Positions 1 through 64,000 of a stretch of 64,000 nucleotides of DNA are shown here, piece by piece. The stretch's first letter is position 1, and each line of letters starts with the position of its first letter. Both the position numbers and the translations under genes were made by a program. The stretch is taken from NCBI GenBank assembly GCA_963743165.1, contig CAVUOP010000009.1, positions 11,092-75,091 on the forward strand, read 5' to 3'. The DNA comes from an uncultured Solirubrobacterales bacterium. GTDB taxonomy: Bacteria > Actinomycetota > Thermoleophilia > Solirubrobacterales > Solirubrobacteraceae. Under the pieces are notes generated by a model. That model did no database searches and was not told the origin of the DNA. It saw nothing but the letters and a program-made list of their open reading frames with translations.

Positions 1-916
1 CTTCAGTGCGGGTGGCCTCATCGAGATAGTCGGCATAGGCCTCATACCACTCGACCATCGTGAACTCGGGGTTGTGCTTGGTGGAGATGCCCTCGTTGCG
101 GAAGTCCTTGCCGAGCTCATAGACGCGCTCAAGGCCACCGACGATGCAGCGCTTGAGGTACAGCTCGGTAGCAATACGCAGATAGAGCGTGCGGTCGAGC
201 GCATTGTGGTGCGTGGTGAAAGGCCGCGCCAAGGCGCCCCCATAGAGCGGTTGCAGGACGGGAGTCTCGACCTCGATGAAGCCGCGCTGGTCCAGATGCG
301 AACGCACGGCGGAGACGATCCGCGCGCGGTCGATGAAGACCTGACGAGCCTCCTCGCTTGACATCAGATCAAGCTCGCGCTGGCGGTAGCGCGTTTCGAC
401 ATCGGCGAGCCCGTGATGCTTGTCCGGTGGCGGGCGCAAGGACTTGGCCAGGACGCGGTAGTCATCGATGCGCAGCGAAAGCTCGCCCCGGTTGGAGCGC
501 ATTACGACTCCCTGGACACCAAGAAGATCGCCGAGGTCGATCTGCAGCAGCCGGTTGAACGCCTCCTCGCCAAGCACATCCAGACGCGCATGCAGCTGGA
601 TGCGCCCGGAGCGATCGACCAGGTCCATGAAGGCAGCCTTGCCCTGCCCGCGGCGCGCGGCCAGGCGCCCGGCGACCCGACGCAGGTCCTCGGTTTCCTC
701 ACCGGAGGCAAGGTGCGAGTAGTGCTCGTGGACCTCCTGGATCGGTTTGGTATCGGGGTAGGAGTAGGGAAACTGCGTCTCGCCGGGCGGCAGCAGTTGG
801 CGCGCTTTGGCGCGGCGTACGGCCAGCAGCTCGGGCAGCGGCGGGCGCTCCGCGGAACCATTGCTGGCGGCGGAATCGGTCTGCGCTGTCTGCTGCTCGT
901 GCTCGATCTTGCTCAT
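1..916 (-). CDS. lysS: Lysyl-tRNA synthetase, class II (3' end outside window)
   Basis: Not in the ORF track. Manual translation from ATG 916 (or GTG 919): ...[32 protein letters not shown]...[50 protein letters not shown], giving the OB-fold and class II motif 2. Confidence 0.95.
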
Positions 917-967
917 CACCAAGGGATGTTAGGGGCCAAGGCAGGCCCGAGGAAAAGGACGCGCGGC

Positions 968-1008
968 GAAAAGAACGACCCGTGGAGGCGAGAACCCCCG
1001 CGGGTCTT
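968..1008 (-). terminator. Probable intrinsic terminator after greA
   Basis: GACCCGYGG...CCGCGGGTC stem followed by GTTCTTTT on the minus strand, directly after the greA stop. Confidence 0.5.
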
Positions 1009-1495
1009 CTATTTCAGTCCGATATCGATCTTGGTGATCTTGAGCTTGCGGGCCGGCCCGCGAGGCACCGTGACCGCCACGGTGTCGTTGCGCCGATGCC
1101 CCAGCAGCGCCCGTCCGACGGGCGACTCGTTGGAGAGCTTGGCCTCTTCGGGATTGGCCTCGGCGGAGCCGACGATCGTGTACTTGACCGACTTGCCGGT
1201 CTTTTCGTCCTTGACATGCACAACCGAGCCGACCTGGACCACGTCGGTGGAGAGGTCCTTAGTCTCAATGACGGTGGCCATGCGCAGCTTCTCCTGCAAC
1301 AGAGCAATGCGCGACTCGAGCATGGCCTGTTCGTTCTTGGCATCGTCGTACTCGGAGTTCTCGGAGATATCGCCGAACTCACGGGCCTCCTTGATGCGCT
1401 CGGCCACCTCGCGGCGGCGCGCGGTGGAGAGCAGCTCAAGCTCGTCGCGGAGCTTTTGCAGACCTTCGGGAGTGAGGATGACGTTCCTTGGGCAT
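1009..1495 (-). CDS. greA: Transcription elongation factor GreA (apparent +1 frameshift near codon 4)
   Basis: VILTPEG...EAREFGDISENSEYDDAKNEQ...SNESPVGRALLG motifs. ATG at 1495 (ATG CCC AAG GAA C GTC ATC) is one base out of frame with the body. Confidence 0.93.
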
Positions 1496-1529
1496 GAATA
1501 CGACTCATCTGGCGTTAGGTGGACCCGGG

Positions 1530-1557
1530 AAAAAGACAAAACCCGCCTGTGAGCGGG
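1530..1557 (-). terminator. Terminator-like hairpin in the greA leader
   Basis: CCCGC-TCACAG-GCGGG followed by TTTTGTCTTTTT, lying downstream of a TATACT -10 at 1599-1594. Confidence 0.55.
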
Positions 1558-1627
1558 AGCTTCGCGGACCCTGAAGGCCCTAGCGAGCGCAGCAGTATAG
1601 CGGGGACTAATCCCAGCCTGGAGGCGT

Positions 1628-2641
1628 TCAGGCAGCAAGCGGAGCAAGCAGGCGCTCGGGGTCGAGCAACTGCCTTGCCCCAGCCAGAGTTTCAACGTGA
1701 TGCAGCGAATCTTGCAGCTCGTGCAAGGTCTCGCGAGTGAGCCCAAGGTGCACGAGATACCAGGGATAGAACTTGCGCAGATAGCGCGCGGCGCGCTCCG
1801 GGCCCAGATGCAAGGCGGCCTGATCCATGACCCAGTCGAGCTCGATGAGCACCTCCGCGGGCGAAGGGTCGCTCAGGCGCCCGGCAAGCAGCCGCTCAAA
1901 CAGCCACGGGTTGCCCAACGAGCCGCGCGCGAGCATGACCGCGGTAACGCCGGTCTCACTGAAGACGCGCTGCACATGCTCGGCATCGCGCAGGCCGCCG
2001 CTGAGGATGACGGGCACGGGCAGCGAGGCGGCCAGCCGCGCGGCGAGGTCATAGTCGGGGGTGCCCTTGTGATGAATGGCGGCGGAGCGAGGATGAAAGG
2101 CAATCGCCGCGACCCCCGCCTGCGCCAGCCGATGAGCCAGCTCATAGCCGCTAGTGGTGTCCCCGGCGCGCAGGCCCGAGCGCAGCTTGACGGTCACCGG
2201 CAGCCCGGACCCCTCGATCGCAGCGCGCGCGAGCGCAACGGCCAGGTCGGGGTCGGAGAGCAGCGAAGCGCCAGCGCCGGTCTTGCAGACCTTGGGCACG
2301 GGACAGCCCATGTTGAGATCGATCGCATCGGCCCCAGCCTCGGCCACGGAGGCAGCGGCAGAGCGCATCACCAGCGGGTCCTGCCCGAAGAGCTGAATGG
2401 AGACCGGCCCTAAGGTCTGCTCGCGCGGATGAATGCGCAGCATCTCGTTGCAGGTGCGCGCGTTGCGGTGATAGATCGCATGCGAGGAGACCATCTCCGA
2501 GACAGCCATGCCGGCACCGTGACGCAGAGCCTGCAGACGCACGAACCAATTGCCGATGCCGGCGAGCGGGGCCAGCAGAACGCGGTTACGCACGCGCAGC
2601 GGCCCAAGCGACCAGGTGTCAGTGAGATCAGGAGCGCTCAT
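1628..2641 (-). CDS. dusB: tRNA-dihydrouridine synthase
   Basis: LLAPLAG, IQLFG, IDLNMGCPVPKV, GAGASLL, VTVKLRSG and ARGSLGNPWLF motifs. Confidence 0.9.
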   Translation of the reverse strand: MSAPDLTDTWSLGPLRVRNRVLLAPLAGIGNWFVRLQALRHGAGMAVSEMVSSHAIYHRNARTCNEMLRIHPREQTLGPVSIQLFGQDPLVMRSAAASVAEAGADAIDLNMGCPVPKVCKTGAGASLLSDPDLAVALARAAIEGSGLPVTVKLRSGLRAGDTTSGYELAHRLAQAGVAAIAFHPRSAAIHHKGTPDYDLAARLAASLPVPVILSGGLRDAEHVQRVFSETGVTAVMLARGSLGNPWLFERLLAGRLSDPSPAEVLIELDWVMDQAALHLGPERAARYLRKFYPWYLVHLGLTRETLHELQDSLHHVETLAGARQLLDPERLLAPLAA

Positions 2642-2743
2642 GCAATTTGATGTTAGGCAAGGTTTGAGACGGGGAACCGCTCCGCGGGGGAAGGGCTCCG
2701 CTCCGCTCCGCCGTGTGGGCCGCGGCACCCTGGGAATTACGCC

Positions 2744-3508
2744 CTAGGAATTAAGCTCGTAGAGGAGCCGCAGGCCGGTGAGTGTGAGGAGGTCGTCGAC
2801 CTCGTGGATCTCCTCGGTGAAGGGCACTACAAGATGTCCCAGCCCGCCGGTGGCGATGACCGAGAGCCGTTCCTCAAGCTCGGTGTAGAGCCGGCGCAAG
2901 ATCGCATCGACGGCTCCGGCATAGCCGAAGACGACGCCGGAGCGGATCGCGTCGATGGTGTTCTTGCCCACAACGGTGCGCGGTGCGGCAAGCTCGACCT
3001 TGGGCAGCCGCGCGCCGCGCTCGGTGAGCGCGTCGAGCGAGATCTCGATGCCGGTCATGAGGGCCCCGCCGATGTACTCCCCATCGCGCGAGAGGACATC
3101 GAAGGTGGTGGCGGTGCCGAAGTCGACGCAGACGGCGGAGCTGCCGAAGCGAGCGCGCATGGCGACGGCATTGACGAGCCGATCGGCGCCGATCTCGCGC
3201 GGGTTGTCGTAGCGGATGGCCATGCCGGTGCGCAGACCGGGCCCGACGACGAGCATCTCGTGGTGCAGGTAGCGCTGGGCCATGGCGGCCCATTCGGGCT
3301 CAAGCGCGGGCACGGTGGAGGACACAATCGAAGCGGAGAGATCCTCAAACCCCAGCCCGCGCAGCTCAAGCAGGTTGCGCAGAGCCGCCCCGAGCTGATC
3401 GGCGGTGGAATCGCGCACGGTGGCAAAGCGCCAGTGCTCGAGCAGCTCCTCGCCACGGTAGGCGCCGAAGTGGGTCTGGGTGTTTCCGACGTTGACAACG
3501 AGCAGCAT
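2744..3508 (-). CDS. coaX: Type III pantothenate kinase
   Basis: NVGNT, IGADR, VDFGTATTFD and VIATGG motifs. Confidence 0.95.
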   Translation of the reverse strand: MLLVVNVGNTQTHFGAYRGEELLEHWRFATVRDSTADQLGAALRNLLELRGLGFEDLSASIVSSTVPALEPEWAAMAQRYLHHEMLVVGPGLRTGMAIRYDNPREIGADRLVNAVAMRARFGSSAVCVDFGTATTFDVLSRDGEYIGGALMTGIEISLDALTERGARLPKVELAAPRTVVGKNTIDAIRSGVVFGYAGAVDAILRRLYTELEERLSVIATGGLGHLVVPFTEEIHEVDDLLTLTGLRLLYELNS

Positions 3509-3581
3509 GGGCGGCCCGGGAGCCTACCCGACCCTCCCGCGCAGTAGACCCCGGGCTGGCCCTCCTATATGCTCAGAGGCA

Positions 3582-4346
3582 ATGGCGGCAAACGGCACGA
3601 GCGCGAAGAAGCTGAAGCTGTACGCGCTCCCAGGCTCCCACCCCTGTGCGGCGGTGGAAGTGGCGATGCGCCTGAAGTCGATCCCTTACCACCGCGTGGA
3701 CCTGCTGCCGATGGTGCAGATGGCGGTGGGACCAGTGCTGTGGGGCGGCATGACGGTGCCGGGCGTGCGCGTGAATGGCGAGAAGCTGGTGGGCTCGCGC
3801 ACGATCATGCGCAAGCTGGACGCGATGGCGCCCGAGCCCCCACTGTTGCCTGCCGATGCCGCGCGGCGTGAGCAGGTGCTGGAGGCCGAGCGCTGGGGCG
3901 ATGAGGTGTTCCAGAGCATGCCCAGGCGCATCCTTGACGCGGGATTCCTGCGCGATGCGAGCTGCATGGAGAGCTACGCGGGCGATGCCAAAATGCCGCT
4001 CCCCCGCCCGATGCTGCGCCCCGCTCTCCCCCTGACGGCGCGCCTGATGGCGTTCCGTAACAAGGCACAGGACGAGAACGTGACGGCCGACATCAAGTCC
4101 CTTCCCACACAGCTGGAGAAGGTAGACGCATGGATCGCCGAAGGTCTGCTGGGAGGCGAGCAGCCAAACGCGGCCGACCTGCAGATCGGCTGCACGATGC
4201 TCCTGCTGAACACGATCGCCGATATCCGCCCGCTACTTGAGAGCCACGCGGCGATGCAGCTGATGCGCTACTTCCCCCCGATGGTGGGCGAAGTCCCGGC
4301 AGGCACCCTGCCGGCAGAGTGGCTGCCGGCCACCACCACCGCTTGA
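3582..4346 (+). CDS. Glutathione S-transferase-family protein
   Basis: N-terminal LYALPGSHPC...TVPG...GSRTIMRKLD thioredoxin-like domain; C-terminal PNAADLQIG. Confidence 0.75.
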   Translation: MAANGTSAKKLKLYALPGSHPCAAVEVAMRLKSIPYHRVDLLPMVQMAVGPVLWGGMTVPGVRVNGEKLVGSRTIMRKLDAMAPEPPLLPADAARREQVLEAERWGDEVFQSMPRRILDAGFLRDASCMESYAGDAKMPLPRPMLRPALPLTARLMAFRNKAQDENVTADIKSLPTQLEKVDAWIAEGLLGGEQPNAADLQIGCTMLLLNTIADIRPLLESHAAMQLMRYFPPMVGEVPAGTLPAEWLPATTTA

Positions 4347-4370
4347 CCTAGGAGGCTCAAGCCAGGAGGC

Positions 4371-5873
4371 TCAGCCGCGCAGCGTGACGCTACGGGTCGT
4401 GCTGATGGGCGTGCCCTGAAGCGGCGTGAGGGTGACCTGGACCACCACCGCCAGATGATGGCGACGATGAAGGGCGCGCTTGGCCTGAGCGTTGAGGGAA
4501 ACAGCGAAGGGCACCCGGCCGGCTGCGAGAGAGGCGCGGATGAAGCGCCCGATGCGCACCTGCCTGGCGTGCCTGCGGGCGAGCGAGGCGGAGCCGGCGA
4601 GCAGGTCCAACTCAAGGCGCCCGCCAGCGCCGGCGGCCGAGATGTCAAGCGAGCCATGAACTGCCGAGCCATGCTGAGCGCCGGCAACCTTGATGGCGGC
4701 GGACGCGCTGCCGACCAGTGGCGAGCCGCCAATGGCGATCGGACTCACGCCGGAGTTTGAGGCCACTGGAACAGACGCGATCGGGGGCGGCGTCACGGTC
4801 GTGCTGGTGGTGGTCGGCGTTCCCGTGGTCCCGGAGGGGGGTGAAGGCGAAGGGCTCGGCGAAGGTTCAGGAGGCGAGGCGGTCGTGAATTCTCGATCGA
4901 GCCCGGGCGCGTCGCCGAACGAGTTGTGGGCAACGATCTCAAAGTGATAGACGGTGCCCGGCGCGAGTCCGCTAAGCGGGGCGAAGACGACGTGGTCGGC
5001 GGCGCCTTCGCCGGCTGACTGGACGCTGGTGGTGTGTCCGTAGCTGTCGCTGGTGCCGTACTTGAAGAAGTAGGTCGTCGCCTGACCGTGCGGGTTGACG
5101 GTGCCACTGAGAGTCGCGCCGGTTTCGCCCAGTTCGGTGGCTTCGCCGGTGCTGCCGGTGGGCGCTCCGGGCGGCGAGGCGGTGGTGAAGGTCCGATCGG
5201 CCCCAAACACGGTGCTCGCGCCCGCGGCGTAGCTGGCAACGATGCGGAAGTGATAGAGCGTGCCGGGGGCGAGCCCCGAGACCAGCGCCGACTCGGCGTG
5301 ACTGACGCCGTCCCCGCCGGCCGACAGCGTGCTGGTCTGTTCCCCGTAGCTGCTGCTGGTGCCGTAGTTGAAGTAGTAGGAGGTCGGCTGGCCCTTGGGG
5401 TTGATGGTGCCATTGAGCGTCGCTTCGCTCTGGCTCACCGCGGAGGCACTGCCGGTGCTCGCGAGCGGCGGCAGAGAACCGCTGGCGTTGACGTAGACGA
5501 AGGCCTTCATGGCGGCGCCGTGAACGCCGCACCAGAATTCATAGGTACCCGCGGCGGTAAAGGTGCAGGACCCCGACCAGCCGGGGCCGGCTTCGCTGAT
5601 CCCGTGAGGCAGACCTGTGCAGGCCGGCGCCGCGGGCCCAGACTCGAACACCGGATAGTGGTAGTTGACGCCGCTGGGGTAGGCGAAGGAGACGGCGCTG
5701 CTCGGGGTGATCCCCACTTCGGCGGGCACCAGGCCATTGGCTTCCCAGAAGTGTTCGTAGAAGCCGCTGTCGACAGCGGTGATGCTGGCGCTAGCCCCGG
5801 CAACGGCCGGGAAGACGCCGGCCATCACCGCGAGCAAGGCGATGAAGGGAAGGTGACGCTTGCGCAATCTCAC
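4371..5873 (-). CDS. Secreted cupredoxin with two FN3-like repeats, Pro/Thr linker and basic C-terminal domain
   Basis: Signal peptide; type-1 Cu ligands H...CGVHGAAM; two ATLxGTxNPxG..TxYxFxYGTSxSYG..LAPGTxYHFxIVA repeats. Confidence 0.75.
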   Translation of the reverse strand: MRLRKRHLPFIALLAVMAGVFPAVAGASASITAVDSGFYEHFWEANGLVPAEVGITPSSAVSFAYPSGVNYHYPVFESGPAAPACTGLPHGISEAGPGWSGSCTFTAAGTYEFWCGVHGAAMKAFVYVNASGSLPPLASTGSASAVSQSEATLNGTINPKGQPTSYYFNYGTSSSYGEQTSTLSAGGDGVSHAESALVSGLAPGTLYHFRIVASYAAGASTVFGADRTFTTASPPGAPTGSTGEATELGETGATLSGTVNPHGQATTYFFKYGTSDSYGHTTSVQSAGEGAADHVVFAPLSGLAPGTVYHFEIVAHNSFGDAPGLDREFTTASPPEPSPSPSPSPPSGTTGTPTTTSTTVTPPPIASVPVASNSGVSPIAIGGSPLVGSASAAIKVAGAQHGSAVHGSLDISAAGAGGRLELDLLAGSASLARRHARQVRIGRFIRASLAAGRVPFAVSLNAQAKRALHRRHHLAVVVQVTLTPLQGTPISTTRSVTLRG

Positions 5874-6054
5874 GATCTGACCCGCCTTTCGCTGTGTGAC
5901 ATCCCCCGCGGTCCGGCGTCGATGCGACGACGGTCGGGCTCCTCGATTGGCAAGACGCCCGCACGGAGCATTCCTTCCCACGGGCTCGTCAATTCGTCCG
6001 AGACGAGTAGTCCAGCCGCTGGCTATCGCCGCGGTCAGGCCGAAAGAGGCCGAG

Positions 6055-6405
6055 ATGAGCACGAGGTGTGTAGGCGCCCTAGCGACAATGACGGTGCTGG
6101 CGATCGCGGTGCCAGGCGCAGGAGCAGTCCCGGCGCCAGCCTTTCATGAGGCGCACGCATCCGCGAGTCATGTTGTGGTGCTGGAGCACAAGCGCTTCCT
6201 GCCGGGCGGGGTGTCGATCCGCCGCGGAGAAAGCGTGACGTGGCTCTGGCGCGACGGCCACACCCCGCATAACGTGATCGGCCGCGGCTTTCAGTCGCGC
6301 GTGGTAACCCGAGGGTCATTCACCGTGCGCTTCGCGCAGGGCGGAACGTATGCCTATACGTGCTCGGTGCATCCGCACATGGACGGCACGGTCATCGTTC
6401 GCTGA
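6055..6405 (+). CDS. Small secreted cupredoxin (plastocyanin/amicyanin-like)
   Basis: Signal peptide; PHNV...GTYAYTCSVHPHMDGTVIV. Confidence 0.8.
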   Translation: MSTRCVGALATMTVLAIAVPGAGAVPAPAFHEAHASASHVVVLEHKRFLPGGVSIRRGESVTWLWRDGHTPHNVIGRGFQSRVVTRGSFTVRFAQGGTYAYTCSVHPHMDGTVIVR

Positions 6406-6412
6406 GCGACGC

Positions 6413-6928
6413 TCAGGCCTCGCCCACGAGCAGCGGCGGTCCAGCCCAGCGAACACCCTCGGTCAAGGGCAGCGTAAGCAGCGCATCCGCCAGACGCTGC
6501 CCAGCGGGCGTAGCAAGCTCAATGTCAAGCTCAAGCGCGGGGATGAGCACGAAGCGGCGGGTGAGCACCTGTGCGTGAGGCAAGGTCATGCGCTCATCGC
6601 GCAGCGTGAGATCGCCGAGCAGGAGTACGTCGATGTCGATCGCGCGCGGGCTGTGGCGCTGATACTCCGCCGGACGCCCCAGCGCTCGCTCAAGACCCTT
6701 GACGGCATCGAGCAGATCGAGTGGCTCAAGCTTTGTCTCAATGCGCAGGCAGGCGTTGAGAAAGCTGTCTTGGTCGAGGATCTCTCCGACGGGGTCGGTG
6801 TCATAGAGGGAGGAAGAGGCGAGCACGCGCACGCCCACGGCGGGCAGCGCGTCGGCGGCAGCCTGCAGATGCTGGCGACGCTCACCGACGTTGGAGCCGA
6901 GGCCCAAGAGGCCGCTGCGAGAAGGCAT
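6413..6928 (-). CDS. folK: 2-amino-4-hydroxy-6-hydroxymethyldihydropteridine diphosphokinase
   Basis: LGLGSNVG, FLNA, PRAIDIDVLL, LPH and RRFVLIP motifs. Confidence 0.93.
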   Translation of the reverse strand: MPSRSGLLGLGSNVGERRQHLQAAADALPAVGVRVLASSSLYDTDPVGEILDQDSFLNACLRIETKLEPLDLLDAVKGLERALGRPAEYQRHSPRAIDIDVLLLGDLTLRDERMTLPHAQVLTRRFVLIPALELDIELATPAGQRLADALLTLPLTEGVRWAGPPLLVGEA

Positions 6929-7029
6929 GGGCGAGGACGGTAGCCGAGAATCAAGTTCCTCCACAAAACTGGCCGCCTGGCCAGTATGATGCAGCGAACG
7001 CCCGCGGCAGCGAACCAGGAGGTCTCCAG

Positions 7030-8268
7030 ATGGCATCGACGGCAAGCAGCGATATCAAGGACGTGCTCCTCACCGAGCGCGAGCACTGGCAGAGCGGCGT
7101 GCCGCTTGAGCTGTTCGAGCGCATGCGCAAGGAATGCCCGGTGCACTGGACCTCGGAAATCACCGAATTCCCCGAGGAGGCCGGCTTCTGGTCGGTCACG
7201 CTGGGCGAGGACGTGCACACGGTGAGCCGCGACTTCAAGACGTACTCCTCCGAACTGGGCGGCGTGACGGCCGCCAACATCGGCTTCCCGATCGAGCTCT
7301 CGCGCGCGATGTTCATCGGCATGGACCCGCCCAAGCACGACCGCGTCAAGGCGCTGTTTCAGGCGGGCTTCACCCCCAAGCGGATCGCCGCGCACGAGGA
7401 CGCCATCCGCGCGATTACCGTGGGAGTGCTGGACCGCCTGGAGGGCCAGGAGACATGCGATCTGGTCAATGACGTGGCGCAGCCAGTGGTCTCGCGCGTG
7501 ATCGGCAGCTTCATGGGCATCCCGCCCGAGGACGATGAGATCTGGGCGCGGCTGATGAACTCGACGCTGGCCGCCGGCGACCCCGACCTGAACCCGCACG
7601 GGGACATCCAGGCAGGCATCGAAAAGGGTGTGGCGGAGATCTTCCAGCGCTGCGGCAAGCTGATCGCTGAGCGCCGCGAGCACCCAACCGATGACCTCAC
7701 GAGCGTGCTGGTGCATGCCGAGGTGGACGGCGAGAAGCTTGAGGAACACGAGATCGTGATGGGCTTCTTCCTGCTGGTGGCCGCCGGCAACGACTCCACC
7801 AAGGCGACCTACTGCAGCGGCATGAAGGCGCTGATGGAGAACCCCGATCAGCGCGAGCTCGTGCTGGCCGATCCCGCCTTGATCCCCGGCGTGGTGGAGG
7901 AGTCCCTGCGCATGTTCCCCGCCTTCGCGCACTTCCGCCGCACAGCGACCTGTGACACCGAACTAAACGGTCAGCAGATCAAGGAGGGCGAGAAGGTGGT
8001 CATGTGGTACGTCTCCTCCAATCGCGACGAGGCACGCCATGTGGACCCCGACCGCTTCGATGTGCGTCGCGAAGAGGAGCACCAGGCGTTTGGGGCTGGA
8101 GGCCGCCACTTCTGCCTCGGCACGGCCCTGGCTCGTCTGGAGTTGAGGATCCTGTTCGAGGAGACCCTCAAGCGCTTCCCGGCCATGGAGCCGGTCGGCA
8201 AGCCCTCGATCGTCGAATCGGTCTTCCTCAATCAGCTCAAGACGCTGCCGGTGCGCCTGAAGCCGTAA
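7030..8268 (+). CDS. Cytochrome P450 (CYP124/125/142-like)
   Basis: AGNDST I-helix, EESLR (ExxR) and FGAGGRHFCLG heme-Cys motif. Confidence 0.93.
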   Translation: MASTASSDIKDVLLTEREHWQSGVPLELFERMRKECPVHWTSEITEFPEEAGFWSVTLGEDVHTVSRDFKTYSSELGGVTAANIGFPIELSRAMFIGMDPPKHDRVKALFQAGFTPKRIAAHEDAIRAITVGVLDRLEGQETCDLVNDVAQPVVSRVIGSFMGIPPEDDEIWARLMNSTLAAGDPDLNPHGDIQAGIEKGVAEIFQRCGKLIAERREHPTDDLTSVLVHAEVDGEKLEEHEIVMGFFLLVAAGNDSTKATYCSGMKALMENPDQRELVLADPALIPGVVEESLRMFPAFAHFRRTATCDTELNGQQIKEGEKVVMWYVSSNRDEARHVDPDRFDVRREEEHQAFGAGGRHFCLGTALARLELRILFEETLKRFPAMEPVGKPSIVESVFLNQLKTLPVRLKP

Positions 8269-8294
8269 GCAGGCCGGCTCCGCAGGCGGGCCAG

Positions 8295-8894
8295 CTACTT
8301 CTTCTTCGGTCCGTAGCGCTTGCGCGCGTGCTTTACGCACGCCGCCCGCTTGCCCTTCGGCTTCTTCTTGCAGGCCTTGAGCGCCTTGGCGAGCTTCTCG
8401 GCCTTGGTGAGACGATGCACCGCGATCGGCTTGGGAGCGGGCGGGGGACTTGTCGCAGGCGTCGTGGGAGTCGCGCCGGGAGCAGGGGTCGCGGTCATCG
8501 TGGTCGTGACCCCGGCGGCCGTGACGGTCACGGTGCCCGTCATTTCGCGGTGGTGCACGGAGCATTCATAGGCGTAGGTGCCGGCCTGCGAGAACGTGCA
8601 GCTCCCGCTCCACTGCGTTCCCGACTGTTCAGCACCAACCGGCACACCACTGCTGCACGTCGGCTTGACCGAGCTGGTCCAGATGATGCCGTGAGGTACT
8701 TCGTTGGACGGGTTAGCGAACGCGACGGTGCCCCCGGCGGCGATCGAGACCTGCGGAGGTGACCAGGCGACGGGGACGGTCGATCCGTAGCCGCCGCCGG
8801 TCGCGTTCACCGCCGGGGTCGTTTCCGAACTGGCCAGCGCCGGCAGCGCCGCCGCGACGATCCCCAGCAAAAGAACAAGGAAAAGCTTGCGCAT
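8295..8894 (-). CDS. Secreted cupredoxin with C-terminal KLAKALKAC..C..YG basic motif
   Basis: Signal peptide; PHGI...GTYAYECSVHHREM; start overlaps the MMPL stop (TGATG). Confidence 0.78.
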   Translation of the reverse strand: MRKLFLVLLLGIVAAALPALASSETTPAVNATGGGYGSTVPVAWSPPQVSIAAGGTVAFANPSNEVPHGIIWTSSVKPTCSSGVPVGAEQSGTQWSGSCTFSQAGTYAYECSVHHREMTGTVTVTAAGVTTTMTATPAPGATPTTPATSPPPAPKPIAVHRLTKAEKLAKALKACKKKPKGKRAACVKHARKRYGPKKK

Positions 8895-11155
8895 CAACCT
8901 TCCAAGACGCCGACTGGAGCAGATCCTTCCCGCGCCCCCTCCGGCACACCCCCCTCCCGCGACCTCGGCGGCGGCGCGCCCCCCTCGCGCAAACCGATGC
9001 GCCGATGCAGCTTGCGCAGCGGCCGCGGCGCCCACCAGGCGCGCTCGCCGAGGATGCCCATGATCGCCGGCACAAGCAGCGCGCGCACAACGGTGGCATC
9101 GATCGCCACGGCAAGCGCGGCGCCCACACCGAGCTGCTTGACGAAGAAGATATGGGAGCTCGCGAAGGCGCCGATGGCCACGCAGAAGAGCAGCGCGGCA
9201 GCCGTGACCAGGCGCCCGGTGCGCTCAAGGCCGTGGGCGACGGCCTCGCGCGCGGGCAGACCTTGATCGTGGGCCTCCTTGATGCGCCCGAACAAAAACA
9301 CGCCGTAGTCGGTGGAGAGCGCGAAGGCGATCACGAACAGCAGCACCAGATTGGCCTCCTCCAGCCCGCCGATCGGACTGAAGCCAAGCAGCGAGGAGGA
9401 GTGGCCGTCCTGGAAGATGAGCACCAGCAGGCCCGCGCCGACGGCCACCGTCAGCAGATTCATGGTCAGCGCGATCAGCGGCATCACGGCGGAGCCCGTC
9501 ATCAGGAAGAGGAAGCCGCAGGTAACGAGCGCGAGGATCGCCAGCACCACGGGCACGTGCGCGGCGATCGAGGACTTCTGATCGATGAAGCCCGCGGTGG
9601 GCCCACCGACGAGGCCGCCGCTCGGGTTGACGAGCGCGCGCAGACGCTTGACGAGCGCCTGATTGGCCGCGGAGGCGCCCGAGCCCTGCGGCAGCAGATC
9701 GATCTCCCACTGCCCGCGGCCGAGATAGCGCGGCGGGGCCACCTGAGCCTGCCCCGCGGCGATGCGCTGGGACTGGGCCGCCAGCGCCAGCACGGCCGGA
9801 GCCACCGCGCCAGGACCGCCGGCGCCCTGCCCAGAGCCGCCCTGGTCAGAGCCGCCCTGGCCATCCGCGCCCCGCACCACCATGGTGATCGTCTGCGAGC
9901 CGTCCACGGCGAAGTCGCTGGTGAGCACGCCTGAGACCTGGCGTGTTTCCGAGGAGGCCGGCAGTACGCGCGGGTCGGCCGGGGTCAACGCCAGACGCAG
10001 CGCGGGCGAGGCGATTGCCAGCAACACCAAGGAGGTGAGCAGCGCGACGGTGCCCGGCCGGCGCATGACGGCACGCGCCAAGCGCGCCCAGCCGCCTTCC
10101 TCATCCCCACGTGCAGCGCGCGCGGTGCCCCGCTGCATCCACTTCGGCGAGAGCGCATCGATGCGCGGCCCCAGCGCGATCAGCACGGCGGGCAGCACGA
10201 CCAGCGAGACGCCGCCGGCCATCAGCGCCACGGCCGCTCCCCCAACCCCCATCGAGTAGAGAAAACGCTCAGGAAAGACCAGCATCGAAGCCAAGGCGCC
10301 GGCGACGGTCAGCGAGCCGTAGAGCACGGTGCGTCCAGCAGTCTGCAGCGTGTGCCCGATGGCCTCGCGCGGCTCTAGGCCGGCGGCAAGCTCCTCGCGG
10401 TAGCGCGAGAGCACGAACAGGCTGTAGTCGATCCCCAGTCCCAGGCCGACGCCGGTGACGAGGTTGACGGCGAAGATCGAGAGCCCCGCAAACTGGTCGA
10501 CGAGGCGCAGGATCACGAACGCCAGCACGATCGCAAAGCCGCCAACGAGCAGCGGCAGCATCGCCGCGACGAGGCCGCGGAAGACCCACAGCGAGAGCAG
10601 CAGCAGGATCGGGAAGGCGAGCAGCTCGGCGCGCTCTAGGTCGGAGGCGGTGCGGCGGTTGATTTCATCGAAGGCAACGTCCTGGCCGCCGAAGCGAACC
10701 CCGGAGCCGGCCAGCGCAGGCCGCAGCTTGGCGACGGCCGAGGAGGACTCTTCCTGCGTGGCGAAGGCCGCTAGCACGACGCTCTCGCGGCCATCGCGCG
10801 AGACGAGCTGCACGAGATGACTGGCGGGATAGTCAAGCACCCGCTGAAAGCCCTTCTGCGCCGCCAGCAGCGCGGCGACGTGCGCGGCAAGGTGCTGCGC
10901 CCGCGGGTCGCTGCGCACATCCCCGGAGCTCCTGACGAGCGCGGCCACACCGTAGTCGGGCGACTGCCCGGTGGCCCGCTGGATCGCGGCCTTGGTCCGC
11001 AGGCTCTGATCGTGCAGGTCGTGGAAGTCGTTGGAGCGCCCCTTGAGGACGCCAGTCACAGGGGTCCCCAGCGCCGCGGCCAGCAGAAACACGATGCCGG
11101 CCAGCGTCAATACGCGGCGAGGATGCCCGGTAGCCAGAGCCGTCAAACGATTCAT
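8894..11155 (-). CDS. MMPL/RND-family transporter
   Basis: GLGIDYSLFVLSRYREE, ALSTDYGVFL and TGRLVTAAA motifs; about 11-12 TM segments. Confidence 0.92.
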   Translation of the reverse strand: MNRLTALATGHPRRVLTLAGIVFLLAAALGTPVTGVLKGRSNDFHDLHDQSLRTKAAIQRATGQSPDYGVAALVRSSGDVRSDPRAQHLAAHVAALLAAQKGFQRVLDYPASHLVQLVSRDGRESVVLAAFATQEESSSAVAKLRPALAGSGVRFGGQDVAFDEINRRTASDLERAELLAFPILLLLSLWVFRGLVAAMLPLLVGGFAIVLAFVILRLVDQFAGLSIFAVNLVTGVGLGLGIDYSLFVLSRYREELAAGLEPREAIGHTLQTAGRTVLYGSLTVAGALASMLVFPERFLYSMGVGGAAVALMAGGVSLVVLPAVLIALGPRIDALSPKWMQRGTARAARGDEEGGWARLARAVMRRPGTVALLTSLVLLAIASPALRLALTPADPRVLPASSETRQVSGVLTSDFAVDGSQTITMVVRGADGQGGSDQGGSGQGAGGPGAVAPAVLALAAQSQRIAAGQAQVAPPRYLGRGQWEIDLLPQGSGASAANQALVKRLRALVNPSGGLVGGPTAGFIDQKSSIAAHVPVVLAILALVTCGFLFLMTGSAVMPLIALTMNLLTVAVGAGLLVLIFQDGHSSSLLGFSPIGGLEEANLVLLFVIAFALSTDYGVFLFGRIKEAHDQGLPAREAVAHGLERTGRLVTAAALLFCVAIGAFASSHIFFVKQLGVGAALAVAIDATVVRALLVPAIMGILGERAWWAPRPLRKLHRRIGLREGGAPPPRSREGGVPEGAREGSAPVGVLEG

Positions 11156-11162
11156 GGCTCGC

Positions 11163-11191
11163 TTTATAGTGACTGCTAACTAATTTGTCAA
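11163..11191 (-). promoter_or_regulatory. Consensus sigma70/SigA promoter with an overlapping operator-like palindrome; leaderless MMPL transcript
   Basis: TTGACA-17 nt-TATAAA, 7 nt before ATG 11155; the spacer contains the imperfect palindrome TAGTTAGCAGTCACTA. Confidence 0.75.
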
Positions 11192-11283
11192 GGGAACTCG
11201 TCGTTTCGCCCCGCTGCAGGCCGTGCCAAGCAAGGCGGCTACTGCTCGGCCTCCTGCCTCCTATGCCAGCGGGTACGACACAG

Positions 11284-11808
11284 TTACTGCTCGGCCTCGC
11301 GCCAAACCTCGACTGAGACCTCGTCCACGGGCAAAGGAATTGGCGGCTCCGGCTTGGCGGCCTTGACCCAGACGCCTTCGAGGTCGTAGTCGGCCAGCAG
11401 GCGGTCGGCGATGGTCGAGCAGAGCCGCTCCAAGGTCTTGTGCTGGCGCTGCTGGGCGATGAGGGCTACCAGCTGGCAGACCTCGCCGTAGTCAACGGTG
11501 TCCTCGATCTCGTCTGTAACTGTGGCGTCAGTCTCGCCGACATCAAGGCGCAAGTCGAAGACGAGCCGTTGGCCAACCTCGCGCTCGGCTGCGCTCACGC
11601 CGTGGTGCGTGTAGAGCGAGAGGCCCGTGATCTCGATGGTGACGGACTCCAGCACCTCCTCATCGCGGTCCTCGCCGTCGCCGTCGCCGTCATCCTCGCC
11701 GATGTCCTGATCCTCATCCTCAAGACCCCCCACATCGAACTCGCGCTCGTCGAGCCCCTCCTCGTTCAGGTCGTCGTCCTCGCCGCTGGTGGGGCTGTCG
11801 CCGACCAT
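11284..11808 (-). CDS. folB: Dihydroneopterin aldolase with acidic N-terminal extension
   Basis: HHGV..AEREVGQRLVFDL, DTVDYGEV, KTLERL and KPEPPIP motifs. Confidence 0.9.
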   Translation of the reverse strand: MVGDSPTSGEDDDLNEEGLDEREFDVGGLEDEDQDIGEDDGDGDGEDRDEEVLESVTIEITGLSLYTHHGVSAAEREVGQRLVFDLRLDVGETDATVTDEIEDTVDYGEVCQLVALIAQQRQHKTLERLCSTIADRLLADYDLEGVWVKAAKPEPPIPLPVDEVSVEVWREAEQ

Positions 11809-12608
11809 GCGCCCAAAGTAGCAGCCGCCGCTAGCAGCGCGGCACGCACAGGGGCGACGTCGTGCACGCGAAATACGCTGCCACCCCGCTCGTAGGCCAT
11901 GACGCTGGTGGCGATCGTGCCCGGCAGCCGTTCCTCCACAGCGGCTGGCTCCCGCTGCCTACGAGCATCCGCAAGCAGCCGCCCAAGGAAGCTCTTGCGC
12001 GAAGTGCCCACCACCAGCGGCCGCCCAAGCACCCGCAGCTCATCGAGGCGCCGCAGCAGCTCCAAGTTGTGCTGCAGCGTCTTGCCAAAGCCAATGCCGG
12101 GATCGAGCAGCACCCGCTCCTCGCGCACGCCAGCAGCGACGGCGAAGCGCAGACGCTCCTCCAGAAAGGCCTTGACGTCATCGACAACGTCCTCGTAGCA
12201 AGGGTCGTGCTGCATGGTGCGCGGCTCGCCGAGCATGTGCATGAGGCAGCAGTCAGCCCCACTGCCCGCCACCACCTCGGCCATCGCGGGGTCCGCGCGC
12301 AAGGCACTGACATCGTTGACGAGCGTGGCGCCGGCAGCAAGCGCGGCGCGGGCAACGGCGGCCTTGGAGGTGTCGATCGAGATCTGCGCATCCGGCGTCC
12401 CGACCAGACCCTCGATCACGGGAACAACTCGACGCAGCTCCTCGGCCTCCCCCACCGGCTCGGCCCCAGGCCGCGTGGACTCCCCGCCGATGTCGAGGAT
12501 GTCGGCCCCCTGAGCAACCAACTCGCGGCCGTGCGCGACGGCAGCCCGCGCGTCCAGAAAGAGACCTCCGTCGGAGAACGAATCCGGCGTGACGTTGACG
12601 ATGCCCAT
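11766..12608 (-). CDS. folP: Dihydropteroate synthase (start uncertain, may lie upstream)
   Basis: MGIVNVTPDSFSDGG, IGGESTRPG, DPGIGFGK, GTSRKSF and RVHDV motifs. Confidence 0.95.
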   Translation of the reverse strand: MGIVNVTPDSFSDGGLFLDARAAVAHGRELVAQGADILDIGGESTRPGAEPVGEAEELRRVVPVIEGLVGTPDAQISIDTSKAAVARAALAAGATLVNDVSALRADPAMAEVVAGSGADCCLMHMLGEPRTMQHDPCYEDVVDDVKAFLEERLRFAVAAGVREERVLLDPGIGFGKTLQHNLELLRRLDELRVLGRPLVVGTSRKSFLGRLLADARRQREPAAVEERLPGTIATSVMAYERGGSVFRVHDVAPVRAALLAAAATLGAWSATAPPAARTTT

Positions 12609-12862
12609 GAGGCGGAAGGGCAAACCGAGGGTGATATCGACAGGGGGATCTGGGATAGGAGGGCTCTCTTTTTCGTTTAAGTGCGCGATTGTCAATACAA
12701 CGTCAATACCATCGCGCACAAACTTTAAAACAAAGGCCCCCAACCCGCGCCTTTATCTTCCCTTTAGCCTCCGCGCTGGCCCCCAATGCTGGCCTCCGCG
12801 CTGGCCCCGCGCCCCCGATGCCGGCCTCTCCGCGCCCCCTCCATACTGCCGGCGCCGCGCGC

Positions 12863-14806
12863 TTAGGCGTCGGCGGTGCCGCCGGCCAGACCTGGCCGGG
12901 GCAGCGGCCGCGGCGCTTCGCGCCCGGCACGGTCGGCCGGCGCGGTGGGCGCGGTCGTCTCAGGCGTGCTCGGCTCATCGTCAGGCCCGAAGACTTCCTC
13001 CTCGGACTTGCCGGCGAGCAGGCCGAGGAACTCCTCCTTCTCGATGGTCTCGCGCTTGAGCAGGACCTCGGAGAGGTGCGTGAGGCTGTCGCGGTGCTCG
13101 CCGAGGATGTCTTTGGCGCGCTGGTGGGCGGACTCGACGATGCGCCTGACCTCGTCGTCGATCTCGCGGGCGATCTCATCGGAGTAATCGGGCTCGGTGG
13201 AGAACTCGCGGCCCAAAAATGGCTGACCATGATCGTGCCCGAAGACACGCGGCCCAAGCTTGTCGGACATGCCGAAGCGCATAACCATCTGCTTGGCGGT
13301 GGCAGTGACCTTCTCGATGTCGTTGGAGGCGCCGGTGGTGATCTCACTGAAGACGATCTCCTCAGCGGCACGCCCGCCAAGCGTCATCGCCATGGTGTCG
13401 TTGAGTTCGGCGCGGGTGGTGAGGAAGCGATCCTCCTGGGGCATCGAGATGGTGTAGCCAAGCGCCTGACCACGCGAGATGACGGAGATCTTGTGCACGG
13501 GGTCGGAGTGCTCCAGGTAGTGCCCCACGATCGCGTGCCCCATCTCGTGGTAGGCGGTGATGAGGCGCTCCTTTTCGCTCATGACGCGCGTCTTCTTCTC
13601 GGGGCCGGCGATCACGCGCATGATCCCCTCCTCAAGCTCAACCTGGCCGATCTCGCGCTTGCCGGTGCGGGCCGAGAGCAGGGCTGCCTCATTAATCAGG
13701 TTAGAAAGGTCGGCGCCGGTAAACCCGGGGGTCTGCCCAGCCAAGGCGTCGATGTCGATCTGCTTGCCCAACGGCTTGCCACGCGTGTGAACCTCAAGGA
13801 TCTTGGCGCGCCCCTTGCGATCGGGCCGGTCGACGGCGATCTGCCGATCAAAGCGCCCGGGGCGCAAAAGCGCCGGATCGAGAATGTCGGGCCGGTTGGT
13901 GGCCGCGATCATGATGATGTTGTCCTTGGCCTCAAAGCCATCCATCTCGACCAGCAGCTGGTTGAGCGTCTGCTCGCGCTCGTCGTGACCGCCGCCGAGC
14001 CCGGCGCCACGGTGCCGACCGACGGCGTCGATCTCGTCCATGAAGATGATGCAAGGCGAGTTCTGCTTGGCCTGCTCGAAGAGATCACGCACGCGCGAGG
14101 CGCCGACGCCAACGAACATCTCAACAAAGTCCGAACCAGAGATCGAGAAGAAAGGCACGCCCGCCTCCCCGGCGACAGCGCGCGCGAGCAAGGTCTTGCC
14201 GGTACCAGGAGGCCCATACAGGAGCACACCGGTGGGAATGCGCGCACCGAGCGCCTGGAACTTCTTGGGGTTCTCCAAGAACTCCTTAATCTCGTGCAGC
14301 TCCTCGACGGCCTCGTCGACACCGGCGACATCCCGGAAGGTGATCTTGGGCGAGTCGGCGCTGAGCCGCTTGGCGCGCGACTTGCCAAAGGACATCACCT
14401 TGGAGCCCCCGCCCTGCACCTGGTTCATGAGGAAGATCCAGAAGCCCAGGAAGAGCACAAAGGGAATGATGTAGGTGAGGATCCCGAGCAGCACACTGCT
14501 CTTGTTGGTCTCCACGTTGAAGGGCACGTTCGCTTTTTCGAGCTGTGTGATCAGCTGCGGAGCGGCCTGGTCGACGTAGCCGACTTCGTGGGTCCCGCCC
14601 TTGACGAGCTGGACTTCGACAGAGTTGCCCTTCTGCTTGATCACGGCCTTCTTGACGTTCTTGTTGGGTATGTCCTTGGAGACAAGCGTCTGGTAGGTGT
14701 ATTCCTGAGCCCCGCTCGTGCCGGACGGAATCAGCCGGGTGGCGAGAAAGGCCACCAACACCACGATCAGGATCGGGAATGCGGCGCTTTTGAAAAATCG
14801 GCTCAT
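12863..14806 (-). CDS. ftsH: ATP-dependent zinc metalloprotease FtsH
   Basis: Two TM segments, [18 protein letters not shown] motif and HEMGH. Confidence 0.98.
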
Positions 14807-14818
14807 GAGCTGCTCACT

Positions 14819-15388
14819 TTACCGTGTCAACGCCGCAACATAAGGAAGGTTGCGGTAGCGCTCGGCGTAGTCTAGGCCGTAGCCCACCACGAAGCGGTCG
14901 GGTATCTCAAAGCCAACATAGCGCGTCGGCAGGTCCACCTTGCGCCGCTCGGGCTTGGTCAACAAAGCGCAGACCTCAAGCGACCCAGGGTCGCGCGAGC
15001 CGAGGTTGCGCAGCAGATACTGCAAGGTGAGCCCGGAGTCGACGATGTCCTCAACAATCAGCACGTCGCGCCCGGCGATGACGATGTCGAGGTCCTTAAG
15101 GATGCGCACGACCCCTGAGGAGTCTGTGGCCGAGCCGTAGGAAGCCACCGCCATGAAATCGACCTCAACGGGAATGTCGATGAAGCGCATCAGGTCGGAG
15201 AGGAAGAAGACAGCCCCCTTGAGCACGCCGATCAAGAGCAACGAGCGCCCGGCGTAGTCGCGCGAGATCTCCTCGCCCAGTTCAGCAACACGCTTCTGCA
15301 ATGCCTCGGCGTCGACAAGCACCTCGCCGATGCCGGGATCACCCGGGGGCGATCCGTTGGCCGCCACGGCAGGCAGGGGATCGGGCAT
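14819..15388 (-). CDS. hpt: Hypoxanthine phosphoribosyltransferase
   Basis: VLKG, VLIVEDIVDSGLT and FVVGYGLDY motifs. Confidence 0.96.
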   Translation of the reverse strand: MPDPLPAVAANGSPPGDPGIGEVLVDAEALQKRVAELGEEISRDYAGRSLLLIGVLKGAVFFLSDLMRFIDIPVEVDFMAVASYGSATDSSGVVRILKDLDIVIAGRDVLIVEDIVDSGLTLQYLLRNLGSRDPGSLEVCALLTKPERRKVDLPTRYVGFEIPDRFVVGYGLDYAERYRNLPYVAALTR

Positions 15389-15415
15389 GACAGGCAGTCT
15401 AGTCGTGCCTGAGCT

Positions 15416-16381
15416 CTAGTCGCGCTCGGCGTCGCGCCCGGGCGAGGGGTAGTGCGGCGCGATCTTGACCATGCGCAGCCGCCGCTGCTCGATCACGGCA
15501 GCGAGGAGCCCACCGATATGCAACTCAGCGCGCCCCTGACGCCCCGCCAGCTCCAGGATCTCCGCGACACGATCGCCCGCCTGAGGAACAAACGCGCCGG
15601 GCCCGGCCGCCCCCTCGGCCAGACGCACTACGACCAGACGAGCAAGCGCGGGATGCAGCTCGCCAAGACGCTCGATGGCAATTGAGGTCTCCCCATCGAG
15701 CTCGCGATCCACAAGCTGTTCAAGCAGCTCGGTCTCCTCACGCAACAGCTGAGCGGTACGCAGCACATTGCCATCGGCCCCAGGGTGCACGGCCCGCAAG
15801 GCCGCAAGCAACCCATGCCGCACGCGCCCGCGCGCGTAGGCGTCGGTCTCGTTGGTCGCGTCCTCACGCCAAGTAAGCCCCCGCGCAACACAGTAGGCGG
15901 CGGTCTGCTCACGGGTGACCCCCAAGAGCGGCCGGATCAGACGCCCCTCAGCCGCCGGCATCCCGAGCAGTGCCCGCCGCCCCGGGGAGGCGGCGAGGCG
16001 ATAGAGGACGGTCTCGATCTGGTCGGTGGCGGTATGCCCAACGGCCACAAGCGCATCATCGCGCTCGGCAAGCAGCAGAGCAGCCTGATAACGAACGTTC
16101 CGCGCCCACGCCTGCACATTCCCCGATCCGCGCACAGGCCGGAGCACTTCCAAGGCGACGCCCAATCGCTCACAGAGCCGCTCGCAGTGATGCTGATCCT
16201 GCTCCGACGCCTCCGCGCGCAGCCCGTAGTTGACGTGCAGCGCCTGCACCAGGCCCGCCCCACAGAGGTCCACAACGACATCAAGCAGACAAACCGAATC
16301 GCGCCCCCCCGAGAGCATGACGACAAGCGGGCGCTCAGCGGCGAGCAGACCGGTGGCCAGCACCTGCTCGCGAACGTCCAT
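15416..16381 (-). CDS. tilS: tRNA(Ile)-lysidine synthetase
   Basis: SGGRDS PP-loop, HVNYGLR, GHTATDQIET and RPLL; tilS-hpt-ftsH synteny. Confidence 0.92.
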   Translation of the reverse strand: MDVREQVLATGLLAAERPLVVMLSGGRDSVCLLDVVVDLCGAGLVQALHVNYGLRAEASEQDQHHCERLCERLGVALEVLRPVRGSGNVQAWARNVRYQAALLLAERDDALVAVGHTATDQIETVLYRLAASPGRRALLGMPAAEGRLIRPLLGVTREQTAAYCVARGLTWREDATNETDAYARGRVRHGLLAALRAVHPGADGNVLRTAQLLREETELLEQLVDRELDGETSIAIERLGELHPALARLVVVRLAEGAAGPGAFVPQAGDRVAEILELAGRQGRAELHIGGLLAAVIEQRRLRMVKIAPHYPSPGRDAERD

Positions 16382-17583
16382 TAGCCCGCAGCCGAGGAGG
16401 CGATAAACAGCTCGGTAGGCTCCTTGAACCCCTTGAGCACAACCCCACCGATGAGCTCAAAGCGCAGCCCATCAAGCCCGGCGGCCTGATCCACGACCGC
16501 TCGCGTGACCAGGACCTCCCCCCCAGCAGCCCGCGCGACGACGCGCGCGGCACGGTTGACCTCGCGCCCGTAATAGTCCCCGTCGCGGTAGAGGGCAGCA
16601 CCGTGATGGACGCCGATGCGCGGCGGCGGGGAGCCGGCGGGCAGCGAAGCAGGCAGCCCAACAGCCCAATCCGTCAAAGCGACAGGGTCGGCGCCAATGA
16701 TCATGACCTCATCACCAAGCGTCTTGATGACGCGGGCCTCAATCGGCAAGGTCTGCTCGACGGCTTCGACAAAGCGCTCAACAGCGCCGACGGCCTCCTG
16801 CTCCCCCTGCTCCTCGGTAAGCCGGGTATATCCCGCCAAATCAGCAAAAGCAACAGCAACGCGCATGCGCCCCTCCTCAGCGGAGTCCTCATCGAGGTCG
16901 GCCTCTATATGGCCGATAACGTCCTGCTCGACAAAGTGAGCCAAGAAACGCGCGTGCAGATAATTCATGATCGGCGAGACGAAAGGCAGCATCTCCCCCA
17001 CGAGCGCCTCCATCTCCTCGGTCATCTCAAGCCCAGGAACCCCGTCGCGCATGAGCGGCTCGTGCACGTAGAGGTGAAAGAGCCTGACCTCAGCATCGGC
17101 GATCTGCGCCATGGCCTGCGCATAGACACGCGTGAGCTGCAAGAAAGCCGGCATCGGCAAGCCAGCACTGAGAATCGCGGCGACATAGCGCAATAACTCC
17201 ATGTCCTCCTCGGAGATGGAGTCAACGGAGAGCACGGAGAGCCCCATCGCGGCGATCAGCCGTTCGATCTCCTCACCCTTGAGCCCCGTGGCGCGGATGG
17301 CATCGGCGAGCTTGTAGCGCGCGTCAGAGGTGGGCAGCAGTTCGTCGATGAAGCCGAAGGCAAGCCGCCCGCTCTGGCTGGCCTCGCGGATCTTCTCAAC
17401 GGTGTGCCCGCGTTCGCGCAGGCGCGAGACGATGCGCACGTGGGAGGCGGCAGCATGGGTCCACTCCCCTTCGTACTGGGGCACAAGCCCTTCCTTGACC
17501 CAGCGGCGAACGGTGCCCGGCGAGACGCCGGCGCGGGCAGCGACCTGGGCAAGGGTGAGAGCACTCGGGGGCGACGTGGCCAT
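16381..17583 (-). CDS. Class III adenylate/guanylate cyclase with N-terminal MerR-like HTH and regulatory domain
   Basis: LAQVAARAGVSPGTVRRWVKEGLV; FADLAGYT, KTLGDEVM and GDYYGREVNRAAR. Confidence 0.85.
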   Translation of the reverse strand: MATSPPSALTLAQVAARAGVSPGTVRRWVKEGLVPQYEGEWTHAAASHVRIVSRLRERGHTVEKIREASQSGRLAFGFIDELLPTSDARYKLADAIRATGLKGEEIERLIAAMGLSVLSVDSISEEDMELLRYVAAILSAGLPMPAFLQLTRVYAQAMAQIADAEVRLFHLYVHEPLMRDGVPGLEMTEEMEALVGEMLPFVSPIMNYLHARFLAHFVEQDVIGHIEADLDEDSAEEGRMRVAVAFADLAGYTRLTEEQGEQEAVGAVERFVEAVEQTLPIEARVIKTLGDEVMIIGADPVALTDWAVGLPASLPAGSPPPRIGVHHGAALYRDGDYYGREVNRAARVVARAAGGEVLVTRAVVDQAAGLDGLRFELIGGVVLKGFKEPTELFIASSAAG

Positions 17584-17609
17584 GAGCCGCAGTCTAGAGT
17601 CGAGACCCC

Positions 17610-18305
17610 GTGTCAAACCGCGCGACAATCCACCTGCACCCCACGGCGGAGCTGGCCGAGCGAGTATTGCTGCCAGGTGACCCAGGCCGGGCACTGGCGC
17701 TAGCCCAGTGGCTGCTTGAGAAACCACTGATGTTCAACCACAACCGCGGCCTGTGGGGCTACACGGGCAAGGCCCCCGACGGCGAGCTGCTGACGGTGCA
17801 GAGCACGGGCATGGGCGGCCCAAGCGCAGCGATCGTGCTGCACGAGCTGGCGACACTAGGCGCGAAGCGAGCAATCAGGGTAGGCACGTGCGGAGCGCTG
17901 AACGGCAACCTCGCGCTAGGCGAGCTGCTGGTGGCAGGCGAGGCGATCGCGGCGGACGGCACGAGCAAGGCGCTAGGCGCAGGCGAGCGCGTAACAGCAG
18001 ACGCCACGTTGACCAAAGCGCTAGGCGCCGAGGCCGGGGGGAATCCCCATCTAATAGTGAGCACGGACCTGTTCTATGAGCCCAACCCGCAGCGCGAGCA
18101 CGGCTGGCGAGCGGCAGGCGCGGCGGCGGTGGAGATGGAGGCAGCGACGCTGTTCGCGGTAGGCGAGCAGCTGAAGATGCCGGTGGGATGCGTGCTGGCG
18201 GTATCGGACCTGCTGCACCCGCAAGGGCGCGAGCGCATCAGCACAGAGAACCTGGAGCAGGCAGCGCAGGCAATGGGCCAGGTGGCCCTAGCGGCGCTGA
18301 GCTAG
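17610..18305 (+). CDS. deoD: Purine nucleoside phosphorylase, DeoD type
   Basis: PGDPGRA, STGMGGPSAAI, IRVGTCG and VEMEAA motifs. Confidence 0.85.
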   Translation: MSNRATIHLHPTAELAERVLLPGDPGRALALAQWLLEKPLMFNHNRGLWGYTGKAPDGELLTVQSTGMGGPSAAIVLHELATLGAKRAIRVGTCGALNGNLALGELLVAGEAIAADGTSKALGAGERVTADATLTKALGAEAGGNPHLIVSTDLFYEPNPQREHGWRAAGAAAVEMEAATLFAVGEQLKMPVGCVLAVSDLLHPQGRERISTENLEQAAQAMGQVALAALS

Positions 18306-18841
18306 CCCTTAGGCTTGCCAGGAGGCTTGGACGCAGCGCGGCGCCGAGGCGCAGTTTTTTTGGAGGGGTTGGGGTCGGTTGGACCCAAATCATCAGGCGC
18401 GCGGCCAGCACCGCGAGACCCAGCCGCCGAGCGGGCCGCGGTGAGGCGATCTTCGCGTATCTCGGTAATCGCCTTGGTGAGCGTCTGTAACTGCTGCTCG
18501 ACAGCGCCAAGACGAGCCTCAACGGCCCCGCCGGCGCCATCGACAACCGCGGCGGCCTTGGCGGCAAGCGTGCGGTCGAGCCGATCGATGCCGTCCTCGA
18601 TGCCCTCGATGCGCTGGGAGAACGAGCGCAGGCGCCGCGTGAGCCGCTCGATGTCAGAGGCGGAAGGAAGGTTGAGCGCCCCCATGGCGAGCTCCTGAGC
18701 CTGGGCGGCCTTCTCGCGCGCATCGAAGGCGTGTCCGATGGCGCCGGTGAGGATGGGATTCTCAAGCAGGTCGGTGAGCGCGCGCCCGAGACGATCCTCG
18801 GTACCTGTGGTCAGGCGCTCGCGCAGACTTCCCTCCGACAT
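18302..18841 (-). CDS. Hypothetical coiled-coil protein (phasin-like motif, basic tail)
   Basis: ALNLPSASDIERLTRRL motif resembles PHA granule-associated proteins; the family call is weak. Confidence 0.55.
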   Translation of the reverse strand: MSEGSLRERLTTGTEDRLGRALTDLLENPILTGAIGHAFDAREKAAQAQELAMGALNLPSASDIERLTRRLRSFSQRIEGIEDGIDRLDRTLAAKAAAVVDGAGGAVEARLGAVEQQLQTLTKAITEIREDRLTAARSAAGSRGAGRAPDDLGPTDPNPSKKTAPRRRAASKPPGKPKG

Positions 18842-18894
18842 CGCTGTTGCTCCTCGGTCGCTCACGGGTCGGCTGTGAAGGATACGGTGCGGGA

Positions 18895-19794
18895 GTGTCT
18901 GAGCGCTGGTTCCTGTTCGTGCAGTTGGAGATCCCGTGGGAGCTAGGCCCCGCGGACGGACGCTATCTGCTGCGCGGAGGAAAGCAGCGAGAGCCACAGC
19001 ACGTGGTAGTCCTGAACACTCTCGATAGCAGTCACAAGCGCGCACGAGCCCGACTCACAGGCCGCTCACGCAAGGGCCGCGAGGTGCCAGCGGAACCCGC
19101 GCCGGCAACCGTTGCGATCACGCGCGCGACGGTAGTCGACCCAATCCCACTGGCAGCCGAGGCACAGGCACAGGCGTGGCTGAAAGACCTCGAGCCCGAG
19201 CACGAGATGCACCAGGCGGCAGGCGTATTGAACCGCGTGCTGCTGGCGCAGCGGATCGCAGCGGCAGACCCGTACATACACGAGGTCTCACCGGCACAGG
19301 CACTGGTGGTGCGAGCCGGGTGGGGTCTCGGCGAGCAGGTGGCAGACGGCCAGTGGGAGCACGCGCGCGAGCTGCTGGGAGGCCAAGGCCAGCCACGCCG
19401 ACAGCGACGAACCTCGGTGCTACGCCCACAGGAGCGCCTGACGTGGATGCTAGGCGGGCGCGAAGAGGCGTTGCTATGCGAGGAGCTGGCACTACGCGCG
19501 CGGCGCGACGCGGACCAAGGCCGCATCGCCCACGCGGCCATGGAGCTGCAGAGCGCATACGCAGCAGCCCTGAGCGAGCTAAGCAGCGAAGACCGCCAAG
19601 ACCTGGCGCTGCGAATCGACGAGCTGCGCGAGCTGAGCGCCACGATCCCCAGCGGCATACCGCTGGCAGACGGTTCGGCCCCAAGCTTGACCCCCGCGGT
19701 GCAAGACGCCGAAGAGCAGGCGGTGCGCCACGCACTGGAGCGCTTGGAGGCGGCGCTGCGCGCACGCACGGTGGGGCTTAAGCTGAACACGTGA
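18895..19794 (+). CDS. Hypothetical protein
   Basis: Long ORF coupled (GTGA) to the downstream aldo/keto reductase. Confidence 0.65.
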   Translation: MSERWFLFVQLEIPWELGPADGRYLLRGGKQREPQHVVVLNTLDSSHKRARARLTGRSRKGREVPAEPAPATVAITRATVVDPIPLAAEAQAQAWLKDLEPEHEMHQAAGVLNRVLLAQRIAAADPYIHEVSPAQALVVRAGWGLGEQVADGQWEHARELLGGQGQPRRQRRTSVLRPQERLTWMLGGREEALLCEELALRARRDADQGRIAHAAMELQSAYAAALSELSSEDRQDLALRIDELRELSATIPSGIPLADGSAPSLTPAVQDAEEQAVRHALERLEAALRARTVGLKLNT

Positions 19795-20927
19795 GTATCG
19801 ACCCCACAGCGACCGCGGTAGGCACATGGAGCGGGGGCCGCTATATGCACTTCGGCGAGCCGCTTGAGGATGAGCGCTTGCGCGAGCTGCTGCGCCCCGG
19901 CCGGGGCATCGACACAGTAATGACGGCAGACGCATACGGCGCAGGCGAGGCGGACAGCCTGCTAGGCGAAGCGCTGCGCGGCGGGGAGCGCGAGAGCTAC
20001 TGCCTGATCGGCGCGATCGGCCACGATTTCTATGAAGGCACACGCGAAGGAGCAAAGGGCTACCCCCGTTTCACGGACGCGCGCCTGCGCGATGCGAGCG
20101 GCTACGCCGACTACATCCGCATGGCCACGGAGGCAAGCCTGAAGCGCCTAGGCGTGGAACAGATGGACGTGCTCCTACTGCACAACCCAGACCGCACGGG
20201 CTACAGGAGCGAAGCTGTATGGGAGGGCATGGCAGCGGTGCGCGATGCGGGCCTGACACGCATGTTGGGCGTAGCGCCAGGCCCAGCAAATGGCTTCACA
20301 CTGGACGTGATCGACTGCATGGAGCGCTTCGGCGAGACGATCGACTGGGCAATGGTGATCCTGAGCCCGATGGAGCCATGGCCAGGCGAGCTGGTGCTAG
20401 GCGCCGCGGCGGCCAACGACGTGCAGGTGATCACGCGCGTGGTGGACTACGGCGGCATGTTCCACGACGACGTGAAGCCAGGTCATGAGTTCGCGGAATG
20501 GGACCACCGCAAGTTCCGCCCAGCAGGCTGGGTTGACAGAGGCATGGAGAAGCTGGAGCAGATGCGCCCCTACGCGGAGCGCCACGGACTGAGCATGTTG
20601 CAGCTGGCGTGCCAGTGGAATCTGGCGCACGAGGCGGTGCACTGCGTGGCCCCAACCCTGATCCAGGAGATAGGCGCAGACGCACATACGATCGAGCGCA
20701 AGCGCGCCGAGCTGGCAGCGCTGCCCACAGAGCCGCTGCTGAGTGCCGCGGAGGTGGCGGAGCTGCGAGCGATCGGCGATAACACGGGCAGCATGGCCCT
20801 GAAGGGCGCAAGCGCGGGGCACGAAGGGGCGCCACAGCCAGACCGCTGGCCGCTGAGCGAGGAGCTGAACGAGGTAGCGGCGCGCTGGCAGATCACCCCG
20901 GAGCGCGACTTGGCGATGGCGGGGTAA
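19791..20927 (+). CDS. Aldo/keto reductase family protein
   Basis: VGTW, TADAYGAG, SLKRLG..DVLLLHNPD motifs. Confidence 0.85.
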   Translation: MSIDPTATAVGTWSGGRYMHFGEPLEDERLRELLRPGRGIDTVMTADAYGAGEADSLLGEALRGGERESYCLIGAIGHDFYEGTREGAKGYPRFTDARLRDASGYADYIRMATEASLKRLGVEQMDVLLLHNPDRTGYRSEAVWEGMAAVRDAGLTRMLGVAPGPANGFTLDVIDCMERFGETIDWAMVILSPMEPWPGELVLGAAAANDVQVITRVVDYGGMFHDDVKPGHEFAEWDHRKFRPAGWVDRGMEKLEQMRPYAERHGLSMLQLACQWNLAHEAVHCVAPTLIQEIGADAHTIERKRAELAALPTEPLLSAAEVAELRAIGDNTGSMALKGASAGHEGAPQPDRWPLSEELNEVAARWQITPERDLAMAG

Positions 20928-21957
20928 CGGCGCGCCGCTGTAGGGCGCGCTCGATCGCCAGCTCGAACTCCTGCTCCCACTGCGAGGCGAAGCGATCGAT
21001 CGTCTGCGACTGCCCCCACTTGAGCGCGTGGCGCGAGAGGCGCCGGCGCTTGAAGCGACTGCGAATGAGCCCGTCAAGCGCAGCGAACCAGCCGTCCTCG
21101 CCGACGAGCTGCCCCCCTTCCTTGGCGCCGATGTCGCGGTAGGCGCCAACGGGCGAGGCGAGCCAGGCGGCACCCACAGCGGAGTACTCCTTGAGCTTGA
21201 TGGACGAGCGAGCGTGGTTAAAAGGCGTGTCGGCAAGCGGAGCAATGCCGATGTCGAAGTCCGCGATCGCCGCCAGCAGCTCCCCAAAAGGCACCTTAGG
21301 CCGAAACTCATAGCGCTCTGAGCGCAGCGGTAGACGCAGCCCAACAGTGACGACGCGCAGCTCAGGGTACGCATCGAGCAGCCGTGCAAGCACGTCGACG
21401 ATCGGCAACTGCGCGAGGTCGCGCTCGTGCTCGGCGCCAGCCATCCAGCCAACGACGAGTCCCTGATGCGCGGCCTTCACGCCAAAGCCGGCGAGGTCGC
21501 CATCGAGGTGGTTGTCGATGACGGCGACGTGATTGGCCTGCGCCGCGCGGTACTTCTCGGCAAGCACGTGGCTGGGCGTGGTGGTCAGGTCGGCGACCTT
21601 GGTGAGGCGCAGGATTTCGGTGAAGAGCTTGGTGTTGCCCGCGCGCACCTTGCCGCCCGCTTCGAGCTTGCCCGAGCGAGCGGGGTTGGTCGTCATGTCG
21701 GCGGCAGAGAAGTCATCGTCGTTGTCGAAGCTGACCGCCACACCCTGCTGCGCGAGCTGCTTGAGATCGCGCGAGCGATCAAGACGGCGAAAGCAGTGCA
21801 CGAGATCGCAGCGCATCAGGTCGCTGAGCGCCAGATCGCGATCCATCCGCGCGGGCCAGAGCACGTCGTGCCCAAGCCGCTCCAGCGCGCGCATCGGGAA
21901 GATGACGCGGTAGTTGGAGTTGGCCGCACGAGGCTCGGCGATGAAACCCAAACGCAT
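20893..21957 (-). CDS. Glycosyltransferase (GT4-like)
   Basis: DIGIAPL..FNHARSSIKLKEYSAVG..ASPVGAY motif. Confidence 0.78.
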   Translation of the reverse strand: MRLGFIAEPRAANSNYRVIFPMRALERLGHDVLWPARMDRDLALSDLMRCDLVHCFRRLDRSRDLKQLAQQGVAVSFDNDDDFSAADMTTNPARSGKLEAGGKVRAGNTKLFTEILRLTKVADLTTTPSHVLAEKYRAAQANHVAVIDNHLDGDLAGFGVKAAHQGLVVGWMAGAEHERDLAQLPIVDVLARLLDAYPELRVVTVGLRLPLRSERYEFRPKVPFGELLAAIADFDIGIAPLADTPFNHARSSIKLKEYSAVGAAWLASPVGAYRDIGAKEGGQLVGEDGWFAALDGLIRSRFKRRRLSRHALKWGQSQTIDRFASQWEQEFELAIERALQRRAVTPPSPSRAPG

Positions 21958-22030
21958 GCAGCGAGCGTAGGCAGGAGGGACAACTGCCGACGGCGTTTGC
22001 CGGCAGTTGTCTCCCACCCGAGAGCGAGGG

Positions 22031-24037
22031 CTACTTGCCCTGAAAGCGCGGCGCGCGCTTGCCAAGGAAGGCCGAGATGCCCTCCTTGCCGTCCTCGGAG
22101 CGAAAGACGGTGGCAAACCCCTGCTTCTCGGCCTCGATGCCCTGGTCCAGGTCACCGGCGCCGGAGACGCGCTTGATCTGCTGCACCGCCAGCGGCGCCT
22201 GCCCGCTGAGCTTGCGCGCCCAGGCGATAGCGGTATCGAGCAGTTCGTGGTCGTCGACGACGCGGTTGACGAGCCCGTACTCATAGGCCTCCTCGGCAAG
22301 CACGGGATCGCCGATGAGGTTCATCTCCAGGGCCTTGTTGGTGCCGACGAGGCGCGCCAGGCGCTGGGTGCCGCCGAAGCCGGGAATGATGCCCAGCTTG
22401 ATCTCCGGCTGCCCAAAGAGCGCGGAGCGCGCAGCCAGACGCACGTCGCAGGCCATGGCAAGCTCACAGCCACCGCCGAAAGCAAGCCCGTTGACGGCGG
22501 CGATCGTGGCAATCCCCTCACTCTCCATTTCGCGCAGCAAGGAGTGAGCGGCGTTGATCAGCTGCTCGCCACCGGCCTCGTCCATGGAGATAAAGGCCTT
22601 GATGTCAGCTCCGGCCGAGAAGAGGAAGGGGTTAGATGAGGCGATCACCAAGGCCCGCACGCCGGACTGCTTGACGTGCTGGTAGACCTTGCCAAGGTCC
22701 TCGATGACGGACGGGGCGATGGAGTTCATCTGCCCATTGGCGAGCCAGGCGATAGCCACACCATCCGGGCGACTCTCCAGCTTAATTACCTCACCAGGCT
22801 GCTGGGCGTCAGGCTGCGGGTAGGCATAGAAGCCCTGACCGCTCTTCTGCCCCAGACGCCCCTGCGCGACGAGGCGGCGCAGGATGGTAGGCGGAGCAAA
22901 GCGCTCACCGTGCCGCTCCTGCGCGTTCTCAAGGCGCTCCAAGATGGTGTCAAGACCCTCAACGTCGGCCTTCATGAAAGGCGGCAGCAGCCCACGGCGA
23001 GGATCGAGACCCGCGCCGGCCATGAGGCCAAAGTCGATATCGCGGTGCGTGGCAACACCCTCCTCAAGCACAAGACAGGCCTCGACAAAGGTCTTGAGCA
23101 CAAGCAGCTCGACAAGCTCCTGCACATCCGGCTCGCCATCCCCCGGCAAATTGGCCTCGCCCTGCGCGGAGTAGAAGCCCTCCCCCCCGGTCTTGGCGCC
23201 AAGCTTGCGTTCAGAGACGAGCTTCTGCATCCCCTTAGGCACGTAGAAGCGCTCAGAACCATAAGACTCAGCAAGGTGTTCGGCCACATGCAGAACGGTG
23301 TCAAGCCCGAGCAGGTTGACGAGGAAGTAGGGCCCCATGGGGATCACGCCGGCAGCACCAACGCCCTCATCGATGAGCTTGATCGAAAGCCCCTTCTGCT
23401 CCTGCTCGCGCCAGATCTCAGAGGTGCCGGCGTTGAGAATGCGGTTGACGACGAAGCCAGGCACCTCAGCGCAGGTAATCGGCTGCTTACGAATGGTCTG
23501 CGCGAAGGTGAGCGCAGCAGTAACGGTCTCCGCGGAGGTTTCCTCGCCCTCAACAATCTCGATGAGGGGCATGATGGAGGCGGGATAGAAGTAGTGGAAG
23601 CCAACAACCTTGTCGGGCCGCAGCGTGGCTTCACCGATCTCGGTGATGGACAGCGAGGAGGTGTTGGAGGCAAGGATGGCGTGCCCCGGAGTGGCGGCAT
23701 CCAACTCGGCGAAGACCGACTGCTTGATCGCCATCTTCTCGGGCACGGCCTCGATCACGAAGTCGACATCGCCAAAGCCCTCATAGGAGGTGGTGCCGTG
23801 AATACGCCCCAGCACCTCCTCGATCTGCGCAGCAGCCTGCTCCGGAGTGATCTTGCCCTTCTCGGCCAGCTTGTTGGCCTGCCCCGAGGTGACGTTGCGC
23901 GCCTCATCCAGCCCGGCCTGCACAAGCTCCTCGCTGATGTCCTTGAGGACCACGGGGATACCGGCGGCGGCGATGGTCTGGGCGATCTGGCCGCCCATGG
24001 TGCCTGCGCCGACGACGGCGGCTTTGAACACGAACAT
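22031..24037 (-). CDS. Fused 3-hydroxyacyl-CoA dehydrogenase / enoyl-CoA hydratase
   Basis: GAGTMG, IEAVPE and SNTSSL at the N-terminus; AGADI, GGGCELA and [13 protein letters not shown] at the C-terminus. Confidence 0.92.
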
Positions 24038-24224
24038 GCTTGGAGGTCTCCTCTGCTGGTGGCTGGCTTGGCTGGGGAGCGGGAGCCTAGCACTGGAATC
24101 GAAGCCCGAACGCCTCCTGTCCGGCGGTCGCTTGACCAATCGCGGCAACAGCGCAATGATCATCTAGAATCTTGAAAGACTCAAACAATCAAAACAACCC
24201 CAGACAACAAGGAGGGCTCTAACG

Positions 24225-24905
24225 ATGCCCAAGATCAAGCTGCTGGCAGGACTGGTTGCGCTTGCGACGGCCCTAGTCGTATCCGTAGCACCTGCAATGG
24301 CGGAATTTGAATCAACCACCGGTCAATCTCAAGGATCCATTAAGACCTTTCCCGCAACAGTCACTTTTGAATCCGTTGAAGGTGGACCGGCCGATTCATG
24401 TAAATCTACAAACTCTGAAGAAAAGGTCGTGGCCGAAGGCGGATGGCAGATACAAGTCAAAAGCACCACACAGCAAGGAAAATTTTTCTACCAAGCCCCC
24501 ACGCTCAAGGGACCACATGAGCAATTCAAAATTCTAAAATGGGGAGTCTGCACTGGCCCAACCGGCATTTCAGTCACAATATCATGCAACTTCCAATTCG
24601 AGAGCAACGGCACAAACCCGACAGGTACCTTCAGCATCTATCCCCCTGGGTGCGTACAAAAAATTGGCACCGGTACAAATACCTGCACTATCAATATACA
24701 GCCTGATGGCAACAAAGAACTACAAGGCGTGAAACTGACGAATGGTGTTGGCGGAGTCGCAATAGAAGCCGGAATCAAAGGGATCACCTCCACCATTCAA
24801 GAATCAAACACTCTATGCAAAACATTAGGCATCAAAGGGGGTCAAAAAACTGGTAAACTATTCACCAAAGGCGCGTATGAAACCGAAGGCCAAAAACTAG
24901 TCTAG
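24225..24905 (+). CDS. Secreted 6-Cys beta-rich protein, copy A (candidate filament subunit)
   Basis: AAGGAGG RBS; Sec signal ending PAMA|EFES; low GC (28/60 in a sampled line); paralog of 30382-31059. Confidence 0.8.
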   Translation: MPKIKLLAGLVALATALVVSVAPAMAEFESTTGQSQGSIKTFPATVTFESVEGGPADSCKSTNSEEKVVAEGGWQIQVKSTTQQGKFFYQAPTLKGPHEQFKILKWGVCTGPTGISVTISCNFQFESNGTNPTGTFSIYPPGCVQKIGTGTNTCTINIQPDGNKELQGVKLTNGVGGVAIEAGIKGITSTIQESNTLCKTLGIKGGQKTGKLFTKGAYETEGQKLV

Positions 24906-24911
24906 CCATAG

Positions 24912-24941
24912 CCGTGGGGTCGCCTGCGGGCGACCCCACGG
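24912..24941. terminator. Hairpin between convergent genes
   Basis: Perfect 13-bp stem CCGTGGGGTCGCC-tgcg-GGCGACCCCACGG. Confidence 0.7.
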
Positions 24942-24947
24942 GCTGGA

Positions 24948-27815
24948 CTAACGATGCCCGCGGGCCTTCGCGGCTCTTTGGCCGACTCGGCGGGCATTGC
25001 CGGCCTTGCGTGCCCTGGGACAGCCGCTGACGGCGATGTGGACGTTCGGTTCGAGCCTCGCACCGTTGGCGCCGGTGAGTTTCACGGGCAGCGCGAGCTT
25101 GGTGCCGCAGAAGTTGCCCTTGGCGCTGGCTGGCAGGTTAGTGCCGAGCGCCGAGTGCGAACCCTGAGGCAGGTTGAGCTCGAAGCTTGTGATCGGTGCG
25201 TCAGGCACCGCGTTGAAGGAGCTGGTGGTAATGCCCTTCTTGATGTTGGTATTGCCGACCAGATCCAGGCGCACTCCCTCCCCCTGGAGGACGACGACAA
25301 GATCCGGGAAACCCGCACCGCCGTGCGACACAAGATAGGCAGGCCCCTTGAGCGGCACGTTCAACACAGGACTGATCGCGGTGGCGATCCCCACCGCGGA
25401 CTCCGCGGGACAAGTCGCCGGGTTCTGCGCAAATGCGGCTTCGGTGCACGCTTTCTGCAGCGTCGTCAAGCGCGCGGGCAGCTGCTTGGGCAAGGTCACG
25501 AGCACCTTGCCGATGTTTGCCTGCCCCGCACCCGAGGTGACCTTGACATCAAGCGATGCACCGTTCTTCTTGCTCGTCTGCCCCCGGGTGGAGACCTTGA
25601 AGGCAGGCTTGAACGGCAATGCCGCACAGTTCACCGCCTGGAAGTGACTTGAGACGGTCGCGGCGGTCCCTGCGGTGGAGACGACCGTGCCGCTCGCCGA
25701 GAGCGGTTCGCAGTTGGTGGGGTTGAAGATGAACTGGTTGTGCGCCGACCCTCCCCCGTCGATGGTCACGGTCGCGGAGCGCACATCCAGCGGGATGCCC
25801 TTCAGAATCGTGGGCAGCGGATCGGTGATGACGGTGATCTGCGCTGTATGCGGATCGACGTAAATCCCGCCGCGCACCACCACCTGCCCAAGGTTGAACG
25901 GCCCAGCTTCCGCATGCACCACGATCGCCAGCCCGAACGGCCCGCCCTTGTAAGGGCCCGTCAGGTACACGGGATCTTCCTGCTTGCCCGCCTGCGGCAG
26001 GAACACCGGGTTGGACCCGGCACCGGCACTGGCCGTCACGTGCCCAATCTGGCTCGACGCGGGACAGGCACCGGCTTCAGCCAGCGCTTCGCCGCACTGT
26101 GAGACCTTTGAAAGCATCCCCAACACACCAGGCGGAATCTTCACGCTCACCCGCCCAAGCCGCTGATCTCTGTCGCCACGCGAAATGCTCGTCACAAACG
26201 GGCTGAATGCACCCGCCTGATTGTTTTCGGTGCCCGCCGCAAATGACGGCGCGAAACCGCCACCACAATTGCTGCCCAGCTTGAACGCCGGGATCGCAGG
26301 CGACACAGGCAACGTGCCGGACCAAGGCGACAACACAGCGTTGGCCTCATATTCACCGCACTCCGGCGTCATCAGCGCGGCGCGAGGACCGCCGTAGAAT
26401 TTCAACCTGAGATCGCTGAACGGCAACTGCGGCTCGCCTTCTAGCGCGGAGCCCAGGCCATAAACGCGGTTACCGTCGAATGTCGCCGACAGCTGCCCCG
26501 TCTGAGGGTCCAGGTGCACCTGACCGGCCAGCTTGGCGTGCACGCCGTCGCCTTCAGCCACGATGTAAATCGCCAGCAGGCTGTTGAAGGGATTGTTTTC
26601 CTGCTGCGCAAGATAGACCGAGCCTTCCAGCGGCTTTTCCAGCAGCGGCGTAGTGGCCACCACCGAGCCGACCTTCGAGGCATCCGGGCAGGTTGCTGCC
26701 GTCTGAGCGTTCAGGTCAATCTGCACAGGCGAGCAGGCTTCCCGCCCATCCGCCGCGGAGGGATTCAAGACCAGGCCGGGAGGAAGCGTGACGGTCGCGC
26801 TCTTCAGATGCGACTCGGCGAACCCAGCCGGGTTTTCGCTCTGAGGAACCCTCAAGTCGGCTTCCAGCCCCGTCGGCGCGTTGGCTTCCGTCGTGATAGG
26901 GGCGATCTTCAGCGAGGGGCTGAAGTCAAGGCGGTCGCAGCCGGTGATGTTTGTCGGGTTGCCGTGGGAGTCGAGGTTCGCGGATTCATCGCTCACGAAC
27001 GCACCCGGGTCCTGCCAAGGGTCAGCACGGATCGACATCACCGGTGGTTCTGCTGGGCAACTGGTGGGGAGGGTCAGGAAAGGGCGGGGATTGACCCCGG
27101 CGGAGCAGCCATTCGGGCGGCTGGGAACTTCCACTGGCAGACCTTCAGTGCCCAGACACTCTCCACGAATTCCATCGTGACTCGGGTCGGCAGGCACACC
27201 CCACAGAGTCACACGCACGCCGAAGACATGCAAAGTCTGGCTGATGTCGCGTGCATGAACCGTAAGGCCGTAGCTGCCGTCGTCACGGACAGATGCGGTC
27301 AGCAACACAGGCTCACCAATGTAGTTAAAGCCGAACTCAGCCGGAACCCCGGGGGGTGGGTTTAGATTGTACACACCAATGTATTCGAAGGCGCCTTCGG
27401 TCAACGTGACAGCGGCGACCCCCACCTGACTGTCATCGGGACACGTCGCACCAGAGAAATAGAAGTTGCTCCCCGGCGGAAGATTTTCCTTATTTCTCGG
27501 CGGAGTAGTGAACTGCTGAATCGAGCACTTCGGTGTAGCCGTTGGGTTGCCAACCAACCCCAAGGGCGTATCAACATCGGTATCCTTTATGTCACCTTCC
27601 GGAATCGGTTCTTCGCTGAGATTATGGGTCCCATTCAGATCAAAAGCAGTGGTCAGAGCCCATGGGTGGGAGCCTGCCTGTGTTGCTGCCGATCCATCCT
27701 GGTTGACCGCCGAATACGAGAAGTCCTTGAAGCCAAAGCTTCCGAATGCCGTGCCTGCAAGCAGGGCGAACCACAACAGTGTGCTCAGCGCGGTGCCAAC
27801 GTATTTGCGCATCAT
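24948..27815 (-). CDS. Large secreted Cys-rich four-repeat protein, cassette 1
   Basis: Signal peptide, QAGSHP motif, four CPxxSxxG repeats, basic tail; paralogs at 44341, 52944 and 62417. Confidence 0.85.
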   Translation of the reverse strand: MMRKYVGTALSTLLWFALLAGTAFGSFGFKDFSYSAVNQDGSAATQAGSHPWALTTAFDLNGTHNLSEEPIPEGDIKDTDVDTPLGLVGNPTATPKCSIQQFTTPPRNKENLPPGSNFYFSGATCPDDSQVGVAAVTLTEGAFEYIGVYNLNPPPGVPAEFGFNYIGEPVLLTASVRDDGSYGLTVHARDISQTLHVFGVRVTLWGVPADPSHDGIRGECLGTEGLPVEVPSRPNGCSAGVNPRPFLTLPTSCPAEPPVMSIRADPWQDPGAFVSDESANLDSHGNPTNITGCDRLDFSPSLKIAPITTEANAPTGLEADLRVPQSENPAGFAESHLKSATVTLPPGLVLNPSAADGREACSPVQIDLNAQTAATCPDASKVGSVVATTPLLEKPLEGSVYLAQQENNPFNSLLAIYIVAEGDGVHAKLAGQVHLDPQTGQLSATFDGNRVYGLGSALEGEPQLPFSDLRLKFYGGPRAALMTPECGEYEANAVLSPWSGTLPVSPAIPAFKLGSNCGGGFAPSFAAGTENNQAGAFSPFVTSISRGDRDQRLGRVSVKIPPGVLGMLSKVSQCGEALAEAGACPASSQIGHVTASAGAGSNPVFLPQAGKQEDPVYLTGPYKGGPFGLAIVVHAEAGPFNLGQVVVRGGIYVDPHTAQITVITDPLPTILKGIPLDVRSATVTIDGGGSAHNQFIFNPTNCEPLSASGTVVSTAGTAATVSSHFQAVNCAALPFKPAFKVSTRGQTSKKNGASLDVKVTSGAGQANIGKVLVTLPKQLPARLTTLQKACTEAAFAQNPATCPAESAVGIATAISPVLNVPLKGPAYLVSHGGAGFPDLVVVLQGEGVRLDLVGNTNIKKGITTSSFNAVPDAPITSFELNLPQGSHSALGTNLPASAKGNFCGTKLALPVKLTGANGARLEPNVHIAVSGCPRARKAGNARRVGQRAAKARGHR

Positions 27816-29971
27816 CGGTGTGCCCCCGTGTCCGCCGCGCGGACACGCCTGGTGTTCGCTTTCCGCTTCTTCTTCTTCCTTTTGCTGGCGCGTTTCTTGG
27901 CCTTCTTCGCGGGCTTCTTCTTGGCCTTGATCTTTGGCGTGGACGTAGAAGTAGGCGCAATGTTCCCCATACCGGCAAATGTCGCGCTGGCAAGCGAGCC
28001 AAGGGAAGATGGTGCTGAGGCCTGCGGCAAACAGGCTTCGCTTTCGCAGGCCGGGGAAGCAGCAGGCGGCGCGGCGAAGCCGCCCCCGACCCGGGCGTCG
28101 TAGAGATCGCCCAGCTGATCGATGTCCTGTGGCACCAACTCCGCACGAGTGACAAAGAATGCGTCGTCACCATTCGCGCTGGCGTCGACAAACGACGAAT
28201 CGCTGGTGCTGGTGGCGCCCGAAAGCAGGTTGATACAGCCAGCCTGCTGCTGACAACTGCCAGTACCATCTTGCTCCCACTCATATACGTCCTGAACCCC
28301 ATTGGTGTCCTGTGGCACAAGCCCGTCCTTGCTGTCGAAGAAGACCCTGGTGCTGTCTTCCGACAGCACCCTCGACTTATACGTACCCACTTCGGGTACA
28401 AGCCGCCATGGCGTGCCACCCGGGAAGCCCGACGGTCCCGTCGGCCGTGCCCCACTCGGATTACACGACACACACGTCACCTGATTCGCGTCAGCGTCGT
28501 AGAGATACACCTCCTCGTCCGGCAGTCCGGTATTGGCGTCACGATTGTCATAACCCGTCAAGCTCACCGCGGACATGAACAGCAGATGCTTGCCGTCAGC
28601 CGAAACCCTCGCGGTACGCAGACCAGCAGAGCTTTCCCAATCATGCGCAACCGTTGGTTCAAGATTGGCGCCGCCCTTGTTGTCGCGGGCAGTGAGTGCG
28701 TAGAGGAACCTGATCGACCCTTCGTGCCACATATACAAATTATCGTGCCCGACTATCGCGCCAGTACCAGGGAGGGCCCCTTCCGCCACAAAATACAGAT
28801 ATGCACCGTCGTCATTGGCTCCGAGCACCCCCAACACCGCGGCGCCATAGATATTGTTGCCATCTACCGTCAAATCGGTCAACTGGTGGGTCGTTACATC
28901 AAACATGTAGAGATCCTGATGGGAAAAAACATCATCCGCGGTCGAGTTGGGAGTCAATCTCAGTTCATCCGCGAAAAAGGCCCTCGATCCATCCACGCTG
29001 GCGGTCTCGAACTTGCCGCGCCCACTGGGGTCGACTCCTCCCTGCGACTTGTCCATCTGAGTCGAACCGGGAGGATTGACGCCGTCATTTTCATGCACAA
29101 ACAGAGATCTCGTCCCCGGCTGACTCCAAAACACCCGTGCACCATCATCTGAGATTGTGCGATCTTCGTTTTCTCTACTACCCAGTTCAGCGCCCCCACC
29201 GCTGGTTTCGTTGGGGTGGACAGCTCCAGGTGGAGTGTTAATGGATTCGAACTCCCCATTGGACCACTCATAGAGATTACCTTCACTCTGATTCGCCGCT
29301 TCAGGATTGAGCGCAGCCTTCGTTCCAAAGACGGGATGCTTGATATCAGGCGTGATCCCCAGCAGTTCAAGCCGAAATGCTTCGGCAGTTTCAGGTGGGG
29401 TGCTCGTCAAAAGCGCACTGAAATCGCCGGTCTGACTATCACGCAGATAGTAGTTCATATAATGAGGAGGCGCATCGGCGGTCAGCGGAGGATTTTCCAC
29501 TGGTCGCACAGATCCACCCAGCATCAGTCCCTGCGACAAATCTGATGAGAACGCCCGGTAGGGAGCCCCGTTGCCCGCCGCTGGATAGGTCTTTGAGTTC
29601 ATCGGTGTGGTGATGTTTTCTGTCGACCAATTTGCCCCTCGCGTCGAAAGGTACTGGCTTGCGAGCGGCGCGGCCAGCGGTTCCTTGCCATTGGAGCCAG
29701 GGAACGCAAGCAACGACAGATAGGTGATGGCATTTCCGTCCGTAGATGCCTGCACAACGCCACCTTCCGGCAGACCTTCGTTGGGAGTGGCCCCATCGAT
29801 GCCGTTGATCTCACCGCCGTGCTTGTCCATCGGTGAGACCATCTCCCAAGCACGGCCGTCGGGTAAAGGCAAGGATGCCAGAGCGGCACTGCTGGCTATC
29901 GACAGGACACAGCCAACTACACAACTGAACGCTGCGCCAAAGACGGCCATTTTGCGACCATAGGCAAGCAT
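27812..29971 (-). CDS. Secreted beta-propeller-like (TolB/WD40-type repeats) protein, cassette 1
   Basis: Signal peptide; PDGRAWEMVSP; repeated SxDGxxxFF and DVYEW motifs; Lys/Arg tail; ATGA-coupled to the next gene. Confidence 0.82.
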   Translation of the reverse strand: MLAYGRKMAVFGAAFSCVVGCVLSIASSAALASLPLPDGRAWEMVSPMDKHGGEINGIDGATPNEGLPEGGVVQASTDGNAITYLSLLAFPGSNGKEPLAAPLASQYLSTRGANWSTENITTPMNSKTYPAAGNGAPYRAFSSDLSQGLMLGGSVRPVENPPLTADAPPHYMNYYLRDSQTGDFSALLTSTPPETAEAFRLELLGITPDIKHPVFGTKAALNPEAANQSEGNLYEWSNGEFESINTPPGAVHPNETSGGGAELGSRENEDRTISDDGARVFWSQPGTRSLFVHENDGVNPPGSTQMDKSQGGVDPSGRGKFETASVDGSRAFFADELRLTPNSTADDVFSHQDLYMFDVTTHQLTDLTVDGNNIYGAAVLGVLGANDDGAYLYFVAEGALPGTGAIVGHDNLYMWHEGSIRFLYALTARDNKGGANLEPTVAHDWESSAGLRTARVSADGKHLLFMSAVSLTGYDNRDANTGLPDEEVYLYDADANQVTCVSCNPSGARPTGPSGFPGGTPWRLVPEVGTYKSRVLSEDSTRVFFDSKDGLVPQDTNGVQDVYEWEQDGTGSCQQQAGCINLLSGATSTSDSSFVDASANGDDAFFVTRAELVPQDIDQLGDLYDARVGGGFAAPPAASPACESEACLPQASAPSSLGSLASATFAGMGNIAPTSTSTPKIKAKKKPAKKAKKRASKRKKKKRKANTRRVRAADTGAHR

Positions 29972-30101
29972 CTACAGATCCCCTCCTCCTCATTGCTCGC
30001 CGCAGATTGCAGGCTGAGTCGTGGATCACTCTAGCCGAGACCCGATATCAGGCCCTGATCTGTTTCTGACTGATTTGTACCTGGAAAACTACGTAAGAGA
30101 G

Positions 30102-30145
30102 CGTATTTTATACCTAAACGAGCGATCCACTAGGTAGAAAATACG
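30102..30145. promoter_or_regulatory. 15-bp inverted repeat in the divergent promoter region
   Basis: CGTATTTTATACCTA-14 nt-TAGGTAGAAAATACG (14/15 match). Confidence 0.55.
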
Positions 30146-30381
30146 GCCTACGTCTCCAGATTTTAGTCGGAAACAAAATGCCTTCTCGCGCGGCATCAGG
30201 GATCTTCCGAAGCCGATCTCTACGGAACCCAATAGGACAGGGGGCTCATGCAAGCCTCAGCCAGGCACGCGACGGTTCCCGCAGAATTGCTCGTTTTGCC
30301 GAAGACCCGTCCGAAGCCCATGATCGAGGCGAGCCTCATTGGGGGCTCAGACACAATCTAACGACAGGAGACGTACATACA

Positions 30382-31059
30382 ATGTTCAAGATCAAGCTGT
30401 TGGTGGGACTTGCCAGCGTGATGGCAACCTTTGTTGCCTTGGCGGTCCCAGCCATGGCAGAATTTGAATCTGCCAACGCCAAATCACAAGGTGTAATCAA
30501 GACATTTCCTGCAGAAACCACCTTCGAAAGTGTCGAAGGTGGAGTGGGAGTCAAATGTAAATCGACCAACGCAGAAGAAAAAGTAGTAGCCGAAGGCGGC
30601 TGGCAGATCCAAGTCAAAGGCACTACCACGCAAGGAAAACTCTTCTACCAAGAACCCACGACCAAGGGACCACACGAGCAACTCAAAATAAAATGGGGCA
30701 TCTGCACAGGGCCAACCGGCGTAGCGGCTACGGTCGAATGCAACCTCCAAGTCGAGAGCAATGGGACCAATTCTAGCGCGACCGGAAGCCCATACTTTCC
30801 TGGTTGCAACGTTAAAGTCGGCACCGGTACAAACACCTGCACTATCATCGTACAGCCCGACGGCAACAAAGAACTACAAGGTACAACAGTAACTAATGGG
30901 GTTAACGGTGTTAAGATCGAAGCCAACACTCCGCACGTTTCATCGGTTACCCAGGAAACGCTGAGTCTATGCAAAACACTAGGCATCAAAGGAGGCCAAA
31001 GAACAGGTAAATACTTCACCAAAGGCGTTCTCGAAACCGAAGGCCAAAAACTAGTCTAG
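30382..31059 (+). CDS. Secreted 6-Cys beta-rich protein, copy B (candidate filament subunit)
   Basis: AGGAG RBS; signal peptide ending PAMA|EFES; same six Cys and ETEGQKLV end as 24225-24905. Confidence 0.8.
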   Translation: MFKIKLLVGLASVMATFVALAVPAMAEFESANAKSQGVIKTFPAETTFESVEGGVGVKCKSTNAEEKVVAEGGWQIQVKGTTTQGKLFYQEPTTKGPHEQLKIKWGICTGPTGVAATVECNLQVESNGTNSSATGSPYFPGCNVKVGTGTNTCTIIVQPDGNKELQGTTVTNGVNGVKIEANTPHVSSVTQETLSLCKTLGIKGGQRTGKYFTKGVLETEGQKLV

Positions 31060-31067
31060 CCCAACAA

Positions 31068-31094
31068 AACGGGGCCGCCCAAGGCGGCCCCGTT
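31068..31094. terminator. Hairpin terminator between convergent genes
   Basis: AACGGGGCCGCC-caa-GGCGGCCCCGTT with a T-tract on the minus strand. Confidence 0.7.
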
Positions 31095-31137
31095 GCCCTC
31101 AAACTTAGCACAGGCCCCAATCAAGGCCCACCCCAAA

Positions 31138-32304
31138 TCAGACCGCAGCCGGCTCCTCAATGCGACGAGGCAGCAGCGTCTCGCGTGCAATAACCAAGCG
31201 CTGGATCTGCGAGGTCCCCTCATACAGCTGCATGATCTTGGCATCCCGAAAGAGCTTCTCCACGGGGTAGTCCTTGATGAAACCGTACCCCCCGTATACC
31301 TGCACCGCTTCGGTAGCAACCTTCATGGCCGTATCGGCGGCAAAGCGCTTGGCGTGCGAGGAGACGAGCGTGTTGCGTTCGCCGTTATCGAGCATGACGG
31401 CAGACTTCCAGGTCAGCAAGCGCGCGGCTTCCACTTCGGTGGCCATGTCGGCGATGATGAACTGAATCGCCTGGTGCATGGCGATCGGCACCCCGAACTG
31501 CACGCGTTCCTTCGAGTACTCGGTAGCAAATTCAAACGCCGCGCGCGCGATGCCGGTGGCCATCGCCGCAACGCCGGGCCGCGTGCGGTCCAGCGTCATC
31601 ATCGCCAGCTTGAACCCCTTGTTTTCCTCGCCAAGCAAGTTCTCGGCGGGCACCTCAACGTCGTTGAAGGTGATGGTGGCCGTATTGGAGGCGCGCTGCC
31701 CAAGCTTGTCCTCCTTCTTGTCGACAACGACCCCCCAATCGCGCTCGACAACAAACGCGGAGATCCCGCGGTGCCCGGCCTCCTTGTCGGTCTTGGCGTA
31801 GACGGTGTAGTAGTCCGCATACCCCCCGTTGGTGATGAAGCACTTGGACCCATTGAGCACGTACTTGTCGCCCTTCTTGACGGCGGAGGTGCGCATCCCC
31901 GACACATCGGACCCCGCATCGGGCTCGGTCAAGCAGAAGGAGGCGAGCTTGGGCTCCTCGGTGAGCATGCCGAGGTACTTCTTCTTGGTCTCCTCGGAGC
32001 CACCGAGGGTGATAGGCGCAGTGGCCAGTCCGTTGCAGCCGAGCGAGGTCTGAATCCCTGAGCACCCCCAGGAGAGCTCCTCCTCGATGAGACAGCCCTC
32101 GAAGTAGCCGATCCCAGGTCCACCGTACTCCTCGGGGATGTGGGTGTTCATCAACCCAACCTCCCAGGCCTTCTGCAAGATCTCCTGAGGCCAGGTGCCG
32201 TCCTTGTCGAACTCCCAGGCGACAGGCCGAATCTCCTTCTCGGCGAAGTCGTGCGCCATCTCGCGCAGGTTCCTCTGCTCGTCAGTGAGCGTGAAATCGA
32301 CCAT
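31138..32304 (-). CDS. Acyl-CoA dehydrogenase
   Basis: CLTEPDAGSD, NGSKCFITNG, RVQFG, GGYG and YEGTSQIQ motifs. Confidence 0.95.
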   Translation of the reverse strand: MVDFTLTDEQRNLREMAHDFAEKEIRPVAWEFDKDGTWPQEILQKAWEVGLMNTHIPEEYGGPGIGYFEGCLIEEELSWGCSGIQTSLGCNGLATAPITLGGSEETKKKYLGMLTEEPKLASFCLTEPDAGSDVSGMRTSAVKKGDKYVLNGSKCFITNGGYADYYTVYAKTDKEAGHRGISAFVVERDWGVVVDKKEDKLGQRASNTATITFNDVEVPAENLLGEENKGFKLAMMTLDRTRPGVAAMATGIARAAFEFATEYSKERVQFGVPIAMHQAIQFIIADMATEVEAARLLTWKSAVMLDNGERNTLVSSHAKRFAADTAMKVATEAVQVYGGYGFIKDYPVEKLFRDAKIMQLYEGTSQIQRLVIARETLLPRRIEEPAAV

Positions 32305-32340
32305 TGTCTTCTCTCGATCTCCTATAGGTCGGGCGGTTAG

Positions 32341-32358
32341 ATTGACCAGTCAGTCAAT
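32341..32358. promoter_or_regulatory. TetR-type operator palindrome upstream of the acyl-CoA dehydrogenase
   Basis: ATTGACCAGTCAGTCAAT. Confidence 0.55.
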
Positions 32359-32455
32359 GACCCTGAAGGGTAGCGGAAGCACGGCGCGAGAGATAGCGGG
32401 GGCAAGTCGCAAGAGAACCTGCGCGATCCGAGCGCGGTGGGCGTAGGATCGGCAG

Positions 32456-33985
32456 ATGCGAATTGCCCTGGCACTGGCGGCCACCCTGGCGCTGCTGGCG
32501 CTTCCGAGCACGCTGGAGGCCCGCACCCAGCACCCCCTGACGGTGACGGCGGCCCTGCAGGCCCTGCAGCGCACAAACCAGATCACCGCCGCCGAATACG
32601 CGCGCTACGCCGGCGCATACAGCGCGGCACGCCGCAGCGAGACCCACCTAAGCGGCACGCGCCATACGGAGCTAGGCGGAGTGCTGAGGAACGTAGAAGC
32701 AATGGCGGCCAGCAAAGCCCTGATCCCAAGCCGCCTGCCGGTGGTCTTCCTGACGCTGGAACGCAACCGCGAATGGTGGACGACGAAGTACCTGCTGTCC
32801 CCCAAGTCCCGCGTGAGCGTCCCCGGCAGCAAGCTGGTGTGGGAGTACTACCCAGGCCAGGGCATAGAGATCCAGTGGCTAGGCACCTTCGGCACAGCCA
32901 ACGGCTACTACTCGGCCCACAACAACACGGCCCTCACCGAACTCCTAAACGAAGCGGCCTCCCTGGCGACCCACCGCGCAGGCGGCGTGGCGTGGGAGTA
33001 CCTGTTCCAGTTCGACGGCGGCCTACCCCCATGGACGAGCGGCCTCTCACAAGGCACGGCGCTGCAGGCCTTCAGCCGCGGCTTCTCACGCCTGCACAAC
33101 ACGGCCTACCTGACAACGGCCCAGCAGGCCCTAGGCATCTTCCAGAAACCCCCACCGGAAGGCGTGCGCGTAAGCACCCCCGCGGGCGCGGAGTACGCGG
33201 AGTACACATACGCCCCCAGCGACCACATCCTGAACGGCTTCATACAGGCGGTGATCGGCCTGTACGACTACACGTCGATCACACAGGACCCCCTAGGCCA
33301 GCAGCTGTTCGAAGCAGGCGACGCAGAGGCCCGCGCGGAGGTCCCCCACTACGACACGGGCGCGTGGTCGCTGTATGACCAGCACGAAGAATCGAACCTC
33401 AACTACCACGAACTACTGACGGAATTCCTGGAACACCTGTGCCAGCGCACCCAGACAGGCCTGCCGCTGACGCCAGCCCCAACCCCGGCGCCGACCCCGG
33501 CACCACCCACGACACCGGCCGTGCCAACCAACCCCACCGCAGCGGGAGGCACGCCAACGAGCACGACAAGCACCACCACCACGACGACGACCACCACAAG
33601 CTCCACGACGGCCCCCGCACCGACGCCGATCGCGGGCGACGCGATCTACTGCACGACAGGAGAACGCTTCAGAGCCGACATACATACGGCGCCGACAATC
33701 GAACTGCTGAGCACGACGCTGAAAGGCGGCACGCGTGCAGGCGTGCGGATCGCGCTGTCAAAGCTGGCAACGGTGTCGATGACGATCCACCAAGGCAGCC
33801 ATGCGGTGTGGAGCAGCCACACAACGCTGGCAGGCGGCAAGCCAAGACTGCTGTGGGTGACCCCCAGCCAAGGCGGCATCTACGAAGTGAGCCTGAGCGC
33901 AACGGACCTCGCGGGCAACCACGAAAGCGCAACGGGCACGATCGCGGTGTCAGCGGCGCCAGCCACCAAGGCTAAGCGGCACTAA
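32456..33985 (+). CDS. Secreted D-glucuronyl C5-epimerase-family protein with Pro/Thr linker
   Basis: WTSGLSQG, EY...ILNGFIQAVIGLYD, YDTGAWSLY and YH motifs. Confidence 0.7.
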   Translation: MRIALALAATLALLALPSTLEARTQHPLTVTAALQALQRTNQITAAEYARYAGAYSAARRSETHLSGTRHTELGGVLRNVEAMAASKALIPSRLPVVFLTLERNREWWTTKYLLSPKSRVSVPGSKLVWEYYPGQGIEIQWLGTFGTANGYYSAHNNTALTELLNEAASLATHRAGGVAWEYLFQFDGGLPPWTSGLSQGTALQAFSRGFSRLHNTAYLTTAQQALGIFQKPPPEGVRVSTPAGAEYAEYTYAPSDHILNGFIQAVIGLYDYTSITQDPLGQQLFEAGDAEARAEVPHYDTGAWSLYDQHEESNLNYHELLTEFLEHLCQRTQTGLPLTPAPTPAPTPAPPTTPAVPTNPTAAGGTPTSTTSTTTTTTTTTSSTTAPAPTPIAGDAIYCTTGERFRADIHTAPTIELLSTTLKGGTRAGVRIALSKLATVSMTIHQGSHAVWSSHTTLAGGKPRLLWVTPSQGGIYEVSLSATDLAGNHESATGTIAVSAAPATKAKRH

Positions 33986-34916
33986 TGTCCACGACAAGCT
34001 TGCCGCGCGTGTGCCCAGCGGCAAAATCAACAAACGCCTGCCCGGCCTCCCCGAAGGGATAGACGCGCGAGACCTCAACGCGCAGCGCCCCGGAGGCAGC
34101 GCGCGCGGCCAGATCCTCCAGATCGCCAGGCAGCAGCGTAAGGCTGACATACGAAGCAGTAATGCCACGCCCGAGCTCTGAAGGCCCACCAAGCGGCGAG
34201 ACAAAGCGCCCCGCAGGCCGCAGCGCACGAGCGCTGCCCAGCACGGCATCGCCGCCGTTGACGAGATCGATGACGCCGTCGACACCGCCAGGATGCACAG
34301 CAAGCGCAAGCTCGACAGGGTCCTCCGAGGTGTAATCGAGCGCATGCGTGGCCCCGAGCCCAAGCACGTACTCGGTCTCAGAAGGCCCGGCGGTAGCAAG
34401 CACTTCAACGCCAGCGGCAGCAGCGAGCTGCACGACAAACATGCCAATCCCCCCCGAGGCACCAATCACAAGCAGACTCTGCCCCGCGGCAGGTTCAAAG
34501 GCGCGCAGCAAGGTCTTGGCGGTGACCCCCGAGAGCGGCAGGGCAGCAGCATGCACGGCATCGAGCGCGGCAGGCCGCAAAGCCAGGTAATCCCCCACAT
34601 CGAGCAGCGCAAACTCAGCGATGGTCCCCGGAGTGCGCCCGAAGAAGCCAAAGATCTCTCCGCCGACAGCCACCCCCTGCACGCCATCGCCAAGCTCAAC
34701 AACGGTACCCGCGCCATCCATACCGGGCACGTAGGGAAACTCAAGCGAGGACGACCCCCCCTTAAAGGCCCCGGTGAGCTGCTTGAGGTCAAAAGGATTG
34801 AGCCCGGCAGCCCTGACGCGCACAAGCACCTGCCCACTCCCAGGCGTCGGCGCGGCCAGCTCGCCAAGAGCAAGCTGCGAAGGAGGACCGTAGTCCTGGA
34901 CAAGAAGCGCACGCAC
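33972..34916 (-). CDS. NADPH:quinone oxidoreductase / MDR family (start approximate)
   Basis: VRAAGLNPFD, PGMDGAG, IGASGGIG and GHTRGKLVV motifs. Confidence 0.85.
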   Translation of the reverse strand: MRALLVQDYGPPSQLALGELAAPTPGSGQVLVRVRAAGLNPFDLKQLTGAFKGGSSSLEFPYVPGMDGAGTVVELGDGVQGVAVGGEIFGFFGRTPGTIAEFALLDVGDYLALRPAALDAVHAAALPLSGVTAKTLLRAFEPAAGQSLLVIGASGGIGMFVVQLAAAAGVEVLATAGPSETEYVLGLGATHALDYTSEDPVELALAVHPGGVDGVIDLVNGGDAVLGSARALRPAGRFVSPLGGPSELGRGITASYVSLTLLPGDLEDLAARAASGALRVEVSRVYPFGEAGQAFVDFAAGHTRGKLVVDISAA

Positions 34917-34984
34917 GTCGCCGACCATTGTGCCCATATCGACCCCCGGCGTAAACCCCCCGCGGCCAGACATACAATCGGCCG

Positions 34985-35443
34985 GTGCCGCGAACGATCG
35001 ACATATGGGAGGAGCTGGACCCCGAGCAGCGCCTGGCAGGCGCGGCAGCAGTGGCCCTATTCGTAACGATGTTCCTGCCGTGGTACCAGCAGAACGCGGT
35101 GGTGAGCGCCAGGCGCCTGCAGCCCCTGGTGAGCCAGAACCTGAACGCATGGGCGGTGTTCTCGTTCGTGGAGGCAGCAGTACTCCTGGTCGCTGTCGCG
35201 GTCCTGGCCCTACTGATCGCCCGCGCCCAGCGCCGCAAGTTCCACCTGCCCGGCAGCGACGGCGCGGTGGTGCTGCTGGCAGGCATATGGGTGGCGGCGC
35301 TGCTGGTGTGGCGCCTGTTCGACAAGCCAGGCATCGGCGGCCGCGGCATCGCGGCGAACGTAGGCATCCAGTGGGGCATCTTCTTCGCACTGGCAGCGGC
35401 GGCCGCGATGGCCTGGGCCGGCGCGAGAATGCGTGCGGTCTAG
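34985..35443 (+). CDS. Hypothetical membrane protein (4 TM)
   Basis: Hydrophobic segments; FLPWY motif. Confidence 0.65.
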   Translation: MPRTIDIWEELDPEQRLAGAAAVALFVTMFLPWYQQNAVVSARRLQPLVSQNLNAWAVFSFVEAAVLLVAVAVLALLIARAQRRKFHLPGSDGAVVLLAGIWVAALLVWRLFDKPGIGGRGIAANVGIQWGIFFALAAAAAMAWAGARMRAV

Positions 35444-35468
35444 CGCGAGCGCGCTCATAAACTCACCG

Positions 35469-35744
35469 TCAGGCCGCGAGCGCCGCTTGAAGCGCGCTGG
35501 CCGCCAGATGGGCAGGCGGCCAGGTGAGCTGAAGCTCTCCGTCGCGGGCCAGCGCCCCCCGCACACCCATCAACTCCAATCCGACGATCGCCCCATGCTC
35601 GTCGTATTCCACGGTATGCCCCTCGGACGTCTCCAACGCCCGCGCGGCCCGCTCGGCGGGCGGCCCGACATGCAGGTACAGGACATCGCCACGCTCGTCA
35701 TAGTCGTGATAGTCGAACTGGATACCGGCAATCGTGATCGTCAT
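35469..35744 (-). CDS. DUF2283-like putative antitoxin
   Basis: YDERGDVLYL...EYDEHGAIVGLEL motif. Confidence 0.7.
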   Translation of the reverse strand: MTITIAGIQFDYHDYDERGDVLYLHVGPPAERAARALETSEGHTVEYDEHGAIVGLELMGVRGALARDGELQLTWPPAHLAASALQAALAA

Positions 35745-35845
35745 AGCTGGGCTCCACGGGGATCGTTGTCTTGCACAACTGCCGTCACAACCCACGCGGG
35801 ATCATCGCTGAAGTCTACGACGACCCGCATCCACCGCCCCGGCAT
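35741..35845 (-). pseudogene. C-terminal remnant of a DUF4258-like partner toxin
   Basis: MPGRWMRVVVDFSDDPAWVVTAVVQDNDPRGAQL*, with its TGA overlapping the DUF2283 ATG; no room for a full N-terminus. Confidence 0.45.
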
Positions 35846-35881
35846 CCCGCCAACCCACCGGCGCCTATCATTCCCCTGAGC

Positions 35882-36823
35882 ATGGGAACCCCTACGGGAC
35901 CAACGAGCACCCCCACCCAAGCCGCGGCCCCCGGCTTCGCGGAGCCGGGCAGCGCGGCAGACGTGGCCGAAGGCCTGCGCGCAGTCGGCTACCTCCCCGA
36001 AGAGGCAACGGCGCTGGTGGCCTACCTGGCGGCAAAGCTCGGCAAGCCCGTGCTGGTCGAGGGCCCGGCGGGCGTGGGCAAGACGGAGCTGGCAAAGGCG
36101 CTGGCCCGCTACCTGGGCCGCGAGCTGGTGCGTCTGCAGTGCTACGAGGGCCTCGACGAGGCGAAGGCGCTGTACGAGTGGAACTACCGCAAGCAGCTGC
36201 TGCGCATCCAGGCGGAGGCGGGAGACAAAGGCTGGAGCGACGTGCAGGAGGACATCTTCGGCGAGGAGTTCCTGCTGGCGCGCCCATTGATGAGCGCGAT
36301 CGCCAGCGAGCAGCCGGTAGTCCTGCTGATCGATGAGATCGACAAGACCGATCAGGAGTTCGAGGCGATGCTGCTGGAGGTCCTGTCGGACTTCCAGATC
36401 TCAATCCCCGAGCTGGGCCGGGTCCAGTCGAAAACCCACCCGGTGGTGCTGCTGACCTCAAACAACTCGCGCGAGTTGACAGAGGCGCTCAAGCGCCGCT
36501 GTCTGTACCTGTGGCTGGACTACCCAGCCCTCGAGCACGAGCTTGAGATCGTGAGGATGCACACCCCCGAGCTCCCCGAGACGGTGGCGCGCAAGCTGGT
36601 GGAGGTGATCGGCATGGTGCGCGACCTGGACCTGAAGAAGCCCCCCTCGATCGCGGAGTCGATCGACTGGGCGCGCGCGCTGCTGCTACTAGGCGTGAAG
36701 GACATCGACGCGCAGACGTTCAAGGAGACTTTGTCGGTGATCGTGAAGCACCGCACAGACATGGATGTGGTGTCCGAGCGGGTGGGCCTGAAGCTGGCGG
36801 CAGCCGATGCCAAGCCGGCCTGA
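35882..36823 (+). CDS. MoxR/CoxD-type AAA+ ATPase
   Basis: EGPAGVGKT, RLQCYEGLD, LLIDEIDK and EALKRRC motifs. Confidence 0.9.
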   Translation: MGTPTGPTSTPTQAAAPGFAEPGSAADVAEGLRAVGYLPEEATALVAYLAAKLGKPVLVEGPAGVGKTELAKALARYLGRELVRLQCYEGLDEAKALYEWNYRKQLLRIQAEAGDKGWSDVQEDIFGEEFLLARPLMSAIASEQPVVLLIDEIDKTDQEFEAMLLEVLSDFQISIPELGRVQSKTHPVVLLTSNNSRELTEALKRRCLYLWLDYPALEHELEIVRMHTPELPETVARKLVEVIGMVRDLDLKKPPSIAESIDWARALLLLGVKDIDAQTFKETLSVIVKHRTDMDVVSERVGLKLAAADAKPA

Positions 36824-38270
36824 CGCAGGGGCACTGCCCCCCCGCGACACTCCCCCCGACGGCCTGGCCGCGCGTCTGCTGGAACTAGGCGAGCAGCTGC
36901 GCGCCGAGGGCGTGGCGGTAGGCACGAGCGAGCTGCTGGACGCCTTCCGCGTCCTGGAGGAGATCGACTGGCGCCGCCAGGAGGACTTCCGCGAGGCACT
37001 CGCAACAACACTGGCCAAGAGCCAGGACGACCGTCGCATCTTCGAGATGGTGTTCGACCGCTTCTTCTTCCGCGCGGTGGAGCTGGCAGCCGCCCAGGAG
37101 GGCATCCGCGAGAACACCTCCGACGACGGCGAGCACGGCGACGCCCTGGGCGAAGAGAAGCGCCTATCCCTAGACGAGCTGACCCCAGAGGAGCTGGACG
37201 CCCTGCGCGCCCAGATCGCACAGGCGCTGCAGGAAGGCAGCGAGGGCGCGATGCGCGACCTGGCGCGCCTGGCGATTGCGGCCTTCGGCCGCCAGGAGAA
37301 CGGCTCGGGCGTGATCGGCGTGGACGTGCAGCGCATCCGCCGCTCACTCGGCCTACGCAGCGACCCACAGCCGGAGCTGCCCGAAGGCGACCCACGCCGC
37401 GAAGGCCTACCGCGCGATGCGCTGCGCCGCTTCGAGGCACTACTGCGCCGCGAGCTGGAACGCGCGCAGATCGAGCGCACGGGCAGCCTGCCCGCAGCCC
37501 GCCCCCTGGGCGACCTGGACCGCGCGCTCCCCAGCGGCCCGCTGCAGGACCTGGCGGCGGTGCACCGCGTGGTGGCGCAGCTGCGCCGGCGCCTGGCCAC
37601 GCAGGGCAAGCAGACGCGCGGGCACCGCAAGCACGCACATGTGGACGTGCGCCGCACGATGCGTGCATCGCTGCAGACAGGCGGCGTGCCGGTCGAGCTG
37701 AAGTACCGTCCCCGCCGCCCGCGCAGGCCCGAGATCTACGTCCTATGCGACGTATCAACAAGCGTGACGAGCGCATCGGTGTTCTTCCTGTCGGTGCTGC
37801 ACGCATTGCACGACAGCTTCCGCAAGATGCGCTCGTTCGTGTTCATCGAGCGGATCAGTGAGGTGACGGACGTCTTCGAACACGAGCGCGACTTCAAGGC
37901 GATGAGCGAAAAGATCGCGAGCGACGCGGGCGTGGCAGACATCAGCGGCTACACCGACTACGGCCGCGTGTGGTCGGAGCTCCTAGAGCTGGTGGAAGAC
38001 GATCTGCACCCCCGCGCGACGGTGATCGTGCTCGGCGACGCGCGCACGAACGGCCGCGACCCACGCGCCGACCTGTTCGCGCAGGTGGCGGCCAGAGCCG
38101 GCCGCACGTTCTGGCTGAACCCGGAGCCGAAGCTGTACTGGAACTACGGCGACTCGGTGATCGCCGCCTACGAGCGCCACTGCACAGCGTTCGAGTGCTG
38201 GACGACGGCGCAGCTGGAGGACTTCGTGAAGGCGCTGGCGCGACCTGAGCTGACCCTCAGAGTGCCGTGA
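36807..38270 (+). CDS. CoxE-like von Willebrand factor A domain protein
   Basis: DVRRTMR, CDVSTS (MIDAS), TDYG, GDARTN and WLNPE motifs. Confidence 0.88.
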   Translation: MPSRPDAGALPPRDTPPDGLAARLLELGEQLRAEGVAVGTSELLDAFRVLEEIDWRRQEDFREALATTLAKSQDDRRIFEMVFDRFFFRAVELAAAQEGIRENTSDDGEHGDALGEEKRLSLDELTPEELDALRAQIAQALQEGSEGAMRDLARLAIAAFGRQENGSGVIGVDVQRIRRSLGLRSDPQPELPEGDPRREGLPRDALRRFEALLRRELERAQIERTGSLPAARPLGDLDRALPSGPLQDLAAVHRVVAQLRRRLATQGKQTRGHRKHAHVDVRRTMRASLQTGGVPVELKYRPRRPRRPEIYVLCDVSTSVTSASVFFLSVLHALHDSFRKMRSFVFIERISEVTDVFEHERDFKAMSEKIASDAGVADISGYTDYGRVWSELLELVEDDLHPRATVIVLGDARTNGRDPRADLFAQVAARAGRTFWLNPEPKLYWNYGDSVIAAYERHCTAFECWTTAQLEDFVKALARPELTLRVP

Positions 38271-39007
38271 GAGTCCAGGGCGTGAGCATGGCCTACCGCC
38301 CCGAGCGCCGTGCGCCGGTGCAGGCCCTGAGCGACGTGTCACTGCACGCAAGCGAAGGTGAGCTGCTGGCGGTGGTGGGCCCAAGCGGCTGCGGCAAGAC
38401 GACGCTGCTAGAGCTACTGTGCGGACTGCGCAAGCCGGACGCCGGCATGATCGAATGCCCCCCCGCGGCGCTGATGCCCCAGCGCGACCTGCTGCTGCCG
38501 TGGCTGAGCGCACTGGACAATGCGGCGGTGGCGCTGCGCCTGGCCCACATGCCCAAGGCCAAGGCCAGAGCCCGTGCGAGCAAGGTGTTCGCCGAGTTGG
38601 GCCTGGAAGGCTTCGAGCAGGCCCGCCCCTACGAGCTCTCAGGCGGGATGCGTCAGCGCGTGGCGTTCGTGCGCACGCTGCTCTCCGGCAAGCAGGTCCT
38701 GTGCCTGGATGAGCCGTTCGGAGCACTGGACGCCATCACACGCGCGGAGATGCAGAACTGGCTGGTGGCGGCGCTCAGGCAGGAGCCGAGAACGGTGGTG
38801 CTGGTGACGCACGACGTGGAGGAGGCAGTGGTGCTAGCCGATCGGGTCGCGGTCCTCTCGCCGCGCCCGGGCCGCGTGGTGGAAACCCTGGAGGTAGGCC
38901 TCCCCCGCCCCCGCAGGCGCACCGACGCAACGGTGGTGGCGCTGCGCGAGCAGGCGCTGGAAGCCCTGGGGTCAGAGCGCACATCAGAGCGGGAGCAGGT
39001 GCGATGA
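38267..39007 (+). CDS. ABC transporter ATP-binding protein (TauB/SsuB type)
   Basis: GPSGCGKT, LSGGMRQR, LDEPFGALD and VTHD motifs. Confidence 0.92.
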   Translation: MRVQGVSMAYRPERRAPVQALSDVSLHASEGELLAVVGPSGCGKTTLLELLCGLRKPDAGMIECPPAALMPQRDLLLPWLSALDNAAVALRLAHMPKAKARARASKVFAELGLEGFEQARPYELSGGMRQRVAFVRTLLSGKQVLCLDEPFGALDAITRAEMQNWLVAALRQEPRTVVLVTHDVEEAVVLADRVAVLSPRPGRVVETLEVGLPRPRRRTDATVVALREQALEALGSERTSEREQVR

Positions 39008-39792
39008 ACACAGGCAAGGCGCTGCGCATCCTGTTGCCGGCCGCCGTACTGGGGGTGTTGGTGGGGGGGTGGGAGATCTACGTAGATACAGGCGGCGTGA
39101 GCCAATTCGTGTTGCCTGCTCCGCACTCGGTCGCGGGGGCCCTATGGAACAACAGCGAACTGCTGTGGTCAAACTTCAAGACGACAGCGATCGAGGTGGT
39201 GCTGGGCATCGCGCTGGCGCTCATAAGCGGCTTCAGCGCAGCAGTGGCGATGCACTTCTCAAGCACGCTACGCCGCGCGCTGTACCCCCTGGCGATCGGC
39301 TCGCAGGCGGTGCCCTTCGCGGTGCTGGCGCCGACGCTGGTGTTCTGGTGGGGCTTTGGCATCTTCCCGAAGCTGGTGATCGTGGCGGTGATCTGCTTCT
39401 TCCCGGTGCTGGTGACGACACTGGACGCGCTGTGGTCAGTGGACCCCGATCAGCTGAAGCTGCTGCGCACGCTGGACGCCTCGCGCTGGCAGGCGTTCCG
39501 CCTGGCGGAGGCCCCGGCGGCGCTGCCGGCAGCGATCAGCGGCGCGAAGATCGCGCTGGCGGTGGCGGTGATCGCGGCCTTCATCGCGGAGACGAGCACC
39601 GGAGCGACGGCCGGCTCGGCGACGGGCCTGGGCTGGGAGATCGTGAACGACATCACGGCGCTGCAGACAGCGCGCGAGTACGCGGCGGTGGTGGTGCTGA
39701 TGGTGTTCGCGGTGGCGTGTTTCTATACGCTCGCCCTGGCGGAACGCCGCCTGGCGCCGTGGGCACACCGATCCAGAGGAGAAGTCAGTTGA
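39004..39792 (+). CDS. ABC transporter permease (TauC/SsuC type)
   Basis: LPAP, FFP and PAALP motifs; six TM segments. Confidence 0.88.
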   Translation: MNTGKALRILLPAAVLGVLVGGWEIYVDTGGVSQFVLPAPHSVAGALWNNSELLWSNFKTTAIEVVLGIALALISGFSAAVAMHFSSTLRRALYPLAIGSQAVPFAVLAPTLVFWWGFGIFPKLVIVAVICFFPVLVTTLDALWSVDPDQLKLLRTLDASRWQAFRLAEAPAALPAAISGAKIALAVAVIAAFIAETSTGATAGSATGLGWEIVNDITALQTAREYAAVVVLMVFAVACFYTLALAERRLAPWAHRSRGEVS

Positions 39793-40799
39793 GAATCAAA
39801 CTAGCCGCCGCGCTGGCGCTGGCGACTTGCACACTCGTCGTCTCAGCCTGCGGCCAAAAGCAGGACACGGTCTCGGCAGCCAGCACGAAGCCCTTCACCG
39901 TGATGCTGGACTTCTTCCCCAACGCGGACCACGCGCCGCTGTACGCGGCGATCGCCAACGGCGACTTCCGCGCGGCAGGCCTGGAAGTGAAGCCCCAGAC
40001 CCCGGCGAACCCGGCGCAGCCGCTGCAGCTGCTGGCAGCAGGCAAGGTGGACATGGCGATCTCCTATGAGCCAGAGCTGCTGCTGGCGCGCGACCAGGGC
40101 CTGCGCCTGGTATCGATCGGCGCGCTGATCCAGCGCCCACTAACCTCGATCATCGCACTGCCGGCCAGTCACGTAACCAAGGTGGCGGACCTGAAAGGCA
40201 AGAAGGTGGGCACCGCCGGCATCCCCTACCAGGCCGCCGAGCTGAAGACGGCGCTGCAGGCCGCGGGCGTGGACCCAGCGACGGTGCAGGAAATAAATGT
40301 GGGCTTCAATCTGGTGCCGGCGATGCTGTCAGGCAAGGTGGCGGCAACACTCGGCGGGTTCTGGAACTACGAGGCAATCCAGTTGGAACAGCTGCACAAG
40401 CACCCGACGACGATCCCGGTGGACCAGGCGGGAGTGCCGAAGTACAACGAGCTGGTGCTGGTGGTGCGCGAAGAAGAGGCAAAGAGCCGCGGCCAGGACC
40501 TGCGCGCGTTCCTGCAGGCATTGAGCCGCGGCCAGCGCGAGGTGAAGGCCAACCCGGCGGCGGCGGCAAAGCTCTTACTGGCGGCAAACCCGAGCCTGGA
40601 ACCGAAGCTGCAGCTGACATCGATCGAACGCACGCTGCCAGCAACGGTGCCAGCGAGCGGCAAGCCCTACGGCTGGCAGGAACCGGAACAGTGGGCGGCG
40701 TTCGGGAGCTGGATGCTGGCGCACGGTCTGGTGCGGGCCAACCCAAACACGGGCCTACCGCCGTTCACGAACGAGTTCCTGCCGGGCCAAGGCATCTGA
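39789..40799 (+). CDS. ABC substrate-binding lipoprotein, NMT1/THI5 (ThiY-like)
   Basis: TTG start, lipobox VSAC, LDFFPNADH motif. Confidence 0.82.
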   Translation: MRIKLAAALALATCTLVVSACGQKQDTVSAASTKPFTVMLDFFPNADHAPLYAAIANGDFRAAGLEVKPQTPANPAQPLQLLAAGKVDMAISYEPELLLARDQGLRLVSIGALIQRPLTSIIALPASHVTKVADLKGKKVGTAGIPYQAAELKTALQAAGVDPATVQEINVGFNLVPAMLSGKVAATLGGFWNYEAIQLEQLHKHPTTIPVDQAGVPKYNELVLVVREEEAKSRGQDLRAFLQALSRGQREVKANPAAAAKLLLAANPSLEPKLQLTSIERTLPATVPASGKPYGWQEPEQWAAFGSWMLAHGLVRANPNTGLPPFTNEFLPGQGI

Positions 40800-40846
40800 G
40801 CACCGGCGGAACCAGCCACCGGCCACCAACCACCAACTACCGGCCG

Positions 40847-42145
40847 CTAGCCGTCAAGCATCCGCAGGCCGAGCCGCTCGGCCAAGGTGAGCGCGAGCTC
40901 AAGCCCGAGGCGATCTTCATCGAGCGGATGCCCAAGTACCTCCTCGGCGCGCTGGACGCGATCGCGGACGGTGTTCTTGTGCGTGTGCAGCAGCGTGGCG
41001 GCGCGGGTGGAGTTGCTGCCCTCGCGCAGCCAGACGAGGGCACTCTCGCGCAGACGTTCGGTCTTGGGATCGTCGGCGGCGAGCCCGCCGAGCTTGCGCC
41101 GCATGAAGTCGGCGATCAACTCAGGGTCCTGGCCGAACATGCAGAGCGTGTCGACCTCGTCGAAGCGGATGACTCCGACGGGCGTCTGGGCGAGCTCGGC
41201 CAGGCGCCGGGCACGAAGCGCCTGGCGGTGGCTTGCGCGAAAGCCCTCCAGACCGCTCCCGGCCAGCCCAAGCGCGACCCCCTGCCCCTCCTGCAGATGG
41301 CGAGCCGCGGCATGCGCGAGCAGATCGGCGGGACTTGCATGGCGCTCGGCGGCAAACCAGGCCCAGAGACTCGCGACGCCCGCGGGCACGAGCAGGGCGC
41401 GGGTGGCGCCAAGCGCAAGCGCCATGGCATCGGCAAGCGCCTCCAGCCGACTCATGCCAACCTCACCGGCGACAGGCGCGGCTTCCTCCCAGAGAATCGC
41501 GGCGAGCAGCGGACGGTCGACCTGATAGTCAAGCGCCTCTGTGACCTCCTCAGCCCCAAGCGCCTCGCCGCGCAAGACGCGCCGCACGGCGTCAGCACGC
41601 AACGCCACGGCACGACCGAGCCAGCGCCGGCGCTCCTCCTCCCAGAGGCGGACCTGCTCGTCGATGGCGGCGTCGACGTAGGCGAACATGCGATGCGAGG
41701 AGACCTGGAGCGCATCGATCAGCACGGCGCTCTCGCCGATGAGGCTGGCGGCAAGCCGTTCCATCCACCACGACCAGGCCATGTTCTGCCCGACGCGATA
41801 GGCCTGGATCAGCTCGCTGGTGTCGATACCGCGATGCAGCACGGAGGCGGCAAAACGCAACGCATCAGGCGGCGCGGCAAGTGCCTCCACGGCGCCAGTA
41901 GGCATGACGCTCTCAAAGACGTGCCACAGATTGGCATGAATGGCACGCTCCATTTCGCCTTCAAGCTCGGCGTCCTGACCGAAGGCGGGGAAGTCCTCGA
42001 GCAGGCGGCGACCGAGCGCCTCGCAGAGCGCGTCGAGGCCCTCGAGCGAGAGCAGAGAGACGTCGGCGACGACATCAAGCGCGCGCAAGCGCACCTGCGG
42101 CGTCGGCCGATCGGCACCTGCCTGACCCTGGTAGGCGGTGTCCAC
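40847..42145 (-). CDS. PucR/CdaR-family transcriptional regulator
   Basis: C-terminal AATLLHTHKNTVRDRVQRAEEVLG HTH. Confidence 0.88.
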   Translation of the reverse strand: MDTAYQGQAGADRPTPQVRLRALDVVADVSLLSLEGLDALCEALGRRLLEDFPAFGQDAELEGEMERAIHANLWHVFESVMPTGAVEALAAPPDALRFAASVLHRGIDTSELIQAYRVGQNMAWSWWMERLAASLIGESAVLIDALQVSSHRMFAYVDAAIDEQVRLWEEERRRWLGRAVALRADAVRRVLRGEALGAEEVTEALDYQVDRPLLAAILWEEAAPVAGEVGMSRLEALADAMALALGATRALLVPAGVASLWAWFAAERHASPADLLAHAAARHLQEGQGVALGLAGSGLEGFRASHRQALRARRLAELAQTPVGVIRFDEVDTLCMFGQDPELIADFMRRKLGGLAADDPKTERLRESALVWLREGSNSTRAATLLHTHKNTVRDRVQRAEEVLGHPLDEDRLGLELALTLAERLGLRMLDG

Positions 42146-42277
42146 GGGAATCCGAGGCTACACCCTTTGAGATGATTCCACCACTGCCTATACGTCCAAA
42201 AAGACGATCTCTTACAACCATCCAAACTCCCAGCCCGCACCCCGGCCGCACGCGGGCGGCCTGCCACACTGGCGGCA

Positions 42278-43330
42278 ATGGCCGCAACGACTCGCGTAGG
42301 TGTGCTGACAGGCGGAGGCGACTGCCCCGGCCTGAACGCGGCGATCCGCGCGGTTGTACGTAGCGGCACAGCAGACGCCAAACAGGCTTATGACTTCATC
42401 GGCTTCCGCGACGGCTGGGCAGGCGTGGTGGCAGACGAGACGCAGGAGCTGACGCTCACAAGCACGGCGGGCATCCTGCACCGCGGCGGCACGATCCTCG
42501 GAACCTCGCGCACGAACCCATACGCGCAGGGCAAGGACGGCACGGCAGCAGTCAAGGCCACCCTGGAGCGCCACGACATAGCGGCCCTCGTGGCGATCGG
42601 CGGCGAGGACACGCTAGGCGTGGCGCTGCGCCTACACAACGACGGCATCCCAGTGGTGGGCATCCCCAAGACGATCGACAACGACTTAGGCGGCACCGAC
42701 GCAACCATCGGCTTTGACACGGCGGTGCAGACGGTGACCGACGCAATCGACCGCCTGCACTCAACGGCAGAGTCACACAACCGCGTGATGGTGGTCGAGG
42801 TGATGGGCCGCCACGCAGGCTGGATCGCGGTGCAGGCAGGCATGGCCGGCGGCGCCGACGCGATCCTGGTGCCAGAGCGGCGGTTCGACATCGAAGAGGT
42901 ATGCACGCACCTGCGCCGCCGCCACGAGCGCGGCCGCAGCTTCTCGGTGGTGGTAGTAGCCGAGGGCGCAATCCCAGCACAAGGCACGATGCAGACAATT
43001 CAAGGCGCCAGCAAGGACGCCTTCGGCCACGAGCGCCTAGGCGGCATCGGCGTAACGCTGGAGCGCGAGATCGAGCAGCGCACAGGCTTTGAGACGCGCG
43101 CGACGATCCTCGGGCACATCCAGCGCGGAGGCACCCCCACAGCCGCCGACCGCGTACTGGCCACGCGCCTGGGCGTAGGCGCGATGCAGTCCGTGAGAGC
43201 AGGCCACTTCGGCACGATGCTGGCCATCCACGCCGGCCAGGTGGTCGAGGTCCCCCTGGCGGACGCCCTGCGCGAGCCCAAGCTGCTCGACCCGGCGCTG
43301 TACGAGACGGCGGTGCTGTTCTTTGGCTGA
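42278..43330 (+). CDS. pfkA: 6-phosphofructokinase
   Basis: TGGGDCPGLN, GGEDT, PKTIDND, EVMGRHAG and LGHIQRGG motifs. Confidence 0.95.
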   Translation: MAATTRVGVLTGGGDCPGLNAAIRAVVRSGTADAKQAYDFIGFRDGWAGVVADETQELTLTSTAGILHRGGTILGTSRTNPYAQGKDGTAAVKATLERHDIAALVAIGGEDTLGVALRLHNDGIPVVGIPKTIDNDLGGTDATIGFDTAVQTVTDAIDRLHSTAESHNRVMVVEVMGRHAGWIAVQAGMAGGADAILVPERRFDIEEVCTHLRRRHERGRSFSVVVVAEGAIPAQGTMQTIQGASKDAFGHERLGGIGVTLEREIEQRTGFETRATILGHIQRGGTPTAADRVLATRLGVGAMQSVRAGHFGTMLAIHAGQVVEVPLADALREPKLLDPALYETAVLFFG

Positions 43331-43332
43331 GC

Positions 43333-44331
43333 CTATCCCTCTGTTTGTGCCTTGATGGCTTGCTCGACTTCTTGGCCGCGTGGGGTGAGGGTCCAGACGT
43401 TCGGTTCGCCCTTGCTGTGCCCCTGCCCGGTGTTATGGATCAACCCGAGGCTTTCCAAACGCCGCAAGAGCTTCGAGATCTGCCCCTGATCCTCGACCCC
43501 AGCGGCCTCAGCGATCGCACGATTGGACGCCCCCGGCCGCGAGCCGACCGCGACGAGCACGCGGACGGTGCGGTAGGTGAGACGCATATCAAGACCACGC
43601 AGCGGATCGGAATGCTCACGCCGCTGCGCATGGCGAAGCTCCGGAGCGGGCCGCTCGATCTCCCTGCGCGCCGCCGCAGGACCAAGATACGGCCCAACGA
43701 TCAATCCCATAAGTGGCCCCAACAACTCCGTCAACGGCACAGCATCCCCCCGAGAGAGCCGAGCATGCACCAACGCAAACGCGCCACCAAGCACGCCCTC
43801 GGCGGTCAACGGCGGCGGCGGAGTCCTCGCCAACCCACAACCCAGATCAACCTCCTCCACCAACCGCGCAAGCAACTCCGCCCGATACGCGAGCACCCGC
43901 GGACCACCACCAAGCGCCTCCACCACCAACAAACGCCCCATCTCAGGCTCATCCTCCAAAAACAAGAGCAACGCCGCGATCCCCGCCCGCAAACGCGCCT
44001 GCCACCCCTGCTCCGCCTCATACGCCGGCAGGACCCTGCGCCCAGCCCGATCAACCGCCTCAGCAAACGCCACCGCCAGGCAGTCTTCACGGTCACTGAA
44101 CATTTCATAGAACGTCCTACGCGACACACCCGAGCGCGCCACGACATGCGCGACCGTGGCGTTCGCCGCACCACGCTCCCCCGCGACTTCAGCCATCGCC
44201 GTAATCATCCGCGCACGCTGAATCTCCGAAACCCTCTCCCGACCCACACCACTCGTCTCACCACCACGACCCTTCCCGGGACGCGCGCCCCTACGCGCCC
44301 CGGCACTCCGTTCACGGGAAGACACAGGCAT
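43333..44331 (-). CDS. TetR-family regulator with extra C-terminal winged HTH, cassette 2
   Basis: TVAHVVARSGVSRRTFYEMF; C-terminal PGASNRAIA..QGQISKLLRRLESLGLI..WTLTPRG. Confidence 0.85.
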   Translation of the reverse strand: MPVSSRERSAGARRGARPGKGRGGETSGVGRERVSEIQRARMITAMAEVAGERGAANATVAHVVARSGVSRRTFYEMFSDREDCLAVAFAEAVDRAGRRVLPAYEAEQGWQARLRAGIAALLLFLEDEPEMGRLLVVEALGGGPRVLAYRAELLARLVEEVDLGCGLARTPPPPLTAEGVLGGAFALVHARLSRGDAVPLTELLGPLMGLIVGPYLGPAAARREIERPAPELRHAQRREHSDPLRGLDMRLTYRTVRVLVAVGSRPGASNRAIAEAAGVEDQGQISKLLRRLESLGLIHNTGQGHSKGEPNVWTLTPRGQEVEQAIKAQTEG

Positions 44332-44340
44332 CCCTCCCGC

Positions 44341-47300
44341 CTACTTCCTCTTCTTCGCTTTGCGGTGCTTCTTCGCCTTGCTCTTCTTCCTGTGTGCCCT
44401 CTGGGTATTGGCTTTAGGACAGCCAGTGACGGCGATCTTGGTGTTCTGCTTGACCACGGCCCCGTTCTGCCCGGTGAGCGTCGTCGGCATGACGAGGCTC
44501 GTGCCGCAGAGACTGCCCTTGGCCTTGGCGGGAAGCACAGCCGTGAGCCCGGAGTGCGGACCCTCGGGCAGCTTCAGCTCAAACGAGCTGATCGGCGCGT
44601 CGGGCACGCTTGCGAACGTCGAGCTGGTGATGCCGTGCTTGATGTCGATGCTGCCAACAAGATCAAGCGTGACCCCTTCGCCTTGCAGGATCACCACTAG
44701 GTCAGGGAACGCCGCGCCACCATGAGAAACCAGATAGGCGGGGCCGGTGAGCGGGCCCGCCAACACGGGCGTCAGCGCCGTGACCGCCCCGATATTGGAG
44801 CCCGCGGGACACGACGCCGGGTTCGCGTTGAACGTCGCTTCCGGACAAGCCTGCTGGATCGTCGAGAGCCTCGAAGGCAGCTGCTTTGGCAACGTGACCG
44901 CTACCGAGTGGATGTTCGCCTCTGCCCCCGTGGGATAGCCGACCTTCACATCGAGGCTCGCACCATTCTTCTTGCTCGTGCCCGCCTGCGTGGAGACCGT
45001 GAACTTCGGCTTGAACGCAAGCGCGGCGCAGTTCGCGGCCTGGAAGTGACTCGACACACCTGCGCTCGCGCCCTGGGTGCTCGACAGCGTCCCACCCACC
45101 GTGAGCGGTTCGCAGTCGGTGGGGTTGAACATGAACCCTTCCCGGTCGATCGTGACGTTCACGGTGCGGACCTGCAGCGGGATACCCTGCAGGATCGTGG
45201 GCAGCGGATCGCTCGTCACCGTGATCTGCGCCGTATGCGGATCGACACCGATCGCCGCGCGAACGACGACGTTGCCAAGGTTGAACGACCCCACAGCCGC
45301 CGGGACCACGATCGAGAGCCCGAACGGCGCGCCCTTGTAAGGACCGGTGAGGAACACCTGGCCGCCCACGCCCACAGGGTCCGGTCCGGCGCCCGCCACG
45401 GCCGTCGCATGGCCGATCAGGCTGCCGGCACCACAAGTGCCCTGGGCCGCCTGTGGTTCACCACACTGCTGCACGCTCTTGAGCATGCCCAGCAGCCCCG
45501 GCGGGGTCTTGACCGTCACCCCCGCAAGATCCTGTTCCTGGTCGGAGCGGGAGAACGACACATTGAAGGGACTGAACCCGCCGGCCTGGTTGTTCACCGT
45601 GCCAGCGGTGAAGGCGGGCGCAAACGACTGCGGAGCGCACCCACTGCCGTTGGGCCCCGAGCTGATCTGGAAGGCCGATGTGGGTTCGGCCGCCACCAAT
45701 GTGTTGTAAGGCGTCAGCTGCGAGGTCGTGGTGTAGGTCCCACACCCAACCGGGGTCGCCAGCGGGCCGTGAGCCCCGCCGAAGAAGTGCAGCTTGATGT
45801 CCGACACCGCCTGCTGGGGAATGTTGTCGAACGTCGTCGTGATCTGGCCCGTGGCGGGGTCCAGGTGCACTTCGCCCGCGACCTTCACGAGCACCCCTTC
45901 ACCTTCCAGCGCCAAGTACAGCGCCAGCAGCGACCCGAACGGGTTGTTCCCCTGCTGCGCGACATACACCGACCCCGTCAGCGGCGCCTTGATCGACGGC
46001 GAGACCGCTTCGACGGTGCCCACCTTCGCCGATTCCGGACACGACACCGGGTCGGCATCGCTCAACCCGATCTGCTGCGGCGAGCACGCGCCGAGCCCAT
46101 TGGCACCAGCGGGGTCGATCACCACACCCGTCGGGAGCGAGACGACCGCCTGCTTGAGGTTCCCCTCGGCGAGCCCTTCGGGGGTTTCCAGTTGCGGGAT
46201 GTGCACGTCGGCGCTGAGCCCAGTCGGCGTGCCCCCCGTCTGCGTGTCCGGCGCGACGGTCAGTTCGGGGCTGAACGGCAGCCCTTCGCACCCTTCCAGG
46301 CCAGCGACCGGTTCGCTCGCGAACGGTTCCGTGGCAAGACCCTGCGGATTAGCGCGCGTCGGCCAGGAGCTGATTGCCACGGAGCTCTGCAGCGGCCCCG
46401 TGCACGACGTGGGCAGCGTCAGCAGCGGGTGCGTCCCGGACGCGCCGGGAGCGGGGCACGCTTCTCCGGATTCTCCACCGAGGAAGCTGCAGCCCCAGCC
46501 GCGCGAGGCGTCGTGGCGCTTGTCGCCGGGCACGCCCCACAGCGTCACCCGCGCCACCGACACCACCCCCAGCTCCGAGGCGTTGCTCACCCTGATCGTC
46601 ACGCCGTAATCGCCGCCGGTACGCAGCGAGGCATCCAGCGTGACCGGCACGCCCGCCGCCACGAGTCCGAACCGCACGGGCTCGTTCACTCCAGGGACCA
46701 GGTTGAACACGGGCACCGTGAGCCTGAGCGGAACGGGCCCGAGGCCCGGCACGAAGACCACGACGGCAGCGACCCCGAGCGCCGAGTTCGCCGGGCATTG
46801 ATCGGTGAATCCGCCCTGCGGCTGGAACTGCGCGGCTGTGCACTGCGGCACGGCCAGGGGCGTCCCCATCAGGCCGGCCGGCAGCTGGAAGCCGAGATCC
46901 CGCACCAGCGCGGGCTGCTTGCTCGGGTCGGCCGTCTGGTTCAGAGCGAACGAGCTCGTCAGCTGAAACGGATGTGACCCCGCCCGCGTATCGGACAGTC
47001 CGCCCTCTTCTTCGGCTGTGAGACCGTAGCTTTCCACCCCGAACGGGACCGGCGCGGCGCTGAGCGTCAGCGGCCGCCTGACGGACAGGCCGGGCACACC
47101 GCCGCCGGAAACCGCGACTTCGCTCTCGCCCGACACCGCGCCCGGAGCGGCCTTCACCGAGATCGTGACTTCGATCGCTTCGTAGGAGGGGAGCTGTTCC
47201 CCGGCCCAGGTGCAGCTCACTTCAGCGAGGTCGCAGGTCATCCCACCGTGCAGGCCGAAGAAGCCGGCGCCGCCGGACATCGCCGTCACTTCCAGGCCGG

Positions 47301-47553
47301 CCGGCAGCTTGTCGGTGACCGTCACCGGCGTCACGGAGCCGTTCGCCGGGGCATCTCCGACGTTCTCCACCGCCAGCAAGATCTTGGCTTCCCCGCCCGG
47401 CGGTATATACGTGGGGGTCGCGGTGGACTGCACCGTCCAGCCCGCGCCAGGTACCGCGAGCGCCGGCGTCGCACCGGCCAGCACACCCAGCACCACGGCC
47501 GCCAGCAGCACGCCCAGCGCCCGTCCGAGGCCCGCCTTGTAAGTGCTCCTCAT
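44341..47553 (-). CDS. Large secreted Cys-rich four-repeat protein with extra N-terminal DUF11/Ig-like domain, cassette 2
   Basis: Signal peptide; VENVGD..VTVTDKLPAGL; RAGSHP; four repeats; Lys-rich tail. Confidence 0.85.
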   Translation of the reverse strand: MRSTYKAGLGRALGVLLAAVVLGVLAGATPALAVPGAGWTVQSTATPTYIPPGGEAKILLAVENVGDAPANGSVTPVTVTDKLPAGLEVTAMSGGAGFFGLHGGMTCDLAEVSCTWAGEQLPSYEAIEVTISVKAAPGAVSGESEVAVSGGGVPGLSVRRPLTLSAAPVPFGVESYGLTAEEEGGLSDTRAGSHPFQLTSSFALNQTADPSKQPALVRDLGFQLPAGLMGTPLAVPQCTAAQFQPQGGFTDQCPANSALGVAAVVVFVPGLGPVPLRLTVPVFNLVPGVNEPVRFGLVAAGVPVTLDASLRTGGDYGVTIRVSNASELGVVSVARVTLWGVPGDKRHDASRGWGCSFLGGESGEACPAPGASGTHPLLTLPTSCTGPLQSSVAISSWPTRANPQGLATEPFASEPVAGLEGCEGLPFSPELTVAPDTQTGGTPTGLSADVHIPQLETPEGLAEGNLKQAVVSLPTGVVIDPAGANGLGACSPQQIGLSDADPVSCPESAKVGTVEAVSPSIKAPLTGSVYVAQQGNNPFGSLLALYLALEGEGVLVKVAGEVHLDPATGQITTTFDNIPQQAVSDIKLHFFGGAHGPLATPVGCGTYTTTSQLTPYNTLVAAEPTSAFQISSGPNGSGCAPQSFAPAFTAGTVNNQAGGFSPFNVSFSRSDQEQDLAGVTVKTPPGLLGMLKSVQQCGEPQAAQGTCGAGSLIGHATAVAGAGPDPVGVGGQVFLTGPYKGAPFGLSIVVPAAVGSFNLGNVVVRAAIGVDPHTAQITVTSDPLPTILQGIPLQVRTVNVTIDREGFMFNPTDCEPLTVGGTLSSTQGASAGVSSHFQAANCAALAFKPKFTVSTQAGTSKKNGASLDVKVGYPTGAEANIHSVAVTLPKQLPSRLSTIQQACPEATFNANPASCPAGSNIGAVTALTPVLAGPLTGPAYLVSHGGAAFPDLVVILQGEGVTLDLVGSIDIKHGITSSTFASVPDAPISSFELKLPEGPHSGLTAVLPAKAKGSLCGTSLVMPTTLTGQNGAVVKQNTKIAVTGCPKANTQRAHRKKSKAKKHRKAKKRK

Positions 47554-47567
47554 CCTCACCACCCCTT

Positions 47568-49922
47568 TCAACGCCCGGTCCGGGCGGTGGCCCCAGCGGC
47601 CCTCGATGTCCTTGCGCCGTAAGCCGCGCGCGCCCGCTTCTCACACAGCGCACGCCGCCTGCCGGTCTTCTTGCGACACGCCTTCAGCGCCCGCGCGAGC
47701 TTCTGCGCCCGCGACAGCGCCTTGGGCCTCGGCTTCGCCTTCGGAGCCTGAGCCGACACGCTGGGCGCGACATTGCCGCTGCCCGTAAACGTGGCGCTCC
47801 CCGGCGAGCCGAGCGCACCTGTCGAGGACAGCGCGCCACGGCACGCCTCCGCCGAGCTGCACGGCGGGCTCGACAGAACGGTCCCCGAGGTCGCGCAGGG
47901 CGAGCCGCCCGGGCATTCGCGTGTGTCGTATACATCAAATGTTCCATCCACGTCCTGCGGCACAAGCCCCGCGGACGTCATGAAAAAGGCGTCTCCACCC
48001 GTCGCGCTGGCGTCGAGGAACACCGATTCTTCACCCGAGGTGCCGGAGGAGATCAGCCCGACGCAACCTGCGGCCGCCCCGCTGAAAACGACTGCGGGAC
48101 TGCGCGTGCCGGCCTGGCATCCACCGACGCTCGCGGGCTCGTACTCATACACATCCTCCTTGCCGTTGCCATCGCCTGGGACCAGGGCAACCGGGCTGTT
48201 GAAGAACAACCGGCCACTATCCGACAGAAAGCGGGGCTGGTAAAACATTGCTCCGGCCTGCACGTCGACCCACGCCGGGATGCTCCCGGCAAGCCATCGA
48301 TCGGAAAATGCTTGGTATACGTTGCGATCCACAAGCAGTTTTCCATTATCAAATATGCCGACAGGTCGCTCACCCGTTGGATCGCATGACGCACACACCA
48401 CTCGCCCGGCGGCACCCACAGAGGCGTCATAGAGATACACCTCCTCATCAGGCAGACCTCGCACCGCATCAAGGTTGTTAAACCCGGTTAGGCTCCTGTC
48501 TGACATGAACGCCAGATAGCGACCATTCGGCGAAACGCGGACCGCCAAGTTAGGCCCAATGATACCGATTGCACCGCCCCCCCAGTCCTGGCGATCGTCC
48601 CCGGAGATAACCGCGACAAGCCTTGGTGCTTCCCATCCTCCAGCGCCATGGTGCTCAACATACAGGTTGCATCTTGCTTCGGACGGCTGTTCTTCAAAAT
48701 TATCAGACGGACAATCACCCTGAACGGCATTTGGAGCCAGCGCTCCCTGAGCCACGAAATACACGTACGAACCATCTTCACTCACACCAGAGACTCCCAT
48801 CACGTTCCCGGCTTCACCCACATTTTCATCCACCGACAGGTCCCTCACCACGCCCGAAAGAGGGCCGGCACCAGGAGACACTTCGAACACGTACAGATCA
48901 CCCAGGTCTTCCGGACCGCCGACCCTTTCCTTGGAGGCGGCTGTCAACGCTTGCGCATCGGTGAAGAACACCCGCGATCCATCGCTGCTCGCAGCCTGGA
49001 ATATCGGATGATTTTCACCGCTTCCTGCCCCACTCTGCACGACATCCAGCTGAACGGTTTCGCCCCGCTTCATATCGCGCATGTAAAGATGCCCACCAGA
49101 CAACTTTTCAGACGTCCACATCACACGTGAGCCGTCGCTAGACACAGCGTTTGCCACGCGCCCTTCCCTGCCGAGTTCGCTACTCGTGCTCGCCGCCTGG
49201 CCATCCGGCAGCACACTGACAAGCTGCAGCTGTCCGCCGGCCCACTCATAGAGGTTGGACGCAAGGGTCCCGGTGTTGATCGCATTTGCGGTCAATGCTT
49301 CGTTAGACCAAAACAGAATATGACTGAGATCCGGCGTCGCACCGGAGAAGAAAAGCCCTTCTTCTCCGGCAACCTTTTTGCCCTGCGATACATTCGCGGT
49401 CGTCACCAGCGGCAGATTGCTCCCCGTTTCGCTGTTGCGCAGATACAGTGTCCCTTCCGCGCCGGCTTCAAGCGGCGGCAGCGGCGTTGAGGCCGGCGGA
49501 TGCAGCAGCGCAACCGACAGGTCGGGAGAGAACAGCTCATAGCCCATCCCTGCTATCGCTTCTGAGCCCGGCGTTACCTCGAAGGGTGTTGTGATGTTCT
49601 GCGAGGACCACCCATCGGACCCGCGCCGTGAGAAAAATTGCGAGTAGACCAGATAGCCGGCAGGATTGGCGGTGCCCGGCCCGCCCACCGTGTACGTGAT
49701 CGCGCTGCCGTCTTCAGAGGCCTGCACCAGTCTCGGTTCGTCCGGTGCCTGGACGCCCGCCCCATGCTTGTCCACTGGGGACACCAGTTCCCATTCGCGG
49801 CCGTCGATCGACGCCGACGAGCCACCGGCGGCCGGTGCGGTCGCGCACCAGAGCGACAGCCCGCCCAGCGCGACGCACAGCCATGAAACGGCCCCCAACT
49901 TGAGCCCACGCATACGCATCAT
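47568..49922 (-). CDS. Secreted beta-propeller-like protein, cassette 2
   Basis: DGREWELVSP; SxDG repeats; C-terminal QKLARALKAC..C..YG motif. Confidence 0.82.
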   Translation of the reverse strand: MMRMRGLKLGAVSWLCVALGGLSLWCATAPAAGGSSASIDGREWELVSPVDKHGAGVQAPDEPRLVQASEDGSAITYTVGGPGTANPAGYLVYSQFFSRRGSDGWSSQNITTPFEVTPGSEAIAGMGYELFSPDLSVALLHPPASTPLPPLEAGAEGTLYLRNSETGSNLPLVTTANVSQGKKVAGEEGLFFSGATPDLSHILFWSNEALTANAINTGTLASNLYEWAGGQLQLVSVLPDGQAASTSSELGREGRVANAVSSDGSRVMWTSEKLSGGHLYMRDMKRGETVQLDVVQSGAGSGENHPIFQAASSDGSRVFFTDAQALTAASKERVGGPEDLGDLYVFEVSPGAGPLSGVVRDLSVDENVGEAGNVMGVSGVSEDGSYVYFVAQGALAPNAVQGDCPSDNFEEQPSEARCNLYVEHHGAGGWEAPRLVAVISGDDRQDWGGGAIGIIGPNLAVRVSPNGRYLAFMSDRSLTGFNNLDAVRGLPDEEVYLYDASVGAAGRVVCASCDPTGERPVGIFDNGKLLVDRNVYQAFSDRWLAGSIPAWVDVQAGAMFYQPRFLSDSGRLFFNSPVALVPGDGNGKEDVYEYEPASVGGCQAGTRSPAVVFSGAAAGCVGLISSGTSGEESVFLDASATGGDAFFMTSAGLVPQDVDGTFDVYDTRECPGGSPCATSGTVLSSPPCSSAEACRGALSSTGALGSPGSATFTGSGNVAPSVSAQAPKAKPRPKALSRAQKLARALKACRKKTGRRRALCEKRARAAYGARTSRAAGATARTGR

Positions 49923-50055
49923 CAAACCCATCCCCTCCCGGAGTCATCGAGAACACGACCACCCAGGAGATCCGGGCAGCACAAAACCACCCTGCGCACA
50001 AAGCCCAGGGCGGCAAAGAGACGGCGGGGCCTAGAAGCTAGCCAGCCCGGCCAAG
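49919..50055 (-). repeat. Conserved cassette leader, copy 1
   Basis: 137 bp, 8 mismatches and no gaps versus 59887-60023. Confidence 0.9.
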
Positions 50056-50100
50056 AGAGAGAGAGAGAGAGAGAGATGCGTCAGTGATGCTGACGCATCT
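50055..50100. repeat. (GA)11 microsatellite abutting a perfect 11-bp inverted repeat
   Basis: GA x11 at 50055-50076; AGATGCGTCAG-tgatg-CTGACGCATCT at 50074-50100. Confidence 0.85.
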
Positions 50101-50165
50101 AGTTACAACCCCAGACGGAGCCGTAAGACCATTAGCCGCGCCACGCGCGGTGCAAACAAGATCAC

Positions 50166-50351
50166 TCATCTCAAATCCCTCGTGAAGCGATCAAATCCCT
50201 CTCCAACACTTCCCTGCGGTCCCATGGAACCCGCAACAGCGGGAGGACCCAAAACCCGACCTATCAATGCCAGACACATGCCTGACATGAACAAGCCTAT
50301 ACCAACTCCAGCCCAAAAGTCAACCCCAAAAAGAACGGCCGTGTAAAGCAA
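50166..50351 (-). CDS. Possible small membrane protein or fragment
   Basis: 61-aa hydrophobic ORF in a lower-GC patch; no family recognised. Confidence 0.3.
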   Translation of the reverse strand: MLYTAVLFGVDFWAGVGIGLFMSGMCLALIGRVLGPPAVAGSMGPQGSVGEGFDRFTRDLR

Positions 50352-50424
50352 GAGTCAAGCCCGCTCTCACTCCGGGCGCTCCACGCTCCACTTCATCTCT
50401 TACTCTGATATCATAAAAGATGTC

Positions 50425-50757
50425 ATGCTCCCCTCCGAGCTGGTCCGCTCGACCCGCCAGCGCCTCGGCCTGAGCCAGCGCCGGTTGGCGCTGCGCGCCG
50501 GGACCACGCAGGCCGCGGTGAGCCGCATCGAGCGGGGCCTGGTCTCCCCTACCTTCACCACGCTGCGCGAACTGATGCTGGCAATGGGGGAGGAACCAGC
50601 GCTGTCCTCACGGCGACTGCCAACCGACTGGGACCCGGCGCACATGGCAAGCACACTGCAACGAACCCCCGAGGAGCGCCTGGCCCTCGCCATCTCCTGG
50701 AACCGAACAGCCATACGGCTGGCGAACGCCGGTCGCGCCACGCGTGACGATGGCTGA
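50425..50757 (+). CDS. XRE/Cro HTH protein (putative antitoxin)
   Basis: LGLSQRRLALRAGTTQAAVSRIERG; imperfect palindrome TGATATC..GATGTCA over the start codon. Confidence 0.8.
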   Translation: MLPSELVRSTRQRLGLSQRRLALRAGTTQAAVSRIERGLVSPTFTTLRELMLAMGEEPALSSRRLPTDWDPAHMASTLQRTPEERLALAISWNRTAIRLANAGRATRDDG

Positions 50758-51238
50758 ACAGCACCAGCCGCCCGACATCGAGCGCATCTTCACCGCGCTC
50801 GACGCCCACCAGGTCGACTACGTCGTCGTGGGCGGCATCGCCGTCCAGGTCCACGGCCACGTGCGCATGACCAACGACCTCGATCTGATCCCCTCCCCAA
50901 CCCCCGCCAACCTCAAGCGCCTCGCCGAGACACTGCAAGAGCTGCAAGCCCGTGTTCTGAACCCCGGCAGCGAGCACCTGCGGATCGACGCACGAATGCT
51001 CCCCCGCGTGACCCTATGGCAACTCAGCACACCCCACGGCGACATCGACATCCTGCACGACGCCCCCGGAGCAGCACCTTTCCCACAGCTACGCAATCGC
51101 GCACTGACAATCGCGCTCGGAGACCTCACGATCCCTATCGCCGGGCGCGACGACCTCATCAAGATGAAGAACGCCAGCGGCCGCCCGACAGACCTCGCCG
51201 ACGTGGCCGCGCTCACCGAGCCGGAGCACAACAACTGA
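50750..51238 (+). CDS. Nucleotidyltransferase-fold protein (putative toxin)
   Basis: VVVGGIAV..HG..RMTNDLD and K..SGRPTD..D motifs. Confidence 0.75.
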   Translation: MAEQHQPPDIERIFTALDAHQVDYVVVGGIAVQVHGHVRMTNDLDLIPSPTPANLKRLAETLQELQARVLNPGSEHLRIDARMLPRVTLWQLSTPHGDIDILHDAPGAAPFPQLRNRALTIALGDLTIPIAGRDDLIKMKNASGRPTDLADVAALTEPEHNN

Positions 51239-51340
51239 TGAAGAGCCTTACGAGCTCAGCGGGGATCGCTGCCATAGGCAACGGAGTCGTGTCTGTGCAC
51301 TCATTCATCGCGTAGCGCGATACACACTACAATGCCGCGT

Positions 51341-51592
51341 ATGGCCTCTGCTCCCCACCCGCTCTCGTTGCGACTGGGCCGTGAGGGATTGAGCGCGCTG
51401 GAGGATCTGGCGCGCCGGCGGGGCGTGAGCCGGGCGGAGGCGGCTCGCCAGGCGATCACGGAGACAGCCGAGCGGGAGCGCAGACGCCGCGGGCTGGCCG
51501 CCGAGGCCAGGCGCCTGATGGCAGACCGCGAGTATGTGCGCGAAGCACGCGAGGTGGCGGCCCTGATGGAGGAGCTGCGTGGTCCGGGGTGA
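51341..51592 (+). CDS. RHH/CopG-family antitoxin
   Basis: LSLRL..LEDLARRRGVSRAEAARQAI; TACAAT -10 seven nt before ATG 51341. Confidence 0.75.
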   Translation: MASAPHPLSLRLGREGLSALEDLARRRGVSRAEAARQAITETAERERRRRGLAAEARRLMADREYVREAREVAALMEELRGPG

Positions 51593-51896
51593 CGTCCACG
51601 AGATCACGCTGCCGCGCAAACGCGGCCACGTCCAACAGGGACGCCGCTACGCCGTGATCGTCCAGGCCGACGACCTGCTGACCCTCTCGACAGTCGCGAT
51701 CTGCCCGACATCGCGCGCGGCGTTCCCGGCGAGCATTCACCCGGAGATCACACTGCTGGACCAACCCACCCAGGTCCTCTGCGAGATGGTCGGAGCAGTC
51801 GACGCTCGCACACTCGGCGAGCAGGTGGGCCACCTGAGCTTGGAGGACATACGCGCCGTAGACGACGCGCTGCTGCTGGTACTCGACCTCCCCTGA
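51579..51896 (+). CDS. mazF: PemK/MazF-family endoribonuclease toxin
   Basis: RGDV..GHVQQGRRYAVIVQ..CPTS motif; overlaps the antitoxin gene. Confidence 0.85.
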   Translation: MVRGDVHEITLPRKRGHVQQGRRYAVIVQADDLLTLSTVAICPTSRAAFPASIHPEITLLDQPTQVLCEMVGAVDARTLGEQVGHLSLEDIRAVDDALLLVLDLP

Positions 51897-51925
51897 GCCA
51901 CGACCACGCCGCCGGCGGGTGCCGG

Positions 51926-52933
51926 CTACGCGTCCGTCTGTGCCTTGATGGCCTGCTTGACTTCCTCCCCGCGTGGGGTGAGCGTCCAGACATTGGGTTC
52001 GCCCTTGGCGTGCCCCTGCCCGGTGTTGCGGATCAACCCAAGACTTTCCAGACGCCGCAAGAGCTTCGAAATCTGCCCCTGATCCTCCACCCCCGCGGTC
52101 GCGGCGATCGCACGATTGGACGCCCCAGGCTGCGAGCCAACCGCAACAAGCACCCGCACGGTGCGATAGGTGAGGCGCATCTCAAGACCCCTGAGCGGAT
52201 CGGAGTGCTCGCGCCTGGCAGCACGAGTGAGCTTCGGCGCGGGCCGCTCGATCTCCTTACGCGCGGCAGCCGGCCCCAGGTACGGGCCGAGTATCAGCCC
52301 CATGAGCGGCCCAAGCAGATCGGTCAACGGCGCGGGGTCACGAACCGAGAGCCGGGCATGCACCAACGCAAACGCACCACCAAGCACCCCCTCGGCCGTG
52401 AGCGGCGGCGGCGGGGCCTTAGCCAGAACCCGCCCCTCATCCACAACTTCCACGAGCCGCGCCAGCAGTTCCGCGCGGTGCGCCAATACCCTTGACCCGC
52501 TCCCAAGCGCCTCCACCACGAGCAGCGTGCCCATGTCCGGCTCGTCATCCAGGAACAGCAGCAGCGCCGCGATCGCCGCCCGCAGCCGCGCCTGCCAGCT
52601 GCGCTCAACCAAATACGCCGGCAGCACCCGCCGCCCCGCCCGCTCCACCGCCTCCGCGAACGCGGCAGCGAGGCAGTCTTCGCGGTCGGAGAACATTTCA
52701 TAGAACGTGCGGCGCGAGACGCCCGAGCGCGCCACCACATGCGCGACCGTCGCGTTCGCAGCCCCGCGCTCCCCCGCGACTTCAGCCATCGCGGTGATCA
52801 TCCGCGCACGCTGGATCTCCGAGACCTTCTCGCGCCCAACGCTCGATATCTCACCACCGCGCTTGTCACGAACCTTCCCAGGACGCGCCTTCTTGTGCGT
52901 CCCGGCTGGACTCTCACGAGAGGACACTGGCAT
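51926..52933 (-). CDS. TetR + winged-HTH regulator, cassette 3
   Basis: Close paralog of 43333-44331. Confidence 0.85.
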   Translation of the reverse strand: MPVSSRESPAGTHKKARPGKVRDKRGGEISSVGREKVSEIQRARMITAMAEVAGERGAANATVAHVVARSGVSRRTFYEMFSDREDCLAAAFAEAVERAGRRVLPAYLVERSWQARLRAAIAALLLFLDDEPDMGTLLVVEALGSGSRVLAHRAELLARLVEVVDEGRVLAKAPPPPLTAEGVLGGAFALVHARLSVRDPAPLTDLLGPLMGLILGPYLGPAAARKEIERPAPKLTRAARREHSDPLRGLEMRLTYRTVRVLVAVGSQPGASNRAIAATAGVEDQGQISKLLRRLESLGLIRNTGQGHAKGEPNVWTLTPRGEEVKQAIKAQTDA

Positions 52934-52943
52934 TCCCTTTTAC

Positions 52944-55900
52944 CTACCTCCTCTTGCCGTGCTTGGGCCGCTTCTTCGCCTTGGCCTTCTTCGCCTTGGC
53001 GCAACCGGTGACGGCGATCTTGGTGTTCTGCTTGATGACGGCTCCGTTCTGCCCGGTGAGCGTGGGGGCATCGTGAGGCTGGTGCCGCACAGGCTCCCCT
53101 TCGCCTTCGCCGACAGGACCGCGGTGAGCCCGGAATGCGGCCCCTCGGGCAGCTTCAGCTCAAACGAGCTGATCGGGGCGTCGGGGACGCTTGCGAACGT
53201 CGAGCTGGTGACGCTCTTTTTGATGTTGATGCTGCCGATGAGTTCGAGCGTGACGCCTTCGCCCTGCAGGATCACGACGATGTTCGGGAACGCCGCGCCA
53301 CCGTGCGAGACGAGATACGCCGGGCCAACGACCGCGCTGGAGAGAACAGGCGTCCTGGCCGTGGCGGTCCCGATCACCGACCCCGCCGGGCACGACGCTG
53401 GGTTCGCGTCGAACGCCGCTTCCGGGCAGGCCTGCTGGATCGTGGAAAGCCGCGAAGGCAACGCCTTGGGCAACGTCACAGCAACGCTGTGAATGTTCGC
53501 CTGCGATCCCGTGGGGTAGCTGAGCTTCACATCCAGGCTCGCACCGTTCTTCTTGCTCGTCCCCGCCTGGGTGGAGACGGTGAACTTCGGCTTGAAGCCA
53601 AGGTTCGCGCAGTTCGCCGCCTGGAAGTGGCTTGAGACCTGGACGCTCGTGCCCTGCGTGCTCGTGACCGTCCCGCCCACGCTGAGCGGTTCGCAGCTGG
53701 TCGGGTTGAACATGAACCCCGAACGGTCGATCGTCACGTTCACCGTACGCACATCCAACGGAATGCCCTGCAGAATCGTCGGCAACGGATCGCTCACGAC
53801 GCTGATCTGAGCGGTATGCGGGTCCACGTTGATCGCCGCGCGCACAACGACGTTACCGAGATTGAATGGCCCCGCAACCGCCGGCACGACAAACGACAGC
53901 CCGAACGGGGCACCCTTGTAAGGGCCGGTGAGGAACACCTGTCCACCCTGCACGTAGAACGGGTCCGGTCCCACACCAGCAGCAACCGTCGCGTGCCCGA
54001 GCAGGCTCCCCGCACTACAGGCGCCCTGCGAGGCTTGCGGTTCGGGGCACTGCACCACACCCTTGAGGATCCCCAACAGCCCAGGTGGGGTCCTGACCGT
54101 GACCCCCGCCAGGTTCTGATCCTGATCAGAGCGAGAGAACGTCACGGTGAACGGGCTGAAAGCACCCGCCTGGTTGTTGGTGGTGCCCGCGGTGAACGAC
54201 GGGCTGAACCCACCCCCGCAGCCGCTGTCAATCTGGAAGCTGTCCGACGCCCTCACCGGGGGACCCGAATCAGGGGCAGACCACGGCGTCAACGAGGAGG
54301 TCGTTGTGTAGGTACCACATGCCGCGGGAGTGACCAACGGCGCGCGGGGACCTCCGAAGAAGTGCAGCTTCAGATCGCCGACGGGGAACTGCGGCGTTTC
54401 GTCAAACGTCGCCGTCAGCTGGCCCGTCACGGGGTCGGAGTCGAGCCGACCAGGAACCTTGATGAGCACCCCAGTCGTGGGGTCGTCGATCACGAGGTAG
54501 ACAGCCAGCAGTGTGTGGAACGGGTTTTCATTCTGCGCGGCGAGATACTCCGAGCCCTGCAGCACACCCGCCAACGCCGGCGTGCTCGCTTCCACGCTGC
54601 CGATCTTCGACGCATCCGGACAGGTCGGCTGCTCGTTGCTGCCCAGCGCAATCTGCGCCAGCGAGCACGCCGCGAGACCATCCGCCGCGGAGGGGTTCAC
54701 CGCCAGGCCCGCCGGCAGCGTCACGGCGGCCTTCTTCAACGGCGGCGTCGACAGTGCGGCGGGGTCCTCGTTCTGCGGGACCTTCAGCTCGACGTTGACA
54801 CCCGACGGGGTGTCGGCCTGGGTGGTTTCCGGCTGCGCGCTGAGCGAGGCATTGAAGCGCAGCAGATCGCAACCCGTCACTGGCGGGGATTCCGAGGTGC
54901 TGGACACCCAACTGGGGTCACTCAGATCGGGGGAGCCGTCCGCGTTGAACCGGCCCGGACTCTGCCAGGAATCCATGTGAATGGCCGTCGTCGGCGCTCC
55001 ACTTGAGCAGTCGGAAGGATTCGTGAACTGCGCGACCGGCGTGCTCCCATTGGCGTCTCGTTCAGATGGGTTCCCGTACAGGTTCACCACGATGTTGGTC
55101 AGTTCGATCTGCGGTACGTCGGGGCTCGTGGCCCGCAGCACGTAGCCCGCCAGGGTCGGCACGACGCTCACATACAACACATGAGTACCGTGGATCAGAT
55201 CGACATACCCAAACTCCGCGGCGACGCCGTGCTCGGGCGCAATGTTCCATAGCGGACTGTCCACCCCGGTGACCTCTGCTGGTTCGGTCAGGATGTGTCC
55301 AACCTTGGTATCGGACGGACAGTGTTCGCTGGAGGTGAGTTGGGCCAGGGTGCACGTTGGCGCAGCGAGCGCGCTGCCGGCAAACCCCAACGGCAGATCC
55401 ACAACCACATCCTTCAGTTCGCGGATGCTGGTGTCGCCAGTGGCTTCAACGGTGGTGGACTGGAAAACATTGTTGAGGTTGATCGTTTGAGTGAGTTCGT
55501 AGGGGTGATCGCCAGCCTGTGTATCCTCGTCGCCGTCCAGCCCTGCGATCAGCGAGGTAAACCCGCTGAATCCGAAAGACGGCGATATTCCGCCGTTCGC
55601 GTTCTGTGCGCTTCCCGAAGCGCCCGCCAAACCACCACAGGAGACGTTAGCCGTGTTGGTGAGCGTGGCTGCGGCGCCCGGTTCGACGGTCACGTAGAGG
55701 AACATCCTCAACCTGTCGCCTGGCTGCACTTGGAACGGCAATTCACAACGAGGCGCCACCGGGGGTGTCGAGCACAATCCAAACGGCGCCAAGTTGGTGC
55801 CCGTCGGCAACCCTACCCGTACATCACCAGACCAAAAGAATCTGATGCCTTGCAATGTCACACCTGGCGGCAGCGCGTCCGCAAGCGTGACAGTGCTGCC

Positions 55901-56137
55901 TTCCGCGGTCGGTTGACTTCCTGTGTTCGTCACAGTCACCCGATATGCGTCACATGTGGGAAAAGCATCGCCGGCCGTGCGTTCGCAGAGGCCGTTGTCG
56001 CCCACCGAGAACTCGGTGGGAGTCGCGAACGAATCGATCGACCAGTGTACCGACGGCATCGCGGCCGAGGACGAGCCGGCCAACGCTCCAAGCGACGCAA
56101 GCAGCATTGCGAGGGAATACACATATCTCCTGACCAT
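52944..56137 (-). CDS. Large secreted four-repeat protein, cassette 3 (apparent -1 frameshift near 53066)
   Basis: QAGDHP and four repeats; restoring one base gives the paralog-like end TLTGQNGAVIKQNTKIAVTGCAKAKK...KRR* (stop 52944-52946). Confidence 0.82.
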
Positions 56138-56140
56138 GAT

Positions 56141-59100
56141 CTACCTCCGCCCCTGCTTGACGTGCTTACCGGTCCGCACACCCCTGTGACTCTTTTTTTT
56201 CTTACGCTTCGCTCTCTTTCCAGACTTTGCTCTCTTCTTGGGTCCGGTCTTCCTTTTCGCGCTCACCGCGGGCGTCGTCGGCGTCGCGAGGTTCCCCGCG
56301 CCGCTGAACACCGCGCTCCCCGGCGCGCTGAATACCGGGGCCGTACCTGGTGTGCCGTGGCACGCTTCACCCTGACACCCGGATGCTGAGTGCGACGGGG
56401 CCACGATACACGGGTCGGCCGCCGTACAGATCCTTGCGTCGTAGTAGTCCACGCCCGAATCGGTGTCCTGGGGCACCAGTCGGTCGGCGGTCGTGAAGAA
56501 CACATTTGCACCTGTCGCATCGACGCCGACCAGATTCACAGCCGAGAAGCCACCGCCCCCAGAACTTTCAGCGAAGGAGCCGCTGAAGAACTGCGAGGTG
56601 TCCTTACCATCGGAGATCAGATACACCTGACCTTCGTGCCACTCATACACATTGCCCGCATAAATAGGTTCCCCTTCCGGGCCGGCTCCGAGCCGCACAT
56701 CGTTGAGGGCTCCCGGAGCCAGGGCGACGGGACTCTGGAAGAACACAAACGACCCATCATGCGACATCGTCGGATCCGAGCGTGCCGGATTAGCACCACG
56801 AAAGCCATGCTGCGCTGGCACGATGCTCGCGTTCCCACGCCAGCGTTCCCGTTGTCGTTGAAGCCATGCTCACCCGTCGAGATACGCACAAGCATCGCTG
56901 TCTGCGCGTCATAGCGAAACACCTGCTCCGCTCCTGTATTACTGGTTTCGTCCGCTGTCAGCCGTCCGTGGCTCGTGAACACCAAGAATCGCCCATCAGG
57001 GGTGACATTCGCCAGATGAAAGGATCCGTTCCAATTTCCCGAATCGGATGCGGGCAGCGCCGCGATGAACGCCACGCGACCTTCCGGATGGCTCGCGTCA
57101 CGCTCGAACACGTACAGATTCTCCGCCCCACGTCGTGCAACCTGGCCTCGACCATTCGCCACGCCGGTGAGGACACCTTTGGCGACGAAGTAAACATGCG
57201 ACCCATCCTGGGAAGTCGCAACCACGCCTTGCACCCGTGGCCCATCCCCACTCGAATCGCCCGCCGAAGCGTCGATCAGGTTATGCCCAGACGGGTTTGA
57301 GAAATCGTACTCATATAGGTTGCAGCCATTTACGGCAATCGTTTCAAGGCATCCCGATGCGTGTTGTGCGCTGTCGCCGCTGTGGCTGTCCTCGTTCGCA
57401 CTGTCGGTCAGCTGCTGGGTATCGGTGAAGAACACCTTCGACCCGTTCCCCGAAGCGCCCTCGAAATGCGCATCGCCGGGAGAAGATGCCAGACAAGCAG
57501 CGCTCGTGCAATCCAGCGGGGAGCGCCCCGAAACGAGGACCGTCCGCGACCCGTCGATACGGGCATACAGCTCGTCCGCAGGAACCGCAATACTCGCATT
57601 GACACCTGAACCCGCAGCGCACTTGTCCGCAGTGAAATACACAATGTCGCCATCGGCAGACACAAGGCCGCTAGGACTCCCGGGGAGGCCCCCCGCTCCA
57701 AGTTCTGTCCCGCAGACACTGATCAGGTCGGTGCTGCCCGAGCCGCCACTCACGCCAACCAGAGCGGGCTGAGGATTACCGGCACCCACATACTCATATA
57801 CACTGTCTTCTTCACCTGCGGTCGCATCAAAAGGCCAACGGCCTCCCCTGTGACCTTCGTATACGATGTGAGAAAAGTCAGCCGTTCCACGCACCCCGTC
57901 GATAGAAGACACAAAATCGTTTGAGCCAAGTGGCCCGGACGACGGCGGGCTCGATGGACCGACATCAACAAATGACCCATCCGGCCGACGCACATAAAAA
58001 TCGTCCTCCCCAGCAGGTGGCGTGGCGATGCTGAACACCGCACTACCCGTATCCGCGTTGACAATTTTTTGAGTGTTCTGGCCGAACTGCGTTGCTGGGG
58101 GCGCCATGGCAGTCGTCACCCACCCTCCGCTCCCACGCGTAAACGCATACGGCTCACCCTCGCTGTTACCCCTTTCAGAGGTACACGAGCCGGCGCTTGC
58201 GAAGCACTGAATACTTACGCCGACCAGACGCGAACCGTTTTCTGCGACAGCAGGAGGAGCGCCAAGGGCCAAGTTGCCCACCGCAGCGCCGTTCTTTTGC
58301 GGCGGCGTGACCATTTCATACGCACGGTTATCCGGCAGCCCACCACCCGTGGTGTCGTATACGAATGTGTGATCGCTGCCGGTGGTGGTGCCGTTGCTGT
58401 CGTGCGCGATGACACGCCAGTGGTATGTCGTGTTCGCCTGCAGGCCCGCAACGTGCTGCGATACCGCGACATCGCCTGTGCCAGCGCCAATGTCCGCATC
58501 GGGCACCGGCACGCTCGCGCCGTACGCCGTGCTCAGGCCGTACTCGAAGTGGTAAGTGGCGTCCAGGCCCTTGGGGTCGATCGCGGCGGTCAGGTCCACC
58601 GAGCCGGCCGTCAGGTTCGCCGTGGACGCGCTGTCGATCACCGGCACGGGCATCGTGGTGAACGTCCTGTCAGCGCTATGGACAGAGCCATTCGCGTTGC
58701 TCGCCACGATCCGGTAGTGGTAGGTCGTACCGCCCTCCAGTTCGCCGACGGTCGTGGAGGCTGCTACCTGGCTCGACCCGGACCCCGCATCCGCGGGCAA
58801 CGCCGGGGCCGTCTGGCCGTAGCTCGTGGTAGTCCCGTATTCAAACTGGTAGGTCGTCTCGCTGCCCTCGGGGTTGACCAGCGCGTTGACCGTCGCGGTC
58901 GTCGTCTGAACATTCGTCGCTGCTTCCGGCACGACACGAGAACCCGGAGTCGGACCGAAGACATACACCTTTCCATCCGCGGCATTGGCTACAAAGACAT
59001 CGCCCGTGAGGGGGTCTACGGCGATACCGCCAGAGCCGCCGCTGGCGAGCTGCGCCGAGCCGAACTGCGGCAGCTGATTCTGGGCGGAGTCGTACTCGGC

Positions 59101-59890
59101 GACATAGGACATGTCATCGACGTAGAGATCGTCGGTTGAGAGGTCCGTCGCAGCGGCGGTCTGACAAAATCCACAATTGTCGACGAGCCCGAGTTCATGT
59201 CCGGCGCTGTCGAACTTTGCCACGCCGAAACCGCGCGTCGGGTAACTGTTGCCGTTCGAGTCGACCGAACCCAGGTACATCACCGGCGGCGGTGTTGAAC
59301 TGGAAGATCTGACTCCCCGACGGATCGAACTCGATGACGTTCGAGCTTGAGTCATAGACCCACACATCTCCCGAACCGTCCACACCGACCCCCGCCAAGC
59401 CGGAGAACGAACCGCCGACTTCGCCCAGATAAGCCCCCGCGGAGCTGAACTTGTCGACCGCGTCATGTCCGGCGTCGACCACATACAGGTCCCCCGCCGA
59501 GGGGTCGCCCGGGCTCGTCGAGTTATCCACCGCGAGCGCCGCCGGTTCAGCGAACGAGAACGAACCCGCCGCCGTCGCGCTGCCCACCACGCCAGCGCAC
59601 TCACTCGCCGAAGGCACCGCACTGCCCGTGATCTGACACGCATACTGATATTCACCGGAGCCGTTGAGCTTGAACTCGTCGACCACGTTGTTCGCCACGT
59701 CCGCGACAAACACGTCGCCCGCGCGATCGACCGCGACGCCACCCGCCTTCCCAAACGAACCCGCGGGCGTCCCGCTCCCGTCGAAACTCGCAAGGAACGG
59801 ATGCGAGACTTCCGCGAACGCGGACCCGGTGATTGACACAAACAGCACCGCCACCAACCCAGCGAGTACCACCACAAACCGACGAGTCAT
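56141..59890 (-). CDS. Secreted NHL-repeat + 2 FN3-like + beta-propeller protein, cassette 3 (two apparent frameshifts)
   Basis: Joined from three ORF pieces with breaks near 59266 and 56835: GVAVD NHL repeats, FEYGxxTxYG repeats, LPDNRAYEMVTP propeller start, Lys/Arg tail. Confidence 0.78.
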
Positions 59891-60023
59891 CAAACCCATC
59901 CCCTCCCGGAGCAATAAAGAACACGACCACCCAGGAGATCCGGGCAGCACAAAACCACCCTGCGCATAAAGCTCAGGGCGGCAAAGAGACGGCGGGGCCT
60001 AGAAGCTAGCCGACCCGGCCAAG
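59887..60023 (-). repeat. Conserved cassette leader, copy 2
   Basis: 94% identical to 49919-50055. Confidence 0.9.
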
Positions 60024-60062
60024 TAAAGCTGGGGTCAAGCCTCGGGCGAACCCCGCCTCGCC

Positions 60063-60944
60063 TCAAGCCCCGCCCATCATGTGCGCGGCCGCCAACCCCG
60101 CCCACTCCCCATAAGGCATGAAGAACTCCCTGACCTCCCCCTCCTGAGCCCGCACACGCGGATCGCCCCCAGACAGATGCCGCCCGACGAGCTTGAGGAA
60201 CCCAAGATCCCCAGCAGGCACCTGGTCATGGCGCCCCTGCCCATAAAGCGCAAGCATCTCAACGGTCCAAGCCCCGATCCCGGGAATCGCAAGCAACCGC
60301 CGCCAGCCACCCTCGTGATCGGGCCCATGCAGATCGATGCGCCGCCGCGCAACTTCGCGGGCGGCACGCACGAGCGTGCGCGCACGCGCCCCACCGAGAT
60401 CAAGCGACTGCAAGAACGCGGGCGAAACCCCGGCAAGGGCGTCAGGCGAAGGCACATCACGCAGCGCAACCCCATCACTCCCCACACAACTTGGCCCAAG
60501 GCGCCAGACGAGCCGACGCTCGATCGCAGCAGCCCGCTCAAACTCGATCAGCTGCTCGCAGATCGCCCAAGCAAGCGCCTCAAACGGCTCGGGCCGGCGC
60601 CGAATGCGCAACCAGAGCCGGCGACGAACCGAAGCCCCGATCAGGGGATCATCGCGGAAGCGCGCGTGAAAGGGACGCAGGTCATCGTCAACCCCAAGCG
60701 CGAAGCGCATGCGCGCAATCCCATACTCGGCTGCCGCGCGTGTATCGGCGCGCGCCCCGAAGAGCACGGCCTCAGGCGCGGTCTGCGCAACACGCACGAC
60801 AACCGGCCGGCCCTCATGGTGCAGGAGACGCGAAAGCACGCCGCCGCGATGGCGCAGCACCCCATCGGCCCCACCATGCAGCGGCAGGCGAAACGGCCAG
60901 AGCGGCCGGACCTCCCGGCGCAGCTCCGCCCCGCCCAACTCCAC
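60063..60944 (-). CDS. alkA: DNA-3-methyladenine glycosylase II family (HhH-GPD)
   Basis: PFEALAWAICEQ, LLAIPGIGAWT and PAGD motifs. Confidence 0.8.
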   Translation of the reverse strand: MELGGAELRREVRPLWPFRLPLHGGADGVLRHRGGVLSRLLHHEGRPVVVRVAQTAPEAVLFGARADTRAAAEYGIARMRFALGVDDDLRPFHARFRDDPLIGASVRRRLWLRIRRRPEPFEALAWAICEQLIEFERAAAIERRLVWRLGPSCVGSDGVALRDVPSPDALAGVSPAFLQSLDLGGARARTLVRAAREVARRRIDLHGPDHEGGWRRLLAIPGIGAWTVEMLALYGQGRHDQVPAGDLGFLKLVGRHLSGGDPRVRAQEGEVREFFMPYGEWAGLAAAHMMGGA

Positions 60945-60952
60945 GCCGTCGC

Positions 60953-61378
60953 TCAGCTCTGCTCGCCGTTGTTCAAGAGGTGGATGTCAACCAGCAGCGA
61001 GCGCGTGCTGACGATCTGCAGCGCCTCGACCCGTCCCCCACGCGAGCGACGCAGCAGCCGGCGCCGCGGTTGACCCGGCGCAAGCGCACGGTTGTGGCGA
61101 TGGTTGACAAGCCCAACCACAGCGGCACCAGCGACAAACCCGCCCGCCGCGACGGCGGCGGCCTGCACCGCTGGCACCATCCCGGCCGCGCGCGCCGGCA
61201 GCCCCGGCGAGGACGCGACGATCACGCGCTCTTCGGTTTCGACGAGCAGCGCGTCGACTTCCTCAGTGACCGGCTCCTGGTCGGTGCTCGGCTCCTGGTC
61301 GAGAATCGGCTCCCGATCGAGGTGCGGCGGCTGCGGCTCCCGATCGAGGTCCGGCGGCTGCTCGTGCGCGTCGTTCAC
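60953..61378 (-). CDS. Hypothetical membrane-anchored protein
   Basis: One hydrophobic segment; N-terminal 27-bp and 18-bp tandem repeats (61271-61360). Confidence 0.6.
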   Translation of the reverse strand: MNDAHEQPPDLDREPQPPHLDREPILDQEPSTDQEPVTEEVDALLVETEERVIVASSPGLPARAAGMVPAVQAAAVAAGGFVAGAAVVGLVNHRHNRALAPGQPRRRLLRRSRGGRVEALQIVSTRSLLVDIHLLNNGEQS

Positions 61379-61408
61379 TGGACCCAGTGTAAAGAGCGCG
61401 TCAGACCG

Positions 61409-62407
61409 CTACCCGGTCTGTGCCTTGATGGCCTGCTCGACTTCCTGCCCGCGCGGGGTGAGGGTCCAGACGTTCGGTTCGCCCTTTGAGTGCCCTTGCC
61501 CGGTGTTGTGGATCAAGCCGAGGCTTTCAAGGCGCCGCAAGAGCTTTGAGATCTGCCCCTGGTCCTCGACCCCCGCGGCCTGCGCGATCGCGCGGTTAGA
61601 CGCGCCGGGCTTGGCGCCGACCGCCACGAGGACACGGACCGTGCGGTAGGTGAGACGCATATCGAGCCCCCTGAGGGGATCTTGGTGCTCACGCCGCGTG
61701 GCGCGGTTGAACAGCGGGGCAGGCCTGTCGAGCTCCCGCCGCGCCGCGGCCGGCCCGAGGTAGGGCCCCACGATCAAGCCCATCAGCGAGCCGAGCAATC
61801 CCGTCAACGGCGCGGTGTCGCGCTGGGAGAGACGCGCGTGCACCAGCGCGAACGCGCCGCCGAGGACCCCCTCGGCCGTGAGCGGCGGCGGCGGCGTCTT
61901 TGCCAACGCCCGCCCCTCATCCACGACGTCGACCAGCCGGTGAACGACCTCAGAACGGTGCGCCAGCACCCGCGGTCCGCCGCCCAGGGCCTCGACTATG
62001 AGCAGCCGCCCCATGTCCGGTTCGTCCTCCAAGAACAGCAAGAGCGCCGCGATCCCCGCCCGCAGCCGATCCTGCCACCCGCGCTCTGACTCATAAGCGT
62101 CGAGCATCTGCCGCGACGCGCGCTCTACCGCCTCGCTGAATGCCGCCGCGAGGCAGTCTTCGCGGTCGCGGAACATATCGTAGAACGTGCGCCGGGACAC
62201 CCCCGAGCGAGCCACCACGTGTGCCACCGTCGCGTTGGCCGCCCCCCGCTCCCCGGCGACTTCGGCCATCGCCACGATCATCCGCGCGCGCTGGATCTCC
62301 GAGACTTTCTCGCGCCCAACGCCGGAGGTCTCACCACCCCTGCTGCCACGCCCAGCACCGGGACGCGCGCGCTTACGCGCCCCAGCACCACGAGAGGACA
62401 CCGTCAC
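61409..62407 (-). CDS. TetR + winged-HTH regulator, cassette 4
   Basis: Close paralog of the other two copies. Confidence 0.85.
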   Translation of the reverse strand: MTVSSRGAGARKRARPGAGRGSRGGETSGVGREKVSEIQRARMIVAMAEVAGERGAANATVAHVVARSGVSRRTFYDMFRDREDCLAAAFSEAVERASRQMLDAYESERGWQDRLRAGIAALLLFLEDEPDMGRLLIVEALGGGPRVLAHRSEVVHRLVDVVDEGRALAKTPPPPLTAEGVLGGAFALVHARLSQRDTAPLTGLLGSLMGLIVGPYLGPAAARRELDRPAPLFNRATRREHQDPLRGLDMRLTYRTVRVLVAVGAKPGASNRAIAQAAGVEDQGQISKLLRRLESLGLIHNTGQGHSKGEPNVWTLTPRGQEVEQAIKAQTG

Positions 62408-62416
62408 GCCTCCCGC

Positions 62417-64000
62417 CTACCCCTTCTTACCGTGCTTCGGTTTCTTGGCGTGCTTAGGCTTCTTCTTCTTCGCCTTCGTGCACCCTGTCACAGCGATCTT
62501 CGTTGACTGCTTGATCCGCGCCCCGTTCTGACCCGTGATCGTGGTGGGCATCACGAGGCTTGTGCCACACAGGTTGTTCATGCCCTCACGGGTACCCTTC
62601 GCCTTCGCCGCGATGTTCGCCGCCAGCGCGGAGTGCGGCCCCTCGGGCAGGCTCAGCTCGAACGAGTCAATCGGCGCGTCGGGCACCGCGTTGAACGCGC
62701 TGCTCGTGACCCCGTGCTTGATGTCGATGCTCCCCACGAGTTCGAGCTTGACGCCTTCGCCCTGCAGGACGATCACCAGGTCGGGGAACGCCGCCCCACC
62801 GTGAGACACCAGATACGCCGGACCCGACACCGGGCTCGTCAGCACCGGCGTACGGGCGATGACGGTCCCGATGTTCGACCCTGCCGGGCACGACGCGGGG
62901 TTCTGGTTGAATACGGCCGCGGTACACGCCTGCTGGATCGTCGTCAACCGCGACGGCAACTGCTTGGGCAGTGTGACGGCGACCTTGCCGATGTTCGCCT
63001 GCCCGAACCCAGAGGTGACCTTCACATCCAGGGAGGCCCCGTTCTTCTTGCTCGTCCTCGCTTGGGTTGACACCTTGAACGACGGTTTGAACGGCAACCG
63101 TGCGCAGTTCGTGACCTGGAACGGCACCGTGTCGTCCACGCTCCCACCCTGCGTGCCGGTGAGGGTTCCAGTCGCGTTCAAGGCGTCACAGTTGGTGGGG
63201 TTGAACATGAACCCCTGCCGGTCGATCGTGACGTTGATGTGCTTGACCTGTAGGGATATGCCCTGGAGGATCGTCGGGAACGGGTCGCTCGTCACCGTGA
63301 TCCGCGCGGTATGCGGATCGACATCGATCCGGGCGCGCACCACCACACAGTCACACGCCCCTGAGCCGAGGTCGAACGGGCCAGCCTTCGCCGGGACCGC
63401 TATCGAGAGGCCAAATGGCGCGCCATGGTAGGGCCCAGTGATGAATACCTGGCCACCAGTCACCGTATACGGGTCACTCCCGACACCCGCACTGACCGTG
63501 AGATGCCCCAGCAGGCTTTCCTGGCCACACGTCCCCTGGCTTGCCTGTGGTTCGGGGCACTGCTTCACCGACGAGAGCCTCCCCAACAACCCCTGGGGTA
63601 TGTGCAGCTGCAAACCGCTCAACGTCTGTTCGTTGTCCTGGCGGCCCATCGTCACCGTGAACGGCGTGAACCCACCCGCCTGGATATTCGTACTACCCGC
63701 CGTGAGTGACGCCGCGAACGGCAACCCACCCGGGCACGCACTGCCACCGAGGCCACTGCTGACCTGGAAGCCAGAGCTCGTGTTCACCGGGGCGTTTTCA
63801 GACCACGGCGAGAACACCGCGTCCGTCGTATACGTCCCACACATCGCGGGGGTCGAGAAGGGTGCCCGTGATCCGCCGAAGAAGTGCAGCTGGATGTCTT
63901 CGATCGGGTCCTGCGGCGCGTTCTTGAACGTGCTCGTCAAACGCCCAGTCACAGGGTCGAGAGCGATTTCCCCGGCGAGCTTCGCACGGACACCAGACAC
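62417..64000 (-). CDS. Large secreted four-repeat protein, cassette 4 (5' part outside window)
   Basis: Repeats 2 (partial), 3 and 4 plus a Lys-rich tail. Confidence 0.85.
   Translation of the reverse strand: MSGVRAKLAGEIALDPVTGRLTSTFKNAPQDPIEDIQLHFFGGSRAPFSTPAMCGTYTTDAVFSPWSENAPVNTSSGFQVSSGLGGSACPGGLPFAASLTAGSTNIQAGGFTPFTVTMGRQDNEQTLSGLQLHIPQGLLGRLSSVKQCPEPQASQGTCGQESLLGHLTVSAGVGSDPYTVTGGQVFITGPYHGAPFGLSIAVPAKAGPFDLGSGACDCVVVRARIDVDPHTARITVTSDPFPTILQGISLQVKHINVTIDRQGFMFNPTNCDALNATGTLTGTQGGSVDDTVPFQVTNCARLPFKPSFKVSTQARTSKKNGASLDVKVTSGFGQANIGKVAVTLPKQLPSRLTTIQQACTAAVFNQNPASCPAGSNIGTVIARTPVLTSPVSGPAYLVSHGGAAFPDLVIVLQGEGVKLELVGSIDIKHGVTSSAFNAVPDAPIDSFELSLPEGPHSALAANIAAKAKGTREGMNNLCGTSLVMPTTITGQNGARIKQSTKIAVTGCTKAKKKKPKHAKKPKHGKKG

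What the first reader, a model, noticed from the sequence alone, without database searches (positions are those of the whole stretch)
24225..64000. Four-copy propeller / four-repeat protein / dual-HTH TetR cassette: candidate sortase-independent surface fibre or adhesin system
Seen: a fixed gene order recurs on the minus strand. It runs secreted beta-propeller-like protein, then a closely spaced or overlapping ~1000-aa secreted Cys-rich protein, then TetR-wHTH. Copies are 24948-29971 (no TetR), 43333-49922, 51926-59890 and 61409-64000 (truncated, propeller gene not visible). The secreted products have Sec-type signals where the start is visible, conserved Cys and Lys/Arg tails, but no LPxTG+TM sortase signal, SLH domain or type IV prepilin motif that I can see, and no sortase or ATPase is linked. 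Cassette 1 adds two small 6-Cys secreted paralogs. Inference: a subunit / base-or-chaperone / tip-adhesin trio for an extracellular filament, analogous in logic but not in sequence to chaperone-usher or TasA-TapA systems. I know of no named system matching it.
Basis: partly seen in the sequence, partly recalled or inferred. Interest (0 to 1): 0.88.

Follow-up and report, generated by a model that had tools for sequence, protein, structure and literature searches.

The report
Repeat-switched surface protein repertoire in soil
This soil bacterium carries about 25 versions of an undescribed pair of likely exported proteins, and most versions sit behind a small upstream gene with a CT repeat whose length is predicted to switch that version on or off at random, which likely lets cells vary their surface coat.

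Summary
The four cassettes are real but are 4 of 25 propeller-plus-rod gene pairs covering about 7% of this Solirubrobacterales genome. The scan reported the protein pair before on other DNA. The fibre trio is not general here: the small subunits flank only cassette 1, on the opposite strand. Upstream of cassette 2, and of 15 of the 25 pairs, lies a leader reading frame that runs through a hairpin and a (CT)n tract. All 17 tracts of 10 or more CT units in the genome belong to it. After the tract two frames hit stops; the third ends at the first gene's start (118 of 136 elements; control 0 of 272). Of 170 coupled elements, 157 are off as assembled. Twelve units are rare where they would mean on (4 vs 93) and common where they mean off (20 vs 31). 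Sister lineages replace the repeat with a predicted invertible promoter. Best reading: default-off phase variation of a surface-protein repertoire, a variant of the Streptococcus gallolyticus pil1 leader switch. Binding, filaments and switching itself are untested.

The parts
24225..24905 (+). Small secreted 6-Cys protein 1 (226 aa), no known family; tied to the cassette-1 subfamily
24948..27815 (-). Cassette 1 rod protein: signal peptide, four beta-sandwich repeats, basic tail
   Evidence: AlphaFold2 pLDDT 90.9; fold matches
27812..29971 (-). Cassette 1 beta-propeller protein; stop overlaps the rod start; no CT switch upstream
   Evidence: AlphaFold2 pLDDT 87.7, Foldseek
30382..31059 (+). Small secreted 6-Cys protein 2, divergent from the propeller gene
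   Evidence: 69% identical to small protein 1
43333..44331 (-). Cassette 2 TetR-wHTH regulator
   Evidence: TetR_N and MarR_2
44341..47571 (-). Cassette 2 rod protein with an extra N-terminal DUF11-like domain
47568..49922 (-). Cassette 2 propeller protein; ribosome-binding site predicted to be paired in a hairpin
   Evidence: PD40
49920..50169 (-). Leader ORF: SD and ATG at 50169; 43 aa as assembled (stop ends at 50038, off state); with 10, 13 or 16 CT units its stop would overlap the propeller ATG at 49922
   Evidence: family statistics
50054..50075 (-). (CT)11 tract inside the leader ORF, followed by TAG stops in two frames
50074..50100 (-). Perfect 11-bp inverted repeat with a 5-nt loop, directly 5' of the tract
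50294..50323 (-). Promoter-like TTGACT and TATAGG boxes (positional conservation only; the promoter scan did not call them)
   Evidence: TTGAC 190-330 nt before the tract in 101 of 108 elements vs 35 of 111 control spans; negative
51926..52933 (-). Cassette 3 TetR-wHTH regulator
52940..56137 (-). Cassette 3 rod protein, frameshift near the C-terminus
56141..59890 (-). Cassette 3 NHL-FN3-propeller gene, in three ORFs as assembled
59891..60022 (-). Leader remnant of cassette 3: promoter, leader start, hairpin and CT tract are missing
   Evidence: in public contigs the alkA end continues into a full promoter and this remnant continues into an AG/CT tract
61409..62407 (-). Cassette 4 TetR-wHTH regulator
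62417..64000 (-). 3' half of the cassette 4 rod gene; its propeller gene and a (CT)11 switch (off) lie beyond the window at G000 C9:76849-80998

Best explanation
The cassettes belong to a family of 25 paralogous operons in this genome for a likely cell-surface propeller-plus-rod protein pair, and in 15 of them a leader reading frame containing a (CT)n tract likely acts as a heritable, default-off phase-variation switch. Shown from sequence: one open leader frame with a ribosome-binding site, stops in two frames after the tract, and a third frame whose stop overlaps or abuts the first gene's start. Inferred: replication slippage changes n; at one length in three the ribosome reaches and unfolds the occluded start, and overlapping stop/start codons carry translation through the operon. 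At the other lengths early termination leaves the operon untranslated and probably open to Rho. Inferred: rod and propeller are exported by Sec, held on the wall by basic tails, and present a variable outer end, so a population samples different surface variants. The role of TetR-wHTH (feedback or cross-repression) and of the hairpin is unresolved.
For: 17 of 19 (CT)>=5 tracts and all 17 with n>=10 in 2.44 Mb follow the hairpin; 16 precede a propeller or TetR first gene and 1 precedes a propeller-family remnant. All 80 titled GTDB hits of 114 are Solirubrobacterales, and 78 of those 80 have a cassette gene downstream. The leader frame is constant relative to the 5' arm for 4-, 5- and 7-nt loops. 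Coupling holds in 118 of 136 elements vs 0 of 272 control stops. Start-site opening energy is 12.7 vs 8.6 kcal/mol, p=4e-8. 13 of 170 coupled elements are on; n=12 vs n=11 is 4:93 where 12 is on and 20:31 where 12 is off, p=1e-7, and 1:14 vs 8:9 in presumed short-read assemblies, p=0.018. MutS was not found in 5 of 5 genomes; Rho is present in 5 of 5. A second switch type marks the same operons: 17 of 18 antisense-promoter loci in 4 genomes have 14-25 bp inverted repeats, and flipping restores a long TetR N-terminus in 7 of 8 tested. Paralogue identity rises from rod domain 1 to domain 4 (31, 46, 57, 70%); propeller 32%. Precedent: pil1 (PMC3894217).
Against: No read-level evidence of mixed repeat lengths in one population: only contigs of relatives were available. 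n is strikingly constant in some genomes (23 of 25 at n=11 in G002), and only 2 of 16 near-identical leader pairs differ in n. G000 is indel-prone, so single n values, including its 2 on calls, may be errors. The Fisher tests compare related lineages and overstate significance; 21 of the 26 metagenome loci come from one assembly. Slippage does not explain the conserved hairpin. No inverted (on) junction was found and no invertase was identified. Export and surface location are predicted only.
Confidence: 0.62

Rival explanations
1. Programmed slippage at the RNA level: the genome stays at about 11 units, and the nascent hairpin directly 5' of the tract makes RNA polymerase (or the ribosome) realign by one CT unit. 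A fixed fraction of transcripts from every cassette would then be in the coupled frame, with no heritable on/off state.
For: The stem reaches the start of the tract in 144 of 145 elements, median -16 to -17 kcal/mol, with compensatory changes. A 5'-adjacent nascent stem-loop stimulates polymerase slippage in Roseiflexus IS630 (passages of PMC5009743). n=11 is nearly fixed in G002 and G009.
Against: The shift needed has no single direction: +1 unit in 96 and -1 unit in 36 off elements. In the 5-nt-loop lineage 11 and 12 are both common though they need opposite shifts. Genomic n ranges from 10 to 22. Sister lineages use an all-or-none DNA inversion for the same operons.
Confidence: 0.2
2. The palindrome is an operator for the TetR-wHTH proteins, or the hairpin plus CU tract is a terminator or attenuator, and control is mainly transcriptional; the leader frame pattern is secondary.
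For: TetR accompanies 17 of 25 pairs, and the palindrome is nearly identical across G000. The rest of the leader is structured (z -3.95).
Against: The TetR recognition-helix motifs that my regular expressions found are the same across all stem and loop types (the expressions presuppose those motifs), while arm spacing varies by 3 bp, even within one genome. An operator does not explain 118 of 136 coupled stops or the frame-dependent length bias. A canonical terminator lies between tract and start in only 33 of 136.
Confidence: 0.08
3. One reading: small subunits polymerise into a sortase-independent fibre, with the rod as base or chaperone and the propeller as tip.
For: Inversion-type cassettes carry a small secreted Cys protein between TetR and propeller (17 such ORFs in the 14 loci scanned). 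Close relatives of the window's small proteins appear to share contigs with cassette-1-type genes (matching contig lengths). Rod domains resemble pilin and MSCRAMM domains at Z 6.5-8.6.
Against: Most cassettes in G000 lack any small gene. The two small families share only their signal peptides. Rod domains look complete. Z under 8 may reflect only a common fold. No usher, pilin or TasA family match.
Confidence: 0.2

Closest known systems
Streptococcus gallolyticus pil1/pil3 leader-peptide phase variation (Danne et al. 2014, PMC3894217; abstract and passages read)
   Same: Simple repeat inside an SD-led leader ORF ahead of a surface-structure operon; repeat number sets where the leader stops; low state is the majority.
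   Different: pil1 uses (GCAGA)n and an intrinsic terminator after the repeat, and 2 of 3 frames are on. Here the repeat is (CT)~11, the conserved hairpin is before the repeat, 1 of 3 frames is on, and the on frame ends on the next start codon. There are up to 25 copies per genome rather than 2, with non-sortase cargo.
Neisseria opa (~11 loci, CTCTT repeats) and Mycoplasma gallisepticum vlhA (up to 70 genes, trinucleotide repeat) (passages of PMC4534519); Helicobacter pylori CT-repeat adhesins (recalled)
   Same: Multigene surface families with one repeat switch per intact copy, few expressed at a time.
   Different: Those repeats lie in the signal-peptide code or upstream of the promoter of single genes in host-associated pathogens. 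Here a separate leader ORF gates a 2-4 gene operon with its own regulator, in soil bacteria.
Promoter invertons and intragenic invertons (Chanin et al., PMC10028968; abstract only)
   Same: In G005, G078, G098 and G131 a 330-560 bp promoter segment lies between inverted repeats.
   Different: One breakpoint lies inside the tetR HTH code, each cassette has its own core sequence, only the off orientation was seen, and no invertase was found.
Gram-positive tandem Ig-like adhesins (PrgB, antigen I/II C-domains, Ace/Cna N2, YcnI) and the integrin alpha ectodomain
   Same: Rod of beta-sandwich domains (Foldseek E 9e-12 to PrgB; VIA Z 9.6 to YcnI, rmsd 2.6 over 118 residues) paired with a propeller that has two DxD/N loops in 111 of 120 homologues.
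   Different: No sequence match to any PDB chain. Whole-chain TM-scores are about 0.15. Each repeat is about 220 aa with disulfide-rich inserts. There is no LPxTG anchor, and the two parts are separate genes.

Membership tests
pil1-type leader-peptide phase variation | Simple repeat within an SD-led leader ORF upstream of a surface operon | tested here: met
pil1-type leader-peptide phase variation | Repeat number shifts the leader stop codon | tested here: met
   118 of 136 coupled
pil1-type leader-peptide phase variation | Intrinsic terminator downstream of the repeat that the longer leader overrides | tested here: not met
   none in the window; 33 of 136 elements; non-canonical or Rho termination not excluded
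pil1-type leader-peptide phase variation | Reversible length change and bimodal expression within a clone | not testable with these tools
   only contigs were available
Hairpin-stimulated programmed transcriptional realignment (IS630 type) | Stem-loop 5'-adjacent to the slippage motif | tested here: met
   144 of 145
Hairpin-stimulated programmed transcriptional realignment (IS630 type) | Fixed genomic motif needing one defined shift | tested here: not met
   +1 unit in 96, -1 unit in 36; n from 10 to 22
Promoter inverton (relatives only) | Promoter between inverted repeats whose flip restores expression | tested here: met
   17 of 18; 7 of 8
Promoter inverton (relatives only) | Both orientations observed; cognate invertase | tested here: inconclusive
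   no on junction in 5 genomes with a G005-tailored pattern; neighbouring integrases look like ordinary island integrases
Sortase-assembled pili and LPxTG adhesins | LPxTG plus transmembrane segment; linked sortase | tested here: not met
Chaperone-usher, TasA-TapA, csc/WxL or SLH systems | Family domains (usher, TasA, WxL, SLH) | tested here: not met
   no such Pfam or NCBIfam hit at E<=0.05
Donor-strand or other polymeric fibres | Subunit self-association or a missing strand completed in trans | tested here: inconclusive
Known structured RNA (Rfam 15) | Covariance-model match | tested here: not met
   0 matches at E<=5 in window 49850-50450

The most novel reading that the evidence does not exclude
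A free-living soil lineage runs a full antigenic-variation system. Twenty to thirty operons for an integrin-alpha-like split receptor (calcium-loop propeller plus Ig rod) are each held off by a switch that evolved twice at the same leader: a hairpin-tuned (CT)11 frameshift, or an inversion with cassette-specific recombination cores. The TetR-wHTH made by the on cassette would lock it in and silence the others, so each cell shows one coat.
Probability: 0.25. Interest if true: 0.9.

Novelty: new variant of a known kind. Interest (0 to 1): 0.74.

Why it matters
Large families of individually phase-switched surface genes are known mostly from pathogens evading immunity. Here one appears in abundant, uncultured soil Actinomycetota and takes about 7% of the genome, pointing to phage, predator or substrate-driven bet-hedging. 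It gives a regulatory logic to a very large unannotated family (8092 clusters at 50% identity with E<=1e-10). It predicts from sequence which paralogue is on, and offers two independently evolved switches on one leader, including possible natural orthogonal recombination sites.

Tried and rejected
Pfam and NCBIfam: no family for the rod core, small proteins or propeller 1. PDB sequence search: no rod match; nothing significant for the inversion-type small family. Rfam negative; the element was not found in viral contigs. The promoter/terminator scan found nothing at the window's leader. The two apparent long fusions in G000 were rejected as true propeller-rod fusions: one keeps a signal-peptide-like junction, the other is an NHL-FN3 extension. 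Cassette frameshifts as proof of decay were rejected because control genes are similarly broken. Covariation of the palindrome with TetR helices was not seen. The search for the invertase and for an on-orientation junction failed; one search stopped after 8 tetR starts, so L151 and L152 were not flipped. Sequencing runs held at most 12% of the words and were contigs only; two RNA-library contigs overlap the leader but do not show transcription or slippage. The ESM Atlas gave only unnamed Actinomycetota clusters for the small protein and no answer for the rod. The rod tree did not finish. Literature searches found no description of this family or switch in Solirubrobacterales; subscription papers are not covered, Penno 2015 and van der Woude 2004 were not held, and no supplements were read.
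Full report
OBSERVATION. The ORFs and gene order are as described. The window is G000:C9:11092-75091. Names given to homologues and to element-bearing contigs place it in Solirubrobacterales. The genome holds 28 rod loci, 25 with a propeller gene directly upstream; TetR-wHTH follows 13 pairs, precedes 4 and is absent from 8. These ORFs cover about 170 kb, 7% of the assembly. Propeller stop and rod start overlap or nearly abut at most junctions. The rod family was found in 27 of 31 genomes of the genus and order, G000 included, with 4-35 matches each, and in 0 of 50 genomes of other orders of the class. It has 8092 clusters at E<=1e-10 among 50%-identity representatives.

PROTEINS. The rod core folds confidently (pLDDT 90.9) into four beta-sandwich repeats of about 220 aa, each with 11 strands by my reading of the DSSP output. 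Best matches are tandem Ig-like adhesins (PrgB, antigen I/II) and, by domain, YcnI (Z 9.6, rmsd 2.6, 118 residues) and Ace (Z 8.6). These show a shared fold, not family or function. The partner folds as a beta-propeller (pLDDT 87.7; nine blades by my count of strands) with an unfolded but conserved C-terminal segment. Both have N-terminal hydrophobic stretches (106 and 103 of 120), basic tails (76 and 119 of 120) and no transmembrane anchor. Among 24 pairs in G000, identity is 32% for propellers and 31, 46, 57 and 70% for rod domains 1-4, and the two genes co-diverge (Mantel r 0.42, p 0.0005). Three of 150 representatives fuse propeller and rod through a linker without a signal peptide, and some chains repeat the unit up to 7161 aa. 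Inference: a 1:1 wall-attached pair with a conserved base and variable outer end.

SMALL PROTEINS. The window's two are on the opposite strand and belong to the cassette-1 subfamily; a homologue sits the same way beside the C1:501124 pair, which groups with cassette 1 in the propeller tree. Of 91 CT-type cassettes, 10 have a collagen-like small gene before the propeller. Inversion-type cassettes carry another small Cys family, not detectably related beyond the signal peptide. The small gene is therefore optional, and a fibre is unproven.

THE SWITCH. Comparing upstream regions revealed a leader 70-95% identical among paralogues. In the window it runs from a promoter-like TTGACT at 50323 through an SD-ATG at 50169, an 11-bp inverted repeat (50100-50074) and (CT)11 (50075-50054). 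Of 19 (CT)>=5 tracts in the genome, the 17 with n>=10 all follow this hairpin; 16 precede a propeller or TetR first gene, and the 17th runs in frame into a truncated NHL gene. Fifteen of the 25 pairs have it. The exact pattern was in 5 of 31 relatives, and variants in at least two more. In 145 elements one upstream frame is the longest open one (at least 27 codons) and is fixed relative to the 5' arm; after the tract two frames close within 1-19 codons. The third frame ends at an SD-preceded start of a long ORF in 118 of 136 elements (9 dropped as too long or running off the locus), against 0 of 272 stops of the closed frames. That start is harder to unfold than control starts (12.7 vs 8.6 kcal/mol, n 118 and 143). 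For cassette 2, n=10, 13 or 16 would put the leader stop on the propeller ATG; n=11 stops 115 nt short. Of 203 non-redundant elements 170 are coupled and 13 of those are on. Twelve units occur 4 times against 93 elevens where 12 is on, and 20 against 31 where 12 is off (p 1e-7; presumed short-read subset 1:14 vs 8:9, p 0.018). Lineages are not independent, so this is suggestive rather than exact. G000 has 14 off and 2 on, G002 25 off and G009 8 off and 1 on. MutS was not found in 5 of 5 genomes, which would favour uncorrected slippage. Against: only 2 of 16 near-identical leader pairs differ in n, and G000 is indel-prone.

CASSETTES 1, 3 AND 4. Cassette 1 has no such leader. Cassette 3 keeps only the part after the tract; public contigs of relatives run from the alkA end into a full promoter, so G000 has probably lost about 290 bp there and cassette 3 is likely silent. 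Cassette 4 has an off (CT)11 switch beyond the window.

SECOND SWITCH. In G005 the promoter and the first codons of tetR lie inverted between repeats with a cassette-specific core. Flipping in silico turns TTGACA toward the cassette in 8 of 8 and restores a long TetR N-terminus in 7 of 8. Of 30 loci fetched with a promoter pattern, 18 in four genomes are antisense to a truncated tetR, 17 of them with 14-25 bp repeats; 9 face an intact tetR without such repeats; 3 are unrelated. The arm-and-core layout resembles tyrosine-recombinase sites (recalled), but no invertase or on junction was found.

MECHANISM AND RIVALS. I favour heritable default-off phase variation by slippage with translational coupling (0.62). 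Hairpin-stimulated transcriptional realignment (0.2) explains the stem and the constancy of 11 (passages of PMC5009743) but not the two opposite shifts needed. An operator or terminator model (0.08) does not explain the coupling. Separately, the fibre model for the products gets 0.2.

KNOWN SYSTEMS. The switch works like S. gallolyticus pil1 (PMC3894217, abstract and passages) but fails its downstream-terminator feature. The repertoire logic resembles opa and vlhA (passages of PMC4534519). Conserved stop/start co-location as a sign of coupling follows passages of PMC3711429. Searches found no description of this family or switch in this order. The scan noted the protein pair in two other genomes and leader-repeat switches in unrelated taxa; look-ups with this leader found nothing.

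VERDICT. Real and larger than reported. The more interesting feature is the switch-controlled repertoire, a new variant of a known kind on an undescribed protein family. Interest 0.74.

Noticed in passing
window 50425-51238 (+): HTH_3 gene plus DUF6036 nucleotidyltransferase gene, a possible toxin-antitoxin-like pair between cassettes 2 and 3.
   Followed up: partly
window 51332-51896 (+): RHH antitoxin plus PemK/MazF toxin pair.
   Followed up: partly
window 32456-33985 (+): Secreted D-glucuronyl C5-epimerase-domain protein with a Pro/Thr linker and an Ig-like end.
   Followed up: no
window 24001-32000: GC falls to 56-61% across cassette 1 against 64-69% in most of the window; this subfamily lacks the CT switch and TetR.
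   Followed up: partly
G000 C9:19386-20126 and C9:102334-103371; ends of many propellers: A C-terminal basic two-Cys helical motif (LxxALxxC...CxxxA) recurs on propellers, some rods and unrelated secreted proteins (13 ORFs); a candidate lineage-specific wall-binding tail.
   Followed up: partly
P0270-P0275, P0278: Giant relatives of the rod with many tandem repeats, 3400-7161 aa, no Pfam family for the repeat.
   Followed up: partly
L005, L008, L014, L028, L046, L051, L052, L057, L077, L080: Small secreted collagen-like proteins inserted before the propeller gene in 10 CT-type cassettes.
   Followed up: no
L145-L152, L165-L194: Each predicted inverton has its own core between conserved arms, like natural orthogonal recombination sites; the recombinase is unknown.
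   Followed up: partly
G000 C8:122456-122713: A promoter-proximal leader fragment lies next to the last 85 codons of a rod gene and a tetR; probably an internal deletion of a cassette.
   Followed up: no
window 50169-50100 (-): By eye, the leader peptide resembles the start of the TetR HTH region, and some leaders resemble the inverted tetR N-terminus of G005, suggesting that the leader ORF derives from a tetR 5' end; not tested.
   Followed up: no
G000 C6:225892-228945 and C8:46367-49342: Two rod genes without a propeller partner, with a different C-terminal domain.
   Followed up: no
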